Under the pieces are notes generated by a model. That model worked only from the letters and a program-made list of their open reading frames with translations. It made no database searches and had not been told where the DNA came from. The translations under genes were made by a program, and so were the position numbers. Shown here piece after piece: positions 1 through 64,000 of a stretch of DNA of 64,000 nt (the stretch's first letter is position 1; the number at the start of each line of letters is the position of its first letter). Origin of the DNA: an uncultured Bacillota bacterium (lineage in GTDB: Bacteria; Bacillota; Clostridia; Christensenellales; UBA1242); the NCBI GenBank assembly GCA_938034555.1, contig CALHLT010000025.1, forward strand, positions 27,469 through 91,468, in the 5' to 3' direction.

Positions 1-587
1 GAACATACACTCCAATTCCCGACAGAATTATTGCGGGAACATATTTAATTGCTGCGCTTGCCCTTGGCGGTGAAGTTGAATTTCAAAATTTCCGCCCAGA
101 ACATAACCAAGCACTTTTGGAAAAAGTTAAGCAAACAAACGCAAAAATTAAAATTAAAAATAACACGCTTTATGTTAAAATTGACGGACGCCCAAAAGCG
201 ATTTCAAAAATTGAAACTTCGCCATATCCCGGCTATCCAACCGACCTCCAAGCCCAAATGCTTGCTCTTCAAACAATTTCAAAAGGGACAAGCATTGTTG
301 TTGAAAATCTTTTCGAAACAAGATTTAAACATGTTCCAGAACTTGTTAAAATGGGCGCAGAAATAACTGTTAAAGACCGAACGGCAATAATTCGCGGCGT
401 TGAAAAACTTTATGGCGCAAACATTGAAGCTGCCGACCTTCGCGGGGGAGTTGCTCTTGCAATTGCATCTCTTGCCGCAAGCGGACATTCAACACTTTCA
501 AATGTTAATTTAATCGACCGCGGCTATTATAAATTTGAAGAAACATTTTCGCTCCTTGGGGCAGATATTAAACGAATTTCAGAATAA
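1..587 (+). CDS. murA: UDP-N-acetylglucosamine 1-carboxyvinyltransferase MurA, C-terminal part (5' end outside window)
   Basis: Frame 3 is open from nt 3 (TYTPIPDRIIAGTYLIAAL...). The C-terminus ...LIDRGYYKFEETFSLLGADIKRISE is MurA-like. Stop at 585-587. Confidence 0.85.
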   Translation, partial: TYTPIPDRIIAGTYLIAALALGGEVEFQNFRPEHNQALLEKVKQTNAKIKIKNNTLYVKIDGRPKAISKIETSPYPGYPTDLQAQMLALQTISKGTSIVVENLFETRFKHVPELVKMGAEITVKDRTAIIRGVEKLYGANIEAADLRGGVALAIASLAASGHSTLSNVNLIDRGYYKFEETFSLLGADIKRISE

Positions 588-670
588 TCTTAATTCATTA
601 ATAAAAATATTTTGTTTTTACTTGAAAAGTATTCATATTTTTGATATACTAATTTTTATAAGGAGAAAAT

Positions 671-1174
671 ATGAATAAAGAGAATATGAACAAAGAAAAC
701 TTAAACGCAGATAAGTCAGAGACAGAACTTGCATGTATAATTTTAAAACCTGGTTTTAGACAATTTGAAAAAGCAGTTGTTGCTCGATTTAGCGAATATG
801 GAAAGGTAACAAAAAGAGCAGTTATGATTTTAAACGACGCAATTCTTGCTGACCACTATCCACATCTTATTCCTCTCATTGGAGAAGAGGGTTTTAGAAA
901 TGTTTGCGACTACATGAAAAGCGGGCCAGTTACTGTCCTTCAATTTGAAGGCAAAAAAGGTTGCATTAAACATCTTCGTAAAGGCACAGGAGCAACAAAA
1001 GATCCAGAAGTTGGAACGATTCGCTACGATTTTGGAATTGGCGACATAACTCGAAATGTTATTCATGTGTCCGACAGCCCAGAAGCAGGAATTATTGAAT
1101 GCAACAGAATGTTTAGAGATGCAAAAAAATATGGCGTTAAAATTTTAAGCGGCGAACAAGAAAGAACTTGCTAA
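671..1174 (+). CDS. ndk: Nucleoside diphosphate kinase-like protein
   Basis: RBS AAGGAG 7 nt upstream. NDK-like blocks ILKPGF, MKSGPVTVLQFEG and NVIHVSDSPEAG; the active-site His is followed by V, where the canonical motif is HGSDS. Confidence 0.65.
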   Translation: MNKENMNKENLNADKSETELACIILKPGFRQFEKAVVARFSEYGKVTKRAVMILNDAILADHYPHLIPLIGEEGFRNVCDYMKSGPVTVLQFEGKKGCIKHLRKGTGATKDPEVGTIRYDFGIGDITRNVIHVSDSPEAGIIECNRMFRDAKKYGVKILSGEQERTC

Positions 1175-1194
1175 AAAGCAAGTTCTTTTTTTTT
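1163..1194 (+). terminator. Rho-independent terminator after the ndk-like gene
   Basis: Stem agaacttgc/gcaagttct with a 5-nt loop, followed by a 9-T run. Confidence 0.6.
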
Positions 1195-1238
1195 AAGCGC
1201 AAAAACATGTTTTTTGCGTTTTTTTATTTAATTTTTCA

Positions 1239-2807
1239 TTAAGACATATATTCTTCGAATGTGCATTTCTTATCAACAAATGTGTTTTCGTCAACAATAT
1301 CAATAATTCTGTTTGCAACTGTTTCAACAATTTCTTGGTCGTGCGAAGCAAAAATCATAACCCCTTTAAAGTTAACCATTCCTTTGTTAAGCGCGGTTAT
1401 GCTTTCAAGGTCGAGATGGTTTGTTGGCTCGTCAAGAAGAACAACATTTCCTCCTTCAAGCATCATTTTTGCCATCATACATCTAACTTTTTCTCCTCCC
1501 GAAAGAACGTTTGCTTCTTTCAAGGCTTCTTCGCCAGAGAAAAGCATTCTTCCAAGCCAGCTTCGAATGTATGTTTCGGTTTGATCTTTTGAGAAACGAC
1601 GGAGCCAGTCGACAAGCGAAAGATCGCAGCCCTCAAAGAAAGAGCGATTGTCTTGTGGGAGATAGGTAACTTTTGTTGTCTTTCCCCATGTAACGGTTCC
1701 GCTGTCTGGCTTTTCAAGTCCAAAAAGAATGTTGAAAAGCGTTGTTACGGCAAGACCGTTTGAACAAAGAATTGCAATTTTATCATCGCGACTAACCGTG
1801 AACGAAAGATTGTTAAACATTCCTTTTTTAGTTAGGTTTTCAACTTTTAAAATTTCCTTTCCAATTTCTTGAGTATATTCAAAGTTAATGTATGGATATT
1901 TTCTTGAAGAAGGTTTGAAATCGTCCAAAGTGAGCTTTTCAAGTTCTTTTTTTCTTGAAGTTGCTTGTTTCGATTTTGATGCGTTTGCGGCAAATCGCGC
2001 AATGAAATCTTTAAGTTCTTTTGCTCTTTGTTCTGCTTTTTTGTTTTGTTCTTTTGCTTGGCGAGCCATAAGTTGGCTTGTTTCATACCAGAAGTCGTAG
2101 TTTCCAAGATACATGTTAATTTGACCATAGTCAACGTCGCATGTGTGTGTGCAAACTTTGTTTAAAAAGTGACGGTTGTGGGAAACAATGATAACTGTGT
2201 TTTCAAAGTTAAGAAGATAGTTTTCAAGCCAGCGAGTTGTTTTAAAGTCTAGGTTATTTGTTGGTTCATCCAAAATCAAAATGTCTGGGTTGCCAAAAAG
2301 CGCTTGGGCAAGAAGAACTTTAACTTTTTGTTTTGGGTCGATATCTTTCATTTTTGTGTCGAAAAGAGAATCTGGAATTCCAATTCCGGAAAGAAGAGTT
2401 TTTGCTTCGCTTTCTGCTTCCCATCCGCCAAGTTCTGCAAATTCAGTTTCAAGTTCGCCGGCTTTAATTCCGTCTTCTTCTGTGAAATCTTCTTTCATAT
2501 AAAGTTCGTCTTTAAGGCGTTGAATTTCCATAAGACGCTTATGTCCAAGCAAAACTGTTTCCAAAACCGTGTTTTCGTCATATTTGTTTTGGTTTTGTTC
2601 CAAAACCGACATTCTTTCGTTTGGATCTAAGATAACTTCGCCTTTGTTTGGTTCAAGTTCGCCTGTTAAAATTTTAAGGAAAGTTGATTTCCCCGCGCCG
2701 TTTGCGCCAATAATTCCATAGCAATTTCCTTTTGAAAATTTAAGATTAACATCCTTAAAAAGAACTCTGCCGCCAAATTGAAGTGTTACGTTTGAAACTT
2801 GAATCAT
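1239..2807 (-). CDS. ABC-F family ATPase (YbiT-like), no transmembrane domain
   Basis: Two ABC cassettes. NBD1 has GANGAGKST and LLAQALF..ILILDEPTN. NBD2 has LSGGEKVR and VVLLDEPTNHLD, but its Walker A is degenerate (CSNGLAVTT). Confidence 0.85.
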   Translation of the reverse strand: MIQVSNVTLQFGGRVLFKDVNLKFSKGNCYGIIGANGAGKSTFLKILTGELEPNKGEVILDPNERMSVLEQNQNKYDENTVLETVLLGHKRLMEIQRLKDELYMKEDFTEEDGIKAGELETEFAELGGWEAESEAKTLLSGIGIPDSLFDTKMKDIDPKQKVKVLLAQALFGNPDILILDEPTNNLDFKTTRWLENYLLNFENTVIIVSHNRHFLNKVCTHTCDVDYGQINMYLGNYDFWYETSQLMARQAKEQNKKAEQRAKELKDFIARFAANASKSKQATSRKKELEKLTLDDFKPSSRKYPYINFEYTQEIGKEILKVENLTKKGMFNNLSFTVSRDDKIAILCSNGLAVTTLFNILFGLEKPDSGTVTWGKTTKVTYLPQDNRSFFEGCDLSLVDWLRRFSKDQTETYIRSWLGRMLFSGEEALKEANVLSGGEKVRCMMAKMMLEGGNVVLLDEPTNHLDLESITALNKGMVNFKGVMIFASHDQEIVETVANRIIDIVDENTFVDKKCTFEEYMS

Positions 2808-2946
2808 GTTTTTTCCGCCTTTAATTAATTTTTGCTTTCAAAGTATAACATATAAATATTTTATAATCAAGGGAAATCATAAGTTAAAATCGCTTTGAAA
2901 AAGGGGAATGTGTGTGATAAAATTAAAGGCAATAAAGGAGAATCTT

Positions 2947-3273
2947 ATGGAAAAAGATTTTGAAATTGAAGCCGAAGAAGAAAGAGAACCAAACGAAGTT
3001 AATTGCCAAGAATATTTCGATGAAATCAAAAAACTTGCAAACGACATGATGGCAGAAATCGACTATACAACAAGAATTAAAAGCGATATTCGAGAAGAAG
3101 CATATATAATTCTTGACGCAATTGTTAACGCGTGCGAAATTGAAAACCTTAAAATTTTAAATGGTCTTATCGTTGGATTTGACTATGTTGCTTCAAGCAT
3201 AAAATCAATTAAATTTTTGTATAAAGAAATGAAAAATGTTCTCATGGATTTCTATGAGGAACTTCAAAACTAG
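2947..3273 (+). CDS. Hypothetical small acidic protein
   Basis: ATG at 2947 preceded by AAAGGAG. 108 codons with no motif I recognise. Confidence 0.45.
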   Translation: MEKDFEIEAEEEREPNEVNCQEYFDEIKKLANDMMAEIDYTTRIKSDIREEAYIILDAIVNACEIENLKILNGLIVGFDYVASSIKSIKFLYKEMKNVLMDFYEELQN

Positions 3274-3314
3274 GGCAAAATCGCCCTTTTTTGTTTAAAA
3301 AAGTTGGAGAAGAA

Positions 3315-4106
3315 ATGGACACTAAATTTAGCATTGAAGAAGTTGAAAAAACAATAACAACATATAAGAAAAATCAACTTGCAAACGGAATTGTTGTTTC
3401 AATTAAAGATGACGGGCTTGTTTTTAATCTTGGCGGAAAACTTGATGCTTTCGTCCCAAGCGGCGAAGTCGAAGATTTTTCAAATTCGAAAATTGGCGAT
3501 CGTTTTTCAGTTCTTGTAACTGGAAATCGAACAGAAGACGGAATGATTGAAGCGTCGCAAAAAAAAGCCGCTCAAATTAAACTTGAAACACAAAACGCAA
3601 AAGAAATTAAACTTGGGGCTGCTTTCCCAATTGTTATTTCAAAATGTTTAAACGACGGCTCGCTTGCCTCCAAAATGGGAGAATATGAAATTGTTATTCC
3701 CGCAACCGAAATTTGTTCATATAAATCCGTTAACCCAAGAAGTTATGTTGGGAAAAAAGTTATGGCAATTGCAACAGAAATTAACGGCGAGGAAAAGAAA
3801 ATTAAAGCTTCAATTCGAATTTTGGAAGATAAAACACACGCTGCAAACGAAGAGGTTTTTTGGCAAACAAATTTCATAAATAAAATTGTTGACGGAACAG
3901 TTAAACGCTTTGTTCCATATGGTGCATTTGTTGATGTTGGGGGAGTTAGTTGTCTTTTGCACATTTCAAACATTTCAAATTCAAAAATTAACAGCGCTGC
4001 CGATGTTTTGGAACTTGGGAAAACATATAAGTTTAAAATCCTTTCGCTCGACCGCGAAAACAAAAAAGTTTCGCTTGGACTTAAGCAACTTCAGCAAAAA
4101 AAATAA
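3315..4106 (+). CDS. S1 RNA-binding domain protein (ribosomal protein S1-like, short form)
   Basis: ATG at 3315 after GGAGA. Repeated S1-type blocks, e.g. GTVKRFVPYGAFVDVGGVSCLLHISNIS...KFKILSLDRENKKVSLGLK. Confidence 0.8.
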   Translation: MDTKFSIEEVEKTITTYKKNQLANGIVVSIKDDGLVFNLGGKLDAFVPSGEVEDFSNSKIGDRFSVLVTGNRTEDGMIEASQKKAAQIKLETQNAKEIKLGAAFPIVISKCLNDGSLASKMGEYEIVIPATEICSYKSVNPRSYVGKKVMAIATEINGEEKKIKASIRILEDKTHAANEEVFWQTNFINKIVDGTVKRFVPYGAFVDVGGVSCLLHISNISNSKINSAADVLELGKTYKFKILSLDRENKKVSLGLKQLQQKK

Positions 4107-4129
4107 AGCCCCATTTAAGGGACTTTTTT

Positions 4130-4205
4130 TGGAGCTGATGGGCGGATTCGAACCGCCGACCTATTGATTACGAATCAATTGCTCTACCTGCTGAGCCACA
4201 CCAGC
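4130..4205 (-). tRNA. tRNA-Thr (anticodon CGU), CCA encoded
   Basis: The reverse complement folds as a cloverleaf: acceptor GCTGGTG/CATCAGC, D arm GCTCAGCAGGTAGAGC, anticodon arm ATTGA-TTCGTAA-TCAAT, T arm GGCGG-TTCGAAT-CCGCC. Confidence 0.85.
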
Positions 4206-4274
4206 GAACAAAAAATATAATAGCATAATTTAATAATTTGTCAAATAAAAACAAAAGATATAAAGGGGGAAAAT

Positions 4275-4943
4275 ATGGGAATTAATATTGCAATTGATGG
4301 AACTGCTGGAAGCGGAAAAGGCTCCGTTTCAAAACAACTTGCAAAGCGCCTTGGTTTTTTCCATTTGGACACCGGCGCAATCTATCGAAGCGTTGCATAT
4401 GCTGCGCTTGAACAAAAAATTTCGCCAAATGACGAAAAAAAACTTGAAAAAATGCTAAAAAACATTAGTTTTTCCGTTAAACTTGAAAAAGTTGGCGAAA
4501 ATCAGGTTCAAAAAAACATTTTAAACGGGGAAGATTTAAAAGAGAAAATTCGAACAGAGGAAATAAGCGAGGCTTCCTCAATTGTTTCCCAGTTTAAAGA
4601 AGTTCGCGAATTTGCAACTTCAATTCAACATAAAATTGCAAATAAGTATGACGTTATAATTGAGGGGAGGGATATTGGAACTGTTGTTCTTCCAAATGCC
4701 GATTTTAAATTTTTCTTAACTGCAAGCCCAGAGGTTAGGGCAAGAAGACGCCTTGCGCAACTCAACCTTCCAGAAGGCGAATTTGAAAATGTTTTAAAAG
4801 AAATTAAAGAGCGAGATAAACGCGATTCTCTTCGAGCAATAAGTCCTCTTAAAGTTGCCGATGATGCAATTTATGTTGATAACAGCAATCAAACGGTTGT
4901 TGAAACTGTTGAACTAATGTTTAATTATATTACTGGGAAATAG
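4275..4943 (+). CDS. cmk: Cytidylate kinase
   Basis: IAIDGTAGSGKGSVSKQLAKRLGFFHLDTGAIYR P-loop and Cmk N-terminus. RBS GGGGGA upstream. Confidence 0.9.
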   Translation: MGINIAIDGTAGSGKGSVSKQLAKRLGFFHLDTGAIYRSVAYAALEQKISPNDEKKLEKMLKNISFSVKLEKVGENQVQKNILNGEDLKEKIRTEEISEASSIVSQFKEVREFATSIQHKIANKYDVIIEGRDIGTVVLPNADFKFFLTASPEVRARRRLAQLNLPEGEFENVLKEIKERDKRDSLRAISPLKVADDAIYVDNSNQTVVETVELMFNYITGK

Positions 4944-5004
4944 ATGAAACGAAACAATTTTAAAATGTCTGACTTTCGGTTGGTAGAATTTTTTAAGTTA
5001 AAAA

Positions 5005-5029
5005 ACAGCAGAAATTTCTGCTGCTTTTT
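5005..5029. terminator. Bidirectional hairpin between convergent cmk and the deacetylase gene
   Basis: cagcagaaa/tttctgctg palindrome flanked by an A run and a T run. Confidence 0.5.
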
Positions 5030-5031
5030 AT

Positions 5032-5772
5032 TTAACTTTTTAAACATTCCGAAACGGTTGTTAAGTTAAAACCTTCGCTAAGAAGAGTTTCAACAATTTT
5101 TGGAAGTGCGGCGGCTGTTTTTTCGGTTGGGTGCATGAGAATGAGGTCGCCCCCGGCTGCGTTTTTAACTGCGCGAGAGTATATTAGGTTTTCGTCTTGG
5201 TCGCGCCAGTCGATTGTGTCGCGGCTCCACATAATGCTTGTGTAGCCAAGTTCTTTTGCGGTTTCAATTGTTGTTTTGGAATAGGAACCGCTTGGGGGAG
5301 CAAAAAGGTTCATTTCAACGCCCAAAATTTCTTTAACAAGATTATGTGTGTTTAAAATTTCATTTTTGTTTTGCTCATAAGAAATTTTTTTGTGGTCCTT
5401 ATGATAGAATCCGTGATTTGCAATTTCATGCCCGTCGTTATAAATCATTTTTAAAAGTTCTGGATATTGTTTTGCCCAAGTTCCGCCAACAAAAAATGTT
5501 GTTTTAATGTTATTGTCTTTAAGCGTTTTAAGCATCGGTTCAATATAATCGTTTCCCCAATAAACGTTAATCATAAGAGAAATGTTTTTTGAGGAAGTGT
5601 TGCCGTGATAAACCGCTTCAACTTCGTTTGCATTAAACGCGTTAAGCGTGCCGCCAGTGTAGGTTATAACGAAAAGACCAATTAAAACAACGCCAATAAT
5701 TAGGTTGGCAAAAACATTGCGAAAAACTTTTTCTTTCTTTTCTTTCTTACTAAAAAAACCACAAATTTTCAT
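5032..5772 (-). CDS. Polysaccharide deacetylase family protein (PdaB-like) with N-terminal membrane anchor
   Basis: NodB-type blocks TFFVGGTWA, GHEIANHGFYH, FAPPSG and LILMHP. Hydrophobic N-terminal segment. Confidence 0.85.
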   Translation of the reverse strand: MKICGFFSKKEKKEKVFRNVFANLIIGVVLIGLFVITYTGGTLNAFNANEVEAVYHGNTSSKNISLMINVYWGNDYIEPMLKTLKDNNIKTTFFVGGTWAKQYPELLKMIYNDGHEIANHGFYHKDHKKISYEQNKNEILNTHNLVKEILGVEMNLFAPPSGSYSKTTIETAKELGYTSIMWSRDTIDWRDQDENLIYSRAVKNAAGGDLILMHPTEKTAAALPKIVETLLSEGFNLTTVSECLKS

Positions 5773-5902
5773 ACAAATTATGTTTATGCATTGTTAATTC
5801 CTGTTAGCACAAAATTCAATCTTAAAATGCTTTAGCAAGATTTTTAGCAATAAAAAAAGAGCATCATGCTCTTTTATTTATCTTTTAAAGGTTGGGAAAG
5901 GT

Positions 5903-6157
5903 TTATTTTTTCCATCTTTTAAGGGTTGGAAAAAGATTTGTGCAAAATTTTTCCATTTCTTCGTTTGTCATTCCTGCTTGCGAGCCAAATTGGGAACACA
6001 TTTTGATGTATTCTTCCATTGAAACATCGTCTATGAATCTTCCGTTTTCATAGCAATATTTGCAATAGTCTTGGTTAATTGAACCGTCTTGGTTTGTTCC
6101 AAGTTCGCTTTCGTTTGAAAGTGGCATTCCGCAACTTTGACAAATTTTGTTTTCCAT
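5903..6157 (-). CDS. Zinc-ribbon domain protein
   Basis: CQSCGMP...CKYC cysteine pairs in an 84-aa ORF. Hairpin plus T run downstream at about 5857-5873. Confidence 0.6.
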   Translation of the reverse strand: MENKICQSCGMPLSNESELGTNQDGSINQDYCKYCYENGRFIDDVSMEEYIKMCSQFGSQAGMTNEEMEKFCTNLFPTLKRWKK

Positions 6158-6188
6158 GTTTTTTTCTCTTTTTAGAATATGAGGAACT

Positions 6189-6449
6189 TTATGAAAGTTC
6201 CTCTAATATGTTATTAATTTCTGCGGTTGCATCTGCGCCTTCGTTAATTCTGTCGAGAAGTTCGTAAAGAATTGTTGCTTGCGCTCTTGCAATTTTCTTT
6301 TCTTCCTCTTTTGCTGCTTCAAGTTTAAGAGGGGAGGAACAACGAGGGCAAAAACTCATTTGTGCTTTTCCGTCGTTTCCAACATGCGCGCCGCATTTTG
6401 CGCAATATGCTTTTTTGTCTTTTTCGCCAATTTTAATTCCAAAATCCAT
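6189..6449 (-). CDS. Small zinc-ribbon protein with acidic helical tail
   Basis: ATG at 6449 is preceded by AGGAGG and lies 1 nt after the stop of the upstream gene. CAKC...CPRC motif. Confidence 0.55.
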   Translation of the reverse strand: MDFGIKIGEKDKKAYCAKCGAHVGNDGKAQMSFCPRCSSPLKLEAAKEEEKKIARAQATILYELLDRINEGADATAEINNILEELS

Positions 6450-6450
6450 T

Positions 6451-7758
6451 TTAAACCTCCTGTTGTGGGTCTTGTTGTTTCTTAGTTGGGGAAATTTTTG
6501 AAACGCTTGTTGGATTCTTTCCTTGTTTTGTTGCATCATTTTGCTTTGTTGCCTTCTTAATTGCTTTCAAGAATTGATTTGTTCCTTTTCTTGCGTTTTC
6601 TTCGGTTTTGTTAATTGTTTTTTCAAGGCTTTCGTTAACAACATTTGCAATTCCTGTTAAGGCCTCGCTAACGCTGCTTGCGATTACCGAGCTCACATAG
6701 TTTGAATCGTCAATTTGATGTTCGTGAGGAGCATTATAATCATTAAAATAAGCGCTAACTTGCGAAACAAGCTGTCCTTCTTTGTTATATCTATGTTCAA
6801 AACCAACTTTAAACCAATCTCTGTTAAGGGAGTATGGACCAATTAAAGGACGATTATAGTTAAACGAATCATATTCTGCCATTGGGCCAAAGCAAAGATA
6901 GGTGCAAGATTTTTTCTCGTTTAAATTTGTTGGGTTTGTTGTTAATGCGCCAAACGAACCATTAAATTTTGCAGTTGTGTTCCAATAGATGTCGAATCCT
7001 GGTGCAACTTTTTGGGCATAGTTATCAAGGTTTTCTAACATTTTTGCGCGAGTTGAGCCTGGGGGATTAAAGTTTGTTATTGAAATTTTTGCATCTTTCT
7101 TATATGGGTCTTTAAGATTGAAAATTAAAACTGTTCGATAGCCCGTAACTTTTTCTGGAATTCCAAGAACGTCTCCAAGCATTTTCATAAGGTCTGGACC
7201 ACCATTTTTAATGATTGTTTTTTCAACCTGACCGCGAGAAAGCGCAACAATTTTGTTTTGAAGGTCGAATTGTTTAATTTTCTTTGCAACGAAACGAACT
7301 TGCTCAATGTATGGCAAAATTTCCTTATAGTTTCCCGTTGTAACTCTTGTGAAAATATTTTCCAAAACTAGGGCAGAGTTCCTTGAACTTGCAATTGTTT
7401 TAAAAACGTGGTCAATCCATTTTTCATTTATTTTGTTAAGTTCGGAGTCTGGGAAACGAACTCTTTTTGCATCTGGGGAAATGTTATATTTGAAATCATC
7501 GCCGTGTTCATTGTTTACAAGTTTATAGGCTCTTCCAAGGTTTAAGTTTGAAACAACATTAAAACCAAAATAGTTGTTGTCGACATCATATGAAAGAGTT
7601 GAAATAATTTCGTCTTCCTCCAAAGCAGAATTATCAAGGATTTCAACTTCTTCTTCAACTGCTTCAACATCAAAAGATGAATCAATGTTGTCTTTTGTTC
7701 GGAGCTTCTTGTCAATAACTGAAAGAGCTCTGTCATTTTCGCTTGCTGCTGCAACCAT
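6451..7758 (-). CDS. Hypothetical protein, 435 aa, no recognisable motif
   Basis: Long ORF with RBS GGGAGG, packed between the phosphoesterase gene and the zinc-ribbon gene. Acidic N-terminus and K/Q-rich C-terminus. Confidence 0.6.
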   Translation of the reverse strand: MVAAASENDRALSVIDKKLRTKDNIDSSFDVEAVEEEVEILDNSALEEDEIISTLSYDVDNNYFGFNVVSNLNLGRAYKLVNNEHGDDFKYNISPDAKRVRFPDSELNKINEKWIDHVFKTIASSRNSALVLENIFTRVTTGNYKEILPYIEQVRFVAKKIKQFDLQNKIVALSRGQVEKTIIKNGGPDLMKMLGDVLGIPEKVTGYRTVLIFNLKDPYKKDAKISITNFNPPGSTRAKMLENLDNYAQKVAPGFDIYWNTTAKFNGSFGALTTNPTNLNEKKSCTYLCFGPMAEYDSFNYNRPLIGPYSLNRDWFKVGFEHRYNKEGQLVSQVSAYFNDYNAPHEHQIDDSNYVSSVIASSVSEALTGIANVVNESLEKTINKTEENARKGTNQFLKAIKKATKQNDATKQGKNPTSVSKISPTKKQQDPQQEV

Positions 7759-7772
7759 AATATCCTCCCTAC

Positions 7773-8936
7773 CTATTCTTTTCCGTTGTCGTTCGAGATT
7801 TCATTTTGTTTCTGTTGTTTTTTAACAACTTTCTTGTTAATAAGTTTTCTTTGAGTGTTTGTTAAAAGCGAACTGTATGCTTCCTTATTGATTTCAATTC
7901 CTGCTTTTTCAAACAAGTCGGTTAATTCTTTTGTTTTTTCAAGAATTTCTTTCATATAATCATTTTTTGTTTGGTCAATTGATTTCTTTGCACGTTTAAT
8001 GATTGCGTCTTTTTCTTTTGTGTTTGTTATTGAAAGAATTGGGATTGAGCGAGTTGCTGGAACAAATTCTCTTTCTTTAACTTCGCTTTTCGATTGTGGG
8101 TTGTAAAGAGGGTTTTTTGCGCTGCTTATTTCAATTGCATAGTATGGAGAACGAACGCGTTGGGTGTGGGTGAATTCAAAAGGTGTTTGTCCTTCATTTG
8201 GTAAAATAACGTTCATTGTTTCGTGTTTAATGCTTGTTTCAAGTTCTGGATCGAAAATTGAATTTGCTTGGGTTTGAACTTTAAGTCGATGCCAATGCCC
8301 AACAACATTAAGGTCGGAATTTGGACATTTAGATTGAAGTTTTGTGAAATCAACGCCGTCGCCATGGTGTGTTACGATTCGATATGTGAATTTTCCATCT
8401 TTGCTAAGTTTGTTTTTAAGAACAATTTCTGTAACAGCAAAATCTGGGGCATACTTATTGCTTACGTCAAGTGTTTTTGCTGCTTGTTCAATAATGTTAA
8501 GCCCGGTTTCCTTGTTAACGCGTTTTTCGTGGTTTCCTGGGTGGAGGACCTCAATTTTTCCTGCTTTTGCAACTTGCGAGAAAAGGTCAACAAAGTTGTC
8601 CCATTGTTCGTTTGGATAGAGCAGGTCGTCGAACATATTTTGAACAGCATGAAGAATTGCTGTGCTAAGCATATCGCCAAGAATGAAAAGATATGCGTTT
8701 GAAGTGTTAAGTGTGTATTCCAAAACTTCAATGCATCGGTCTATATCAAAGTTTTGGGCGCCAATGTGCCAATCGGAAACAAAAACTGCAACAATTGTGT
8801 CGAATTTGTTAGACAGGTCAATTGTGTTGTATGCAACGGAGGTGTCGGTTGTTTGTTCAAGTTTCTTTCGATAGTTCTCAATACTTTTGCTTTGATTAAG
8901 CTTTTTCTTTTGACTAACTTTAGTTGGTTTATTCAT
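7773..8936 (-). CDS. Calcineurin-like metallophosphoesterase with C-terminal lysine-rich helical tail
   Basis: Ordered motifs VSDWHIG (DxH), LGDML (GD), PGNHE (GNHE), THHGD and VGHWH (GHxH). Confidence 0.8.
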   Translation of the reverse strand: MNKPTKVSQKKKLNQSKSIENYRKKLEQTTDTSVAYNTIDLSNKFDTIVAVFVSDWHIGAQNFDIDRCIEVLEYTLNTSNAYLFILGDMLSTAILHAVQNMFDDLLYPNEQWDNFVDLFSQVAKAGKIEVLHPGNHEKRVNKETGLNIIEQAAKTLDVSNKYAPDFAVTEIVLKNKLSKDGKFTYRIVTHHGDGVDFTKLQSKCPNSDLNVVGHWHRLKVQTQANSIFDPELETSIKHETMNVILPNEGQTPFEFTHTQRVRSPYYAIEISSAKNPLYNPQSKSEVKEREFVPATRSIPILSITNTKEKDAIIKRAKKSIDQTKNDYMKEILEKTKELTDLFEKAGIEINKEAYSSLLTNTQRKLINKKVVKKQQKQNEISNDNGKE

Positions 8937-8970
8937 TGCGAGCCCTCTTTTTATTAAATTTTACACTTAA

Positions 8971-8999
8971 ATTTTAACTTAAAAATGTCTTAAAGTCAA
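8971..8999 (-). promoter_or_regulatory. Sigma-70-type promoter of the phosphoesterase operon
   Basis: On the minus strand: TTGACT, 17 nt, TAAAAT. It lies about 34 nt upstream of the ATG, with AAAGAGGG as RBS. Confidence 0.5.
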
Positions 9000-9072
9000 C
9001 CCCCAATAATTTAAAAATTTAAAAAAAATTGATTTTTGTTAGTTTTAAACAAAAAAAGAAAATCGCCTCAAA

Positions 9073-9936
9073 TTATGAGTCGATTATTGGATTTAAATAG
9101 TCGGGTTTTTCTTCAAAAGGAGTTGGCGTAAGGTCAATTATTCCAGATGAATTTGGGGCAAATCCATAAAGTCTGTTAGAGAAAGCATGATTTTTGTGCG
9201 CCCGCGCTTCAATAATTTGATCCATAAGTCCAGCGTTCTTAAAACTGAAAACCTGCTTTGGCCCGATTATTAAATGATCGGCAACTCTAACCCCATAAAC
9301 TGAAATTGCTTCAACAATTGCAAGTGTTGCGTCAATATCTTCGCCAGATGGTTGAAGTTCGCCGTTTGGGTGGTTATGAGCAATAACAATTATGCTTGCA
9401 TTATGCTGAAGAACGGTTTGAACGAAACTTGGAACATCAATTCCAACCGAATTAACATTTCCAGTTGTTATTCTTTCAACGCCAATAAGTTCGCTTTTCG
9501 CGGTTAAAAGAAGAACATAAAATTCTTCGCATGTTTTGCCAAGAAAGTAGTTTCTTAAAACTTCGGAAAATTGATTTATTGTTTGAAGAACGGTTTTCTT
9601 CTTTGGCATTGCGCCTGTTTCAAAAACGAAATGCAAAATTCTTCCATAACTTAGAAGAAACGAAGCAATTTTCGGACCAACGCCTTTAATTGCCAAAAGT
9701 TGAGTGTAGTTTGAATTAATAACATTTGAAATGTTGCCAAATTTATTAAGAAGTTCGTGTGCAAGCGGATTAGTGTCGCCTCGCGCAGTTGCAAGAGTTA
9801 ATAAATATTCCAAAATTTTAACTTCGCCAAGAGAATATGGGTCGGATTGATAAATTTCTTTTCTTAGTCTTTGCCTGTGAAATTTATGAAGATCTTTTTC
9901 TTCTTTCGTAAGTTTCTTTGGCTTTGTGTCTTCCAC
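9073..9936 (-). CDS. radC: RadC-family JAB/MPN domain protein
   Basis: GTG start after GAAGGGG. HhH-like segment LLAIKGVGPKIA and JAMM motif IAHNHPNGELQPSGEDI. Confidence 0.85.
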   Translation of the reverse strand: MEDTKPKKLTKEEKDLHKFHRQRLRKEIYQSDPYSLGEVKILEYLLTLATARGDTNPLAHELLNKFGNISNVINSNYTQLLAIKGVGPKIASFLLSYGRILHFVFETGAMPKKKTVLQTINQFSEVLRNYFLGKTCEEFYVLLLTAKSELIGVERITTGNVNSVGIDVPSFVQTVLQHNASIIVIAHNHPNGELQPSGEDIDATLAIVEAISVYGVRVADHLIIGPKQVFSFKNAGLMDQIIEARAHKNHAFSNRLYGFAPNSSGIIDLTPTPFEEKPDYLNPIIDS

Positions 9937-10216
9937 GAGTTTTCCCCTTCTTTTTTGTTAAATTATAAAGTCAATCTTGAAAATTCCCAAATGTTTAATT
10001 GAACATATGTGCATATTATCAAAATTTTGTTTAGGTGTTTGCTCACAAGCAAATTGATGTTAATCAAATTTGTGGGGCTGTTAGCTTTAACAATGGGTTG
10101 TTAAACATCTTGGACTATGCAAGATAACAAGCCAACATCACATAGTATATATTTTAAGAAATCAATCTGTAAAAGTCAAACCCTGCAAACAATTTTAAAA
10201 AATTTTTTAAGATTGT

Positions 10217-10245
10217 TTGACTTGAAGTTTTTTTAAAAATATAAT
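10217..10245 (+). promoter_or_regulatory. ruvC promoter (TTGACT-17-TATAAT) ending 6 nt before the ATG
   Basis: TTGACT at 10217-10222 and TATAAT at 10240-10245. The ATG is at 10252 with no Shine-Dalgarno sequence. Confidence 0.5.
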
Positions 10246-10251
10246 GAGAAC

Positions 10252-10734
10252 ATGAGAATTCTTGGAATCGACCCCGGCTATGGGATTGTTGGATTTGGCG
10301 TTTTAGATTATGAAAACAGCGAATATAAAGTTGTTGACTATGGCGTTATTGAAACACCAAAGGAGGAATCAATTCCTGTTCGTCTCGCAATGATTTACGA
10401 CGCAATTAAAGAGCTTACGGAAACTTATAAGCCAGACGAAATGGCTGTTGAGGAACTTTTCTATTTCAAGAACCAAACAACAGTTATTCCCGTTGCCGAA
10501 GCAAGAGGAATTATATTGCTTGCGGGAATCCATAGTTGCGGAGAGATTTTTGAATATACTCCTCTTCAAATCAAGCAAGCGCTAACTGGAAATGGAAGAG
10601 CGGAAAAGGCGCAGGTTCAATATATGGTTAAAGCAATTTTAGGGCTTGAAAAAATTCCAAAGCCAGATGACGCAGCCGATGCGCTTGCCGTTGCAATAAC
10701 ACATGCAAATTTTAACCAACAAATTATTCGATAA
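10252..10734 (+). CDS. ruvC: Crossover junction endodeoxyribonuclease RuvC
   Basis: MRILGIDPGYGIVGFGV...; PDDAADALAVAITH C-terminal catalytic block. Confidence 0.9.
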   Translation: MRILGIDPGYGIVGFGVLDYENSEYKVVDYGVIETPKEESIPVRLAMIYDAIKELTETYKPDEMAVEELFYFKNQTTVIPVAEARGIILLAGIHSCGEIFEYTPLQIKQALTGNGRAEKAQVQYMVKAILGLEKIPKPDDAADALAVAITHANFNQQIIR

Positions 10735-10757
10735 CAGCAAAAAACTTTGCTGTTTTT
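10735..10757 (+). terminator. Hairpin terminator after ruvC
   Basis: cagcaaa/tttgctg stem followed by TTTTT. Confidence 0.55.
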
Positions 10758-10782
10758 ATTTTTTATATGTTATAATGCAAAT

Positions 10783-11370
10783 ATGATTAACTATTTAATT
10801 GGCGAAATAATTGTTAAAAATGATTCAAGCGTTGTTCTTGAAAACAATGGAGTTGGCTATGAAATTTTTGCTTCGGCAACAACAATTTCAACTCTTCCTG
10901 TTCAAGGAGCAACCGCAAGAGTTTACACTTATCTTCACGTTCGCGAAGATGAGTTAAGCCTTTATGGCTTTTCAACACTTGAAGAAAAGGAAATGTTCCT
11001 TAAACTTATTGATGTTTCGGGAATTGGCCCAAAAGTTGCGCTTGGAATTCTTTCGGGAATTCGTCTTTCAGATTTAGCCGTTGCAATTAAAACTGGCGAC
11101 ACGAAACTTCTTTCAACTGTTAAAGGGCTTGGAAAGAAAACAGCCGAACGAATTGTTTTGGAACTTAAGGACAAAATTTCTGTTGTTGGATTTGAAAGTC
11201 ATGAGGATGCAGTTCTTGCGCTTGACGAAAACATGATTGACGAAGCAACCGAAGCACTTATTGCTCTTGGAATTAACAAAAACGATGCCTATCGCCTTGC
11301 TCGTGAAAATTCGGCTGGAAGCGAAACAACAGAAGATATAATTCGAAAAGTTTTTCAAAATATGAATTAG
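10783..11370 (+). CDS. ruvA: Holliday junction branch migration complex subunit RuvA
   Basis: MINYLIGEI... start. HhH motifs [16 protein letters not shown] and [17 protein letters not shown]. Confidence 0.9.
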
Positions 11371-11380
11371 AGGGAAAAAA

Positions 11381-12385
11381 GTGGAAGATAAGGGAAGATT
11401 TATCACATCAACAAAAAACATAACCGATGCGGACATTGAAAACAAATTGCGCCCAACAACCATGGCGGAATATGTTGGACAAGAAAAAGTTAAGGCGAAT
11501 TTGGAAATTTATATTAAAGCGGCAAAGGAAAGAAAGGAAGCGCTCGATCACGTTTTGCTTTATGGCCCTCCTGGGCTTGGGAAAACAACAATTTCCCATA
11601 TTATTGCAAGCGAAATGGGAAGCCAAATTAAAGTTACATCTGGCCCAGCAATTGAACATGCTGCCGACCTTGCTGCGATTTTAACAAACCTTAACACAAA
11701 CGATGTTTTGTTTATTGACGAAATTCACAGACTTAACAAAAGCGTTGAAGAAATTTTATATCCAGCAATGGAAGACTTTGCTTTGGACTTTATCGTTGGA
11801 AAAGGTCCTTCGGCAAGAAACATGCGTCTTAAAATTAAACCTTTCACGCTTATTGGCGCAACAACCCGCGCAGGAATGATTGCGGGGCCTCTTCGCGATA
11901 GATTTGGTGTTATTGCGCGCCTTGAATTATACACCGATAAGGAACTTGCAATAATCATTGGGCGCTCGGCAAAAATCCTTGGAATTGACATCGACGAAGA
12001 TGCAAAAATTGAAATTGCAAAAAGAAGCCGTGGAACACCAAGAATTGCAAACAGACTTTTAAAACGGGTTCGAGATTTTGCGCAAGTTATTGGCGAAGGT
12101 AAAATAACCTTTGCGCTTGCCGATAAAGCGCTTGGACTTATGGAAGTTGATAAACTTGGGCTTGACGGCGTTGACAGACGAATTTTGGAAACTATGATAG
12201 ATAAATTTGGCGGCGGCCCTGTTGGGCTTGAAACGCTTGCGGCAGCAACGGGCGAGGAAGCAACAACAATTGAAGATGTTTACGAGCCATATTTAATTCA
12301 ACTTGGCTATATTTCAAGAACTCCGCGCGGAAGAATTGTTCTTGCGCCTGCATATGAGCATCTTGGAAAAGTTATGCCAGAATAA
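11381..12385 (+). CDS. ruvB: Holliday junction ATP-dependent DNA helicase RuvB
   Basis: GTG start after [36 protein letters not shown] and RTPRG blocks. Confidence 0.95.
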
Positions 12386-12445
12386 CAACTTAATTTTTAA
12401 TTGAATTTAAAAGGGGGCGGTCGCGTGGCTTTGCGACATTGCTTT

Positions 12446-13561
12446 ATGAGAGATTACACTTTAACTTCAACCTATGACTATTTTCTTCCAGAAAACCTTA
12501 TTGCTCAAACACCAGCCGAGCCAAGGGATTCTTCAAGAATGCTTGTTTTCGACGGGAAAAGAACAACAAGCGAAGGCGAATTTAATAAAGAGGATTGTGA
12601 CAAGCATATCCATCATAAACATTTTTACGATATAGTTGATTTTTTGAAAGAGGGCGATGTTCTTGTTATAAACAACACCCGTGTTCTTCCTGCACGAATT
12701 TTTGGAATTAAAGAGGAAACCGGCGCAAAAATTGAAGTCCTTTTGCAAAAGAGAATTGACCTTACTAAATGGGAAATTATAGCGCGCCCAACAAAAAGAC
12801 TTAAAAGCGGAACAATTGTTAAGTTTAACGACGAACTTAGCGGGCGAATTTTGGAAGTTCGAGGCGAAGGTGAATGCTTAATTGAATTCCTTTTTGAAAA
12901 AGAAAAAGACGGAAAAGTTGTTTCTTTTGAAGAAATTTTGGAAAGAATTGGGAATATGCCTCTTCCTCCATACATTCATGAAAAATTAACCGATAAGGAA
13001 AGATATCAAACAGTCTATTCAAAAATTCCGGGCTCATCCGCTGCGCCAACTGCGGGGCTTCATTTCACGCCAGAAATTTTGGAAAAACTTAAGCAAAAAG
13101 GCGTTATAATTGCAGAAGTTTTGTTGCAAGTTGGTCTTGGAACATTTCGTCCTGTTAAAGAAGAAAGTATTTTGAAACACAAGATGCACAGCGAATATAT
13201 TTCAGTTTCAAAAGAAACAGCCGAAATTGTTTCACAAGCAAAAAGAGAGGGAAGGCGGGTTATTGCCGTTGGAACAACTTCAATGAGAACCCTTGAAAGC
13301 ATGGCGGAAAAAGAAGTTCAAAATGGAAAGGAAACTTATGTTTTAAAGCCAGGCGAAAAAGACACGGACATTTTTATTTTTCCACCATACAAATTTAAAA
13401 TTGTTGATTGTCTTTTAACGAATTTCCATCTTCCTCAAAGCACGCTTCTTATGCTAATTTCTGCGTTCATTGGGCTTGATAATGTTATGGAAATATATCA
13501 AACTGCAATTAAAGAAAACTATCGTTTTTTCAGCTTTGGCGATTGCTGCTTGTTCTTATAA
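12446..13561 (+). CDS. queA: tRNA preQ1(34) S-adenosylmethionine ribosyltransferase-isomerase QueA
   Basis: YDYFLPENLIAQTPAEPRDSSRMLV, LPPYI and SAAPTAGLHFT blocks. The start was chosen at the ATG that best fits the family N-terminus, so it is uncertain. Confidence 0.88.
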   Translation: MRDYTLTSTYDYFLPENLIAQTPAEPRDSSRMLVFDGKRTTSEGEFNKEDCDKHIHHKHFYDIVDFLKEGDVLVINNTRVLPARIFGIKEETGAKIEVLLQKRIDLTKWEIIARPTKRLKSGTIVKFNDELSGRILEVRGEGECLIEFLFEKEKDGKVVSFEEILERIGNMPLPPYIHEKLTDKERYQTVYSKIPGSSAAPTAGLHFTPEILEKLKQKGVIIAEVLLQVGLGTFRPVKEESILKHKMHSEYISVSKETAEIVSQAKREGRRVIAVGTTSMRTLESMAEKEVQNGKETYVLKPGEKDTDIFIFPPYKFKIVDCLLTNFHLPQSTLLMLISAFIGLDNVMEIYQTAIKENYRFFSFGDCCLFL

Positions 13562-13568
13562 TTTTTAA

Positions 13569-14699
<1,131 letters not shown>

Positions 14700-14805
14700 G
14701 GTGTCGAAAAACAAAGAAAAGGCTTAAAACATAAGAAAAAAGTTAAAAATTGTTTTGTTTAAACAAAAAAATTTGTTATAACAAAAATATACTTAAGGAG
14801 AAAAT

Positions 14806-14907
14806 ATGATAACAGCAGCACTTTTAGCTTTAACCGCAACACAAATTGTTGTTCCAATTCTTGTTGTGCTTCTTGTTGTTCTCGTTATTTTCGCATTTTC
14901 AATCTAG
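14806..14907 (+). CDS. Candidate 33-aa hydrophobic micro-protein (below the ORF-track cutoff)
   Basis: AAGGAG 7 nt before the ATG. Product MITAALLALTATQIVVPILVVLLVVLVIFAFSI. The stop overlaps the AGGAG RBS of yajC. Confidence 0.4.
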   Translation: MITAALLALTATQIVVPILVVLLVVLVIFAFSI

Positions 14908-14916
14908 GAGATTAAT

Positions 14917-15531
14917 ATGAATTTTTTAGCAGCAGAAGCAGCAGCAAATAGCAATGCAACACAGTGGATTTTGCCAGCAGTTTTGTTGGTTTTAGTTATT
15001 GGAATTTTCCTTCTTAACTATTTCAGAAGCAAGAAAAACCAAGAATCAATGAAAAACATGGTTGACGGCCTTAAAGTTGGCGATAATGTTAAAACATACA
15101 GCGGAATTTACGGCAAAATTATTGAAATTGTTGAAACAACCGACGGGAAAGTTGCTGTTTTGGAAACTGGAAGCGAAAAGAATAAAGGAATTTTCAGCAT
15201 AGACATTAACGCAATCTATGGAATTGACGAAAAGAAACCTGTTGTTTACGACGCAAACGGAAATGTTGTTTCCGACGAAGAACCAAAAGCGGAAGAAAAG
15301 GTTGAAGAAAACAAGGAAGATTTAAGCGACCAAACGGAAACCGAAAAACCTAAAAAACGCGGAAAGAAAGCAAAGAAAGAAGAACCAGTTGTTGTTGAAA
15401 CTCAAACTGAACCTTTGAAAGAAGAAACTGCCGCTATTGAACAAGAACAAATTGTTGAAGAAATTTCAAAAGAGCCAGCGGCGGAAGAAGTTAAAGAAGA
15501 AAAACCAAAAAGAAAATCTAAAAAACAATAA
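14917..15531 (+). CDS. yajC: Preprotein translocase subunit YajC with long acidic/lysine-rich C-terminal extension
   Basis: One N-terminal TM helix followed by KKNQESMKNMVDGLKVGDNVKTYSGIYGKIIEI, a YajC core. About 100 extra E/K-rich residues. Confidence 0.8.
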   Translation: MNFLAAEAAANSNATQWILPAVLLVLVIGIFLLNYFRSKKNQESMKNMVDGLKVGDNVKTYSGIYGKIIEIVETTDGKVAVLETGSEKNKGIFSIDINAIYGIDEKKPVVYDANGNVVSDEEPKAEEKVEENKEDLSDQTETEKPKKRGKKAKKEEPVVVETQTEPLKEETAAIEQEQIVEEISKEPAAEEVKEEKPKRKSKKQ

Positions 15532-15536
15532 TTTTT

Positions 15537-15565
15537 AAAACCTCGAAAGAGGTTTTTATTTTTGC
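15537..15565 (+). terminator. Terminator after yajC
   Basis: aaacctc/gaggttt stem followed by a T-rich run. Confidence 0.6.
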
Positions 15566-15650
15566 AATTTTTTGTTTTTGCAATGTTTTAACATTGTTTT
15601 TTTCTTTTTTATATAATGAATATTGAAATAAAGTTTCAAGGAGGAAAAAT

Positions 15651-16499
15651 ATGGCAAGAAAAAACAGTTGTAATTTTGGCTGCCTTCAACCAAGAAAATC
15701 GTGCCAAGAAAGGAAACTTATTGCTGTTGTTAAAGGGGCGGTTGGCCCAACGGGTCCAACTGGTCCAATTGGAAGAACGGGCGTGACTGGTCCAACTGGC
15801 CCAACAGGCCCAACGGGTCCAACAGGCGGCGAAGTTGTTGCAAGAACAACATCAACCATTGGAGAAGGCGAAGATGCAAGAGTTGTTTCATCTTTCGAAC
15901 GCGGAGTTAATTATCTTGATTTCTACATTCCAAAGGGAAGCAAGGGCGATCCAGGAGTTAAGGGGGATAAGGGCGAAAAAGGCGAAAGCGGATTTACGGA
16001 TATTCTTGGCGCAATGATTGTTTCCTATAACGATAACCCTCAAACTTTTTCTGCGGAAGGGCTTGAAATTCAATCGAACGGACGCTTTCCTTTAATGCAT
16101 TTGCAACTTGACGTTGGGGGAATTATTAATTTGGACATTGTTGAAAACACAATTAAATTTACAAACACAGGAATTTATAAAGTTGAATTTATAACAAATG
16201 CATATATAAAACGCTCTGGTCAAGTTTTTGATTCATCGGAGGATTTCGTTTCGGTTGCTTTCCGTCAAGTTGGCTCCGACACAATTGTTGCCGCAGCAAC
16301 AACATGGACCCCAAGCGAATGTGCGACAAATGTTGTTGGGCAAGGAATTTTCATGGTTAACGACGATTCAATATCATATGAACTTGTTAACACAAGACCA
16401 AGAAGCATATATCTTAACGGGTGCAGTGTTGGACGAACTGTTTCGCAATCTCTTCTCTCTGTCCCAATGGTTTCAGTTGTTATAACAAAAATGTTATAA
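15651..16499 (+). CDS. Collagen-like triple-helix repeat protein (BclA/exosporium-like architecture)
   Basis: GXY run [32 protein letters not shown] (nt about 15735-15830) and a second run [20 protein letters not shown], then a beta-rich C-terminal domain of about 170 aa. Confidence 0.8.
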
Positions 16500-16603
16500 A
16501 AAAATTAAAATAAATTAAGCCAAAGAATTTTCTTGGCTTTTTTTAATTAATTATTTTTTTATTTTGAATTGACGAATTGATTAATTTTTGTTAATATATT
16601 TAT

Positions 16604-17734
16604 ATGAATAATAAAGATTTTTGGGATAATTATCTTGAAAATATTAAAAAAAGAATTTTCAAATTAATTGAAAGCAAAAAACAAAATAATGAAAATTTTT
16701 TGCTTTGCGATTTACATATTCATTCAAATCATTCTTCCGACGGAACTCAAAGTTTAGAGGAAATTATTTGCGAAGCTCAAAAACTTGGCTTTGAAATTAT
16801 TGCGCTAACCGACCACGACAGCGTTTCAATTTTCAACGATTTATATAACTTAATTAAGCAAAACAAACTCCCAGAGTTTCCAATAATAATTACTGGAATT
16901 GAGCACACGGTTAGTTTTAAAGAATATCAAACTATGTGTCACATTTTAAAATATTTTATTAATCCAAAAAGCACGGAAATTTTAAACGACATTGATAAAC
17001 TTAATAAATCATATTTCACACGCGCGCAAATTCAGTTTGAAAGAATTAATGAAAGCCCCGTTTTAAATGAAATTTTTAACGAATATAACATTTCGGTTTC
17101 ATATGACGAATTTGCTAACTGGCTTAACGAAAACAGCCTTTTGCCAGATTATGCGCCGTTAGTTGAGTTTCTTGCGCAAAAATTTGAACAAAAAAATGTT
17201 CCAACTTTCAAAATTTATGAACTTGTTAAAAAATATAACAACATTGACGAATGCGAAGAAAGAAAACATCTTAGAGATTTACGATTCGAATATCTCGATA
17301 AAAAATATGAAGGAGTTGACGTCCAAAATAATCGTCGCTTTCTTCTTTCAATTTTGGGGGTTAGGGGAGTTGATGATGCGCAATTTAAAGAATATAAATC
17401 AAGCGGCTCTCTTTCGGTTGATGAATATGGACAGGTTTCCATTTACGATTTAAATAAAGAAGGCTTAACGGTTTTTGCCCATCCCGACCATTTAAAATTA
17501 AATTTAATTCCGAAAATTAAAAATTGCGCAGGCGGGTTTGTTGCCTTGGAATTAAACTTTAAATCCCAGCAAGAATTTTTTAACGAAATTCGCGAGGCGG
17601 CAAAAAAAGAAAACCTTGCTTTAACTGTTGGTTCGGATAAACACAAACAAGGCGAAACAGTTTATGAAAATTTGGAATTTTATAAAATTCCAATAAATAA
17701 TTTCGAAAAATTCATTAAAAAATTGAAAAAATAA
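16604..17734 (+). CDS. PHP-domain metal-dependent phosphoesterase
   Basis: CDLHIHSNHSSDG...IIALTDHDSV N-terminal PHP motifs. HPDH and GSDKH further downstream. Confidence 0.75.
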   Translation: MNNKDFWDNYLENIKKRIFKLIESKKQNNENFLLCDLHIHSNHSSDGTQSLEEIICEAQKLGFEIIALTDHDSVSIFNDLYNLIKQNKLPEFPIIITGIEHTVSFKEYQTMCHILKYFINPKSTEILNDIDKLNKSYFTRAQIQFERINESPVLNEIFNEYNISVSYDEFANWLNENSLLPDYAPLVEFLAQKFEQKNVPTFKIYELVKKYNNIDECEERKHLRDLRFEYLDKKYEGVDVQNNRRFLLSILGVRGVDDAQFKEYKSSGSLSVDEYGQVSIYDLNKEGLTVFAHPDHLKLNLIPKIKNCAGGFVALELNFKSQQEFFNEIREAAKKENLALTVGSDKHKQGETVYENLEFYKIPINNFEKFIKKLKK

Positions 17735-17784
17735 TGATTTTTAATTGATTTTTGTTAAATTTTTTTAAAAATGAGGAGAAAAAT

Positions 17785-18318
17785 ATGATTGGGTTAGACA
17801 AAAATTCTGTTAAAGTTGTTCCATATGATGCAACTTGGAAAGATGAATTTGAAAAAGAAAAAGTAATTTTAAAAAGCCTTTTAAAAGATTTTGATGTTCG
17901 AATTGAGCATGTTGGAAGCACGTCAATCCCAGGGCTTAGCGCAAAGCCTATAATCGACATTGCGCTTGGAGTAAAAGAAGAAAAAACTCTTTTTGAAGTT
18001 GCAAAGGTTTTGGAAAATGCAGGTTATGACATTCTTGATTCCTACAACACCAAAGGTGAAATTTTGGCAAGAAAGGGCAGCCCAGAAAACAGAACGCATT
18101 ATATTCACATTGAAATTGTTGGAAGTGAATATTGGAACGAATTTATGTATTTCAAAAAGTATATGCTAGACAATCCAGATGAAGTAAAAAAATATCAAGC
18201 GCTTAAAGAGCAGCTTAGCAAAGAATTTGCAGATGAAAGAAAAATGTATACTGCTTCAAAAAACGAGTTTATAACGAATGTTCTTGAGAAAGCATATAAA
18301 ACCTATAATTTGAATTAG
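17785..18318 (+). CDS. GrpB family protein
   Basis: ATG after GAGGAG. IEHVGSTSIPGLSAKPIIDI block typical of GrpB/UPF0157. Confidence 0.8.
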   Translation: MIGLDKNSVKVVPYDATWKDEFEKEKVILKSLLKDFDVRIEHVGSTSIPGLSAKPIIDIALGVKEEKTLFEVAKVLENAGYDILDSYNTKGEILARKGSPENRTHYIHIEIVGSEYWNEFMYFKKYMLDNPDEVKKYQALKEQLSKEFADERKMYTASKNEFITNVLEKAYKTYNLN

Positions 18319-18387
18319 AATAAGTATGCAAATATATTTTGTTAATGCATTAAAAAATGATAATATAAACATATATAGGGAGGGAAA

Positions 18388-19902
18388 ATGAAAAAGAAAA
18401 TTGTTTTATGTTTGCTTCTATTTGTTTTGGCAATTCCTTGCTTAATTTTAGTTGGATGCGGGCAAGAAAAGGAATTTAAATATGATTTTACCGATGCAGA
18501 TGGGGTGCATTTTGTTCTTCCGGGTTCATATAATGCTGCTGCAGGCGGATTTGAAAGTGGGAACGGATATGTTAAAAAGGGGGAAAGCGTTAAGTATGAC
18601 CTTATTCTTTCAAATGTATATGACGCTTCAACTCTTAAAATTTATAACAATGGAGAAGAAGTTTCTTGGACGAAATATAGTTCATACAATTCAAATTTCG
18701 AAGTTGATGAATACACACACCAACTTGTTGGATATGTTGAAGTTGAAAATGTTTCGCAAGATGTTAACTTTACGGCATCTGCCGACTATCGAACAATAAA
18801 TTTCACATTCAAAATTAAAGAAGACCATTCGCTTTCAGAAGAAGATAAGACAAAGTTGAAAGATTGGAAATTTGATTCCTCTTCAACTCTTTACGACGCA
18901 ATCTCAAAAGAAAATTTTGTCGTTTCAATGTCTTATGGAGAATATAAAGAAAAAGGAATAAACCTTAAAACAAATAAAAAATTCGGTTACTATTTTGTTA
19001 GCAATGGCGATGATTGCTTTATTGAAAACGGATATTTTGATAATAATTGGACAAGCGAGAAAAACAGCTATAAACTTACACTAAACTCAGTTTTAGGCGT
19101 AAACAACACACTTTCAATTATCCCAGAAAAGTTGCTTGTTAACAAATTTATAATTGAAAATCAAGCAGGAAATATAATTTCAATTTCTTCAACAGAGATT
19201 AAAGACATAGATCTTGCTTTGAGCGAAGGTTTTGGCGCAAATGACACTGGAACCGTTAGAGTAACTCTTAAAGAAATTGCTGGTGTTGACTTCTCAAATG
19301 TTAAACTTGTAATTAACGAAACAAATTTGGGAAGCCCAAGCATCAACGCGGCAACAAGCGAAAAATATTGGGAATTTTCAACTCTAAATTGTCCAATTGT
19401 TTATGCGAACTTTAAAGAAGGGGAAAGTTATTTCGACAAGAGCATATATGAATTAAAATATATTCTATCCGTAACAGGTCTTAGTTTTTCGCAAGATTCC
19501 AATGTTGGAAAATTTATTATAACAACAGAATCAAAAGATCCTTTGAGCAGCCCAGGAATTGCATATTTCGATGACTTTTCTGTTTACTATTATGACGGGG
19601 TTAACACGGTTTATGTTCCAACCGAGCAGCCAACCTTCCGAACGGAATTGTTTATGTATGATAACAATAAACCCGACTGTATAACAATTGTTAAAAATGG
19701 CGATCAAGAAAACAAAATTGTGATTTCAATTGCCGACCATTTACAAGAGTTAATTGAGAAAAGGAATTTCACGGTTGGAGAAATTAACATTTCCGTGTCG
19801 GCGGCTGATGGCTTTTCATCGATTAGCGAAATAGATTCCTATTCATTAACTATTTCAAACGAAAAAGCGACTTTTGAAATCAATTATGGGTTTTCAAATT
19901 AA
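18388..19902 (+). CDS. Lipoprotein, function unknown
   Basis: Signal peptide with lipobox LILVGC at the N-terminus, RBS GGGAGGG, 504 aa. Confidence 0.7.
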   Translation: MKKKIVLCLLLFVLAIPCLILVGCGQEKEFKYDFTDADGVHFVLPGSYNAAAGGFESGNGYVKKGESVKYDLILSNVYDASTLKIYNNGEEVSWTKYSSYNSNFEVDEYTHQLVGYVEVENVSQDVNFTASADYRTINFTFKIKEDHSLSEEDKTKLKDWKFDSSSTLYDAISKENFVVSMSYGEYKEKGINLKTNKKFGYYFVSNGDDCFIENGYFDNNWTSEKNSYKLTLNSVLGVNNTLSIIPEKLLVNKFIIENQAGNIISISSTEIKDIDLALSEGFGANDTGTVRVTLKEIAGVDFSNVKLVINETNLGSPSINAATSEKYWEFSTLNCPIVYANFKEGESYFDKSIYELKYILSVTGLSFSQDSNVGKFIITTESKDPLSSPGIAYFDDFSVYYYDGVNTVYVPTEQPTFRTELFMYDNNKPDCITIVKNGDQENKIVISIADHLQELIEKRNFTVGEINISVSAADGFSSISEIDSYSLTISNEKATFEINYGFSN

Positions 19903-20064
19903 AAACGTAAAAGATTTAGTTTAACGACGAAATGCGCGAAAGATGTAAATTTATAGGGGAGTTACACCTCTCGACATTAAAGATTGGAATTTCCTGTCTT
20001 AAGATGTTGCAAATTATAAAAATCAAAATTCTTTTATGCCAATTTTATATGATATAATGAAAAT

Positions 20065-20622
20065 ATGAAAAATAAATCTTTTCTTGCTGGGTTAATAATT
20101 ACAATAATTCTAAACTTGTTTTTCTTGACAGGCATAATTCTTTGCTGCATTTTTGATTTCACGATGCCATATTCAACAATCTTAATAACCGCGTTTATGT
20201 TTGCCTATCATTGCGACATTCGAATTTTAATTGCAAAAATTTTCACCGTTTTTTGCAAAAAAAGAGTAAATATTTTCAAAAAAACATATAAAATAAGCGA
20301 AAAAGAGTTTAATTTTTTAAATAAACTTGGCGTTAAAAAATGGAAAGATGGTTTTGTTGCGTGGGATAAAAAGCAATTTGTAATTAAAGATCTGCGCAAC
20401 CGTGAAAATTTGGAAATAGTTTTAAGAAACAATATCTCTGCCGAAATTATCCACTGGATTTGCTTTATTGCAAGTTTCTTTTCAATTCTTTTTGGTTGCT
20501 TGATGTCGCTTAGCGAATGGTGGATATATCTAATAACAGCAATTATTGTCCCTCTTTTAATCGACTTGCCTCCAATTTTGATTCAGCGCTTTAATCGCTT
20601 CCGCTTGCAAAAATTTCTCTAA
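20065..20622 (+). CDS. Multi-pass membrane protein, function unknown
   Basis: Four hydrophobic helices. The last core gene before the island. Confidence 0.6.
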   Translation: MKNKSFLAGLIITIILNLFFLTGIILCCIFDFTMPYSTILITAFMFAYHCDIRILIAKIFTVFCKKRVNIFKKTYKISEKEFNFLNKLGVKKWKDGFVAWDKKQFVIKDLRNRENLEIVLRNNISAEIIHWICFIASFFSILFGCLMSLSEWWIYLITAIIVPLLIDLPPILIQRFNRFRLQKFL

Positions 20623-20642
20623 TCCGAGCGTGTAAAACAAAA

Positions 20643-20676
20643 ACAGCAGCACTAAAATATTTTAGTCCTGCTGTTT
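20643..20676 (+). terminator. Terminator of the membrane protein gene
   Basis: acagcag.actaaaata/ttttagt.ctgctgt imperfect hairpin followed by a T-rich tract. Confidence 0.55.
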
Positions 20677-20711
20677 ATTTATTATTATTTTTATTATTAT
20701 TTTTATTTTTA

Positions 20712-20748
20712 TTATCAAGGCAGGGCTTTAACTCTAAGCCACACCACC
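20712..20748 (-). other. Orphan tRNA 5'-half-like fragment
   Basis: Reverse complement is GGTGGTG-TG-GCTT-AGAGTTA-AAGC-C-CTGCC-TTGATAA. It reads as acceptor 5' strand, a paired D arm and half an anticodon arm, then breaks off into AT-rich sequence. Confidence 0.5.
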
Positions 20749-20833
20749 AGGTGAAATGCCATTGTTTCGGAGTCTAATTAATAGGAGCCCAATTAAATAT
20801 AATTTTTGCTTAAAACCTTAGTACGGGGGTGAT

Positions 20834-20925
20834 CTCTCGCTGAGCCACAACAACAAATGCTGTTTTTTGATTGATTTTTACAGTGAATATGAGTGATGAA
20901 AAATTGTTGTTTTTGTTTTACCAAA
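20834..20925. repeat. Left copy of the ~92-bp direct repeat bracketing the island (outer att-like repeat)
   Basis: Aligns with 43008-43100 with about 13 differences by eye. Content is the tRNA 5' part, a 65-nt spacer and the ttaccaa junction. Confidence 0.7.
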
Positions 20926-21230
20926 ACTCTGCTCTAACATACAAGAGTTTCGCTCTATTTTCTAAACTGCCCATAAAATAAGAAAATTTGAGATATAAAA
21001 AATCAATTAGTGTAGTAAGATTTTAGTTTACTACACTTTTTTACACCTAAATTAACAATTTTAGTAAAATTAGGTGCTCTAAAACTATATAAAACTGCCT
21101 AAAACTTTTGTGAACTTTTCGTATTTGAAGTACATATTTACGCAAAAATTTTGTGAGTGAAATCAATAACTTACATTTTTTCTTATTAAATTTAGAATAC
21201 AACATAATATATAAGATAGTATACAAGATG

Positions 21231-21259
21231 TTGACTTTTTATTTTTTATTGGTTATAAT
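21231..21259 (+). promoter_or_regulatory. Promoter of the fic gene
   Basis: TTGACT at 21231-21236, a 17-nt spacer, TATAAT at 21254-21259, about 30 nt upstream of the ATG. Confidence 0.5.
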
Positions 21260-21290
21260 CTATTTGTATAAAAATAAGTGAGGTTTTTAA

Positions 21291-22280
21291 ATGGAAGATA
21301 AATATATTCCACCATATGAGATAACTGATGAAATGTTGGAACTTGTTTCCGAAATAATGGAAAATTTAGGCAAACTTTCGGGTGTTAATGAATTGGAAAA
21401 ATTACCAAGACTTCGCAGAGTGAGTAGAATAAAGTCTATCCACTCTTCATTGGCAATTGAAAACAATACACTTTCTATTGAACAAGTAACAGATGTTATC
21501 AATGGGAAAAGGGTTCTTGCTCCACAAAAAGATATTGAAGAAGTCCACAATGCTTTTAATGCTTACGAAAAATTAAGTGAAATAAATCCATATAGCATTG
21601 ATGATTTGTTGAAAATTCACGGCATTATGATGAATGGTCTTGTAAAGGAAGCAGGAAGGCTTCGCTCAGGACAAGTTGGAGTTTATAATCAAGATGGCAA
21701 AGTTGTTCATCTTGCTCCGCCAGCAGATTTTGTTCCACAACAGTTAGGACAACTTTTTGATTGGGTGAAAAACAGTAATGCAAATATGCTAATTAAATCA
21801 AGTGTTTTCCATTATGAGTTTGAATTTATCCACCCATTTAATGATGGTAACGGAAGAACTGGAAGACTTTGGCAAACAGCATTGCTTGCTAGTTGGAAAC
21901 CAATATTTGCTTGGATACCTATCGAAAGCATTATTAAAGATAACCAAGAAGATTATTACAATGCAATCACTTTATCTACTAGTCAGGGTAAATCTAATAT
22001 CTTCATTGAGTTTATGCTAGATGTAATAAACAAAGCAATTAAAGATATAACAACCGATACCAGAAATCACTACAACCATATTAACAATCAAATTACAGAA
22101 CTTATGAAAGTGATTGAAAGTTATCCACAATCAGCAACAGAACTCATGGAAAAATTAAACCTAAAATCTCGTTTAGGATTTAGAAAAAACTATTTGCAAC
22201 CTGCCTTAGACGCTGGACTAATTGGAATGACCGAACCCGACAAACCAACAAGCAAAAATCAAAAGTATTTTAAGATATAG
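21291..22280 (+). CDS. Fic family protein (class II, N-terminal inhibitory helix) with C-terminal winged-helix region
   Basis: Fic motif HPFNDGNGRTGR at nt 21831-21866. Auto-inhibition motif SLAIEN of the (S/T)xxxE(G/N) type upstream. Confidence 0.9.
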   Translation: MEDKYIPPYEITDEMLELVSEIMENLGKLSGVNELEKLPRLRRVSRIKSIHSSLAIENNTLSIEQVTDVINGKRVLAPQKDIEEVHNAFNAYEKLSEINPYSIDDLLKIHGIMMNGLVKEAGRLRSGQVGVYNQDGKVVHLAPPADFVPQQLGQLFDWVKNSNANMLIKSSVFHYEFEFIHPFNDGNGRTGRLWQTALLASWKPIFAWIPIESIIKDNQEDYYNAITLSTSQGKSNIFIEFMLDVINKAIKDITTDTRNHYNHINNQITELMKVIESYPQSATELMEKLNLKSRLGFRKNYLQPALDAGLIGMTEPDKPTSKNQKYFKI

Positions 22281-22291
22281 TAGGTGTAATT

Positions 22292-23038
22292 ATGGGCGGA
22301 TATGTAGAAATTGGAAAAATAGAATATATAAATGAAGACAAAACTCCAATGAATGAAGAAAAAGAAAAGTTTTTGAAATATTTAAACTTGTATAGAAATG
22401 CCGGCAATTTTATTTCAATCGCCTTAAACACTATTGACCAACTTACTAGCAAGAAAACAAAACTGGCACAATTTGCTCCTGCATTTGTAAATTGTGTTCA
22501 CTACTCTTTTTGGTCTACAAGTGTAATACTTTTAAATTGTTTTTATTCTCGTGGCGATGATTTGTCAATTTTTTCTTTTATGGAATACATAAGAAATAAC
22601 TACAACAAAATTTTTACTGGTAAGTTTTATGATATTTATATTCATTCAGACAGAAAAGAAACAAAAAAAATAAAATTTGGAAAAAAAGAAATTTTTGAAC
22701 GACTTAATCAATGTGAAAACATAATTAAAGAGAATAATGAATTATTGGAAAAACTTGATACATTTAGGAATGAAATGTTTGCACATTTCAGTGAAGACAA
22801 AAAGAACAAATTAGAAAATCAATACCTTAATATCAAAGAATTACAAGAACTTTTATCATTGACAGAAAAAATAATTAACAATTTAAAAATTCCTTATGAT
22901 AGAACTTTTGAAAGCTTTGAACCAATAAACTCAAAGGATATATTAGGAATTGAACACATTTTAGAATTATACGAAGAAAATCGTGAATTAATAAAAAGCG
23001 AACACATAAAAAAAATATTTAAAAATGAAGACAAATAA
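22292..23038 (+). CDS. Hypothetical protein with a HEPN-like Rx4-6H motif
   Basis: RNEMFAH at nt 22766-22786 within an all-helical-looking 248-aa ORF that starts 11 nt after fic. Confidence 0.4.
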   Translation: MGGYVEIGKIEYINEDKTPMNEEKEKFLKYLNLYRNAGNFISIALNTIDQLTSKKTKLAQFAPAFVNCVHYSFWSTSVILLNCFYSRGDDLSIFSFMEYIRNNYNKIFTGKFYDIYIHSDRKETKKIKFGKKEIFERLNQCENIIKENNELLEKLDTFRNEMFAHFSEDKKNKLENQYLNIKELQELLSLTEKIINNLKIPYDRTFESFEPINSKDILGIEHILELYEENRELIKSEHIKKIFKNEDK

Positions 23039-23052
23039 AGTCTTCTTTTTTG

Positions 23053-23481
23053 TTAGATATAAATTATCGATTTGTTTTGTTTTTGAGCATATTTTAGAGT
23101 GCGATAGGCTCCACTTTTGTAAGTTTCTTCTATGTGCCAAACGAGAATGTCACAGTGGTCTATTATCCACTCGTTTCTTTTTGTGATTTTTTGTTTGTAA
23201 TGCATTTCTTCTATCTCTGGAAGTATTGAACCATCATAGCATGATGGCAAATCATATTTTTCTTTGTCGTGATGATAATATGTTAAAACACGAATTAATT
23301 TGATGTGTGGATATTTATGTTTTAATTGTAAGACCGCATGTGCACACTTTTCATCAAAAGCACCATAGTGTCCGTCATAAAAGATGGTGTATCCTTTATT
23401 GATTAAATCTTCTAGAACTTCGGGCAATTTGTGGAAAAAGAAATAAGCCAATATTGTTAAAAAGAAAATTTTTAGCGACAA
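23053..23481 (-). pseudogene. SLOG/DUF1273 (YpsA-like) gene lacking its N-terminal ~25 codons
   Basis: The family core is present (GYTIFYDGHYGAFDEKCAHAVLQLKHKYPHIKLIRVL...DILVWH). The usual CxFTGHR N-terminus is replaced by unrelated hydrophobic residues at the junction with the next fragment. Confidence 0.5.
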
Positions 23482-23486
23482 TATAT

Positions 23487-23807
23487 GAATGGTTAAATGC
23501 TGCCGAATATATAGCTTTAAATGGCAACAATCAAATTATTCTATGTGAAAGAGATGTAAGATCGTTTAATAATACAATCAGATATGTGTTATACTTACAA
23601 TGAGTAGTAGTGGCAAAAGGTTTATGTGAGTTGCCAGTCATTATTGACCATTCCAATTCTGGAAAAATGAGAGAACTGGCAAAACCTATGAGTTTAGTAT
23701 CAATTGCTTGTGGATCGGAGAGCTTAATTATTGAAGCTCACTTAGTTCCAGAAAATAGGTTATCTGATTCTAAACAATTAATATATTTGAACTACAACAA
23801 ATATTAA
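23487..23807 (+). pseudogene. 3' fragment of a DAHP/KDO8P-synthase family gene with an in-frame stop
   Basis: EWLNAAEYIALNGNNQIILCERDVRSF...(TGA at 23601)...LPVIIDHSNSGKMRELAKPMSLVSIACGSESLIIEAHLVPENRLSD. This matches only the C-terminal third of the family. Confidence 0.65.
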
Positions 23808-23827
23808 ATAGTATAAAGGAGTACAAA

Positions 23828-24331
23828 ATGTCAATACGTGAAAAAAGAGACTTGTATGACCGAAACAGCAATTTGACTGGAAAAACCTACTTAAAAGGAG
23901 ATCCTATCCCTGAAGGATACTATCCCATGGTTGTGATGATTGCAATTCAGAATTCTGAAGGTAAATTTTTAATGCAAAAAAGAGTTCCTAGAAAAGGTGG
24001 CGACTGGGGTGTAACAGGTGGGCACCCTAAATCTGGAGAAACAACTGACCAAGGAATAATAACAGAAGAAATGGAAGAACTTGGAGTGGATATATCAAAT
24101 CAAAAGTTAGAAACTTTTTGCTCTGGTTGTGATGGAAAAGACTGTTACAAAATGTATTACACTAAGTTAGATTTAGATATTGAACAACTTCATATTCAAG
24201 AAGATGAATTGACAGAAGTAAAATGGTTTTCCATGGATGAATTGCAAGAAATGGTAAATAATAATGAGTTAAATCAAGATCAGGTTGACTTTTTTGCGAA
24301 ATGCACAAATTATTTAAATAACAAAAAATAA
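23828..24331 (+). CDS. NUDIX hydrolase
   Basis: Nudix box GGHPKSGETTDQGIITEEMEELGV. RBS AAAGGAG. Confidence 0.8.
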   Translation: MSIREKRDLYDRNSNLTGKTYLKGDPIPEGYYPMVVMIAIQNSEGKFLMQKRVPRKGGDWGVTGGHPKSGETTDQGIITEEMEELGVDISNQKLETFCSGCDGKDCYKMYYTKLDLDIEQLHIQEDELTEVKWFSMDELQEMVNNNELNQDQVDFFAKCTNYLNNKK

Positions 24332-24681
24332 AATTTAATATGGGCTACTTCGTTAGTCCATTTTTTATTTTTGCCGAGTAATATACGGAATCTCATTTTG
24401 AAAAGCTGAAAACTTTTAAAGGCAATATTGTGCAAGTTCTTAAAATGGTTGATGATTTTATTACCGATTTGGAAGAAAAGTGGTCAAATGGGAAAAAACA
24501 AATAAAAATTAAAAAAATTTAAGTTTTTAAAAAAATACTTAATTTTTGGTTAAAAAATGTCATTATATATAGAGGGACTAAATATTCAAGCAAATAACTG
24601 TAGCTACGATACTTCTTTTTATTTTGAACTACAGTATATTTTTACTAGCAAAGAAAAATGACAATAACTTTGTACTTCTGA

Positions 24682-25077
24682 CGTATACCTGTTACGGATA
24701 GTGTCCTAGAAACATTAAAACAATGGAAAGAAAAGCAAAGTAAAAGACAAGAAACCAATCCAAATGTAACAGCAATTTTAACTGCGCCAACACCATTTGT
24801 GTTTGCTAACGATAACGGAAGTTATAGGACTTATTATGGCACAAGAGTAATCTTTGATAGGTTTAAACGAAGAAACGGACTAAATAAATACCACATTCAT
24901 TTTCACGGACTTCGCCATACATTCTCAAATATGCTTTTTGAAATGAACGAAAATCCAAAAGTTGTACAACAACTTTTAGGTCACCGTGATGTGAAAACAA
25001 CAATAATGAACTATAACTCAGTTGACCAAGTATACTTTGAAAAAACCAGAAACCTTATAAATGAACAGTTTAAATAA
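24682..25077 (+). pseudogene. Tyrosine integrase remnant (C-terminal ~130 codons only), paralog of the integrase at 39384-40778
   Basis: Open from the stop at 24679. RIPVTDSVLETLKQWKEKQ...HFHGLRHTFSNMLFEMNENPKVVQQLLGHRDVKTTIMNYNSV aligns with the intact integrase. Nt 24896-25005 are about 90 percent identical to 40431-40540. Confidence 0.85.
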
Positions 25078-25081
25078 ATTT

Positions 25082-25123
25082 AAAGCCGAGGTAGAGAGTA
25101 AAATCTTTGCCTCGGCTTTTTTT
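25082..25123 (+). terminator. Terminator after the integrase remnant
   Basis: aaagccgagg...cctcggcttt 10-bp stem followed by a T run. Confidence 0.6.
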
Positions 25124-25218
25124 GTTTATACAAATTTTGACATTGGATGTCAAGATTTATATAAAAACTATCATTATAATGATATATTTTTTCTCCAGAA
25201 AATACTCTCAAAAAAAGT

Positions 25219-25304
25219 TATCTCCAAAAAAAGTGGCAAAAACACCCTTAAAAATCACATTTTTGGGAGATAAAAATAGAAAACTTGCCACTTTTCTGGA
25301 GATA
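25219..25304. repeat. Imperfect 20/21-nt inverted repeat upstream of the KAP gene
   Basis: tatctccaaaaaaagtggcaa (25219-25239) against ttgccacttttctggagata (25285-25304), two mismatches, 45-nt spacer. Confidence 0.4.
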
Positions 25305-25562
25305 AGGTTTACATATATGCTTGATCAAATAAAAATGGTGTTGTGTAGTAATTTGAATATTTGATAGGCTATTTGTAATAGTTTTTGTTGATTTTTAAGC
25401 AAAGAATAAGTCTAAAACTGAGATGGTAAGAAATTCAGCTTCTACTTTTTCTGATTATTATAAGACAAAATGCAATTATTATGGTATAATAAAAGCGTAA
25501 TTGTGAGTTAAATCTATAAACTTACTATTTTGATTATTAAAAATTTTAAACAGAGGAGAAAA

Positions 25563-28500
25563 ATGAAAAACAAAACAACACCGCAAATCAATTATGAAAG
25601 ATATAAAAGTGATTGTGAAAAATTGGATGTGGCAATTAAAGATAAAGATATTAGGAATATCGCAGTAAGTGGTATTTTGGGGGCTGGGAAAAGTAGTCTT
25701 ATAAAAACGTATGATAAAGCTTTTAATAATAAGAAAGGTAAAAAAATTGTTAACAATTACAATAAAAAGCAGAATTCAAAAGATTCTTCCAACACTTTAG
25801 ATGACCAGTTGGAAAAAATTCATGGGAAATCAATAAATAAATCTATAAGAATATCTTTAGCGAATTTTAATGTGGTTAATGATAAACAATTGAAAAAAGA
25901 AAAGAAAGATTCGCTTAAAGGTAATAATGAAGCGACTTTAACTAATATCACAGATCAAATAAAGAAAGATATAGAAAATTTGGATTACTATAAGGAAGAC
26001 AGAGAAACCAATTTAGATGTCAATGAGGTTGAAATTGAAAAAAGTTTATTGCAACAATTCATTTTTAATGTTCCTTCATGTGCATTACCAGATTCGCATA
26101 TTAGAAGAGTTGAAAAAAAGTTTGCTTTTAAAACTTTTGCTTTGGTTTCTTTTATTATATTCTTGATTTCGGCTGCCGTATATTTTACAAATAAATTTAA
26201 TATATTATGGACTAGTGATATTATTGTTGACAAAATTATTATATCTATTGGAATTCTTTCATTATTGGTACTTTTGAGTATTTTACCTTTTATTTTTAAA
26301 TTAAAATCTTTAAAAGTTGATACATTTGAAATAAAAGCTGAATATGCTGGGAATGATAAACAAGATTTGCTAAATAAATATTCTGATGAAATAATATATT
26401 TTTTCGAAAAATCAAAAGTTAAGATCGTTTATTTTGAAGATTTAGATAGGTTGCCTAATTTAAATATTTTTAACAAATTAAGAGAAATAAATTATTTACT
26501 TAACAACACAACTTATATAAAACATAAAATAGTTTTTGTTTACTGTGTTTCAGATGATATTATTTCTGATAGTGAAGAGAGAAATAAGTTTTTTGATTTG
26601 ATTCTTACAGTTTCACCATATTTAACTCAGGAAAGTGTGAAAAAATATATTAGTCAAGAACTTGGTGATAAACAAAATGTTAAGGTTTCAGATTTTTGTG
26701 AAAATATGTCAAGGTTTATTACTGATTCTAGGATGCTATCCAATATTATTAATGATTTTAAAGAAATAGTAAAAAAGAATAAATTGTCTCAAACAGAAGA
26801 TAAGATAAAAGCCTTCACATTATCTATTTATAAAAATTTATATTATTATGATTTTAATAAGTTAAATAACAATAATGATTGTATTTCAAAATCGTTCACA
26901 TTAGTTGATAATTATAAAAACAATGAGATTGAAAAATTGAAAGATGACATCAATAATAAAAATAAGATTTTAAAAGAATCTTTCTTAAATAAGGAAGCAA
27001 GGATACATTTTTTCAAAGAAAGGCTTATAGGTATTTTAACATTAAATATTAATAATACTCATATGGTAAGACAGGGGCAGCAAGGTAAAAATATTGCGGA
27101 CATAAACAGCCTTGAAGATTTTGAATCCAATGAAAACTTTTATGTGTATTTGTCAAATTATAATTTGAGTTATTATAGCAGTAAATCTAATATTGTAAAC
27201 TATTGGAACGAGCATAGTGATGTGTCTTTTGATTTGTATAAACAAGAAATTTTGTTTAGTGATGAAGATAAACGAAATGATATAATTAATGAAATTGAAT
27301 TACTCAATCAAAAAATAAAAGGTATATATACTTTGCCCGTTTCTAACTTTATGAGAGATTATAAATGCTCATTAACTCAAGATACAACAAAATTTTTAAA
27401 CATAAGTTTTTTAAATGGATATATTGAAAGTGATTATAGGCAATTTATTTTTGGACATGACAATGATTATCTTGTTCAACAAGATGATATTTTTGTTCGC
27501 TATAATAATTTTGGTTCAAATAATGAGTTGGTAAAAAATAACTATGATTATCAGTTGACTAATATACCTGTTATTGTTAGCCAGATACAGGAAAACAGAT
27601 TTGGCAACAAAACAATTCTTAACGATATGATCGTAAGTTTTGTATTAAATAGTCAAGAAGGATCTTTGAAAAAGAAAAAAGAAAATTTAAAAAACTTATT
27701 GTTAAAGGATGATGAAGAGGTAGCTAATTATTTTGAACACTATATTAGGGATAGAGAATATTCAGATTTCTATAATCTTATAAAAACAATTGGTATACCT
27801 AAAGTCTTATTTAAGGTATTCTTGCGTATTATTGGTTCAATTTCTTTAGAAAATCAAAATAAGTATATGCAATTATTATTAGAGAGTATTGAATGCATTG
27901 AAGGGGAAGATCAAGAAATTTTCAAATTAATAAACAATTATACGGATTGGAGTGGAATAGATTTTACTGGTGAAATAATTGAGAAATTAAAAATTAGAGC
28001 ACAAAACGGAAGTTGTAAATTAAAAATAGAGAGTATTTCAAAATTTGATGAGACTTCATTTGAGTTAATTATTAAGAATCAAGTATTTGCTATAAATTAT
28101 GAGAATTTATCTGTTATTGCAAAACGAAAATATAATGTAAAATTGGAAGGTTTATTACAGAGTGTATTAGTTGAACAGGGGTCTGCAATAAAAAAATTTA
28201 TTTTAGAAAATATACAAGAATTTTTAAAAATAGTCCCAAATTCGCATTTGCAAGAGAAAGAAATAATAGCACTTCTAAAAGAGAATAATTTGACAACTGA
28301 TATTAAACTTGAACTTATAAAACAAACAGATTTTGTGATAGAAAAAGGGTTCGATGAGTTACATCAAGATATTATAAGTGAAGTAATTAAAAATGATAAA
28401 TTCTCTAAAAATATTGGGACGGTTTTTCATATTTATGAAATTTGTGGTTTTGACATCATAAAAACATATTTTTCTGAAAAACATTTCAAATCATTAATAA

Positions 28501-29288
28501 TAAATATTAATGATATTAAGGTATCAGAACATTATGATGAGTTTTTAAATAATATTAAAAGTTTGTATTTTCAAGAAAATGCATGTGATATTATGAATTC
28601 ATTTGGTATAACTGATGTTGTTTTTGATGGTTTAATTGATCCCGTATTTGATGAGCATATCAAAAAATTAATTGAAGCTGGAAATGTATCTTTTCATGAT
28701 CAAAACTTTAATATGTTGATAAATTGCCCTCATAGTTATATGAGTTTAGTTTTGAAAAATATTAATTCATTTAAAGAATGGATGATGATTCCAGGTAAAT
28801 TGAATTTGAGTAAAGAGGCAGTTACATTTTTACTTTGTAATATCAATAACAGTGAATTTGAATCATCAATTTTAAACGATTTTGCGGATAAAATTGATTT
28901 CACTTTTGCGGATAATATAGGTGGTGCTAGAGAAAACTACTTTGGTCGTATTGTATTAAAGATAAAAGCAAGTCGAATTACAAATGCTAATATAATAAAT
29001 TCCTTATTTAGCATTAGACCGAGTACTAATGAAATGAAGAAAGATTATATCGATTTGATTTCCGCTAATCAGGGATTATTTGATAATACGCAAGTTATTG
29101 ATAAGTTTAAAATGGTTGATTCACAATTCATACAGGTGTTTGAAAAAATTGATAATGAGAGGAATGCTGACTTTGCTGTGAACGATACAATTATTTATTA
29201 TGGTTTATCAAAATTAAAAGAAATGGGGATAATTCAATATCGTAACCCAGGTAGATCGAGTAAAATAAAAGTTTCTTGGTCAGTATAA
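25563..29288 (+). CDS. KAP/YobI-type P-loop NTPase with transmembrane insert, 1241 aa
   Basis: ATG after GAGGAG. Walker A GILGAGKSS (nt about 25671-25694), two TM helices (nt about 26130-26298) and Walker B IVYFEDLDR (nt about 26424-26447). The TM pair lies inside the P-loop domain, which is the KAP hallmark. Long N/K/I-rich C-terminal region. Confidence 0.8.
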   Translation: MKNKTTPQINYERYKSDCEKLDVAIKDKDIRNIAVSGILGAGKSSLIKTYDKAFNNKKGKKIVNNYNKKQNSKDSSNTLDDQLEKIHGKSINKSIRISLANFNVVNDKQLKKEKKDSLKGNNEATLTNITDQIKKDIENLDYYKEDRETNLDVNEVEIEKSLLQQFIFNVPSCALPDSHIRRVEKKFAFKTFALVSFIIFLISAAVYFTNKFNILWTSDIIVDKIIISIGILSLLVLLSILPFIFKLKSLKVDTFEIKAEYAGNDKQDLLNKYSDEIIYFFEKSKVKIVYFEDLDRLPNLNIFNKLREINYLLNNTTYIKHKIVFVYCVSDDIISDSEERNKFFDLILTVSPYLTQESVKKYISQELGDKQNVKVSDFCENMSRFITDSRMLSNIINDFKEIVKKNKLSQTEDKIKAFTLSIYKNLYYYDFNKLNNNNDCISKSFTLVDNYKNNEIEKLKDDINNKNKILKESFLNKEARIHFFKERLIGILTLNINNTHMVRQGQQGKNIADINSLEDFESNENFYVYLSNYNLSYYSSKSNIVNYWNEHSDVSFDLYKQEILFSDEDKRNDIINEIELLNQKIKGIYTLPVSNFMRDYKCSLTQDTTKFLNISFLNGYIESDYRQFIFGHDNDYLVQQDDIFVRYNNFGSNNELVKNNYDYQLTNIPVIVSQIQENRFGNKTILNDMIVSFVLNSQEGSLKKKKENLKNLLLKDDEEVANYFEHYIRDREYSDFYNLIKTIGIPKVLFKVFLRIIGSISLENQNKYMQLLLESIECIEGEDQEIFKLINNYTDWSGIDFTGEIIEKLKIRAQNGSCKLKIESISKFDETSFELIIKNQVFAINYENLSVIAKRKYNVKLEGLLQSVLVEQGSAIKKFILENIQEFLKIVPNSHLQEKEIIALLKENNLTTDIKLELIKQTDFVIEKGFDELHQDIISEVIKNDKFSKNIGTVFHIYEICGFDIIKTYFSEKHFKSLIININDIKVSEHYDEFLNNIKSLYFQENACDIMNSFGITDVVFDGLIDPVFDEHIKKLIEAGNVSFHDQNFNMLINCPHSYMSLVLKNINSFKEWMMIPGKLNLSKEAVTFLLCNINNSEFESSILNDFADKIDFTFADNIGGARENYFGRIVLKIKASRITNANIINSLFSIRPSTNEMKKDYIDLISANQGLFDNTQVIDKFKMVDSQFIQVFEKIDNERNADFAVNDTIIYYGLSKLKEMGIIQYRNPGRSSKIKVSWSV

Positions 29289-29374
29289 ATTTGGATTAGA
29301 TATGCAATTATATGCAAATAGCCCCGTTTTAGGCAAAATAGGGGATAATTAGAGCGATTTTTAGGAAAAGAAAA

Positions 29375-29409
29375 GACTGGCAATTTGAAGAGAATTGCTG
29401 GTCTTTTTT
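29375..29409 (+). terminator. Terminator downstream of the KAP gene
   Basis: gactggcaatt/aattgctggtc stem with two G-U pairs, followed by TTTTTT. Confidence 0.55.
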
Positions 29410-29494
29410 ATGTGCAAAAAGTATGCAATTTATATGCAAATATTTTTTGGCAAAATTTTGGCAATAAAAAAAGCCCATAAAATGGGCGTTTTAG

Positions 29495-29539
29495 TGGAGC
29501 TTATGACGGGAATCGAACCTGTGACCTCCACCTTACCAA
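29495..29539 (-). other. Displaced tRNA-Thr 3' half (att site of element E2)
   Basis: 40 of 45 nt match 42956-43000, running from the CCA end to the anticodon-loop sequence ttaccaa. Identity stops exactly there. A native-looking terminator (gcccat/atgggc plus a T run on the minus strand) lies at 29468-29492. Confidence 0.75.
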
Positions 29540-29647
29540 CACACGAACCCTAGCACAAAACTTGTGCCCACACCCCAAAACCACCCATAAATACTAGCAT
29601 TTTCGCTAGTATTTTTTTATTAGATGCATAATCAAATGAAATTTGTG

Positions 29648-29663
29648 CACCTATTGACACCTA
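29648..29663 (+). promoter_or_regulatory. Putative arm-type integrase binding site (left arm)
   Basis: The 16-mer cacctattgacaccta is identical to 42732-42747, in the same orientation, about 110 bp inside the att core. Confidence 0.4.
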
Positions 29664-29835
29664 CAAGCACTTTTTTGACTACTTTTGGTGGTCTAAATCT
29701 TTCTAAACCTATTTAAAATTTTAGGAAACTCACGACAGTTTGAACTTAGCCAATGTTCCCTAAAAAAATAATTGAAATATTTTATCAAAATTTAAGTACA
29801 TTTTTTGTAAAAGTATATATAAAAAAGAAAAAATA

Positions 29836-29861
29836 TGTTATAATCATCCTAAGATTTAGGA
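29836..29861 (+). promoter_or_regulatory. Extended -10 element followed by a perfect palindrome (candidate operator) upstream of the 1038-aa gene
   Basis: TGTTATAAT at 29836-29844, then ATCCTAAgatTTAGGAT at 29845-29861. Confidence 0.35.
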
Positions 29862-29999
29862 TTGATTGCTAGTAGTATTATTAATTTGTTCTTTTTCCTT
29901 AAGAACTGCTGTAATAATTTCTTTCTTAGTTTTGCCTTTAAAACTTTTAATTAATTCTTTTATCGTCATATTTTAATATATTTAAGTAGGAGCTTACAA

Positions 30000-32900
30000 A
30001 TGAATAAAAATTTTAGCATTATACATCTTTCAGATTTGCACTATGATAAAAAGAAGGCAACTTCAAGTTCATTGCTTGTCGACAATATTTTTAATGATAT
30101 TAAATATTTAGAGAAACAAGAAGAAATTGAACCTAAATTAGTATTATTTACAGGAGATCTAGTAAATTTTGGTGGACAAAACGAGTTATTTGAAGAAGCA
30201 TATAATAATGTTATAAAACCTCTATTAGATAAATTAGGACTTAACTGTAATAAGTTTATTTATGTACCAGGTAATCATGAATTAGATAGAGAAAAAGTTG
30301 ATGAGGATTTTCAAGCTGGTTTTGTAAATAGAATAGGTTCGGCTGATATTGATAAGGAAAATTTTGGAAAAGATGTTTTAACACAAAGATCTAACAACTT
30401 CTTTAATTTTATAAATAGTTTATATAAATGGGACAAAGAAGATGTTATAAAAAATACAATAATCAGCATAGAAGGTTTTTCTATAGGTATTTCACTATAT
30501 AATACAGCTTGGTGTTCTTCTACATATAGTGAGCAAGACCAAAAGAAAATTTTTATGCCGCCAATTTTAGCAAAGCAGAAATTAAATGAATTAAACGATT
30601 GTGACTTTAAAATAGCAATGATGCATCATCCAATTGACTGGTATGATGATGAAAATGCAAATAAATTACAACACACATTATCGCAGTATAATTTGGTATT
30701 ATGCGGGCATAAGCATTTAGAAAATAATAAACTAGAACAAAAAGGCCCACTAAAAACGGTTTATAGTTATGCTCATAAACTTTTACCTCTTAAAGATAGA
30801 GAATCAGGATATTCTATTATAAAAATATTGCCTAATGAAAACAAGTTGGAAGTTTACTTTAGAGAATATAATGATAAGTTAAGCGCTTTTTCAACTGGTA
30901 TAACTAGTATTGATCAAGAAGTATCAGGATTAAAATATTCCGAATACGAAATTGGTAAAAAAGATGAAATAATCCAATCTTGCTATAGAGTGTTTTCGGC
31001 AATTAAAACCAACTTTATTAAAGGTTTAGATGAGTTGTTTATAACAAACACAATTGAAAGCAGTAAGAAGAGTTATGATAGCCTATTTGTAGATTTTTCA
31101 TTAACCGATTATCCACCATATAGTGAACCAACAAAAGAGAACTCAAAAAAAGACAAGAAAAACAATTATCATATCAATGATTTGACTAACCTAACTGGCG
31201 AAATAAATATATATGGTAAAAAGGAGTCTGGAAAAACAGTATTCGCTTATTCAATTGCAAAATATTTTCTAGACGAATTTGAAAAATATAAAAAGATACC
31301 GGTAGTGATTAATTGCAAAAAATATGGGAATACGAATTCAAATTTAAACAAAATTATAAATTGTATAATTTACGATTATTTAAATGAAAATAGTGATGTG
31401 TCAAAAAGAGAAATTTCTTCACTAGTCGATAAAGAAATGATAGTATTGATTTTTGATGAATTTGAATTTTTAACACAAAAGCAGCTTAAAGAATTAGCAA
31501 ACATTAACGTTACTAAATACTGTATAAAAGATTATAACCCTTTAGTTTTTGGTGAAGATGATAAGGGGTTTATTCAAAATGAAATAACTAAAGAAAAGAA
31601 AAATTATTTTATAAAACCTTATACTAAAAATGATGTCAGAAAGCTTGTAAATAATGTTTCAGTAATTGAAGGAGATAATCAATATGTAGAAAATGTTATA
31701 ACATATTTCTATACAACATCTTTACCTAGAACTCCATTTGTTGTTTCACTTATAGCAACTATTTGTGCAAAAAATAAAGATACAATTCCTACTAATCAAG
31801 CAAAGATACTCGAACAATTTTTAGAAAATGTTTTAGAAAAAATAAATCCAATTGAACAATTGTCAAGAACTTATGATTTTAGCAATAAAGAGGATTTTTT
31901 AAGTCATTTTGCTCATAAGTTATATACTCTTAATTCATTTTCTATGTCATATAATGATTTTTGTCAATTTACTTTAGATTATCATACAGAGAGAGGATTT
32001 TGTTTAGAGGACTCTAAATTTGATACCTTGTTTTTTGAGAAAAATATTCTCGTAAAAGAAGATAATTTGGTTTATTTTAGATTTTCATGTTTTAATTACT
32101 ATTACTTGGCAAAATTTGCTATTAAGAATTCTGATTTTAAAAACTCGATAATTAACACAGAAAAAATTGCAATTAATGCAGATATACTATTTTATTACAC
32201 GGGTTTAAAAAGAGATGACGCACACATGTTGACTGATGTAAAAAATCAATTAAATGAATATGTGCAGCAAAATTTTGTTGACGTTGATATTTTTGATCAA
32301 GACCCAATAAAAACAAATCTAGGATTAACCGACGACTTTGTAGAGGCGGTGAAAGAAAAGGCGGAAACAATAAATCAAACAGAAAAAGATGAAATTACGG
32401 ATAGAGGTGATACATCATCCGAGTATAATCCAACGAATAATATTGTTAATGTTAATGGACAATCGTTTGATAAGTTATTGTCAATATTAGGCTTTTCAAT
32501 AAAAAACTGTGAAGAAGTCAGCGCTAATCTAAAAAAAGAATCAATGAGAGTTTATCTAAAAGGTTGCAGAATACTTTGGAATAACTTTAGAAATCAAATG
32601 TTAAATTTCGCAAAAGAGGTTAATTTATTAATTTTACAAGATTCTGAAAATGTAGATGAGCAATTAAAAAAAGCATTCGAAATATTTGAGGACATTTTAA
32701 AAATAACAATCCCTATAGCAATATCACAAGCTATGTTAGAGAACTCAGCTACTGAAAAAATGAAAACTATTTATGTAGAGATTTTAAATGAGTGTGATTA
32801 CAATACACCTGAAAAAATGTTGTTGACTTTCTTACTGTTAGATTTAAACCACAAGGATAGTGAAAAGTTTGTTCATGATTTCATTAACAATACTAATAAC

Positions 32901-33116
32901 AAAAATTATCTAATGGTTTGTTTATTTAAATTATTGTATAATTTCTTGTATGGGACAATGTCTAACAATAAAAAACTTTTAAATCCGATAGCGGAATGTT
33001 ATATTAAAGCAACAAATTCTAAAAAGAGTGATAAGGGAAAAATTATTGAAAGTGTTAAAAAACAAGAATTTTATGATAAGTTTTTAATAAATGATTCTAA
33101 AACTAGCAATAATTAA
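30000..33116 (+). CDS. Metallophosphoesterase fused to a P-loop NTPase and a long helical C-terminal region (STAND/NLR-like logic), 1038 aa
   Basis: RBS AGGAG. MPE motifs LSDLHY, FTGDLV, VPGNHE, MMHHP and LCGHKH within aa 1-240. Walker A GKKESGKT at nt 31215-31238 and Walker B IVLIFDEF at nt 31440-31463. Confidence 0.85.
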   Translation: MNKNFSIIHLSDLHYDKKKATSSSLLVDNIFNDIKYLEKQEEIEPKLVLFTGDLVNFGGQNELFEEAYNNVIKPLLDKLGLNCNKFIYVPGNHELDREKVDEDFQAGFVNRIGSADIDKENFGKDVLTQRSNNFFNFINSLYKWDKEDVIKNTIISIEGFSIGISLYNTAWCSSTYSEQDQKKIFMPPILAKQKLNELNDCDFKIAMMHHPIDWYDDENANKLQHTLSQYNLVLCGHKHLENNKLEQKGPLKTVYSYAHKLLPLKDRESGYSIIKILPNENKLEVYFREYNDKLSAFSTGITSIDQEVSGLKYSEYEIGKKDEIIQSCYRVFSAIKTNFIKGLDELFITNTIESSKKSYDSLFVDFSLTDYPPYSEPTKENSKKDKKNNYHINDLTNLTGEINIYGKKESGKTVFAYSIAKYFLDEFEKYKKIPVVINCKKYGNTNSNLNKIINCIIYDYLNENSDVSKREISSLVDKEMIVLIFDEFEFLTQKQLKELANINVTKYCIKDYNPLVFGEDDKGFIQNEITKEKKNYFIKPYTKNDVRKLVNNVSVIEGDNQYVENVITYFYTTSLPRTPFVVSLIATICAKNKDTIPTNQAKILEQFLENVLEKINPIEQLSRTYDFSNKEDFLSHFAHKLYTLNSFSMSYNDFCQFTLDYHTERGFCLEDSKFDTLFFEKNILVKEDNLVYFRFSCFNYYYLAKFAIKNSDFKNSIINTEKIAINADILFYYTGLKRDDAHMLTDVKNQLNEYVQQNFVDVDIFDQDPIKTNLGLTDDFVEAVKEKAETINQTEKDEITDRGDTSSEYNPTNNIVNVNGQSFDKLLSILGFSIKNCEEVSANLKKESMRVYLKGCRILWNNFRNQMLNFAKEVNLLILQDSENVDEQLKKAFEIFEDILKITIPIAISQAMLENSATEKMKTIYVEILNECDYNTPEKMLLTFLLLDLNHKDSEKFVHDFINNTNNKNYLMVCLFKLLYNFLYGTMSNNKKLLNPIAECYIKATNSKKSDKGKIIESVKKQEFYDKFLINDSKTSNN

Positions 33117-33131
33117 ATTTGCTAGTTTTTT
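33101..33131 (+). terminator. Terminator overlapping the 3' end of the 1038-aa gene
   Basis: aactagcaa/ttgctagtt stem followed by TTTTT. Confidence 0.55.
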
Positions 33132-33139
33132 GTGCTAAA

Positions 33140-33394
33140 AACCACCAGACTATCTGGTGGTTCAGTAGAGGCTTTTGCCGTTGAACAAAATATCTCCTTG
33201 TGTTAGAATTAAATATTGTCTGCAAACAAAATTTAAAACACAAGAAGATAAAAGTCATGAATGACACGAATAGTTTAGCACACACAACTTGGAATCGCAA
33301 GTATCACATTGTATTTGCACCAAAGTATAGAAGATTAGTATTCTTCAGTCAAAAGAGAAAAGAGATTGGAGCAAGCAAAGTTGAAAGTTATTAA
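33140..33394 (+). mobile_element. IS200/IS605-family remnant: end hairpin plus the first ~40 codons of tnpA
   Basis: Perfect 10-bp hairpin aaccaccaga-cta-tctggtggtt at 33140-33162. The ORF from 33257 encodes MNDTNSLAHTTWNRKYHIVFAPKYRRLVFFSQKRKEIG, a Y1-transposase N-terminus, and then diverges and stops. Confidence 0.65.
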
Positions 33395-33695
33395 CTATCT
33401 AAAAGAATTGATAACTATAGCGCCACAAGAAAAGGCCTTTATAAAAGAATTTAGAAATCAAAATTACAAACCTGAATGGCTATTTGATGATAAGAATATG
33501 GTTGAAAACATTTCACAACTCCCAATGGCATTGTGTGGAGATGTAAAAAATAATATTAATCAAATTTACTCAAAATCACCACTATTATGGGTAAAATATA
33601 TAAATATGGTTAAGATGCTTGTATTTTTAATACAAGTTTTAAAAGAATATGCTATAATAAACTTAGATTTAACTTCCTATAATATGAAATTATAG
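33366..33695 (+). pseudogene. Possible C-terminal fragment of an AbiEii/DUF1814-type nucleotidyltransferase toxin gene
   Basis: ...QEKAFIKEFRNQNYKPEWLFDDKNMVENISQLPMAL... resembles the family C-terminus as I recall it. No N-terminal catalytic part is present. Weak call. Confidence 0.3.
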
Positions 33696-33716
33696 GAATA
33701 TACAGAAGGAAAAAAT

Positions 33717-34397
33717 ATGTCTAAAGGAATAATTTATGTCTGTTCAACAGTTGTTGATGGTTTGATTAAGATTGGAAGAACAACAGATTTTGAAAAAAGA
33801 ATGGAAATATTGGAAAATAATGGTTATCGTAATGTTACGGGTTTAAAAAGGCAATTTGCAATAGAATTGGAAAACCATGAAGAAATAGAACAATTATTAG
33901 ATGATTTATTTGCAAAAAGTAGAGTTGGTAACACCGAATTATTTTCTTTAGACATAAATAAAACTATTCAATTATTGTCATCTTTTTCAGGTAGACAAAT
34001 ATATCCTATGGATAAATCAAAACAAGAAGTATTTGAAAACGCAACTGAATTGGTTCAATCTCAATTAATTCCCAATGGAGAATATGTGTTCAATAGAAAA
34101 ATTAAAGAGATGAACAAAACAATTATTGCAAAGCTTAATGTTGAAAATGATAAATTTTTACTAAAAGCTGGTTCAATGATAGCCCCATACAAAGAGTATA
34201 AAACGCCAGCTTGGATTGTAACAAGAAGGTCAATGAAGATTGAGAATAATATATTGTTAAATGATGTTGAGTGTTCTTCTCCATCTATGGCAGCTGCACT
34301 GGTTGTTGGTCAAGCGGCTAATGGCTGGATCAGTTGGAAAAATAACAAAGGACAAGCTATAGATGTTTATCGAAGAAAAGATAGTGAACTTGATTAA
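33717..34397 (+). CDS. T5orf172 (GIY-YIG-related) domain protein with DUF4357-like C-terminal domain
   Basis: GIIYVCSTVVDGLIKIGRTTDFEKRMEIL...EIEQLLDDLF...GNTELFSL. The C-terminal part SPSMAAALVVGQAANGWISWKN is typical of DUF4357. Confidence 0.7.
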   Translation: MSKGIIYVCSTVVDGLIKIGRTTDFEKRMEILENNGYRNVTGLKRQFAIELENHEEIEQLLDDLFAKSRVGNTELFSLDINKTIQLLSSFSGRQIYPMDKSKQEVFENATELVQSQLIPNGEYVFNRKIKEMNKTIIAKLNVENDKFLLKAGSMIAPYKEYKTPAWIVTRRSMKIENNILLNDVECSSPSMAAALVVGQAANGWISWKNNKGQAIDVYRRKDSELD

Positions 34398-34471
34398 ATC
34401 CTATAATTGCAATTTTATAAGGGAAAAGTTAAATGATAAAGATACAAAGATAGATAAAAGGAGTAATTCGA

Positions 34472-36601
34472 ATGAAAGATAATTCGATATTGAACAAGGC
34501 GCGATATTCGGAAAATACTGATGAATGGTATACTGATTATAAAACAGTTGAAGAAGAATTATCTCATTATGTAAATCAATTTTGTGATAAAATAGTTTTA
34601 TGTAATTGTGATGACCCATATAAATCAGCATTTGCTAATTACTTTTTGAAAAACTTTAATGTTTTACAGTTAAAAAGATTGATATGTACATCATACAAAG
34701 GCTCTAGAATTGTTGATGAATTCAATTTGAAAGATAATAACGATTTAATTTTAGATAAGAAGTTTGCCTATGTAATGATTGTCAACGAAATAGATATTGA
34801 AGAAGAAAAGGAAATTAGTGATGATAAAATTTTAAATTTTTTAAGAAATAAAAGGCTGGTTAAAAAATTAAAAGGTGATGGTGATTTTCGTAGTAATGAA
34901 TGTATTAGGTATTTAAAAGAAGCAGACATTGTTGTTACTAATCCACCTTTTTCAAAATTTACCGAACTGTTTTCACTTCTTGTAAAATATAAGAAAAAAT
35001 ATTTGATTATTGGAAATCAAAACGCCATAACATACAAGGAAGTTTTTCCAATAATAAAAAGTGGTGAAGCTTGGATTGGTTATAGATTTGGAGATATGGC
35101 ATTTAAAGTTCCTAACGATACTCAACCAAGAGAAACTAGATTTTGGGTTGATGAAAACGGTCAAAAATGGCGAAGTTTAGGAAATGCAATGTGGTTAACA
35201 AATTTGGATACTGAAAGGAAGCATTTAAAGCTGGATCTTACTTCTTATTATAACCCTAAAAAATATCCAAAGTTTGATAATTATGATGCAATTAATGTAT
35301 CAAAAGTTATGGATATACCCAAAGATTATGCAGGTATTATGGGGGTCCCACTTACTTATTTAAAATATCATAATGAAGAACAATTTGAAATAGTTGGCGA
35401 AGCAAATCATGGCACTGATAATGAATTTGATTTATTTAAACCAACAATCAATGGTAAAGAATTATTTAAAAGGATATTAATCCGAAACAAGAAATGTATG
35501 TTAGATGAAAAACAATTTAAAATTTTAGACTTGTTTTGCGGTGCCGGAGGTATGTCTTACGGAATGCACCAAAACCCTCACTTTAAAACAGTCGTAGCGT
35601 TAGATATTGAAGAAAAACTAGCAGAATCTTTAAAGAAAAATATGCCAGAGGTAAATGTTATTATTGGAGATATTAAGAATCCAGAAGTAAAAGATAAAGT
35701 AGTAGAATTGTCTAGAAAAAATGGTGTCAATATGATAATTGGTGGTCCACCTTGTCAGGGTTTTTCTTTAAAAGGCAAGAAACTAGGATTAAAAGACCCA
35801 AGAAATTTCTTGTTTGTAGAATATCTTAATTTAGTTGAGAAATTACAACCTGAAGTTTTTGTAATTGAAAATGTTAAGGCACTTTTATCAACATCTAATG
35901 GTTGGTTTAAAAACGAAATTGTATCTGCAATCGAAAAGTTGGGATATAAGGTAGATGTTGGCGTTCTTAAAGCAACTGATTTTGGTGTTCCACAAACGAG
36001 AGAACGAACTATATTTATTTGTTGTAAAAGCAATAAGATAGAGCTTCCATTACCTACCGTAAGTAAGCCTATTACAGTTCGAGAAGCCATAGAAGATTTA
36101 GCATATTTAGAAGCTAATGAAGGAGATTTTGAACAATGTTATAAAAATACAGCCAAATCTAAATATCAGCGAGAGATGAGAAAAAATTCGGCAAAATTAT
36201 ATAATCACAAAGCTTCAAATCATGCAAAAATTGCAATAGACAAATTAAAGATGATTCCACCTGAAAAAGGTAAAGAATATCTTCCAAAAGAATTATTGGG
36301 AAAACAAAAATTTCATTCAACTTGGGGTCGATTAAAATGGGATGAACCTTCACCAACAATAGATACTAGATTTGATGCCGCTTCTAACGGAACCAACAAT
36401 CACCCATTTTTGAATAGAACTATAACACCAAGAGAAGCCGCAAGATTACAATCTTTTGATGATAATTTTATTTTTTACGGAACAAAAGTGGCTGTTAGAA
36501 CACAAATAGGAAACGCGGTTCCTCCATTAATGGCAAAGGCGATTGCTGATCAAATTTATAAAACTTTATCTAATAAAAAAAACAAAGGAGATGAAAACTA
36601 A
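34472..36601 (+). CDS. Fused DNA methyltransferase: N-terminal EcoRI-methylase-like N6-adenine domain plus C-terminal C5-cytosine (Dcm-type) domain
   Basis: N domain: DEWYTDYKTVEEEL...VLCNCDDP and NPPF at nt 34940-34951. C domain: FKILDLFCGAGGMSYG, GGPPCQGFS (catalytic Cys codon at 35753-35755), ENV, QTRER and GNAVPP. Confidence 0.9.
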   Translation: MKDNSILNKARYSENTDEWYTDYKTVEEELSHYVNQFCDKIVLCNCDDPYKSAFANYFLKNFNVLQLKRLICTSYKGSRIVDEFNLKDNNDLILDKKFAYVMIVNEIDIEEEKEISDDKILNFLRNKRLVKKLKGDGDFRSNECIRYLKEADIVVTNPPFSKFTELFSLLVKYKKKYLIIGNQNAITYKEVFPIIKSGEAWIGYRFGDMAFKVPNDTQPRETRFWVDENGQKWRSLGNAMWLTNLDTERKHLKLDLTSYYNPKKYPKFDNYDAINVSKVMDIPKDYAGIMGVPLTYLKYHNEEQFEIVGEANHGTDNEFDLFKPTINGKELFKRILIRNKKCMLDEKQFKILDLFCGAGGMSYGMHQNPHFKTVVALDIEEKLAESLKKNMPEVNVIIGDIKNPEVKDKVVELSRKNGVNMIIGGPPCQGFSLKGKKLGLKDPRNFLFVEYLNLVEKLQPEVFVIENVKALLSTSNGWFKNEIVSAIEKLGYKVDVGVLKATDFGVPQTRERTIFICCKSNKIELPLPTVSKPITVREAIEDLAYLEANEGDFEQCYKNTAKSKYQREMRKNSAKLYNHKASNHAKIAIDKLKMIPPEKGKEYLPKELLGKQKFHSTWGRLKWDEPSPTIDTRFDAASNGTNNHPFLNRTITPREAARLQSFDDNFIFYGTKVAVRTQIGNAVPPLMAKAIADQIYKTLSNKKNKGDEN

Positions 36602-37473
36602 TGAATACACAAATGGCTTATTTGATAGGCATGATTTTAGGCAATGGAGAAGTCCAAAGAAAATCAGACGCTACAACAATTACAGTTGAATTACCTCATA
36701 AGAATTTAATTGATGATGAGGGACGTGAGGTTTCGGTATATGTAAAAAGCAGTTTGGCTGACATTAGAGGAATTGTTGAACCTTTAATTGGTTATTCATT
36801 ACCTATATCTCAAACAAAGAGGGCTACTCAGTTTTCATTTACAATGCCAAATGCAGATTATACGATGCGAGAAATTTTAAGATTTATTGGGAATGGTGTA
36901 CATCACTCAACGATGACAATGAATGATGAATTATTTGGAATGAAAACAGATGAAAAGAAAGAATTGTTAAGAGGAATTGCAGATGTAACTGGTTATATTC
37001 GAAAAAGCAACATTGCTTTTGGTCAAGATGGTTGCCATAGGGTTTATATTGAAATTCCGGGCAATTGGCAAATGGTAATAGACATAGCAAATATGTTAAA
37101 AGATTTAGATATACCTGTCCAAACGATTGATTTTGGTCATCCAAATTTTAGAGATTCTAATTTAAAGAAATATAATGAGGGTAAACCATACTATTGGAAA
37201 AAAGAACATCAAATTAAAATTTGGGCTAATGAGTTTTTACCTATTGGATTTAATATCGTTCATAAGCAAAGAGCTTTAGAAAAATATGCTGATGAACTAT
37301 TAGATTATCTAGATGAGAAAAAAACACATCAATTTTATTGGCAAAAAACAATTAGAAGAAAAGAAAAACCTATACATCCTATGGAAAATGATGAATCTTT
37401 GCCTTTGAGTATTAGAGGTAAACATTATGAATCTTGGACGGATTTGGCAAAGGATTTGGGTTATGGCGAATAA
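36601..37473 (+). CDS. Degenerate double-motif LAGLIDADG-like protein in the restriction-enzyme position
   Basis: The ATG overlaps the methyltransferase stop (TAATG). Contains MAYLIGMILGNGEV and ELLRGIADVTGYI, two LAGLIDADG-like helices about 115 aa apart, both lacking the canonical terminal acidic residue. Confidence 0.45.
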   Translation: MNTQMAYLIGMILGNGEVQRKSDATTITVELPHKNLIDDEGREVSVYVKSSLADIRGIVEPLIGYSLPISQTKRATQFSFTMPNADYTMREILRFIGNGVHHSTMTMNDELFGMKTDEKKELLRGIADVTGYIRKSNIAFGQDGCHRVYIEIPGNWQMVIDIANMLKDLDIPVQTIDFGHPNFRDSNLKKYNEGKPYYWKKEHQIKIWANEFLPIGFNIVHKQRALEKYADELLDYLDEKKTHQFYWQKTIRRKEKPIHPMENDESLPLSIRGKHYESWTDLAKDLGYGE

Positions 37474-37966
37474 TGTGGCAAAAGAAGTTGAATTGTATGC
37501 AGAAATGACAGTTTGGCTAGATACATATCTTAAAGATAAATATAAAAGTAAAAAATGCAAAATAATAGTTGTCGACTGTCATTCTGTCTATTTAGATTCT
37601 GTTTTAGGGAAATATGGGATAATAAAATATTATCCACAAGTAGTTGGATTAAAAATTGAAATTGATGTTTTAGGTATGGTTATTTGGAATAATAAAGCAG
37701 AAATATATTTTATAGAAGCAAAGAAAACACAACTTAATTTGCAAAATTTAGGACAGCTTCAAATATATTGTAAATTATGTGATCCTGAAGGAGCTTACTT
37801 GTTATCTTCTGCTGGTTTAGGTGGTTTGGACAAAGTTTTAAAAATATTAAAAAGAGAAGATTTATTAGACTTTGGTTCTGGAAAAAGAATTAAAAAGATT
37901 AAGGTTGGCAGATGGGATTTATCAAAACATTCTCTAGATAATCACTCTGTAATACCAAAAATTTAG
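37463..37966 (+). CDS. Small PD-(D/E)xK (restriction-endonuclease-fold) protein
   Basis: ATG at 37463 overlaps the upstream stop by 11 nt. Motif order is E (helix EVELYAEM), D (IEIDVLG), ExK (FIEAKK) and Q (LGQLQIY). Confidence 0.55.
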   Translation: MANNVAKEVELYAEMTVWLDTYLKDKYKSKKCKIIVVDCHSVYLDSVLGKYGIIKYYPQVVGLKIEIDVLGMVIWNNKAEIYFIEAKKTQLNLQNLGQLQIYCKLCDPEGAYLLSSAGLGGLDKVLKILKREDLLDFGSGKRIKKIKVGRWDLSKHSLDNHSVIPKI

Positions 37967-37971
37967 CAAAA

Positions 37972-38003
37972 ACACTCAATCTTAATTGATTGGGTGTTTT
38001 TTT
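37972..38003 (+). terminator. Terminator closing the 33.7-38.0 kb operon
   Basis: acactcaat/attgggtgt stem with one G-U pair, followed by TTTTTT. Confidence 0.55.
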
Positions 38004-38073
38004 GTTGCGTTAATAGAAAAATTTGAATTTTAACAAAATACTTTTACTTTTTTTAATTAAATTTTTAAAAAAC

Positions 38074-38315
38074 ACCCTGACGATTTGAAAAAATATGTAG
38101 TTAATAAAGTGAGGAGATTAAAAAATTTAAAGAAATTTTTCAAAAAGTGGCAAAAAATGGGCAACGATTTTAGAAAACGTGTGGTTAACATTATAGAGAG
38201 GTATAAAAAAATTTTTAGTTTTTTTAAACTTTTTTTGAAAAACGGCTCAAAAGGGGTTAACGATTTCGAATATCGAGTGGTTAACATTATAGAGGGAGAA
38301 TTTTTTTTGAAAGGC
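38074..38315. repeat. Three degenerate tandem repeats, period ~90 bp
   Basis: Units start near 38074, 38160 and 38256. Units 2 and 3 share the core ACGATTT..GAA...GTGGTTAACATTATAGAG(A/G)G. A related motif, ggttaaaaaatgtcattatatatagaggga, occurs at 24548-24577 in E1. Confidence 0.6.
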
Positions 38316-39127
38316 ATTATAGTTCTCTTACAAAGAAAAATATGCTGGTGTTATTAAAAGCAAACAACTTAAACAATCAAACATATCTAACAAGAAAGAG
38401 TGTCACCCATTTCCCATTCCCATAATATTTATAAATATATTTTTAATTATTCTTTCATTGTTAGATAAGAAAAGAAAATTTAATAAAGAAAAGAATTTTA
38501 AGTGCTGGCATGGTTGATAGACGTGAATGCAAAACTTATTCCGGCCGTTTTAGAAAGATGAACAATTAAGAAATCAATTTGTGGTTTCTTTTTTTGTTGT
38601 GAGAAATTTATAAAAGGAGGTATAAAGCCAAAATCAAGCCATTATGACAAGAAAATAGTGTAGACAGATAAATTATCATCAAAAGGAGGATTGGGCAAAT
38701 ATGGACTAATTAAACAACTTTAACACTTATTTCAAAGTTAACACTTATGCAAGTCCTGATAGAAATAAAAATATTTTTTAAATTATGAAGAATTATGAAA
38801 AGTGATGAAAGTTGTAATTATGCATTGAAATTTCGAGGAAGAATGGCGTTTATTTTAACGAGCAGGATAAGAGATTGGCTCAAAATGACTTTTTAAGTGC
38901 TTGAAAGCCTTGAAAATACTGGTATTTTTACGATTCAGCTAAAAATAAAAAAGCATCATTTTTGAGTCATCTCCCTTAACAAATTACAAGTGTGAAACCC
39001 ACTTTATTTTTATGGTAGTAACCTACCACTTCTATCTCGCTTTGATAGTGGATAGATTTTAATAAATTTAGATTTAGAAAGAGATTGTAGAAAGAAAAAA
39101 TTTTACAAACAAAAGGAATATTAAACT

Positions 39128-39391
39128 ATGAATTTAAACAATACAAATCTAAATTTAAACAACTTAATACAATCGGAAGTTGACCGAATTTCAACTAAAT
39201 ACAATAAAGATTTTTTGGATTGTGAAGACCTTATTAAAATCACTGGACTTGGCAGAGATAATGTTAGAAATTTACTTAGAAGCAAATCTTTTCCAACAAC
39301 AAAAGTTGGTAAACGACAAGTCGTGAGTGTGCTAAACTTTGTTACATGGCTAACACTAAACAACAACCAAAGCGAGGTTCAAAATGGCTAA
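39128..39391 (+). CDS. xis: Excisionase-type helix-turn-helix protein
   Basis: CEDLIKITGLGRDNVRNLLRSKSFPTTKVGKRQVVSV matches the Xis/MerR-like HTH pattern. Its 3' end overlaps the integrase start. Confidence 0.6.
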   Translation: MNLNNTNLNLNNLIQSEVDRISTKYNKDFLDCEDLIKITGLGRDNVRNLLRSKSFPTTKVGKRQVVSVLNFVTWLTLNNNQSEVQNG

Positions 39392-40778
39392 GAACAAAGT
39401 TTTAACTAAAACACGTGGTGCCAATAATGAAGGCAGTATTTTTAGACGTAGCAGTGACAATCGTTGGGTTGGAAGCATCACCACTGGAATTAATGAAAAT
39501 GGCAAACAAATTAAAAAAGTTGTGTATGGACGAACACGGGCGGAAGTTTCAAAAAAGTTGCTTGAAATCAGTGGACGAATTCGAAGCAATTCTTATGAAA
39601 TGATTGAAGGTCAAACTTTTGGCGAACTTATGAACGAGTGGCTTATGGTGTTTAAAAAGTCAGCAGTAACACCCCGAACTTTTGAAGGTATTATTCGAAA
39701 TTTCAAATTACACATTCAGCCACAAATTGGCAATATGAAAATTTACGAGGTGGATACCTATGTTGTTCAAAAAGTGATGAACAATATGATTGACCAAGAT
39801 TACAGTGTCAACACCATAAAAAAGAACAAACATTTGCTCGCCCAATTTTTTGAGTACGCCATAGACAACAAATGGGTAACGCAAAACCCTGTTTACAAAG
39901 TTAAGGTTAGGGCTCACGACAAAGTCCACACTAATAGCGATAAATATAAAGCACTTACTCCCGAAATACGTGTAAAGTTTTTGGAAGAACTTGCGAAAGA
40001 TGATGGTAATTTTATTAAGCCGCTTTGCATTTGTTTGATGTTTGGCGGACTTCGAATTGGTGAGGCCTTGGCACTAAAATGGGAAAATGTAAATTTTGAA
40101 AATAAGACCTTAAAAGTAGAACGTGCGATTACTCAAATTCCAAAGTTTGATAACGATGGCAAAGTGATAAGTCGTGTAACAGTTATTGCAGACACAAAAA
40201 CCACTTGCAGTGTGCGTGAGATTCCAATTGCAGACATTGTTGTTGAAACGCTCCAACGTTGGCGAGAAAAACAAATTGAAAGACAAAATACAAATCCAGA
40301 TGTTACGGCTGATTTAACCGCCAAAAACGCCTTTATTTTTGCCAATGATGATGGAAGTGTGAGAACATATTTTGGCAGTCGCAAAATCTTTGATGGCTGG
40401 AAGAAACGACATAAATTAACCAATTACAATATTCATTTTCACGGACTTCGCCATACATTTTCAAATATGCTTTTTGAAATGAATGAGAACCCAAAAGTTA
40501 TTCAACAACTTTTAGGCCATCGTGATGTAAAAACAACAATCACTGTTTATAACTCTGTTGATAGCGAATATATTCGACAAACAACTGACAAGTTTAACGA
40601 AAGAGTTAAAGAAGACCAAATGCTTTTAAACGATAAAAAGCGAGAAGAAATTCTTGAACAACGCAAAGACGAGTTTGTTGCAGATATGGACGATGACGAA
40701 TTTGATGAAATTCTCACAAAACTTCTTGAAGAGCGCAAAGAAAGAAGATATAAAAAAGAAAGTGATATGGAGATGTAG
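39384..40778 (+). CDS. int: Tyrosine recombinase / phage-type integrase with N-terminal arm-binding domain
   Basis: N-terminal NNEGSIFRRSSDNRWVGSITTG (AP2-like arm-binding segment). Catalytic R (GLRIGEAL), HxxR (HGLRHTF), H (LGHRDV) and Y (TVYNSV). Confidence 0.9.
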   Translation: MAKNKVLTKTRGANNEGSIFRRSSDNRWVGSITTGINENGKQIKKVVYGRTRAEVSKKLLEISGRIRSNSYEMIEGQTFGELMNEWLMVFKKSAVTPRTFEGIIRNFKLHIQPQIGNMKIYEVDTYVVQKVMNNMIDQDYSVNTIKKNKHLLAQFFEYAIDNKWVTQNPVYKVKVRAHDKVHTNSDKYKALTPEIRVKFLEELAKDDGNFIKPLCICLMFGGLRIGEALALKWENVNFENKTLKVERAITQIPKFDNDGKVISRVTVIADTKTTCSVREIPIADIVVETLQRWREKQIERQNTNPDVTADLTAKNAFIFANDDGSVRTYFGSRKIFDGWKKRHKLTNYNIHFHGLRHTFSNMLFEMNENPKVIQQLLGHRDVKTTITVYNSVDSEYIRQTTDKFNERVKEDQMLLNDKKREEILEQRKDEFVADMDDDEFDEILTKLLEERKERRYKKESDMEM

Positions 40779-40850
40779 AAATTTTATAATTATTTGAAAT
40801 AAAGATGAATTTTATAGATTTATATGTTATAATTACAGAGAGGAATTGAT

Positions 40851-42680
40851 ATGAAAGGAAACAAAGAAATATTTGAAGAGTTTTTTATAACTATGATGGA
40901 AAGTAAATTTTCTGGGAGTACAAGCTATGTAGAAATGCCTAATAATAATTGCTTTAGATTCTGTTTAAAAGAGTGTATTTATTGTTTAAGTAAAAATGAA
41001 AATAAAGAAAGTAATATAAGAGATTATTCAATCGCTGTATTTAATAATTTTTATAAGTTTATGCAAAAAGATATTATATTTAAAAATATCAATGATTTTG
41101 AATATAGAAATTTACTTTTAAAATTAAAGCATTATTCAGAAGGAAGTAATAATGAAGTCTCAAAACAAAAATTAGCGTATTTTGATAGAATTAATAATTA
41201 TTATTCAAAAAAATATTTTGAAAAGTGTTATTTAATGTTAATAGAATTATATAACAGTGAGAGCCCTTTAGACTTCGACGATTTATATTTTATTGAAAAT
41301 GTTTTTTTTAATGAACTTTTAGCATTAAAAATGAATTACCAATTTATTGGTTATTCTTTAGAATTGTATAAAAAGGGTAAGTTTAATAATATCTTAGATT
41401 ATATAAAATATTTATATTATCATAATAGAGACAATATGGAAATTTATATACCTTTGAAAAATTGTAGCGAAAAAGACTTGAAATTTTTAAGGAAAAATCA
41501 AGAAATCATAATTATTGAATCAGTTGTCTATTGTAAAACTTATGAAACTCGTTTTATAGATTTTTATTCATGGATCGAAAAACAAATTATTAGAATAGAA
41601 TCATTATTTAATGCACTTAGATTTTATACAGAAAGTGAATTGGATTTTGATTTGGAAAACGAGATAATAATACACTCTTCTTATTTTGATGATAAGATAA
41701 AAATCCCTTTTAAGAATATTATTTCATATTCTAATAAATTAGTTAACTATTCAAATATGCCAACTTTGATGGAGTCATTAAATAAATTAAAACAAGTTGA
41801 TAACACATTGAGTTTTAATGACGATATAACCGATGAAGGTGCAAATATAGATAATAAATTAAAAAGTGGAACTAAAAGAATAAATACTGAGTTTAATGAA
41901 AGTAGAAAGATACTATATTATAAAATTTTAAATATTTTGAGTTTCGTTGAAAAGGATAAAGATTATTTAAATCACAACTCATTTGTTGATAATTGGTCCG
42001 CATTGGAAACATTGTGTGGATTATCTGGAATTAAATCGGGGTATGAAGCGGTGAAATATTTTGTTCCTAAAATTATTCGTTCAAAAATTATCCTTAAAGA
42101 TATAAATGACGTTTTTTATAGATATTTTTCTGTAAGTAATCCTAGTTTTAGAGCTCAACAATTTATTACCTGCATTAAAAACGGAAATTTCGAATTTGCA
42201 CGAATAAATAATGCATATTTTATGTATAAATTAAAAAACTATGAAAAGGTTTTTAAAAGTATAAAAACATTTGAAAATTATTTAAAAAACATAGAAGATA
42301 TAATCTCTTATGATATAATGAGAATTTACATGATAAGAAATGAATATGCTCATGATAGCAATTTAAATGTTTTTAATTCTATGCAACAATATAAACTAAA
42401 AGTTATCGTTCCACTTGTTTTAGACGAGTTTTTTAAGGTTTTAAATAAAAACATTGATAATTTTGATACAGAAGAAGGTTTATCGTTCGATGTATTTAGC
42501 GATATATTGCAAAGATATGATGCTCAATGTGGAGCTTTTGAACTTATAGATAAGGGCTTAAAAATAAATAATGGTGGCAAAGATTTAAAAATTGATGTTA
42601 AAAATTATACAATAAAAGAAGATGAGTTTATTTTTAATGTATTAAAAAATAATACGCAACCATTTAAAAAATATAATTAG
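40851..42680 (+). CDS. Large HEPN-motif protein (Abi/ApeA-like candidate), 609 aa
   Basis: RNEYAH (Rx4H) at nt 42336-42353 in the C-terminal quarter. The N-terminal ~480 aa have no motif I recognise. Extremely AT-rich. Confidence 0.5.
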   Translation: MKGNKEIFEEFFITMMESKFSGSTSYVEMPNNNCFRFCLKECIYCLSKNENKESNIRDYSIAVFNNFYKFMQKDIIFKNINDFEYRNLLLKLKHYSEGSNNEVSKQKLAYFDRINNYYSKKYFEKCYLMLIELYNSESPLDFDDLYFIENVFFNELLALKMNYQFIGYSLELYKKGKFNNILDYIKYLYYHNRDNMEIYIPLKNCSEKDLKFLRKNQEIIIIESVVYCKTYETRFIDFYSWIEKQIIRIESLFNALRFYTESELDFDLENEIIIHSSYFDDKIKIPFKNIISYSNKLVNYSNMPTLMESLNKLKQVDNTLSFNDDITDEGANIDNKLKSGTKRINTEFNESRKILYYKILNILSFVEKDKDYLNHNSFVDNWSALETLCGLSGIKSGYEAVKYFVPKIIRSKIILKDINDVFYRYFSVSNPSFRAQQFITCIKNGNFEFARINNAYFMYKLKNYEKVFKSIKTFENYLKNIEDIISYDIMRIYMIRNEYAHDSNLNVFNSMQQYKLKVIVPLVLDEFFKVLNKNIDNFDTEEGLSFDVFSDILQRYDAQCGAFELIDKGLKINNGGKDLKIDVKNYTIKEDEFIFNVLKNNTQPFKKYN

Positions 42681-42731
42681 AATCACCTTTTTAATAATTA
42701 TTAAAAATAATTAATTAAGCCTACAATTTGA

Positions 42732-42747
42732 CACCTATTGACACCTA
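42732..42747 (+). promoter_or_regulatory. Putative arm-type integrase binding site (right arm)
   Basis: cacctattgacaccta is identical to 29648-29663. A further direct repeat, ttttgtgtacctaa, occurs twice at 42827-42840 and 42849-42862. Confidence 0.4.
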
Positions 42748-42780
42748 TAGTGGCAGTTTTAGGGAGTTTTAAGGAGAATT

Positions 42781-42819
42781 AGACCGAAAGTTGGCAAGTT
42801 CAATTTTCGGTCTTTTTTT
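42781..42819 (+). terminator. Terminator after the 609-aa gene
   Basis: agaccgaaa/tttcggtct stem followed by TTTTTTT. Confidence 0.6.
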
Positions 42820-42955
42820 ATGCAATTTTTGTGTACCTAAAATGACAATTTTGTGTACCTAATGTATTTTTTGAAGAGAGTCGTGCCTTAAAAATTTGCA
42901 AATAAAAAATCGCTAAAAGCCTTTATTTATCGGCGTTTTAGCGACTTTTGTTTAA

Positions 42956-43030
42956 TGGAGCTGGTGACGGGAATCGGACCCGTGACCCCCACCTTACCAA
43001 GGTGGTGCTCTACCGCTGAGCCACACCAGC
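42956..43030 (-). tRNA. tRNA-Thr (anticodon GGU), CCA encoded, non-canonical T loop
   Basis: Cloverleaf: GCTGGTG / GCTC-AGCGGTA-GAGC / CCACC-TTGGTAA-GGTGG / GGGTC / ACGGG-TCCGATT-CCCGT / CACCAGC-T-CCA. The T loop has C where U55 is expected. Confidence 0.75.
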
Positions 43031-43100
43031 AAGTGCTGTTTTTTAATTGATTTTTGCGGTGAATTTGAGTAGTAAAAAAGTGCTGTTTTTGTTTTACCAA
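43008..43100. repeat. Right copy of the ~92-bp outer direct repeat
   Basis: See 20834-20925. Covers the tRNA 5' part, the 65-nt upstream spacer and the ttaccaa junction of the next 5'-half fragment. Confidence 0.7.
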
Positions 43101-43127
43101 GGCAGTGCACCGCTGAGCTATAGCAGC
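43094..43127 (-). other. Orphan tRNA 5'-half-like fragment upstream of the intact tRNA-Thr
   Basis: Reverse complement is GCTGCTATAGCTCAGCGGTGCACTGCCTTGGTAA. It ends in the anticodon loop, after which the 65-nt spacer begins. Confidence 0.5.
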
Positions 43128-43819
43128 ATTTTAGTCGTTTGCGTTTGGATTTTAAAAAGTTAAGCAATGAATTTTTGTGCATCCTTGGACATTTCAACAG
43201 GTTGAATTGCATTTGGGTGGGGCTTTGGCTTAAAACAATTTTGCAGATGCTTTTTTAACAGCGCGAGGCACAATTTTTTACATTTTGCGCCGCCCAAATA
43301 TTTGTGCAAGAGCTAAAATTTGTTTTACGAAGGAATGCACCTCTATTTAGCGTTTGATTTTTCGCCTTTAATTTTTGAATTTTTAAGTTCTTAAAGGCGG
43401 CGAATACTTTTTTTGTACTTAAATCCTAACGCATGTTAGAGTCTACCTTATTTTGTTTTTTATGTCAAGAAAAATGGAACATATTAATTTAATATTTATG
43501 AGAAACAAGCAGAGGGGTGAATTTGTTAAGTGTGTTCTTCGTGATTTTCTAATTTAATTGTTTTAAACTTGAATTAATTTTCTATTTCTAAAAAAACATC
43601 ATATTAAGCAAACTAAGCAGATTGGGAAGTCTATCTATTCTTTAATTCTTCTTTTTGTTTTATTAAAAATTTATTGCGTTTTCTTTTGCTTTTGTAAGGT
43701 TGGGACTATAAAGTTGTTTTTTGCCTTTTTGATGTCATTTACTCGGTCTAATTTTTTCTTAAACTTTTTAGATTTCACTAAAAATTTTTAAAGGTTATTA
43801 AGTGGGGGCGCAATAAATT

Positions 43820-44302
43820 TTACAACTTTTTAAATACTGTTATCATTCTGTCTTCGTAATCATTTTTATAATAAAAATTCTTTGCATTTTTATTATATGC
43901 AAACACATCAATTTCAGCAAACTCACAGTTTATTGATTTGAAATAACTTTCAATATGTTTTAATAATTTTGTTCCAACGCCTTTCGTTTGGCTGTTTTTA
44001 TCAACAATTAGTTCTGAAACTATTCCTTTTTTAGGGCAGGAATAATCTAGGTTATCTCTTTCATCATATTTTTGAACAAAACCGGCAACCATGCCAACAA
44101 CGTTATTCCCTTCCGTTGCGATAAATATTTTACCTTGATTCTCGATGCAATCTTTCAGCATAAATTCAAAATATTTTTCTCTATAATCCTTTGAGATAAT
44201 GTTAAGGTTATATTTATCAATTGAAATAACGAATTTTTGCAAATCAATAAGTAAGTTTTTAACTTGTTCATAATAGTTAGGTTCTAATTCTAAAATTTTC
44301 AT
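43820..44302 (-). CDS. GNAT family N-acetyltransferase
   Basis: VVGMVAGF...QTKGVGTKLLKHIE acetyl-CoA binding pattern (Q/RxxGxG/A). Confidence 0.75.
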   Translation of the reverse strand: MKILELEPNYYEQVKNLLIDLQKFVISIDKYNLNIISKDYREKYFEFMLKDCIENQGKIFIATEGNNVVGMVAGFVQKYDERDNLDYSCPKKGIVSELIVDKNSQTKGVGTKLLKHIESYFKSINCEFAEIDVFAYNKNAKNFYYKNDYEDRMITVFKKL

Positions 44303-44405
44303 ACTCTTTTAATATCTCCACGCTAAAATGGTTATGTGTCTGCATCATTATGGGGCGTTCAGCAAAATCAAAATTTTCAAAAAAGTTTTCTTAATAATTT
44401 TTGTT

Positions 44406-44789
44406 TTATTTTAATACAATCCAGCCGGCGCCATTGCTTCTTTGAACTTTCATTGGCTTAATTTCTTTAACATCATCAAGCCAAATTAAGGTGCAATATT
44501 TTTTTTGGAGAGTTGACTTCCAATCTTCTAATTTGTCAGTGCCAATTTGTTTGCCGTATTTTATTCTTATATCATCGACAAGTTGTGGGGTAAGTTCGAA
44601 GTATTTTACGTCTTTTACTTTTGCAGTTGCCGTCACATCTTTGCCAGTTTCTTTTAACAATATTTCATCGCCAACAGAAACTTTGTTATATGGAGCAACC
44701 TTATGCATGCTCCATCTGCTTTCAATAGTTTTTTCACCATTTAAAACCATGTCATAATATGATTTTCTTAAAATTGCGATATGTTGCAT
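44406..44789 (-). CDS. ASCH domain protein
   Basis: MQHIAILRKSYYDMVLNGEKTIESRW N-terminus typical of ASCH/PUA-like proteins. Confidence 0.65.
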   Translation of the reverse strand: MQHIAILRKSYYDMVLNGEKTIESRWSMHKVAPYNKVSVGDEILLKETGKDVTATAKVKDVKYFELTPQLVDDIRIKYGKQIGTDKLEDWKSTLQKKYCTLIWLDDVKEIKPMKVQRSNGAGWIVLK

Positions 44790-45157
44790 GTAAACTCCTA
44801 AAATTGTTTCTAAATAGATTATAACATAAGAAAAGGGGATTTTGATTAAAAAAAATTAAAAAGTGATAAAAAACTTGAAAAAAACTTGATTTTTACGATT
44901 TGATTTAAAAAATTTTTAGTTTCATTTGTTAATATTTGCATATGAACAAATTTGCACATGATTTTAATTTTTGCCGACTGGAACGAAAAGAGCGTGAAAT
45001 ATTTTTAAGATAGGTAAAGTTTGTTTATTAAAAATTTTGAAAAAATTACTGAGAATGTATGGAAAATTTTAAAAAGAGAAGTATATTATAACCGAACAAA
45101 TGGTCGGCCAATGAGGTATGGGCCAACAGACAAAAGATAAAATAGGATGGGGAAATT

Positions 45158-45550
45158 ATGAAAGTTAGAAATGACTTGGCTTTTAAAGAAAAAAAAGAAC
45201 AAATCATGCAATCGTGCTTTGAATGTTTTGCTGAGAACGGATTGTATGGAACGGGAATTGCTTCTCTTGCGAAACACTCGAACATTCCGAAATCGACATT
45301 ATATGTGTATTTTTCAAGCATTGACGAACTTATAACGCAATCAACAGAATATTGTATGTCAAAAATTGAAGGCGACTTTATGCTTAAATCCCCAAAAAGC
45401 ATTGATGACGTTGAAGCATTTATTGATGATGTTCCATATTGGACGGCAGAACGGCATGGAAAAAAATATAGACTTATGTATCAAGTTTACACTCATCCAA
45501 AATATATTGAGAATGGCAAAAGTTTTTGCGCTGGCTTACCTTCTTCTTGA
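45158..45550 (+). CDS. TetR family regulator, short (possibly 3'-truncated)
   Basis: HTH block IMQSCFECFAENGLYGTGIASLAKHSNIPKSTLYVYF. Only 130 aa, where the family is usually around 190 aa. Confidence 0.65.
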   Translation: MKVRNDLAFKEKKEQIMQSCFECFAENGLYGTGIASLAKHSNIPKSTLYVYFSSIDELITQSTEYCMSKIEGDFMLKSPKSIDDVEAFIDDVPYWTAERHGKKYRLMYQVYTHPKYIENGKSFCAGLPSS

Positions 45551-45582
45551 ATTAAATTATATAAATTTGTTTTTGATTAGTT

Positions 45583-46131
45583 TTATTGTTCAAATTCCTT
45601 TCGGGTTATGGCAAACATGAGCATGTCGTGGTAGCCGTCGGAAAGTTTGATGTTGTCTTTCAAAACGCCTTCTTGAATTAGGTTGCATTTTTCCATAACT
45701 CGCCTTGAAGCAATGTTTTTCTCGGCGCAACCTCCTTCAAACCTGTTAACTTCAATAACATTAAACGCAAAATCTTTTGCCGCGTTTAGCGCTTCGGTCA
45801 TAAATCCTTTTGAGGTGAAACGGTTGTCAATTGCATAACTAAACGTGACGCAGTCGATTATGGCGTTAACTCTAAAGTTAATTGCGCCAATAATTTGATT
45901 TGTTTCTTTAAGGACGATAACCCAGTTATAGTAGTTTAAATCTTTATATCTTTCGTCAATTCCGCTTAAAAATTCTTCTTCCATTGCAAGTGTTATTGGT
46001 TCTTTCGCGGCATAGTATAAAAATTCCTTTTGATTTCGAAACCCCTCAACAAATTCTTTTCCATCATTTTTCGTGATTTGTCTTAAAATAAGTCTTTCTG
46101 TTTCAATTTCTTGAGTTCCAACGCTTTTCAA
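45583..46131 (-). CDS. GNAT acetyltransferase, RimJ/RimL-like
   Basis: ETERLILRQITKND start, and FTSKGFMTEALNAAKDFAF plus ENIASRRVMEKCN blocks. Confidence 0.8.
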   Translation of the reverse strand: MKSVGTQEIETERLILRQITKNDGKEFVEGFRNQKEFLYYAAKEPITLAMEEEFLSGIDERYKDLNYYNWVIVLKETNQIIGAINFRVNAIIDCVTFSYAIDNRFTSKGFMTEALNAAKDFAFNVIEVNRFEGGCAEKNIASRRVMEKCNLIQEGVLKDNIKLSDGYHDMLMFAITRKEFEQ

Positions 46132-46231
46132 TTTTTCTCTCCTTAAGTTTTTTTCAAAACAATTATATCACAGCAACTTAAAATTTTTACTTAAAATTAA
46201 ATAAAAAAAGCGGGGGATTTCCGCTTTTTTA

Positions 46232-46735
46232 TTACAATGTAATATTGCTTTTTAACAAAGAAATTATGTCCATGTTTATAATTTTGTTTTTGCCTTGGCG
46301 AATTTCTTCAATGATTTTGTTTCCAACGGCGTAGGCAAATTCATAGTCTTTTTTCGAAATTTTCTTTTGTTTTAACGCGCCCAACAATTCGTCTTCGTTG
46401 TCAAATCTTAAACGGTTTTCGTTTGGATAGTTAACTATGTCCAAATATAAATCAACATAGTATGGAACTTTGTTTCTTTCCCCGTTTTTTAAAGAAATGT
46501 CAACATAGAAATCTATAATTTTGAAATCTTTTGTTATGTAGAAACGAACATTATAGTTGTCATTTTTTGGTGTTACTTCAACAAGATATGAACCATTGTC
46601 AATATAGTTTACAATTTGATTGTTGTTATCTTTAAAAGAAACAGGTTTTGTTAATTTTAAGTATTTTTTTATTGTTAAATAGAAGTCGTCATTATTATTT
46701 ACAACAAGAATTTTATATTCCAAGGCTTCTTTCAT
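46232..46735 (-). CDS. DUF402-like (nucleoside tri/diphosphatase family) protein
   Basis: YYVDLYLDIV....RFDNEDEL pattern resembles the DUF402 core. Confidence 0.5.
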   Translation of the reverse strand: MKEALEYKILVVNNNDDFYLTIKKYLKLTKPVSFKDNNNQIVNYIDNGSYLVEVTPKNDNYNVRFYITKDFKIIDFYVDISLKNGERNKVPYYVDLYLDIVNYPNENRLRFDNEDELLGALKQKKISKKDYEFAYAVGNKIIEEIRQGKNKIINMDIISLLKSNITL

Positions 46736-46819
46736 TGTTTTGTTGGTTGTGAATCTAATTCTTTTTTCTCATGCATTCTCCGTTAAAAATTTATCGTTAT
46801 TTAAAAAATATTAAATAAA

Positions 46820-47152
46820 TTACATTTCAAGTTGAGACGATAGTGCTTGGATTTTTTGAACAACGAATGTTGGAGTTTCGTTAATTACGTCTTGTGTTAT
46901 TGAAATTTTTTTTGTTTGTGCATAGTTTTCAACGCTAAAATTTTTGTTGTTGCAAAACTCAATTGCAAAGTCGAGAATTTCGGTTTTTGTTAATATTTTT
47001 TCTTTGTCAATTATAACAAGATTATGTTCTTTAAAAGTAACATATCCGCGGAAATAGTCCATATCTTCAATGAAAGAATCTTTAATTTTAACTTCCTTTT
47101 TAAATTCTTTCATTGAGTTTTTAAAAAACTTAATCTTCTTAAAATATTTCAT
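46820..47152 (-). CDS. Hypothetical protein
   Basis: 110-aa ORF with a plausible context. No motif recognised. Confidence 0.4.
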   Translation of the reverse strand: MKYFKKIKFFKNSMKEFKKEVKIKDSFIEDMDYFRGYVTFKEHNLVIIDKEKILTKTEILDFAIEFCNNKNFSVENYAQTKKISITQDVINETPTFVVQKIQALSSQLEM

Positions 47153-47345
47153 TGAAACTCCCTATCTTTCGCCAGATGCGCAAGCGTTAACTCCTATATC
47201 AATTATAGTATATAACATTAAGGCATTAAAATGTCAATATGGTTTTTTTGGAATTTTTAAGCGGAAAATGCTTTCTTTAAGCGTTTGACATGAAATTGCA
47301 AAAAAAGCTATAATTAAAAAAGAAATTTAAAGGGAAAAATGGGCT

Positions 47346-48110
47346 ATGGATAAATACATTATTTTTGTTGACATTGACGGAACAATTGCCGAAGTTGGAG
47401 CAAGAAACATTAAGCAATGCATTATTGATGAAATTGAACGATTGAAGCAAATTGGACACATTTTAGTTGTTGCCTCTGGAAGAACTTACAATAACATTAA
47501 ATGTATTAAAGGAATGGAGAGCTTTAACTATATTGGGTCGATGTTTGGAAATATAATTTTTGATGAAAATGAAGATTATGTTGTAACCGGGAAACCAATG
47601 AATGAAACTGATGTTCGAAAAATTGCAGAAATTTCTGAAAAAAGCGGAAGAAGTTTTATTTATAAAACTATGTTTGTTGATAAAACATTTGGAACCGATG
47701 AAAGAATTAGGGCGTTTAATAACGCTGTAAAAGTTTCAAGAGAGGAATTTGAAAAAGACATGGGAAACAACGCGATTTTTCAAATGCTTTGCGTTGGACA
47801 AGTTTTTCCAAACGTTAAAGAAGAATTTAAAAATCTTGAATTTTTCCAAATGCCAGGGAACTATTTTGATATAATTCCAAAAGCAAACACAAAGAAAAAC
47901 ATTGTTAAATATTTTAAAGAGAAATTCCCTGGGTATAAAACAATTGCAATTGGCGATTCCGAAAACGACCTTGCAGCGTTTGAAAACGCCGACATTTCAA
48001 TTGCAATGGGAAATTCAAGCGACGAAATTAAAGCCGCGGCAACTTATGTTACAAAACCGCTTAGCGAAGACGGCTTTGTTTATGCATTTAAAGAAATGTT
48101 AAAACTATAA
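47346..48110 (+). CDS. Cof-type HAD-IIB phosphatase
   Basis: FVDIDGTI (motif I), ASGR, and GDSENDLAAFENADISIAMGNS (motifs III/IV). Confidence 0.85.
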   Translation: MDKYIIFVDIDGTIAEVGARNIKQCIIDEIERLKQIGHILVVASGRTYNNIKCIKGMESFNYIGSMFGNIIFDENEDYVVTGKPMNETDVRKIAEISEKSGRSFIYKTMFVDKTFGTDERIRAFNNAVKVSREEFEKDMGNNAIFQMLCVGQVFPNVKEEFKNLEFFQMPGNYFDIIPKANTKKNIVKYFKEKFPGYKTIAIGDSENDLAAFENADISIAMGNSSDEIKAAATYVTKPLSEDGFVYAFKEMLKL

Positions 48111-48179
48111 TTGTAAGTTTATTTATTTGCTAAGAATTTTAATTTTGATATAATAATCAATATTAAAAAGGATACATGT

Positions 48180-49898
48180 TTGAAAAAATTATTTAGATTT
48201 TTTAAGGGATATAAAAAACAAATGGTGGGGGCGCCCCTGCTTAAGTTTTTTGAAACCGTAACAGACATTGTTATTCCTTTGCTTGTTGCAAACATGATTG
48301 ACATTGGGGTTAAAAACCACGATGTTAAATATATTGCAATTTGGGGTTCTGTTGTTGTTGCGCTTAACATTATTGGAATTGTAAGCGCAATTCTTTGCGC
48401 AAAACTCACGTCAAAAGCATGCTCGGGCGTTAGTTATCAAATGCGCAAAGGGTTATATGAGCATATTAACACATTATCCCATGCCGAACTTGATAAATTT
48501 GGAACGGCATCGCTTAACAACCGCATGACGCATGACGTTTCAAGAATTGAAACCGCGCTTGGAATGTTCTTGCGAACTGTTATGCGAACACCTTTCTTAA
48601 TTATTGGTTCAACTGTTATGGCAATGATAATCGACATAAAACTTTCGCTCTTGTTCCTTGTTGTTGCTCCTTTAATTTTGCTTGTTGTTTTTTTAATTTT
48701 GAAAAAAACAGAGCCGCTTTATGATAAAACTCAAAAAGATTTGGACAAAGTTTCGGAAATAACACGCGAAAACCTTCAAGGCGTTCGCGTTATTCGCGCG
48801 TTTAACAAACAAGACTATGAAGAAGAACGCTTTGCAACAGCGTCGAAAAAACTTAGAAAATCGGCAATTAAAGTTGTTTCAATTTCCTCGCTTATGACTC
48901 CAATAACCGGAACAATAATTAATTTTGCAATCATCGCCGTGATGTGGTTTGGCGGGCTTCAAGTTAACGCTGGAAGTTTAAGTCAAGGTCAAATTATTGC
49001 GTTTGTTAACTATCTTCTTCAAATTTCGGCGGCTCTTGTTTCGCTTGCAAATTTGATTATTGCGTTTATTAAAGCGTTTAACTGCGCAAACAGAATTAAC
49101 GAGGTTTTCGAAACAAAACCTTCGGTTGTTGAAACAAACAAAAACGAAATTATTATTGATGTTAATAAAGATGTTCCAAAAATTGAATTTAAAAACGTAA
49201 GTTTTTCCTATTCAAATTCTTCAAAGACCGCCGTTAAAAATTTAAGTTTTAAAGCATATGCGGGCGACACAATTGGAATTATTGGCGGAACAGGAAGCGG
49301 AAAAAGCAGCGTTATCAACCTAATTCCAAGATTTTACGACGCAACAAGCGGGAAAATTTTGATTGACGGAATTGATGTTAAGGACTATTCTTTTGCCCAG
49401 CTTCGCGGAAAAATTGGAATTGTTCCTCAAAAAGCGGTTTTGTTTAAGGGAACGCTTAAAGAAAATTTGCTATGGCGAAAAAAAGACGCTTCAATTGAAG
49501 AAATTCAAAAAGCGCTTAAAGTTTCGCAAAGCGAAGAGTTTGTTAAAGAACTTCCCGACAAATTTAACTTTAAAGTTCAAGCCGGCGGGAAAAACCTTTC
49601 GGGAGGGCAGCGTCAACGCTTAACAATTGCAAGAGCGATTGTTGGCGACCCTGAAATTTTGATTTTGGACGACAGCGCTTCCGCCTTAGATTTTGCAACA
49701 GATGCCGCGCTTCGAAAAGCGCTTAAAGACGAAATTAATTCAACCGTGATTTTGGTTTCGCAAAGGGCAAACACCGTTCGAAATGCAAACTTAATTATCG
49801 TTATGGAAAACGGAAATATTGTTGGAATGGGAACGCACAAAGAACTTATGGAAAACTGTTCGGTCTATCAAGAAATCTATTCATCTCAAACAAAATAA
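48180..49898 (+). CDS. ABC exporter permease/ATPase subunit (heterodimer partner 1)
   Basis: TTG start. Six-TM domain followed by GGTGSGKSS, LSGGQRQR and ILILDDSASALD. Confidence 0.9.
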   Translation: MKKLFRFFKGYKKQMVGAPLLKFFETVTDIVIPLLVANMIDIGVKNHDVKYIAIWGSVVVALNIIGIVSAILCAKLTSKACSGVSYQMRKGLYEHINTLSHAELDKFGTASLNNRMTHDVSRIETALGMFLRTVMRTPFLIIGSTVMAMIIDIKLSLLFLVVAPLILLVVFLILKKTEPLYDKTQKDLDKVSEITRENLQGVRVIRAFNKQDYEEERFATASKKLRKSAIKVVSISSLMTPITGTIINFAIIAVMWFGGLQVNAGSLSQGQIIAFVNYLLQISAALVSLANLIIAFIKAFNCANRINEVFETKPSVVETNKNEIIIDVNKDVPKIEFKNVSFSYSNSSKTAVKNLSFKAYAGDTIGIIGGTGSGKSSVINLIPRFYDATSGKILIDGIDVKDYSFAQLRGKIGIVPQKAVLFKGTLKENLLWRKKDASIEEIQKALKVSQSEEFVKELPDKFNFKVQAGGKNLSGGQRQRLTIARAIVGDPEILILDDSASALDFATDAALRKALKDEINSTVILVSQRANTVRNANLIIVMENGNIVGMGTHKELMENCSVYQEIYSSQTK

Positions 49899-49968
49899 CG
49901 AAAAAATTGCTTAAAAACGCAAAAAAAACACTAAAAATTAAAGTCGAAAGCCAAAAAGGAGAAATAAG

Positions 49969-51978
49969 TTGGCAAAAAAAGAAACTGAAATTAAAAGAAC
50001 AAAAGCGCAGGAACGCGAGTTTAGAAAACTTCAAAAAGCAATTGCGGCTTTGCCAAAGCCTTCTTTTAACAACCCAGAAAAAATTCAGCCCGCGAAAGAT
50101 GTCAACGTTCCAAGCATTATTCCTGCGGCAATCAACAGCCCTGCGATTTCAAGCGAAGAAAAAGCTCAAAAAATTGCTGATGTGCCTTTAATTTTAGACA
50201 CAAATGCCAAACGAATTGAAAGCGTTGCAAGAATTCGAAAACCAAAAGCAAAATCAACAATTCTTCGAACTCTTGGCTACTTGAAAAAACATTGGTATTT
50301 GCTTGTCCTTGCAATTTTGTTTGCAGCAATCAACTCCGTCTTCGAAATTTTCATTCCAATTTTAATTGGTAAAACAATCGACCATATTGTTGGGGCGGGC
50401 GAAGTTCAATTTGAAATTATTGCTAAATATATTGGCTACCTTTCAATTTGTGTTGTTGGGTTTGCAGTTTTCAAATGGCTTTTGTCGAGAGTGTCAAACG
50501 GTTTGTCCTATCGCGTTGAACAACAACTTCATAACGATATTTTCCAAAAATTTAATAAAGTTCCGCTTAAATATATCGATAATTCAAGCCATGGCGACTT
50601 GCAAAGTCGTATGGTTAACGACGTTGATTTAATAACCGACGGGTTCGTCCTTGGCCTAACAACTTTCTTCGACGCCCTCGCAACTGTTGTTTTAACGCTT
50701 GTTTTCATGATAAGAATTAATGTCACAATTTCAGTTGTTATAATTTGCGTAACTCCAATTTCAATTGTTGTTGCAGTTATAATTGCAAAACTTTGCCATA
50801 AACTTTTCAGAAAACAGGCAAAAGCCGTTGGCGATCTTTCTGGAACGCTTGTTGAAATGGTTGGAAATCAAAAAATTGTTAAAGGCTTTTTATATGAAGA
50901 CCGTTCAATTGAAAAATTCGACGAAATTAACACAAAACTTAAAAATGTTAACGAAAAAGCAATGTATTATTCGTCGCTTTCCGCGCCAATTGCAAGATTT
51001 ATTAACGGGCTGTTATATGCAACCGTTGCAATAATGGGGTGCTTATTTGCGCTTAAAGGAAACATGTCGATTGGTGATATCTCTGTTTTGCTTTCCTTTG
51101 CAAATAAATATACAAGACCATATAACGACATTGCCGATGTTTTTGCCGACCTTCAAGCAGCCTATGCTTCCGCGGTTCGTGTTTTCAACGTTTTGGACAT
51201 TAAAAACGAAGTTAGCGATGTTGGACTTCCAGAAATTAAACACTGCACGGGCGAAGTTGATTTCGAAAATGTTGATTTTTCCTACACTGCGGATAAAAAA
51301 CTAATTCAAAACCTCAACTTGCATGTTAAAAAAGGACAAAAAGTTGCAATTGTTGGCCCAACCGGCTGCGGGAAAAGCACGCTTATCAACTTACTTATGC
51401 GCTTTTACGACGTTGATAAGGGTGAAATCATTGTTAGCGGACATCCAATTAAAGAAGTTACGCGAAAAAGTTTAAGAGAGCAGTATGGAATGGTGCTTCA
51501 AGAAACTTGGCTCTTTTCTGCCTCAATTCGCGATAATATTGCCTATGGAAAAACAAACGCAACCGATGCGGAAGTTAAACGCGCCGCACGCCTTGCCGGG
51601 GCAGATTTCTTTATTCAAACAATGCCAGAAGGCTATAACACAATCATAAACGAGAATGGCGACAACCTGTCGCAAGGTCAAAAACAACTTATTTGCATTG
51701 CGCGCCTTATGCTTGCAAAACCTCCAATTTTAATTTTGGACGAGGCAACAAGCAACATCGACACTCGAACCGAACTTGCAATTCAAAGCGCGTTCGATAA
51801 GATGATGAAAGGAAAAACAAGTTTCATCGTTGCCCACCGCCTTTCAACAATTGTTTCTGCGGATTTAATTCTTGTTATGAACAAAGGAAATATAATTGAG
51901 CAAGGAACCCATAAACAACTCCTTGCCCAAAAAGGTTTCTACTATAATCTTTATAACAGCCAGTTCAGCAGATATTAA
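49969..51978 (+). CDS. ABC exporter permease/ATPase subunit (heterodimer partner 2) with ~95-aa N-terminal extension
   Basis: GPTGCGKST, LSQGQKQL and ILILDEATSNID. A K/A/P-rich segment precedes the first TM helix. Confidence 0.9.
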   Translation: MAKKETEIKRTKAQEREFRKLQKAIAALPKPSFNNPEKIQPAKDVNVPSIIPAAINSPAISSEEKAQKIADVPLILDTNAKRIESVARIRKPKAKSTILRTLGYLKKHWYLLVLAILFAAINSVFEIFIPILIGKTIDHIVGAGEVQFEIIAKYIGYLSICVVGFAVFKWLLSRVSNGLSYRVEQQLHNDIFQKFNKVPLKYIDNSSHGDLQSRMVNDVDLITDGFVLGLTTFFDALATVVLTLVFMIRINVTISVVIICVTPISIVVAVIIAKLCHKLFRKQAKAVGDLSGTLVEMVGNQKIVKGFLYEDRSIEKFDEINTKLKNVNEKAMYYSSLSAPIARFINGLLYATVAIMGCLFALKGNMSIGDISVLLSFANKYTRPYNDIADVFADLQAAYASAVRVFNVLDIKNEVSDVGLPEIKHCTGEVDFENVDFSYTADKKLIQNLNLHVKKGQKVAIVGPTGCGKSTLINLLMRFYDVDKGEIIVSGHPIKEVTRKSLREQYGMVLQETWLFSASIRDNIAYGKTNATDAEVKRAARLAGADFFIQTMPEGYNTIINENGDNLSQGQKQLICIARLMLAKPPILILDEATSNIDTRTELAIQSAFDKMMKGKTSFIVAHRLSTIVSADLILVMNKGNIIEQGTHKQLLAQKGFYYNLYNSQFSRY

Positions 51979-52330
51979 ATTACCTTGCTTTGTTTATAAC
52001 GAAAAAAGGTTGCTTGAAAATTTGTGAATTATATAACAAAACAAGGTAAGAATTCTTAAATTTCAAAAAATTTTTGGCTCTTTTCGCGCTTTTTCGACAA
52101 GTTTGTTTGGGTAATTTAAACAAAACTTTAAATGTAAATTTAAAATTGAAATTGCTTAAAAGCGCCTAAATTTGGGGCAAAAAATTAATATGCTTAAATC
52201 TTTTAAAAATTTTTAATGTCGAATTTTAAAGAATTAAAAAATATTTTTAGAAAATGTGTGAAAATGTTTTGAAATTTTGGGAATGCTAAGTATAATAATA
52301 AGGAAATCTAAAAAAGGAGGGGGTGACGAT

Positions 52331-52846
52331 ATGAAGTTAAAAGCTAAGTTGATCTCAACAATCGCTGCATTCGCAATGGTTCTTTGCTTAACAATCGTTG
52401 GTGTTTGGGCTGCTGCATCTGTAACAGTTAATGTAACAGGTAATGTTACATACACCGCTGAAGATGTTGACGCAACTGTAACTGGAACAATCACAGGTGT
52501 TGTTGGAGCAGAAACAAAAACATATTCAGTAACTTTCAATGCTACTGAACCAAAAACTGCTGACACTTGGGCTCTTGGTGACATTGTTTTTGAAAAAGGT
52601 CAAGATGTTGTTATTACTTTAAATGTAAAGAATAATTCAACTGAAAGAAGCCTTAAAGCTGAAATTGCTAACAACAGCGCTGCAACAGGAACTAACACAA
52701 CAGCTACTTTAGGTGTAACAACACCTACTACAATCAATGCTGGCGACAATGCAGACCTTACATTCACAATCCATGTTGTAGATTGGAATAAAGCTGCAAG
52801 TTATGAAATTAACCTTGGGTTAACACTTACAAATGTTGCTGCTTAG
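52331..52846 (+). CDS. Secreted TasA/camelysin-like protein with SipW-type signal peptide (candidate)
   Basis: ATG after AAGGAGGGGG. Signal MKLKAKLISTIAAFAMVLCLTIVGVWAAAS, then a T/V/N-rich beta-type sequence. A SipW-like peptidase gene lies immediately downstream. Confidence 0.5.
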   Translation: MKLKAKLISTIAAFAMVLCLTIVGVWAAASVTVNVTGNVTYTAEDVDATVTGTITGVVGAETKTYSVTFNATEPKTADTWALGDIVFEKGQDVVITLNVKNNSTERSLKAEIANNSAATGTNTTATLGVTTPTTINAGDNADLTFTIHVVDWNKAASYEINLGLTLTNVAA

Positions 52847-53133
52847 TCACTGAATTGAAAAAGAGTTATTTTAAGTCTATTAAATAAAATCTTTATTTAT
52901 GGCTTGAAATAGCTCTTTATTCAATTTATTACTAATTCACTTTTAAAAAGCAAACTATTAATTAAATTAAGAACAAATAAATTTTGGATTATAAAAACAC
53001 TTTAAATTTTAACTGTTATAGAGCAGACCTATTAATTTGAAAACAACCAATTAAAATTTCTTTGAAAATTGGATTAAATAATATATAATATAAAAGAGAA
53101 AAATAAATTAGATCAATTTAAAGAAGGGGGAAA

Positions 53134-53847
53134 ATGAAAAGACTTTCGAAAGCATTTAACATTGTTACCGACGTTATTTTCTTTTTGGTTATGATTCTTT
53201 TAGTCATATACCTTGTTATTTCATTTTCTGCTAAATTCTCAAATGGTGTTCCTTCCTATTTTGGCTATTCCTATGTTCGCGTTATGTCGAATTCGATGAA
53301 GGCAAGCGGAATTAACAAAGGGGACATTGTTGTTTTAAAAAGAGTTTATGTTTCCGAACTTAAAGAAGGAGATGTTATTGCCTACTATTTCTATGACGGA
53401 CCTAGCCCAAATTTCACAGGGCAACCTTCCGAAAACCCATTAGATTTTAAAACAAATCAAGAGGCTCATAAAACAACAATAATTTTCCACCAAATTGCTT
53501 ATAAGAAAGTTGATAAGGACGGAAATACTTGGTTCAAAACTTACGGAACAAGCAACGTAACAGAAACGGGCGATCCAATTTACGATCCATGGGTTCGCGC
53601 CGACTATGTTATTGGAATCTACACTCAAAGCAGCGTTGCAACGTTCATTAAATTTCTGACATCAACAACAGGAATTATTGTTGTTGTTGTTGTTCCTTCG
53701 GCGGTTGTTTGCTTAATGCTCCTTTTCAGCATGATCGACACAATCGACAAAATGATGAAGATGAAAAAACTTGCAGCAGCGCTTCCAACAACGGCAGGGC
53801 TTATCGACGAAGAAAATCAACAAAAAGAAAGCAAAGAAGACGACTAA
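53134..53847 (+). CDS. sipW: Signal peptidase I, SipW (archaeal/ER) type
   Basis: N-terminal TM helix, catalytic Ser in VMSNSMKASGINKGDIVVLK, His in IIFHQIAY, and the C-terminal TM helix characteristic of SipW. Confidence 0.7.
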   Translation: MKRLSKAFNIVTDVIFFLVMILLVIYLVISFSAKFSNGVPSYFGYSYVRVMSNSMKASGINKGDIVVLKRVYVSELKEGDVIAYYFYDGPSPNFTGQPSENPLDFKTNQEAHKTTIIFHQIAYKKVDKDGNTWFKTYGTSNVTETGDPIYDPWVRADYVIGIYTQSSVATFIKFLTSTTGIIVVVVVPSAVVCLMLLFSMIDTIDKMMKMKKLAAALPTTAGLIDEENQQKESKEDD

Positions 53848-54199
53848 TTTAACAGCAAAAAATTAGCAACAAAAATCAAAAAAACGCTTGAAATCAAGCG
53901 TTTTTTTGTTTGAGGCAAAAAAGGGAAAAATATTAAAAAGGAAATTGTCAACTTAATTTTTGCAATTGTCAATTTAACAAAATGAATTATTAACTTAAAT
54001 TTCTTAAATGTTATTTTAGCGAGAAGAATTATAAGTCTAATTTACAATTCATTTTTAAGCAATTTTTTGTTTTTTTGGGAGTTATTAGAGCGCGAGGAGT
54101 TCGAAATTTGATGCGGAACAGGGGCAACTTAAAATCTCTTTTAAATTTATTTTGAAAATAGATAAATTAAATATATAATATATTATATAAGGAAAGAAA

Positions 54200-54787
54200 A
54201 TGAACTATAAAGAACAATTTGAAAAAATTTTTAAGGAAAACATAAAGCGCGAAGGGGCGGACAAACTTTTGGAGTGGCTTGAAAAAAGCGATTTTTTCAC
54301 TGCGCCAGCGTCAACAAAATTCCACAGCGCTCATGAGGGCGGGCTTTGCGAGCACAGTGTTAAAGTTTATCACAGATATTTAAACTTAATTAAAAATGAG
54401 TTTGGCGAAAATTTTGAAGAAAAAATTTCGAAAGAGAGCATTGCGCTTGTTTCGCTTTGTCATGATGTTTGCAAGGTTAACACATATAAAATTGAATATC
54501 GAAATGTTAAAGAAAACGGAACGTGGGTTCAAAAACCATACTATGCCGTTGACGACAAATTGCCATATGGTCACGGCGAAAAATCTGTTTACATAATCAA
54601 CGGGTTCACGCGGCTTTCTCGCGAGGAGGCGCTTGCAATTAACTGGCACATGGGCGCGTTTGATGTTCGCGTTCAAGGCGGAAGTTATTCGCTTAAAGAT
54701 GCTTTCTTAACCTATCCAACCGCACTTCTTTTGCACATTGCCGATGTTATGGCAACATACATGGACGAGGAGCAAGGTTCGAATTAA
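54200..54787 (+). CDS. HD-domain phosphohydrolase
   Basis: H...HSAHEGGLCEHS...LCHDVCK...GHGEKS metal-ligand pattern. Confidence 0.7.
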   Translation: MNYKEQFEKIFKENIKREGADKLLEWLEKSDFFTAPASTKFHSAHEGGLCEHSVKVYHRYLNLIKNEFGENFEEKISKESIALVSLCHDVCKVNTYKIEYRNVKENGTWVQKPYYAVDDKLPYGHGEKSVYIINGFTRLSREEALAINWHMGAFDVRVQGGSYSLKDAFLTYPTALLLHIADVMATYMDEEQGSN

Positions 54788-54873
54788 TTGCAAAAATCAA
54801 TCAAATTTTTGAAAACTTTGGGCAATCCAAGTTTTTTCTTTTCAAATGGAAATTAATGTGATACAATTTAGTT

Positions 54874-55779
54874 ATGAAATTCTTTAAGAAACATAAAAAG
54901 GCAACAATAATTTGCTCAATCGTTTTTGTTTTATTGATTATTTTAGTGATTTTGATGTTCACTGTTTTTTCGCTTAAAGATGTTGAAGTTGAACTTAAAA
55001 CAGGAACTGAACATTTAACGCAAGAGGTTGTTTCGGAAATTGAGGATGAAGCGCTTAAAACTGGCGGTTCGGTTTTGTTTTTGGGAAAAGAAAAACTTAT
55101 TTCGCGTCTTGAAAAGCAATTTCCATATTTAAAAATTGTTAACATTGAAACGCAAATTCCAAACAAACTTGTTATTCATGCGGCGGAAAGGGAAGAACTT
55201 TTTGCTGTTAACTCTGGCGAAAAGTCATATTTCTTGGACGAAGAGTTTAAGATTTTGCGCGTTGAAAATTCAAACTATTCCAAACAAGAAAACGGCGCGG
55301 TTTTGCTTTCGTTTGGAAGCGTGTTTATTGACACGGAGGACAAGGCATATGCTGCGGGTGTTGACCTTAAACTTGACGGCGCAGAGGCGGGGCAAACTTT
55401 AAACATTGGGAATTCAAGCGAAGAAGAAAACTATTTTTCGAAAAAACTTGAAACAATTTCGCTTTCAATTTTAACCTCTTTTGAGGAAAACGGGCTTCAA
55501 ATTCAAGATGTTCGAAGCAGATTCCAAAGTTTTGAAATTTTCTTTAAGCCAATTGAAATTGCAAACACAATTTCGTGGCAACCATGTTTAAAAATTGTTG
55601 ACGGCGCAAATTTTGAGGTGCAAATCATTTTGGCAGATTCAAACTTAACCGAAAAAATTGGAACATATAACCAAGCAATTTCGGCTGCTTCGAAAAATCC
55701 AAATCTTCTTGTTAACAAAGTTCTTTATGTTTTTGAAAACAGCAATAATGAATTTGCCTATTCATTTTTAGATAAGTAA
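54874..55779 (+). CDS. FtsQ/DivIB-like cell division protein (candidate)
   Basis: Single N-terminal TM helix followed by a POTRA-like LKDVEVELKTGTEHLTQEEV segment. Position is immediately upstream of ftsA-ftsZ. Confidence 0.5.
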   Translation: MKFFKKHKKATIICSIVFVLLIILVILMFTVFSLKDVEVELKTGTEHLTQEVVSEIEDEALKTGGSVLFLGKEKLISRLEKQFPYLKIVNIETQIPNKLVIHAAEREELFAVNSGEKSYFLDEEFKILRVENSNYSKQENGAVLLSFGSVFIDTEDKAYAAGVDLKLDGAEAGQTLNIGNSSEEENYFSKKLETISLSILTSFEENGLQIQDVRSRFQSFEIFFKPIEIANTISWQPCLKIVDGANFEVQIILADSNLTEKIGTYNQAISAASKNPNLLVNKVLYVFENSNNEFAYSFLDK

Positions 55780-55935
55780 TTTTGAGGAGGCTTTAAATAC
55801 ATCTATTCGGTGCTTTCCTTGTTTATTGAGGGGTTTAAAAGTCTTTGCACGTTTCATCTTTTTTTCTAGATTTAAAAATAATGATTGACGAAGAGAAAGT
55901 TAAGGTATATAATTAAATTAATTAAGGAGAAAAAT

Positions 55936-56649
55936 ATGAAAAAATTTTTGTTATCATTTTTAACATTAATTCTTGCTGGGGCGATGGTTGTTGCTCTTAT
56001 ATTACCTCTTGCATCGGTTCAAACAAAGAATAAAGAAACCGGGAATGAGGGCGCTCAATTTGCTCAAAGCATAACTATGATGGATTTCATTCAAAGCCTT
56101 TTTGCAAATGATGAAAAGAAAGAAGATGCAGAAAAACAACTTATTGCTAAAACAACAGAAGTAACTAAAGAAGTTAACAAGGAAGTTGCTGACGGAACTG
56201 TTAAAGCAGAGGACACTGCAAAAGAAATTGCAACTCGTGTTCAAAATTCAAAGGAAATGGCTCTTCGCGACACATACAACTTTGCAACAGAAGAAAGTCT
56301 TGCTGTTCCATATGGAATTTCAGGCGACGAAAACTTGATTGTTAAAACAAAAACAGTTGGCGGGCTTTCAATTGCGTTTATTGCTTGTGTTGGATTGGTT
56401 GTTGTTCTTAACGCTTTAACATTAATTATTAACAGTTCGAAACTTAGAGGGCTTGGCTCGTTCTTCACTTTCCTTGCTTGCGGACTTAGCATTGCAATTG
56501 TTGTTCTTTTGGAAGTTGCATTCAGCGCAACAGGACTTATTAATGTTCTCTTTGCAAAAGTTAAATGGTTTGGCTACATTATTATTGCATACACTGCAAT
56601 GTACTTCGTTCTTAGATTGCTTGTTAACAACAAATTAAAGAAAATGTAA
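55936..56649 (+). CDS. Membrane protein, function unknown
   Basis: ATG after AAGGAGA. N-terminal TM helix and three C-terminal TM helices. Confidence 0.5.
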   Translation: MKKFLLSFLTLILAGAMVVALILPLASVQTKNKETGNEGAQFAQSITMMDFIQSLFANDEKKEDAEKQLIAKTTEVTKEVNKEVADGTVKAEDTAKEIATRVQNSKEMALRDTYNFATEESLAVPYGISGDENLIVKTKTVGGLSIAFIACVGLVVVLNALTLIINSSKLRGLGSFFTFLACGLSIAIVVLLEVAFSATGLINVLFAKVKWFGYIIIAYTAMYFVLRLLVNNKLKKM

Positions 56650-56775
56650 TTTAAATTTTTCAAATTTCTAAAAAAACAGTTGACTTTCTCAACTGTTTTT
56701 TTTATAATTATAAAAAAATTGATTAAATATACATAATCAGTTTTAACAAAAGAAACACCAAGGAGAATTGCTAAG

Positions 56776-57930
56776 ATGCAAAAGAAATATGCAGCAATAA
56801 TGGACATTGGATCTTCGAAAATTTCCGTTTTAATTGGTCAACAAGGGGTTAACAACTCTTTTGTTATTAAAGGGAAAGGCGAAGCCGATTATGCTGGATT
56901 TTCGGACGGAGAATTTCTTGAAACAGAGGAGCTGAAATATGCTTGCGGGTTTGCTCTTTCAAAAGCGCAAGAACAAGCAAGAATGAAAGTTGAAGCTCTT
57001 TATGTTGGAGTTCCTGCCGAATTTTCTTTTTGCGACTGCACAGAAGTTGAAACCTGCTTTAAAAGAAAGGTTAAAGTTACGAATGAAGATGTTTCCTATC
57101 TATATTCAAAAGCACTTAACAAAGAAGTTATGAAATCGAAAACGCTTGTTTCTTGTTCCCCTCTTTGGTTTAAACTTGACGACGGACGAAGAACATTCGA
57201 TTGTGGACAGCAAAAGACAACATTGCTTAGAGCAAAGGTTAGTTTGGTTTATGTTGAAAACTCGTTTATTTCGCTTTTCAACGAAACTTTGGGGCAACTT
57301 GGAATTGAATCGGTTGAATACATTTCCGCGCCTCTTGCCCAAGCAAACTATCTTTTAACTCCATATGAACGCCAACGCGGCGCAATTATTGTTGACATTG
57401 GCTACATAACAACAAGCGTTTGCGGTGTTCTTGGAAATGGTCTTGCGGGGCTTAGCGCGTTCTCGCTTGGCGGGGCACACATAAGCGGAGATTTCTGCGA
57501 AGGGTTTGAAATTTCATTTGCAGAAGCCGAACAACTTAAAAAAGAAATTGTGCTTAGTGTTAATTCAAAAAAGGCAGGGAATTATGAGATTAATGTTGAA
57601 AATCAAGTTTTGTTTGTTCCAATTGCTTCTGCTAATGAAATAGTTCGCGAAAGAATTGAAATGATTGCGTCTTTCATTAAAAGAAGTTTCCAGAAGTTTT
57701 CGGAGCAAAATTTGGAAAATGCCCAAGTTTACTTGACAGGAGGCGGTCTTTCGTATATAACTGGTGGTAGAGAATACCTTGAAAAATGCCTTGGTCGCGA
57801 TATACAAATTCTTGTTCCCGATGTTCCTGCATATTCAAAACCTAACTTTTCAAGTTCGCTTTCGGTTTTGAGCGAAGCTCTTAAAAAACAAGTTAAAACC
57901 ACGAATTGGTTTGTTAAATTATTTAGTTAA
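56776..57930 (+). CDS. ftsA: Cell division protein FtsA (actin-like ATPase)
   Basis: [13 protein letters not shown] phosphate-1 motif, VDIGYITTS, and [11 protein letters not shown] adenosine motif. Immediately upstream of ftsZ. Confidence 0.78.
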
Positions 57931-57940
57931 GGAGAAATTT

Positions 57941-59152
57941 ATGTATTCAGAAAACAGCATTGGCCCAGTTGCAAACATTAAAGTTGTTGGAATTGGTGGA
58001 GGCGGAAACAACGCCGTTAACCGCATGATTAATGCTAACATAACAAGCGCACAATTTGTTGCAATTAACACAGATAAACAAGCGCTTTTAATGAGCAAGG
58101 CAGATTTGCGCCTTCAAATTGGCGAAAAATTAACAAGAGGACTTGGCGCGGGGGCAGACCCTGAAGTTGGCCAAAAAGCAGCAGAAGAAAGTAAAGCAAG
58201 CATAACAGAAATGCTTAAAGATTCCGACCTTGTTTTCATCACTGCTGGAATGGGCGGAGGAACAGGAACTGGGGCGGCTCCTGTTGTTGCTCAAATTGCA
58301 AAAGACATGGGAATTTTAACCATTGCTGTTGTAACAAAACCTTTCAATTTTGAAGGCAGAAAGAGAATGGAAAACGCCGAAAGAGGATTGGAAGGACTTA
58401 GAAAATATGTTGACACTTTGGTTGTTATTCCAAACGATAAACTCTTAAAACTTGTTCCAAAAGGAACTCCAATTGTTGAAGCATTCCGCTATGCCGACGA
58501 TGTTTTGCGTCAAGGTATTCAAGGAATTTCCGATTTAATTGTAACTCCAAGTTTAATTAACCTCGACTTTGCCGATGTTCGTTCAATTATGAAAAACAAA
58601 GGTCTTGCCCATATGGGAATTGGCCGCGGAAAAGGCGAAAATAAAACAATTGAGGCTGTTCGTCAAGCTGTTTCAAGCCCACTTCTTGAAACAACAATTG
58701 AAGGAGCAACAGGTGTTTTAATTAACGTTAAAGGCGGAAACGACTTGCCTCTTGACGAAGTTTATGAAGCAGTTGACCTTGTTAAAGAAGTTGTTGACGA
58801 AACAGGAAACATCATCTTTGGTGCTGCAATTGACGAAGCAATGAACGATGAAGTTGAAATAACAATTATTGCAACTGGATTTAAAGGAACTCCAGACGAA
58901 GAGCCAGAAGTTGAAAAAGCACGCGAAGATGTTCAAGCATATGGAAGTTTCGACAAGGAAAAATACGACCAATATGTTCAAAAGAACGAAACAAACGCTC
59001 TTGGACTTGGCGTTAGAAGAGTTGTTGAAGAAAAACGCCCAGAACCTGTTGTTGAAGAAGATGAAGAGCCGGTTCAAACTCAAACTTCAAGAATTTCAAT
59101 TCGCGAAGCAGACATTCCTCCATTCCTTAGAAAAATTAAGAAAGATAGATAA
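57941..59152 (+). CDS. ftsZ: Cell division GTPase FtsZ
   Basis: ATG after [44 protein letters not shown] and NLDFADV blocks. Confidence 0.95.
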
Positions 59153-59248
59153 TTTAAACAGGGCGGTTGCCCTGTTTTTTATTGCAAAGCGCATTATGTT
59201 TAAGAGTTATTATTTTGCTCTAAAAATTTTTTGTGGTAAAATAAAAAT

Positions 59249-60772
59249 ATGGTAACACTTTTAATTTTAGATGGATATGGTGAGAGAAGCGAAAAGCAAG
59301 GCAATGCAATTCTTGGAAACTCGCCAAAAATTAAGAAACTTAGAAATGAGTTTCCTTCGTGTTTGCTTGAAGCAAGCGGAACTGCGGTTGGGCTTAGCGA
59401 AGGGCAAATGGGGAACAGCGAAACAGGACACTTGAACCTTGGAAGCGGAAGGGTTCTTTATCAAGACTTGGAAAGAATTAACAACTCAATTAAAGACGGC
59501 AGCTTTCAAAAAAACGAAGTTCTTAAAGAGGCTGCGCTTCATGCAAAAAAGAATAAAAGCAATGTTCATATTATGGGACTTCTTTCAAACGGAGGAGTTC
59601 ACAGCAAAATTGAGCACGCGAAACAAATTATTCTTTGCCTTAAAAAGCAAGGCATTAAAAACATTTTTTTCCATGCTTTTTTGGACGGGCGCGACACTCC
59701 AATCGACAGTGGAATTAGCTATCTTGGCGAAATTTTGAACTTTTTTAAAGAACAAGAAATTGGTCAAGTTATAACGGTTTCGGGGCGCGTTTATGCAATG
59801 GACCGCGAACAACGTTTTGAACGTGTTCAACGCGTTTATAATATGTTAACAGGAATTAGCGCGGAAGGTTACAGCGAGGTTTTAAATCTTAAAAAAGCAG
59901 TTGAAATTAACTATCACAAAGGCGTTTACGACGAATTTATGCCTCCAATTAAACTTATTGGAAGCCCAGACATTGAAAGCGGCGACGTTATAATTTCATA
60001 TAATTTTAGAACAGACAGAATGCGCGAACTTATTTCGGCGCTTTCTCAAAAGAATTTCAAGGCGTTTGAACGAAAAAAACTTGAAAATCTTTTTGTTGCA
60101 ACAATGGCGGAATATGACAAAACTTTTAAGAACGTTAATGTTATTTTTAAGCCAGAAAAAGTTAAAAATTGCCTTTCCGAAGTTCTTGCAAAGAACAATT
60201 TAAAACAACTTCGAATTGCGGAAACAACAAAATATGCCCACGTAACATTTTTCTTTAACGGGGGGATTGAAAAACCTTTCCCAGGGGAAGATCGAACGCT
60301 TGTTGAAAGCATAAATGTTCAAAATTTTTCGTCCGTTCCAAAAATGAGAGCAAAAGAAATAACTCAAAAAGCAGTTTCGGCAATTAAAAGTAAGAGATAT
60401 GACTTTGTTTTAATCAACCTTTCAAACCCAGATATGATTGGGCACACTGGCGATTTTATTGCAACGAAAAAGGCAATTAAATATGTGGACAAATGTGCAG
60501 ATTTAATTGTTAGGGCAACTCTTAAAGCGGGGGGAGATGCAATTGTTACGGCGGACCACGGTAACGCAGAGCTTATGTTTGAAAATGGAAAAGTTGTTAC
60601 AACCCACACAACAAATCCTGTTGTTTTCATTCTTGCAAGCAAACGCTTTAAAAAATGTGAACTTGTGCAAAATGGGAAACTTGCGAATGTTTCACCAACT
60701 GTTTTGGACCTTCTTGGGGTTAAAAAGCCAAAAGAAATGACAGAAAACTCGCTTTTGGTTTATAAAAATTGA
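59249..60772 (+). CDS. gpmI: 2,3-bisphosphoglycerate-independent phosphoglycerate mutase
   Basis: LLILDGYG, GNSETGHLNLGSGR, FLDGRDTP and ADHGNAE blocks. Confidence 0.95.
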   Translation: MVTLLILDGYGERSEKQGNAILGNSPKIKKLRNEFPSCLLEASGTAVGLSEGQMGNSETGHLNLGSGRVLYQDLERINNSIKDGSFQKNEVLKEAALHAKKNKSNVHIMGLLSNGGVHSKIEHAKQIILCLKKQGIKNIFFHAFLDGRDTPIDSGISYLGEILNFFKEQEIGQVITVSGRVYAMDREQRFERVQRVYNMLTGISAEGYSEVLNLKKAVEINYHKGVYDEFMPPIKLIGSPDIESGDVIISYNFRTDRMRELISALSQKNFKAFERKKLENLFVATMAEYDKTFKNVNVIFKPEKVKNCLSEVLAKNNLKQLRIAETTKYAHVTFFFNGGIEKPFPGEDRTLVESINVQNFSSVPKMRAKEITQKAVSAIKSKRYDFVLINLSNPDMIGHTGDFIATKKAIKYVDKCADLIVRATLKAGGDAIVTADHGNAELMFENGKVVTTHTTNPVVFILASKRFKKCELVQNGKLANVSPTVLDLLGVKKPKEMTENSLLVYKN

Positions 60773-60852
60773 ATTTTGCTTTGTTATTAATTTATAATTG
60801 TATATAATAATATTTAGATAAGTTGTCGAATTTAGGGGCAACTGGAGGTTTT

Positions 60853-63534
60853 ATGAGAATAATTCCTAGAAAAATTAAGGTTAAAACAGAGTTTATTAAG
60901 GGCGTCACATTAACTGATGTTATTTTTGCGTTCATTGGTGTTGGCGTTGCTGTTGCTCTTTTCACAGCAAATTTCCCATATCATGTTTGGGTTGGTGTTG
61001 GCTGGCTTATTGTTGCGTTCAGCCTTTTCCTTCCTGTTGCCGACGGAATTCGTTTCTACTACACTTTGGGCTATCTGTTCCGCTTTTTTGCGCAAAAGAA
61101 AAAATATTCAAAAGAAGCAAAGAAAGAAACATCAAACATTTCGTCAATCATTCCTTTTGTTGGATTTGATAAGGACAGATTTATTAATTATGGGGACTAT
61201 GCCGCTCAAGTTATTGAAATAACACCTGTTGAATTTGGGCTTTTGAATGAATTTAAACAAAACATGCTTATTGAAACATTTGCGAACGCTCTTCGTCGTT
61301 TAACAGAAAATCAAACAGCAAACATTGTTAAACTTAGCAAAGCAATGATTTTGGATAACTATGTTTATGTTGAAGACAGAAAGTATGATTCGCTTATGGA
61401 CCTTCAAGTTGAAGGCGAAATGACCGCAAAAGAAGTTGAGGCAAGAGCGGGAATTTTTGAGGACAGGGTTTCAAGAGTTGAAGCCATGAACCGCCAGGAA
61501 AAAGTTTATAAAGATTACTACTATTTTGTTGTTTATGGAAAAGATAGGGAAATTTTGGAAACAACCGTAAACGGAATTATGACAACCCTTTCAAACTCGG
61601 CAACTCCAATGACAACTCGTCGTCTTGCAGGGCGCGACCTTGTTGTTTTCGTTAAAGCAACCTTTGGAAAAGAGTTCGACGAAAGAGAACTTGACGCAAT
61701 TCCAATGAATAAATACTATGATTGGGCTGTTCCAAAAGAACTTAAATTTAAAGCGGCAGGATATAATGTTGACGGAAGAGGCTATCGCCAATTTGTTATC
61801 AGCGACTATCCACTTAATGTTCCAAACGCTTGGGGATTTAACTTCTTCTCGCAAGACAGAACGAAAGTTATTGTTAAAATTAGACCCGTTCAAAAATTGA
61901 AAGCCGAAAGAAACATCGATAAGGCAATCATGGAAATGGAAAGCAAGGCTGCATATTCTGCAAAGAGCAGTCGTGTTATTGAAAATGAAACACACCGCGA
62001 AACCTTGAAGCAACTTCTTGTTAGTCTTAAAAATAACAACGAACAACTTTTTGATGTTAACACCTATGTGATTTGCGAAGAGGCGGCAAGAAAGGAAGTT
62101 AAAGCAATTTTGAAACAAGAAGGCTTTAAAATTTCAGAACTTTTCGGACGCCAAGTTGACGGGTTTATCAGTTCCAACATCTCAATGAGAGATAACATTA
62201 AAGAAACAATGCGTGGAATCCCAACAACAACTCTTGCAGCAATTTTCCCATTTATTTCGGGCGCGCTTCAAGATAAGGACGGATTCTATATCGGCTATAA
62301 CGAATATCCAATTTTCGTTGATTTCTTCGTTAGAAACCGCGACAGAGTTAACAGCAACATGATGATTGTTGGTAAATCTGGTTCTGGTAAATCCTTCGCA
62401 ACGAAAACTCTTTTAACTAACATGGCAGCGGATAACACCAAAATCTTCATTCTCGACCCAGAAGACGAATATACGGTTCTTGCGGGCAGGTTGCAAGGAA
62501 AGGTTATCGATGTTGGGTCGTCGGCAATGGGAATTATCAATCCGTTCCACATCATGACAACCCTTAAAGACGATATTAAAGATGTTAACGAGGTTTATGA
62601 CGAGGAGGAAGAAGAGGAACAAGACGACGGAAAGCTTAAACTTAAATCGGAAACCGACACATTCTCAACCCATCTTCAATTCCTTGAACAATTCTTTAAA
62701 GTTATTCTTAACGGAATCGACAGCGACTCGTTCGAGGCTTTGAACTCGCTTGTTGTTGAAATGTATAACGAAAAGGGAATTAACTCAAAAACCGATCTTG
62801 AAAAACTTAAGCCAGAAGATTATCCTATTTTCGACGATTTGTATGCAATTATTAACGACAGAATTGAAAAAGAAACCGACGAATATCATAAACGCAACCT
62901 TTTAACAATTCAAACATACATTAAGAAATTTGCAACCGGCGGAAGAAACAGTAACCTTTGGAACGGGCCAACTTCAATTTCAACAAAAGAAAACTTTGTT
63001 TCGTTCAACTTCCGTTCGCTTCTTGCAAACCGAAACGAAGTTATTGCTAACGCGCAAATGCTTTTGATTTTCAAATATTTGGATAACGAAATTATTAAAA
63101 ACAGAGATTTCAACATTCGTTTCAAAACAAACAGAAAAATTATTGTTGCCGTTGATGAAGCCCACGTTTTCATTAACCCAGAATATCCAATCGCTTTGGA
63201 TTTCATGGCGCAAATGGCAAAGCGTATCCGTAAATATTCCGGAATGCAAATTGTTATTACGCAAAATATTAAGGACTTCGTTGGAACACCAGAAATTCAA
63301 CGTCAGTCAACCGCGGTTATTAACGCCAGCCAATATTCAATGATTTTCTCGCTTTCTCCAAACGACTTGAACGACCTTGTTGAATTGTATCGTAAATCGG
63401 GCGAAATTAACACCGAGGAGCAAAACAGCATTGTTACCGCCGGAGTTGGTCAGTGCTTCTTCATAACAGGCGCAATGAGCAGAACAATGATGCAAATTGA
63501 AGCGCCAGACACAATTAGAAAAATCTTCGAATAG
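60853..63534 (+). CDS. VirB4/TrsE-family type IV secretion ATPase with fused N-terminal two-TM (VirB3/PrgI-like) segment
   Basis: ATG after GGAGG. Two TM helices in aa about 20-70. Walker A IVGKSGSGKSF, Walker B IIVAVDEAHVF, and VirB4-like N-terminal blocks (YAAQVIEITPVEFGLL). Confidence 0.75.
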   Translation: MRIIPRKIKVKTEFIKGVTLTDVIFAFIGVGVAVALFTANFPYHVWVGVGWLIVAFSLFLPVADGIRFYYTLGYLFRFFAQKKKYSKEAKKETSNISSIIPFVGFDKDRFINYGDYAAQVIEITPVEFGLLNEFKQNMLIETFANALRRLTENQTANIVKLSKAMILDNYVYVEDRKYDSLMDLQVEGEMTAKEVEARAGIFEDRVSRVEAMNRQEKVYKDYYYFVVYGKDREILETTVNGIMTTLSNSATPMTTRRLAGRDLVVFVKATFGKEFDERELDAIPMNKYYDWAVPKELKFKAAGYNVDGRGYRQFVISDYPLNVPNAWGFNFFSQDRTKVIVKIRPVQKLKAERNIDKAIMEMESKAAYSAKSSRVIENETHRETLKQLLVSLKNNNEQLFDVNTYVICEEAARKEVKAILKQEGFKISELFGRQVDGFISSNISMRDNIKETMRGIPTTTLAAIFPFISGALQDKDGFYIGYNEYPIFVDFFVRNRDRVNSNMMIVGKSGSGKSFATKTLLTNMAADNTKIFILDPEDEYTVLAGRLQGKVIDVGSSAMGIINPFHIMTTLKDDIKDVNEVYDEEEEEEQDDGKLKLKSETDTFSTHLQFLEQFFKVILNGIDSDSFEALNSLVVEMYNEKGINSKTDLEKLKPEDYPIFDDLYAIINDRIEKETDEYHKRNLLTIQTYIKKFATGGRNSNLWNGPTSISTKENFVSFNFRSLLANRNEVIANAQMLLIFKYLDNEIIKNRDFNIRFKTNRKIIVAVDEAHVFINPEYPIALDFMAQMAKRIRKYSGMQIVITQNIKDFVGTPEIQRQSTAVINASQYSMIFSLSPNDLNDLVELYRKSGEINTEEQNSIVTAGVGQCFFITGAMSRTMMQIEAPDTIRKIFE

Positions 63535-63545
63535 AGAATTAAAAA

Positions 63546-63571
63546 AGAACCTTTGCTTAGGTTCTTTTTTA
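63546..63571 (+). terminator. Terminator after the VirB4-like gene
   Basis: agaacct/aggttct stem followed by TTTTTT. Confidence 0.65.
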
Positions 63572-63740
63572 TTAGTTTAAAAGTATGAAATATAACTTTG
63601 AAAGTTTATTTAAAAGTGAGAAGATGAAATTGAAAATTTCTTTATAATTGTGAAGATGGGATTGAAAGTTTCGTCGAAAGAATATATGAGGAAAAGAAAA
63701 AACTCCACGAAAAATTCGTGGAGTTTTAAGTTTTTTAAGG

Positions 63741-64000
63741 TTATGCTTTAATTGAAAGAATTTTATATTCAATTTCGCCGCCTGGAGTTGTTACAGTAAC
63801 AACATCGCCTTTTTTCTTTCCAAGAAGTGCTTTTCCAACTGGGCTTTCGTTTGAAATCAATCCTTTAAGAGGGTCACTTTCTGTTGAGCCAATAATTTGA
63901 TATTCAACTTCTTCGTCGAATGTTTCGTCATATAACTTAACAGTGCAACCAACGGAAACGCTGCTTGTTGAAATATCTTTCTTATTAATGATTTCGCAGT
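63741..64000 (-). CDS. greA: Transcription elongation factor GreA, C-terminal part (5' end outside window)
   Basis: The minus-strand frame reads ...VSVGCTVKLYDETFDEEVEYQIIGSTESDPLKGLISNESPVGKALLGKKKGDVVTVTTPGGEIEYKILSIKA, with the stop at 63741-63743. Absent from the ORF track because no start codon lies inside the window. Confidence 0.85.
   Translation of the reverse strand, partial: CEIINKKDISTSSVSVGCTVKLYDETFDEEVEYQIIGSTESDPLKGLISNESPVGKALLGKKKGDVVTVTTPGGEIEYKILSIKA

Follow-up and report, generated by a model that had tools for sequence, protein, structure and literature searches.

Probable tandem defence islands with tyrosine integrases, and relic tRNA 5' halves, at tRNA-Thr(GGU) in uncultured gut Clostridia

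The island and its genes

The window analysed here is a stretch of 64,000 nucleotides from an uncultured bacterium, and its features at and around the island are listed in Table 1. GC content is 0.281 between 20623 and 43093, against 0.353 and 0.347 in the two flanks, which bears out the compositional shift (about 28% compared with about 35% outside) by which an initial annotation had recognised a block of AT-rich accessory DNA of about 22 kb. The left limit set by that annotation also stands: the last core gene ends at 20622, and homology to other strains and relatives is gone by about 20616. The right limit had been placed at 43360; accessory DNA stops instead at 43093/43100, and all strains of the clade share 43131-43819 at about 99% conservation. 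The arms of the hairpin at the left boundary look like the beginning of an a-type spacer.

Table 1. Features of the island and its borders (positions in the window; E-values for profile matches).
Feature	Position	Strand	Evidence or remark
CrtO-like acyltransferase, last host gene before the island	20065-20622	+	Pfam CrtO 2e-17
Terminator-like palindromic hairpin, left boundary	20633-20684		Inverted repeat I11, 86% complementary
Relic e, decayed: core ttatcaa (20712-20718) and tRNA-Thr 5' half	20712-20748	-	Direct-repeat family D3, 76% identical to live copy
Relic d, decayed: core ttagtac (20818-20824) and tRNA-Thr 5' half	20818-20854	-	Direct repeats D3 and D2
a-type spacer of relic d	20855-20917	-	
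Core heptamer	20918-20924	-	Joins E1 far end to older resident's spacer (x-core-spacer junction)
E1-left, MobL-type element remnant	20925-24672	+	
E1-left far-end arm motifs	about 21010-21036		GTGTAGTAA/TTACTACAC
SoFic, E1-left	21291-22280		Pfam; PADLOC SoFic 2e-45
HEPN AbiU2-like, E1-left	22292-23038		Pfam/PADLOC
DAHP-synthase gene fragment, E1-left	about 23415-23807		
NUDIX, E1-left	23828-24331		Pfam/PADLOC
Backbone relic, E1-left	24369-24672		86% identical to L005, L035, L061
Dead integrase tail	24682-25077	+	Pfam Phage_integrase 2e-18
Tmn-like/YobI P-loop NTPase, E1-right cargo, int-tRNA slot	25530-29288	+	Pfam YobI-ATPase 1e-61; PADLOC Tmn 4e-34
Displaced tRNA 3' half (29495-29532) and core (29533-29539)	29495-29539	-	40/45 identical to live tRNA
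E2 far end, x2	29540-29700	+	One arm-type site, TGTGCACCTA, at 29644
PDC-S60/DS8-like phosphoesterase-STAND NTPase, E2 cargo	30000-33116	+	PADLOC PDC-S60 5e-91
PDC-S57 (T5orf172/DUF4357), E2 cargo	33717-34397	+	PADLOC 1e-87
EcoRI-type N6A and C5 methylase fusion, E2 cargo	34472-36601	+	
Two ORFs, candidate nucleases, E2 cargo	36601-37473, 37427-37966	+	
ORF-poor backbone module	37967-39127	+	Two 63-nt direct repeats, 38136-38198 and 38232-38294
xis	39128-39391	+	Intact
Tyrosine integrase, int	39384-40778	+	Intact
Orphan 609-aa protein, variable int-tRNA cargo slot	40851-42680	+	
Cargo-gene terminator (42781-42813) and two tRNA-proximal arm-type sites (42830, 42852)	42781-42870	+	
Live tRNA-Thr(GGU)	42956-43030	-	ARAGORN; Rfam tRNA 68.7 bits
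Inner core L2, within live tRNA	42994-43000		
a-type spacer, outer core to live tRNA	43031-43093	-	
Outer core L1 (43094-43100) and host's dead 5' half (43101-43127)	43094-43127	-	3 nt short in D arm
Best promoter-like site, TTGACA-17-TAGACT	43440-43468	-	About 310 nt upstream of host 5' half

E2 spans 29540 to about 43000/43093. It is complete and sits inside the tRNA of an older element, and its xis and int are both intact, as originally described. The integrase has the catalytic and N-terminal DNA-binding domains of a tyrosine recombinase (Pfam Phage_integrase 6e-24, Phage_int_SAM_3 and Phage_int_M; PHROG 1 integrase 4e-62), and its nearest relative among 50,697 phage records is at most 31% identical. 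Pfam and PHROGs identified no phage structural, lysis or replication genes in the island, whose elements do not qualify as temperate phages, and E2 contains no relaxase, replication or transfer gene. A repeat motif ahead of xis and int, thought to be shared by both halves of the island, was verified for E2 only, where it lies in the backbone module. Across seven elements of the E2-like subfamily the backbone is about 91% identical overall and 95-99% identical for 38564-39057; an Rfam scan gave no match either in this 1.16-kb module or in the 689-nt leader. The far end, x2, is 77-90% conserved in other loci. The arm motif TGTG[TC]ACCTA has only three sites in the 64 kb (29644, 42830 and 42852), all on one strand, which fall at both predicted arms of E2.

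Clustered matches to known or candidate anti-phage systems mark the region as a putative defence island. In addition to the matches in Table 1, PADLOC found PDC-S07 (5e-9) within it. The best NCBIfam match is to DS8_antiphage (5e-53), with a score of 180 bits where the curated cut-off is 790.

The left part, E1, had been described as a single element older than E2. Its greater age stands, but its unity does not: E1 is no longer functional and combines at least two elements, being best read as two joined by a deletion near 24672-24682, because its far end has GTGTAGTAA-type arms and a MobL-type relic from which the integrase tail and the tRNA-proximal arm differ. A match to the far-end arm motif lies in the element at locus L097, in its tRNA-proximal arm. 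The integrase tail corresponds to residues 280-409 of the E2 integrase (67% amino acid identity, BLASTP E = 5e-63). At the DNA level the two are 76.6% identical over 303 nt, and the best 110-nt window (24895-25004) reaches 91.8%, in agreement with the paralogous tail first noticed at about 90% over 110 nt.

A public 260-residue ‘DAHP synthase’ call within E1 (23025-23807) contains four in-frame TGA codons. Recoding of TGA in an alternative genetic code was considered and rejected, because homology is confined to the C-terminal half (Pfam 1e-21; PDB 3pg8 2e-27). The TGA in this half aligns with Ala, long core ORFs contain no in-frame TGA, and the call is a gene fragment.

tRNA-derived repeats and occupancy of the locus

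The live tRNA-Thr(GGU) is 100% identical to the integrase-linked tRNA of several other species. The core heptamer ttaccaa (TTGGTAA on the tRNA strand) is found at 20918-20924, 29533-29539, 42994-43000 and 43094-43100. The heptamer alone is not enriched (13 found, 16 expected); the signal lies in its context. Both pairs of tRNA-derived repeats that had been noticed by eye are real. The inner pair (29495-29539 and 42956-43000, 40 of 45 identical) extends to 29490-29539 and 42951-43000, with 88% identity over 50 nt (BLAST E = 5e-12), and the outer pair (20815-20924 and 42991-43100) is identical at 91 of 110 positions (E = 1e-26). Both lose identity at ttaccaa, and the proposed crossover in the anticodon loop is upheld.

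The inner pair delimits E2, with a tRNA gene at one end and, at the other, a displaced partial copy of it in direct repeat. The sequence at 29495-29532 was probably the 3' part of E1's tRNA, displaced by the arrival of E2; the far-end junction of 3' half, ttaccaa and x2 recurs in other genomes, which supports the entry of E2 after E1 and into its tRNA. The outer pair might be taken for attL and attR of E1. Its left copy consists of relic d with its spacer and the core at 20918-20924, and the pair is instead a paralogous unit of spacer, 5' half and core; such units pile up at the locus in dozens of species. These relic units are present at both island ends. The 5' halves of relics e and d and of the host had been overlooked, and a further, older one probably lies near 43325-43345. 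The 3' partner of the host 5' half is absent from every sequence retrieved.

A consensus scan of the spacer for a sigma-70-like promoter gave none, and a conserved TAT before the tRNA start was rejected as a -10 box, being too near that start. The core of the promoter-like site in Table 1 is conserved upstream of tRNA-Thr in relatives, and the live tRNA is probably expressed from a far-upstream host promoter.

Comparison with other strains upholds the view of the region as a composite of integrase-borne elements stacked at this tRNA, with content that varies between relatives: at least seven different elements occupy the same tRNA in strains whose right flanks are about 99% identical. All ten strains have common host sequence as far as GCTGCTATAGCTCAG...CTGCC-TTGGTAA (43094-43127 in the window being the last sequence common to the clade), followed by one or two units and then by differing elements. 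At L010 and L005 the same host half is followed by spacers that differ, and by complete tRNA-Thr variants that also differ and in which the two halves co-vary. The initial annotation had looked forward to empty sites in relatives; our search, anchored on the CrtO-like, GrpB, GNAT and ASCH proteins (more distant relatives lack synteny), found no unoccupied tRNA-Thr site, and all strains seen are occupied.

We identified 80 species-level loci with an integrase of the E2 family, of which 57 have tRNA-Thr(GGU) adjoining int in the layout of the window. Of the 52 loci that could be assessed, 46 have a second anticodon-loop core about 62 nt upstream of the tRNA linked to the integrase. It follows a tRNA-like 5' half, 38-70 nt upstream of the tRNA, in 42, is preceded by non-tRNA DNA in four, and is lacking in six. 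Of 79 units, 53 measure exactly 100 nt from core to core; for the others the distance is 78-80, 88-91, 97-101 or 107 nt. The spacer is linked to the downstream tRNA: among 413 pairs of units with a common spacer cluster, the downstream 5' half is shared in 254 and the upstream one in only 83. Junction structures also recur across genomes. Besides the window and the loci L020 and L024, 10 metagenome contigs have far-end junctions of 3' half, core and x; the x-core-spacer type seen at 20918-20924 is also found at L086, L091, L112, L126 and L132; and three contigs carry the predicted x2-core-spacer-tRNA junction. At L112, x2, core, spacer and an intact tRNA are flanked on both sides by related arm motifs, which could be an attP or equally a tandem junction.

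A chimeric contig joined at repeated tRNA pieces could in principle imitate such a composite. The contigs L002-L004 of the same species break right after the CrtO-like gene, and two assemblies of essentially one genome differ in unit count: the window has one 100-nt unit at this place (43031-43093), and the near-identical contig scaffold_148 has two. However, an independent contig of 84.6 kb contains the entire island at 0 mismatches, an 11-nt indel and one unit being the sole differences, and the type of junction between E2 and E1 is found again in other samples and species. We regard an assembly artefact as the least credible of the explanations considered.

The 5'-half arrays might also be a host feature, produced upstream of the tRNA by local tandem duplication or unequal crossing-over with no import by elements. 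The regular period of 100 nt, the 90-94% identity reached by adjacent units within one strain, and the one-unit difference between near-identical assemblies, which shows that a local change of unit number is possible, are what such a process would give. It is nevertheless highly improbable, since the units of one array often have different tRNA-Thr variants and unrelated spacer families, in pairings that are the live combination in other species, and since a common block of spacer and tRNA, with about 90% identity, stands behind host promoters and host halves that differ from species to species. Relic 5' halves are often variants that serve as the live tRNA elsewhere.

Proposed integration and order of events

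The best explanation as a whole, with a probability of about 0.7, is that defence islands with tyrosine integrases have piled up in tandem here, at the tRNA-Thr(GGU) gene of an uncultured gut bacterium of the Clostridia (Christensenellales-like). The site of recombination would be the anticodon loop, a 7-nt sequence that reads TTGGTAA on the tRNA strand. Each element would hold two cores: L2 inside its complete tRNA-Thr(GGU), beside the int-proximal arm, and L1 about 62 nt upstream of that tRNA. Recombination of L1, the probable attP core, with the loop of the resident tRNA would split the resident gene and not rebuild it, leaving its 5' half upstream as a dead relic and moving its 3' half to the far end of the element, whose own tRNA would become the working copy. 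Every further insertion would add one unit of spacer, 5' half and core, giving a 100-nt array, any core of which might be used as a target or excision partner; several usable cores would then yield tandem elements, x-core-spacer junctions, orphan units and chimeric tRNAs.

The integrated states display this split, with the host 5' half and TTGGTAA followed by spacer, and x2 and TTGGTAA followed by the old 3' half; neither junction amounts to a tRNA. Across the outer core, on the side of the element, there is a complete tRNA-Thr(GGU), and spacer and tRNA travel together. E2 had been credited with a new 3' half; elements of this family bring a whole tRNA with its spacer. The tRNA at L060 is chimeric, its 3' half matching a relic 5' half upstream, as would result from the departure of an element through L2. 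The opposite proposal, that elements upstream supply only a 5' half, was rejected, since int and cargo are always found past the 3' end of the tRNA.

Some observations count against this explanation. The flanks of L1 in the reconstructed attP have no obvious dyad resembling an anticodon stem, and with L1 as core the nearest tRNA-side arm sites are at a distance of about 240 nt, longer than is usual in a lambda-type attP. Most of the data come from short-read metagenome assemblies, where the number of 100-nt repeats is easily got wrong. The orientation of tRNA and island is inverted in the sister strains L016, L017 and L097; a simple recent inversion was rejected as the cause, only about 70 nt of promoter core aligning between the leaders.

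The classical alternative, close to the reading of the initial annotation, is that elements carry the 3' part of the tRNA only, that the outer repeat of 92-110 nt is attL and attR of E1, and that the extra 5' halves are incidental. It predicts the inner 45-nt repeat exactly, and the arm-site distances suit a core at L2 better. A plain junction of host promoter, tRNA and element, with no unit at all, occurs in six family loci, and in the window a single unit separates the host half from the live tRNA; with one unit here and two in the near-identical contig, entry of E2 through L2 is equally possible in the window. We consider it unlikely as a general account, because it is unable to give the junctions of 5' half, core and spacer seen in 42 of 52 loci, and does not explain imported complete tRNA variants with co-varying halves (L010, L005, L016), x-core-spacer junctions or the linkage of the spacer to the downstream half. 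The outer repeat is moreover on the wrong side of the core for it, comprising 5' half and upstream DNA and yet standing at the end distant from the tRNA.

On the preferred reading, tRNA replacement at a tandem pile, the history of the island may be outlined as follows. An older array (relics e and d) would have been split off by a MobL-type element inserting at an upstream core; a second element, with the Tmn-like cargo, would have been joined to the first by deletion to form E1; and E2 would then have entered E1's tRNA. More tentatively, we suggest an attachment site that holds a whole working tRNA in one arm, with core spacing stepping by about 10-11 nt (79, 89-90 and 100 nt) and every integration permanently retiring the resident 5' half.

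Relation to known systems and implications

Classical tRNA-integrating islands and prophages reportedly cross over in the anticodon loop. The elements described here resemble the classical islands of the Islander database (PMC4383910) in having a tyrosine integrase beside a tRNA, a 7-nt anticodon-loop crossover, a displaced 3' fragment at the far end and tandem islands at one tRNA. Classical islands supply only the 3' part, restore the gene and leave only 3' fragments, whereas the present elements import whole tRNA genes, and 5' fragments build up upstream. The nearest parallel known is the tRNA-dependent lysogeny of mycobacteriophages, described for Fionnbharth and other Cluster K4/L actinobacteriophages (Guerrero-Bustamante & Hatfull, mBio 2024, PMC10865867), in which a tyrosine integrase is likewise aimed at a host tRNA gene. 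In contrast to those phages, the elements here have no phage genes, carry defence cargo and reside in uncultured gut Clostridia. Their replacement tRNA lies about 62 nt from the probable core, in the orientation of the target, whereas that of Fionnbharth is several kb from int; two usable cores, 100-nt arrays of dead 5' halves and tandem elements are absent from the description in PMC10865867. The small int-xis backbone, variable cargo and strain-specific occupancy are shared with IMEs and defence islands at hotspots, as are cargo matches to SoFic, Tmn, PDC-S57, PDC-S60/DS8-like and restriction-modification methylase models. Some relatives (L005, L097) carry a MobL relaxase; E2 differs in having none, nor any replication or transfer gene.

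Integration by tRNA replacement, so far seen in a few groups of actinobacteriophages, would thus extend to defence islands free of phage genes, which are widespread in uncultured Clostridia of human and animal guts. It would explain a recurrent oddity of annotation: upstream of a tRNA gene, half tRNAs are repeated in arrays at a period of 100 nt. Island finders seeking only displaced 3' fragments would miss such arrays or misplace the boundaries. If the more tentative reading above is true, the relic array is an ordered, readable ledger of the element types that have invaded a lineage, relic cores are extra landing pads that drive the tandem accretion of defence islands, and the host depends on an island-borne tRNA, an addiction-like stabiliser of such islands. 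The island tRNA may be indispensable where the host tRNA halves have been lost, as appears to be the case here, and this would help to explain the persistence of defence islands at this hotspot.

The variable slot between int and the tRNA is a promising place in which to look for new defence genes, such as that of the 609-residue orphan of E2. This protein has no match in Pfam, PADLOC, NCBIfam, PHROG or the PDB, and its AlphaFold model (from seven sequences) has a mean pLDDT of 53.6, insufficient for a fold search. It belongs to a family of only 10 clusters among 5.8 billion proteins, with an invariant R496-N-E-Y-A-H501 motif.

Content and boundaries of the island

The block between the host flanks has a GC content of 28.1%, compared with 35.3% and 34.7% in the flanks, and according to the window annotation every gene in it is accessory, so that the AT-rich accessory block described in the initial annotation is upheld. 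Apart from xis and int, it encodes a Tmn-like YobI NTPase, a PDC-S60/DS8-like phosphoesterase-STAND NTPase, a PDC-S57 protein (T5orf172/DUF4357), and a fusion of N6A and C5 DNA methylases followed by two unknown ORFs. In the left part of E1, the older element on the left (approximately 20925-29539), there are also genes for SoFic, an AbiU2-like HEPN protein and a NUDIX protein. No phage genes were detected in the island.

Features of the island and its surroundings (window positions)
Feature	Position	Strand	Remarks
tRNA-Thr(CGU), second threonine tRNA	4130-4205	minus	approximately 16 kb left of the island; no adjoining element
CrtO-like acyltransferase	ends 20622		last left host gene
Decayed tRNA 5′ halves, left end (relics e and d)	20712-20748 and 20818-20854		degenerate core at the end of each
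ORF-poor module, 1.16 kb	37967-39127		upstream of xis; two 63-nt direct repeats, 38136-38198 and 38232-38294
609-aa orphan protein	40851-42680		cargo slot between int and tRNA
Live tRNA-Thr(GGU)	42956-43030	minus	Rfam 68.7 bits
Spacer, 63 nt	43031-43093		beyond the 5′ end of the live tRNA; read on the tRNA strand
Second TTGGTAA	43094-43100		tRNA strand
Further tRNA-Thr 5′ half	43101-43127		D arm 3 nt short
GNAT gene	43820-44302		right host gene; adjoining 689 nt also host sequence

The orphan protein had no match in any library searched, and only 10 similar protein clusters in a collection of 5.8 billion sequences. It contains an invariant R-N-E-Y-A-H at residues 496-501 (Rx4H, a HEPN-like motif); the quality of its AlphaFold model was too low for the model to be usable. 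Within the ORF-poor module, the stretch 38564-39057 is 95–99% conserved across seven elements like E2 (the intact element, from 29540), which is above the integrase gene itself. The module has no Rfam match; an oriT, a regulatory region and an RNA are possible readings of it. A DAHP synthase gene is also represented in E1, by its C-terminal half (23025-23807, with homology from approximately 23415); this half is interrupted by TGA, and on the opposite strand a weak SLOG-like ORF overlaps it. A code with TGA as sense, giving the 260-aa DAHP synthase of the public gene call, was rejected, because this is a gene fragment of which only the C-terminal half has homology.

Both of the tRNA-derived repeat pairs reported earlier are real: the outer pair (20815-20924 and 42991-43100) is identical at 91 of 110 positions (E = 1e-26), and the inner pair (29490-29539 and 42951-43000) is 88% identical over 50 nt (E = 5e-12). 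At 24729-25025, the integrase tail is 76.6% identical to 40265-40561 (E = 1e-58), and its best 110-nt window reaches 91.8%, in agreement with the approximately 90% noted before. The outer repeat had been taken as a simple repeat pair bounding the island; this reading is not supported. Tyrosine-integrase-type crossover cores (TTGGTAA on the tRNA strand) and tRNA 5′ halves are found at both island ends, and the outer repeat is therefore one array unit, consisting of spacer, 5′ half and core, present at both ends. The spacings of the decayed halves at the left end are 106 and 100 nt.

Proposed import of a complete tRNA and the attachment site

All comparisons used assemblies, mostly short-read. 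Contigs from at least 10 other gut metagenomes match the right flank at approximately 99% identity, and in every such contig the same dead host half and TTGGTAA are followed by one or two units and then by a differing element. Some occupants combine an integrase of 455–464 aa with an xis of 87 aa and slot cargo that varies; others have a 311-aa integrase, in one case alongside a reverse transcriptase, or pair a 388-aa integrase with an AAA_21 protein. Other strains have, at the same tRNA, an element encoding a 323-aa reverse transcriptase (RVT_1) together with an integrase of 311 aa (L008 11370-18013; L154 7857-12384), which may be a defence element of the retron type.

In one of the contigs compared, L010, the host half runs directly into a spacer of unrelated sequence and then into a complete tRNA-Thr(GGU) that differs from that of the window, and the acceptor and anticodon stems of this tRNA co-vary between its two halves. 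The same pattern occurs with other tRNA variants in L005, L016 and L097. From these complete, co-varying tRNAs we infer that a complete tRNA and its spacer are imported together by the element; the earlier proposal, in which E2 supplied a new 3′ half, is probably incomplete.

The far ends consist of a 3′ half, the core and element DNA, which in the window is 29495-29539 followed by the E2 type (x2). L020 and L024 have the same x2, and other types are found in a dozen loci. Together, the near junction (host half-core-spacer) and the far junction (element DNA-core-old 3′ half) point to a tRNA as attB and to an attP of the form element DNA-core-spacer-tRNA-arm. The circle would then carry the tRNA, and its junction would read GTGCTGTTTTTGTTTTACCAA followed directly by CACACGAACC (spacer-core-x2). 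A classical element, bringing only the 3′ part, would give only CCCCCACCTTACCAA followed by CACACGAACC (3′ half-core-x2). A metagenome scan with core plus x2 found 13 E2-like far ends, 10 joined to a 3′ half and 3 to spacer plus tRNA. L126 and L132 are tandem junctions, since both carry decayed residents; L112 has an intact tRNA with GGTACA-type arm motifs on both sides, and represents attP or, alternatively, like elements in tandem. The left end of the island (left end of E1-core-spacer-relic d) is a junction of the same kind as those joining x2 and core to spacer plus tRNA. Within the 64 kb, there are just three copies of the E2 arm motif TGTG[TC]ACCTA, at 29644, 42830 and 42852.

In L060, the tRNA is chimeric, with a 3′ half that matches the relic 5′ half upstream. 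This integrase-linked tRNA-Thr (in the region 11400-11675) has a mismatched anticodon stem (5′ CCACC against 3′ GGCAG), and the matching 5′ half is the relic 100 nt upstream. The chimera may be non-functional, and would be the expected footprint of an element leaving through the inner core. Given the junction types, including this footprint, both cores, the one inside the live tRNA and the one approximately 62 nt upstream, appear to be recombination-competent.

The integrase family and its arrays

The search for relatives of the E2 integrase yielded 80 species-representative genomes, almost all of them uncultured Clostridia/Christensenellales-type gut MAGs, and 57 of the 80 have a tRNA-Thr(GGU) next to int, arranged as in the window. 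Junction classes were scored on the 52 loci with sufficient upstream sequence. A core 38–70 nt upstream of the tRNA is preceded by a tRNA-like 5′ half in 42 loci and by non-tRNA DNA in four; six have no such core, as in a classical junction. Arrays contain up to three relics, often of tRNA variants that other species use as the live gene.

The 79 distinct units include 413 pairs with a common spacer cluster. The downstream 5′ half is shared in 254 of these pairs and the upstream one in only 83, showing that the spacer belongs with the tRNA that comes after it. From core to core, 53 of the 79 units measure exactly 100 nt and the others 78–80, 88–91, 97–101 or 107 nt. Such steps, close to one helical turn, hint that phasing is constrained; alternatively, the length classes may stem from only a few indel events. 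A motif like AAAATCGTCGAACATTTGGTTCGT is found immediately 5′ of tRNA-Thr 5′ halves in L072, L020, L022, L036, L087 and L097; in several species it stands just before the host tRNA-Thr gene, and in L072 it forms the end of one element-borne spacer, which suggests that the spacers originated from captured host leader sequence.

The closest concept is tRNA-dependent lysogeny, in which the common core is short, the tRNA is not rebuilt, and its loss is compensated by a same-isotype tRNA from the phage (PMC10865867). In contrast, the E2-family element is not a phage, its replacement tRNA is 62 nt from the core, it appears to have two usable cores, and it leaves periodic 5′-half arrays and tandem islands. 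Full-text literature searches found no description of such arrays, and no integrase of an annotated phage or plasmid exceeds 31% identity.

History and orientation of the island

E2 begins at 29540 and reaches the live tRNA, and the unit it brought sets its right limit at 43000 or 43093. A public 84.6-kb contig, L006, matches the window with 0 mismatches; it differs by an 11-nt indel where the sequence is AT-rich, near 20690, and by an additional 100-nt unit (spacer, 5′ half and core) next to the live tRNA (L006 11168-11447, compared with window 43000-43130), giving it two units where the window has one. In the two-unit state, the history would be simple: the first unit would have come with the tRNA of E1 and the second with E2; the single unit of the window would be either a deletion between identical 37-nt repeats or an assembly collapse.

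The E1 integrase lacks its first 279 residues. The far end of E1 has GTGTAGTAA-type motifs, as in the L097 element, 24369-24672 matches a MobL-type element backbone, and the motifs of the tRNA-proximal arm differ from those of the far end. E1 remains an older element with an integrase tail but not, as first described, one of single origin, and its sequence marks it as dead and composite. Relics d and e would be the remains of still older residents.

Sister strains (left flanks 94–98% identical) and a relative (84% amino-acid identity) have the tRNA-Thr(GGU) and island in the opposite orientation, on the plus strand, directly downstream of the CrtO-like gene (L016 3990-4830, L017 13221-13752, L097 10540-11330 and L098 7466-7965 were compared with window 20616-20700 and 43131-43819); the 95%-identical representative genome UMGS687 also has them in the opposite orientation, beside the CrtO-like gene. 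The CrtO-adjacent orientation looks ancestral, because this relative has it and a GNAT-bearing relative has no tRNA-Thr nearby. Loss of the CrtO stop codon in the inverted-orientation strains yields read-through products of 191–216 aa, and the window leader aligns with that of the sister strains over only about 70 nt of promoter core.

No promoter-like site was found in the spacer, and only for this reason do we propose that transcription of the live tRNA would start at the 43440-43468 promoter and pass through the relics. The leader has two look-alikes of a degenerate core and spacer start: ttacgaa with a 5′-half-like stretch (43325-43345), and ttattaa with aacaaaaag on the other strand (43644-43668), the latter even upstream of the promoter. 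The leader may itself consist of very old relics.

Follow-up and report, generated by a model that had tools for sequence, protein, structure and literature searches.

A divergent Tmn-family membrane NTPase, probably a single-gene anti-phage system, in the cargo slot of an integrative element from an uncultured gut Bacillota bacterium

Few defences combine sensor and effector in a single membrane-integrated protein; Tmn is one of them, and knowledge of it comes entirely from enterobacterial variants. [quoted passage not shown] A coiled coil that includes an alpha/beta unit forms its proximal arm, and the distal arm, where most of the variability lies, is an alpha-solenoid; the gene has no partner genes. 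An NSF/AAA+-like core and a HEAT/ARM-type arm have been reported for Tmn (Wu 2026, PMC13001434), and all tested variants were assayed in E. coli, where family members protect directly against phage (PMC13001434, PMC11846954). [quoted passage not shown] KAP NTPases (PF07693; Aravind et al. 2004; F-plasmid PifA) are P-loop NTPases that likewise associate with membranes and have been linked to conflict and defence, while the Pfam YobI-ATPase model (PF20693) spans the NTPase and TM region only, not the C-terminal 800 aa.

Here a gene for a protein that shares with E. coli Tmn the architecture given above, the lack of partner genes and the distal-arm variability was analysed in a 64,000-nucleotide stretch of DNA (the window) from a Bacillota/Eubacteriales MAG. 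The host is an uncultured gut Bacillota bacterium rather than one of the Enterobacteriaceae, and the gene lies on a tRNA-Thr integrative element rather than on an F-type plasmid. The gene and its N-terminal features are as follows:

25563..29288, + strand: gene for a predicted Tmn-family (YobI-type) transmembrane P-loop NTPase (ORF, Pfam, PADLOC, hhalign)
25671..25697, + strand: Walker A, GILGAGKSS, aa 37-45 (sequence; invariant in 57 sequences; mutagenesis of Wu 2026)
26121..26297, + strand: predicted transmembrane hairpin inside the P-loop domain, TM1 aa 187-211, a short loop and TM2 aa 220-245 (hydropathy, AF2, charges)
26424..26450, + strand: Walker B, IVYFEDLDR, aa 288-296 (sequence; alignments)

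The reading frame encodes 1241 aa from an ATG (or runs over 25530..29288 from a TTG); the ATG follows a Shine-Dalgarno-like AGAGGAG at 25552-25558, and gene callers placed the start of all homologs at the equivalent ATG. The initial annotation had described a KAP/YobI-type NTPase with two TM helices between its Walker motifs. Both motifs are present as claimed and follow the conserved forms GxxGxGKS and hhhFEDLDR, with G42, K43, S44, E292, D293 and R296 showing no variation across an alignment of 57 sequences. The two helices, judged by hydropathy and the AF2 model, also hold up, being the sole strongly hydrophobic segments: no 19-residue Kyte-Doolittle window outside aa 186-252 exceeds 1.6 (maximum 1.53), and inside this stretch the two peaks reach 2.2 and 2.76. 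TM1 contains FALVSFIIFLISAAVYF (aa 192-208) and TM2 contains IIISIGILSLLVLLSILPFIF (aa 225-245), and AF2 models two long helices (187-211 and 220-244) as a helical hairpin. The K/R counts (4 before TM1, 1 in the loop and 4 after TM2) fit an in-out-in hairpin under the positive-inside rule. Unlike E. coli Tmn, the protein carries two extra low-complexity loops between Walker A and TM1 (aa ~57-92 and ~104-150, pLDDT ~50). The N/K/I richness noted earlier for the C-terminus is present, but is not peculiar to that part of the protein (N, K and I make up 9.8, 13.4 and 10.9% of the N-terminal part and 10.6, 9.1 and 12.1% of the C-terminal part), and is due to the gene being 24% GC.

Profile searches placed the protein in the YobI/Tmn clade, in agreement with the Tmn-like reading first proposed. 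Specifically, the YobI-ATPase model PF20693 matched aa 92-438 with E 9.5e-62 and 210 bits (cut-off 27), covering positions 41-359 of the 363 in the profile, and PDLC02220 matched with E 6.2e-34, aligning well only to aa 144-599, with its best stretch at profile positions 113-592 of 1273. The YobI half of the earlier KAP/YobI label was thus borne out; the KAP half was not, since PF07693 gave no match at E<=1, and KAP_NTPase in the Pfam sense was rejected. The only other Pfam match was a sub-threshold AAA_7. A few distant homologs, P0038 and P0043 among them, match both the YobI-ATPase and the KAP_NTPase models. Single-sequence searches reach only the N-terminal third, and identity to enterobacterial Tmn is 17-24%. 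When the query subfamily was aligned to enterobacterial Tmn with hhalign, the match was collinear over 1113 aligned columns (probability 100%, E 7e-75), spanning positions 14-1249 of the former and 27-1247 of 1268 in the latter. The family itself is already known and present in the PADLOC and Pfam libraries, so that as an annotation the assignment is ordinary. On these alignments, the gene most likely encodes a divergent, full-length Tmn-family member that would act as a self-contained single-gene anti-phage system.

The C-terminal part, for which the initial annotation had found no recognisable domain, can be divided as follows:

26880..27362, + strand: predicted proximal arm, aa ~440-600 (AF2; alignment with the corresponding part of E. 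coli Tmn)
27363..29285, + strand: predicted distal arm, aa ~601-1241 (AF2; weak Foldseek matches; homology to Tmn arms)
27843..28202, + strand: part of the distal arm with mosaic, hypervariable sequence, aa 761-880 (comparison with the L001 allele)

At the level of Pfam the earlier statement stands, as nothing matched beyond aa 438; at the profile-profile and structure level it does not, and the C-terminal ~800 aa are, by these comparisons, homologous to the Tmn arms. Besides the TM hairpin, the AF2 monomer model (mean pLDDT 82.2) shows a coiled coil and a small alpha/beta unit, and some 37 short helices in it resemble a solenoid. The proximal arm consists of the long coiled-coil helices H440-473 and H481-494, the alpha/beta unit with strands 525-530 and 535-540, and helix H568-588, and the distal arm of the 37 or so short helices (pLDDT 85-92), compared with 38 implied by the reported repeats of E. 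coli Tmn. A Foldseek search with this model gave no significant match to any solved structure; weakly, the core matched NSF/AAA+ and the arm matched HEAT/ARM solenoids (CRM1, Rif1, exportin-4 and STAG2). The distal-arm sequence type occurs in only 14 representative clusters, always within the C-terminal half of ~1200-aa proteins, and the arm is presumed to form the phage-sensor surface.

Comparison with a 94%-identical allele in L001 showed that the gene is under purifying selection, with a dN/dS of 0.19 overall and 0.10 in the NTPase. Within aa 761-880, dN reached 0.127 and dS 0.31, against ~0.015 and ~0.11 elsewhere. This segment corresponds to residues 764-897 of P0106, a Tmn-25-like homolog, and brackets the Tmn-25 specificity site L867; it is probably the specificity determinant exchanged between alleles.

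In Tmn-25, defence is abolished by mutations at G66/K67, Y262, D276/R279, N297, K325/F326 and R374 (Wu 2026, PMC13001434). With P0106 as the bridge for mapping, all nine of these NTPase residues were found in the present protein (G42/K43, Y279, D293/R296, N314, K342/F343 and R390), and they are invariant in alignments of 30 and 57 sequences. Judged by this mapping, all catalytic and coupling residues of the Tmn NTPase are retained. The proximal-arm residues essential in Tmn-25 are F506 and Y541/R544 (Wu 2026, PMC13001434); in a low-identity alignment with an inferred numbering offset, the equivalent of F506 is conserved as F526, and those of Y541/R544 are F556/Y559 in the query subfamily.

By homology with the E. 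coli protein, which is a decamer (Wu 2026), the present protein would oligomerise and be anchored in the membrane by its hairpin, and both NTPase halves and the arms would sit in the cytoplasm. An early phage protein would be bound by the solenoid arm, stimulating ATP hydrolysis and, through it, the export of an ion, which is Mg2+ in E. coli; the cytoplasm would collapse, ATP would be depleted and phage development would stall, and ATP-sensing neighbouring defences may be triggered. Since the host belongs to the Bacillota, its envelope may not be one in which Mg2+ export leads to plasmolysis. It is possible, if on the whole unlikely, that the protein senses phage and burns ATP in the same way but ends in another effector step in a monoderm host, whether through another ion, through simple depletion of ATP or through a membrane lesion such as has been reported for PifA-like KAP proteins. 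Besides the host, the strong divergence of the sensor arm (14 related clusters; 17-24% identity to enterobacterial Tmn) and the lack of conservation of TM helix sequence between subfamilies in the hhalign alignment point this way, and Wu et al. suggested other ions or triggers for divergent homologs (PMC13001434). However, the invariance of the NTPase and coupling residues and the end-to-end collinearity argue for a conserved core mechanism, and Bacillota already account for 24% of Tmn occurrences (Wu 2026, PMC13001434).

The gene lies within the remains of an integrative element, E1, next to a second element, E2:

24685..25077, + strand: C-terminal remnant of the E1 tyrosine integrase, ORF 24799-25077, 92 aa (Pfam Phage_integrase, E 8e-15)
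25082..25119, + strand: predicted intrinsic terminator directly 3' of the integrase remnant (16-bp stem, then a T run)
25462..25490, + strand: promoter-like site lying some 70 nt before the ATG, AAGACA-17-TATAAT plus TG (consensus match only)
29369..29409, + strand: predicted intrinsic terminator downstream of the Tmn gene (-20.6 kcal/mol, z = -7.0, then a U run)
29490..29539, no strand: att copy at the E1/E2 junction, in which the 3' part of tRNA-Thr(ggt) is repeated as far as the anticodon loop (50 nt, 88% identity to 42951-43000)
40802..42742, + strand: E2 cargo slot, between the integrase at 39384-40778 and att (homology break in relatives)
42956..43030, - strand: intact tRNA-Thr(ggt), integration target of E1 and E2 (ARAGORN)

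The position claimed for the gene, between an integrase remnant and the E1 att site, was confirmed by the remnant at 24799-25077 and the att copy at 29490-29539. The remnant shares 73% nucleotide identity with the E2 integrase. In L001, where the 95% homology to the window starts at 24898, the E1 integrase is intact (399 aa) and precedes the 94%-identical Tmn copy, which adjoins an intact tRNA-Thr at the position of the att copy in the window. The E1-type element also has primase and AAA_25 genes. The Tmn gene is a cargo cassette between integrase and att of the tRNA-Thr-integrating E1, which later decayed and was displaced from the tRNA-Thr by E2. From the signals listed above, the upstream terminator is predicted to insulate the gene, and the gene reads as an autonomous transcription unit.

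P2/P4 hotspots and PICI accessory regions are fixed sites in mobile elements where unrelated defence genes replace one another. The integrase-to-att interval resembles them as a fixed site in a conserved backbone with swapped defence genes, but it differs in being served by a tyrosine integrase whose target in gut Clostridia is tRNA-Thr(ggt) at its anticodon-loop region, and in lying between int and att rather than in phage late or cos-proximal regions. In E2 the slot holds an orphan 609-aa ORF (40851-42680), followed by a hairpin at 42781-42813 analogous to the terminator at 29369..29409. In relatives with integrases 92-93% identical in DNA and 97-98% in protein, homology stops at 40777-40801 and resumes at 42743; the slot is bounded by the integrase stop codon and a conserved att-proximal block of ~210 nt. 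The cargo in related elements is a MqsR/MqsA-Panacea toxin-antitoxin pair, an Avs-like STAND NTPase, a Ppl-like gene, a Schlafen gene, others (including unknowns of 381 and 220 aa), or nothing. The shared E1/E2 slot of the initial annotation is therefore strongly supported as a real exchangeable cargo slot, its content differing among relatives with near-identical integrases. The 609-aa protein had been labelled HEPN; the sole basis for this is an RNxxxH motif (R496-N497-E-Y-A-H501) invariant in seven homologs. It has no Pfam or PADLOC match even at E<=10, and its AF2 model shows pLDDT below 50 around R496-H501 and gives no Foldseek matches.

A role primarily in the service of the mobile element, as exclusion of or competition with rival elements or as an island addiction module, is improbable for the Tmn gene. 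It would accord with the gene being cargo of an integrative element, with the toxin-antitoxin pair in the slot of a sister element and with the survival of the cassette, in several samples, beyond the decay of the remainder of E1. However, Tmn has neither a partner antitoxin nor a conserved operon, family members protect directly against phage in E. coli, and the other slot cargos are mostly of defence type; the two roles are also compatible.

The initial annotation had allowed that close homologs might prove to be conserved core genes, but they are rare accessory genes: the 90% cluster of the protein has seven members, whereas the flanking core genes have clusters of 55-180, and in 185,579 species genomes the top match shows 33% identity. 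Surroundings differ among the homologs P0001, P0123, P0003 and P0009, with no conserved operon partner; P0003 (42% identical) neighbours AbiH, SIR2, SLFN-helicase and MazG-like genes, and P0009 (33% identical) is flanked by ordinary chromosomal genes. The island in the window is low in GC and also carries SoFic, PDC-S60, PDC-S57 and a methyltransferase. [quoted passage not shown] This is very improbable, given homology to validated Tmn that extends end to end beyond the NTPase, the rarity and strain variability of the gene, its place on a mobile cassette within a low-GC island, and defence genes as neighbours. That the gene is a decaying, non-functional relic of a dead element, as the truncated integrase (92-139 aa) and the loss of the other E1 genes might suggest, is hardly credible against an intact 1241-codon frame with the low dN/dS values given above, complete catalytic residues, its own promoter-like site, Shine-Dalgarno sequence and terminators, and near-identical intact copies in several independent samples.

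Returning to Tmn as one exchangeable defence cassette, a wider picture can be put forward tentatively, with confidence somewhat short of an even balance: the interval between int and the tRNA-Thr att would be a previously undescribed defence-cassette hotspot in small integrative elements of gut Clostridia, the arm of Tmn would be remodelled by segmental exchange at aa 761-880, and the divergent clade may use another trigger or ion in its monoderm host. If so, the hotspot could be mined for immunity genes, such as those for the 609-aa RNxxxH protein and the 381-aa and 220-aa unknowns. As unrelated conflict genes stand beside near-identical integrases, the slot can serve as a marker for new defence genes in gut Clostridia, a practical by-product being a finder of such genes that includes orphans without family assignment. 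For the family, this would be a complete Tmn, ~20% identical, from a gut Firmicute, with catalytic and coupling residues kept and a sensor arm diverged almost beyond sequence recognition. Comparison with it would help to tell the universal parts of the machine from the rest, and to learn whether Mg2+ export and plasmolysis apply in a monoderm envelope.

The long plus-strand ORF of the window spans 25530..29288 and encodes 1241 aa counted from the ATG at 25563, which is preceded by a Shine-Dalgarno-like AGAGGAG; the same start was chosen by gene callers for all homologs. The four peptides quoted in the initial annotation were all found in the translated product, as follows:

aa 37-45, plus strand: Walker A motif, GILGAGKSS
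aa 288-296, plus strand: Walker B motif, IVYFEDLDR
aa 192-208 and 225-245, plus strand: two hydrophobic stretches

Comparison against the KAP_NTPase and YobI profiles placed the protein in YobI-ATPase and in PADLOC Tmn. Specifically, aa 92-438 matched Pfam YobI-ATPase (PF20693) with E 9.5e-62 and 210 bits (cut-off 27), and the sole PADLOC match was Tmn (PDLC02220, E 6.2e-34), with the best stretch aligning aa 144-599 to profile positions 113-592 of 1273. Pfam KAP_NTPase gave no match at E≤1 and this assignment was rejected, so that only the YobI part of the proposed “KAP/YobI” family stood; the combined wording mirrors the literature, since Yamashita et al. 2025 (PMC11846954) termed the same system a KAP-family NTPase. 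The NCBIfam search returned nothing beyond sub-threshold P-loop noise, and the PDB sequence-profile search returned only IRG GTPases at the P-loop level (E ~5e-4); the protein therefore has no relative with a deposited structure. Wu et al. [quoted passage not shown] It has both Walker motifs (A and B), a pair of TM helices set into the P-loop domain and a variable, alpha-helical C-terminus, in which a proximal arm (coiled coil and variable alpha/beta domain) is followed by a distal ARM/HEAT-like solenoid arm, the complex forming a decamer in the membrane. That study counted Tmn in 5,915 of 223,572 genomes, 68% of them from Pseudomonadota, 24% from Bacillota and 7% from Bacteroidota; its tree of 785 sequences has 10 clades (named Ia-IX), and no operon is conserved (PMC13001434). 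The window protein is almost certainly a member of this family.

The catalytic residues were compared using P0106, an enterobacterial homolog of 1274 aa (195 cluster members) recovered from a search of 5.8 billion proteins, whose Walker A G66/K67 match the numbering of the mutagenised Tmn-25. The remaining Tmn-25 residues were mapped by motif, P0106 running 2-3 residues ahead after the TM insert. Mutations in the NTPase domain that abolish Tmn-25 defence (G66/K67, Y262, D276/R279, N297, K325/F326 and R374; Wu et al., PMC13001434) correspond to G42/K43, Y279, D293/R296, N314, K342/F343 and R390 in the window protein, each of them invariant in a 30-sequence alignment, and the same columns were invariant in a 57-sequence alignment. 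In the proximal arm, F526 is the equivalent of the conserved F506, and the equivalents of Tmn-25 Y541/R544 would be F556/Y559 in the query subfamily, as mapped through a region of low identity.

All Kyte-Doolittle 19-residue windows above 1.6 in the protein fell inside aa 186-252 (peaks of 2.2 and 2.76), the top window elsewhere reaching 1.53, and an AlphaFold2 (AF2) model showed both hydrophobic segments as helices (187-211 and 220-244). Basic residues surround this hairpin and few lie in the short loop between the helices, a charge pattern that fits a cytoplasmic location for both NTPase halves. The N/K/I richness had been presented as a peculiarity of the C-terminus, but the N-terminal part is likewise rich; its reading as the mark of a low-complexity tail was rejected in favour of genome composition, the richness following from the 24% GC of the gene (surrounding island 24-31%, genome ~36%).

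The C-terminal ~800 aa had been regarded as domain-less, a view that was not borne out. In a profile-profile comparison, the query subfamily (19 sequences) aligned with enterobacterial Tmn (13 sequences) at 100% probability and E 7e-75 over 1113 columns (14-1249 versus 27-1247 of 1268), and the two are therefore homologous and collinear over the full length, arms included. The AF2 model, covering residues 1-1200 of 1241 with 57 aligned sequences as input, had a mean pLDDT of 82.2 (85-92 over aa 600-1200). In it, the sequence on either side of the TM hairpin folds into one alpha/beta P-loop core; residues 440-473 and 481-494 form long helices, strands 525-530 and 535-540 belong to a small alpha/beta unit, and ~37 short helices lie between 611 and 1199. 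This number comes close to the 38 helices that follow from the repeats described for Tmn by Wu et al. (6 ARM + 5 HEAT + 2 ARM + 2 HEAT), a rough comparison of counts irrespective of repeat class. Two low-complexity loops, at aa ~57-92 and ~104-150 (pLDDT ~50), are inserted where E. coli Tmn has none.

The family is large, with at least 476 loci confirmed in species-representative genomes of Bacillota, Bacteroidota, Pseudomonadota, Campylobacterota, Spirochaetota and Fibrobacterota, and occurrence on 627 plasmids, mainly conjugative Escherichia plasmids. Within it, the query subfamily, found here in an uncultured Bacillota/Eubacteriales MAG, is rare. Identities in the 5.8-billion-protein search fell from a 94% cluster to 43%, 42%, 37-38% and ~33%, the top match among 185,579 species genomes was 33% identical, and tblastn of 50,697 phage records found no phage-borne homolog. 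A search of 1.84 billion cluster representatives with aa 600-1241 as the single query sequence gave only 14 matches at E≤1e-3. The full-length matches were all proteins of 1150-1290 aa aligned in their C-terminal half; the arm thus occurred only in Tmn-length proteins, and sequences of its type are scarce.

The Tmn cluster had 7 members, and those of the exact flanking core proteins 55-180, some on up to 231 contigs. Compared with the 94%-identical allele P0001 at locus L001, dN/dS was 0.19 for the whole gene, 0.10 for the NTPase and 0.22 for the distal arm, and a pseudogene reading was rejected from this analysis. Half of the 69 aa differences lie within aa 761-880, where dN is 0.127 and dS 0.31 (elsewhere ~0.015 and ~0.11). 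With both rates raised, the pattern points to recombination having made this segment a mosaic, more than to simple positive selection. In an approximate alignment the segment maps to P0106 764-897, bracketing L867 of Tmn-25, mutation of which altered phage specificity (Wu et al., PMC13001434). Taken together, the selection, cluster-size and mosaic data point to a functional, accessory gene that varies where the specificity determinant of the family is expected.

The genetic setting of the gene comprises two elements, E1 and E2, with the following features:

24799-25077: integrase C-terminal remnant (E1)
25082-25119: strong terminator directly 3' of the integrase remnant
25462-25490: TG-extended promoter-like site upstream of Tmn (consensus match only)
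29369-29409: terminator downstream of Tmn (folding energy -20.6 kcal/mol, z = -7)
29490-29539: att copy of the 3' part of tRNA-Thr(ggt) up to the anticodon loop (50 nt, 88% identical)
39384-40778: full E2 tyrosine integrase, 464 aa, with an Xis-like 87-aa ORF upstream (39128-39391)
42956-43030, minus strand: tRNA-Thr(ggt), from a tRNA search

E2 spans ~29540-42955 and is inserted at the tRNA-Thr. Tmn is part of the older E1, whose att end was displaced by E2, because at L001 the P0001 gene follows an intact integrase and precedes an intact tRNA-Thr(ggt). The order there is primase and AAA_25 genes, the intact integrase (399 aa, 41% identity with that of E2), a 61-aa ORF, Tmn and the tRNA. Homology of L001 with the window covers 24898-29539 (95% DNA identity) and starts within the integrase remnant, a sign of a recombination breakpoint at that point. 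From its flanking signals, Tmn forms a transcription unit of its own; the E2 cargo is also followed by a matching hairpin. The interval from the integrase terminator to the promoter-like site contains a small basic ORF of 61 aa without family match (25182-25364), for which gene callers also predicted a gene in L001 (7969-8154) and in L083 (9617-9802); it is a putative gene, perhaps for a regulator. In the non-coding DNA before the Xis-like ORF and the E2 integrase, two direct repeats of 63 nt (38136-38198 and 38232-38294) share 75% identity at a distance of 96 nt; they may serve E2 as iterons or in regulation.

The cargo position between integrase and tRNA was surveyed by sampling integrase relatives in metagenome contigs and listing the content up to the next tRNA (window 40802-42742; L088, L089, L090, L093, L095, L096, L098, L099 and L104). 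With integrases 97-98% identical to that of E2, the slot held ORFs of 609 aa (here), 141+348, 482, 381 or 112+180 aa, comprising an MqsR-like toxin with MqsA/HTH-Panacea antitoxin, PDC-M36A, a CapH/CapP-like pair and the 381- and 609-aa unknowns. With more distant integrases, slot ORFs were of 220, 316, 384, 877 or 919 aa, the cargo being Mrr-nSTAND1, a Ppl-like ATPase, Schlafen/AlbA_2, a 220-aa unknown or nothing. Empty slots, with the tRNA 114-250 nt past the integrase stop, occurred in L098 (63% identical) and with 33-36%-identical integrases. The proposal that Tmn in E1 and another protein in E2 occupy the same slot is thus upheld, unrelated cargo lying between integrase and tRNA in relatives. 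Homology of E2 with its relatives ends at the integrase stop (40777-40801) and restarts at 42743, where an att-proximal conserved block of ~210 nt adjoins the tRNA-Thr(ggt); this defines a cassette of ~40802-42742 with conserved sequence on both sides and suggests its replacement through homologous exchange. More distant integrase relatives (L107-L109, L113, L131) adjoin tRNA-Ile(gat) (49-50% identity), tRNA-Leu(cag) (65%) or tRNA-Gly(gcc) (33%), which suggests that the integrase family switches target tRNA.

The island is rich in defence genes beyond Tmn. Its E1 side has SoFic, AbiU2-like and NUDIX genes, and E2 contributes PDC-S60, PDC-S57 and an m6A/m5C methyltransferase fusion:

21291-23038: at the left end of the island, a Fic protein of SoFic type (PADLOC E 2e-45) and a weak HEPN_AbiU2-like protein
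30000-37966: E2 defence-type cargo, with a 1038-aa Metallophos + nSTAND4 protein (PDC-S60, E 5e-91), T5orf172/DUF4357 (PDC-S57, E 1e-87) and a protein of 709 aa in which an EcoRI-type adenine methylase is fused to a C5 cytosine methylase
40851-42680: orphan 609-aa ORF in the E2 slot

After the methylase fusion, two unannotated ORFs (36601-37473 and 37427-37966, the second with a faint PDDEXK match) may encode its cognate nuclease(s). The 609-aa protein had no Pfam or PADLOC match even at E≤10, and its homologs formed no more than 10 clusters in the set of 5.8 billion proteins. Its R496-N497-x3-H501 motif was invariant in all seven aligned homologs; the AF2 model had a mean pLDDT of 54 (<50 near RNxxxH), and Foldseek found no match. 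The HEPN label is a plausible guess at motif level, and the protein is a candidate novel defence gene. Among Tmn homologs, P0003 (42% identical) neighbours AbiH, SIR2, SLFN-helicase and MazG-like genes and P0009 (33% identical) stands alone amid ordinary genes, contexts that fit the reported stand-alone behaviour of Tmn (Wu et al., PMC13001434).

A ~1.6-kb segment (~21400-23020) is absent from L082 and L083, which are otherwise 98% identical, so island content differs between strains. In a search for the empty site in other strains, contigs with the left-flank gene carried the same island or broke at repeated tRNA-like sequence. The sequences around this tRNA-Thr hotspot show a rearrangement. 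A 110-nt direct repeat (83%; 20815-20924 versus 42991-43100) of the tRNA-Thr 5' half and upstream leader marks the left edge of the island, and degenerate tRNA-like fragments also lie near 20715-20760 and 43080-43130. In L088 (10051-14690) the left chromosomal flank of the window (15956-20616) lies beyond the tRNA in inverted orientation, and L096 (6350-8144) has PHP and GrpB homologs at that place in direct orientation. Coding at 23020-23810 is ambiguous: a minus-strand 142-aa ORF has a sub-threshold SLOG/YpsA match, the near-identical contigs L168 and L082 have a plus-strand DAHP-synthase-like gene (190-260 aa) called at the equivalent place, and the window keeps only a 65-aa plus-strand fragment open. 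Just outside the island, tandem 9-nt GGxCCAACx repeats (15744-15826, in ORF 15651-16499) give a chromosomal protein of 282 aa a collagen-like G-P-T/G-x-y tract.

Tmn is activated by phage T2 RIIB; ATP turnover then rises, Mg2+ is exported selectively, plasmolysis follows and ATP-sensing systems are activated secondarily (PMC13001434). By analogy with E. coli Tmn, the window protein would form a membrane-anchored oligomer whose solenoid arm binds an early phage protein; stimulated ATP hydrolysis would then drive ion export, cytoplasmic collapse and ATP depletion, and phage development would be arrested. The present data establish family membership, an intact catalytic apparatus, the membrane hairpin, arm architecture, gene autonomy, selection, mobility and a defence neighbourhood, and an anti-phage role is likely by this analogy. 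Use of the same Mg2+/plasmolysis output as in E. coli is given slightly less than an even chance, because the host is monoderm and the arms and TM helices are divergent. That same divergence leaves some room for a different output within the same family, a less favoured answer to the mechanism question given the invariant NTPase residues. A module mainly serving the element by exclusion or addiction, which is not exclusive of defence, is improbable; the slot of relatives does carry a toxin-antitoxin pair. A YobI protein with a non-defence role would agree with the position of P0009 amid ordinary genes and is very unlikely in view of the end-to-end homology with Tmn, the rarity of the gene and its defence-type neighbours. 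A dead relic is hardly credible given the dN/dS values.

The observation of the initial annotation is thus borne out, and its overall interpretation as an anti-phage Tmn protein is supported with three refinements: the family is YobI/Tmn and not Pfam KAP, the C-terminus has a recognisable arm architecture, and HEPN is a guess at motif level. The gene adds a new and divergent member to a defence family that is already known and was characterised recently, and for that reason is of modest interest in itself; the integrase-to-att slot with its exchangeable defence cassettes and the sensor-arm mosaic hotspot are more original by-products than the gene.
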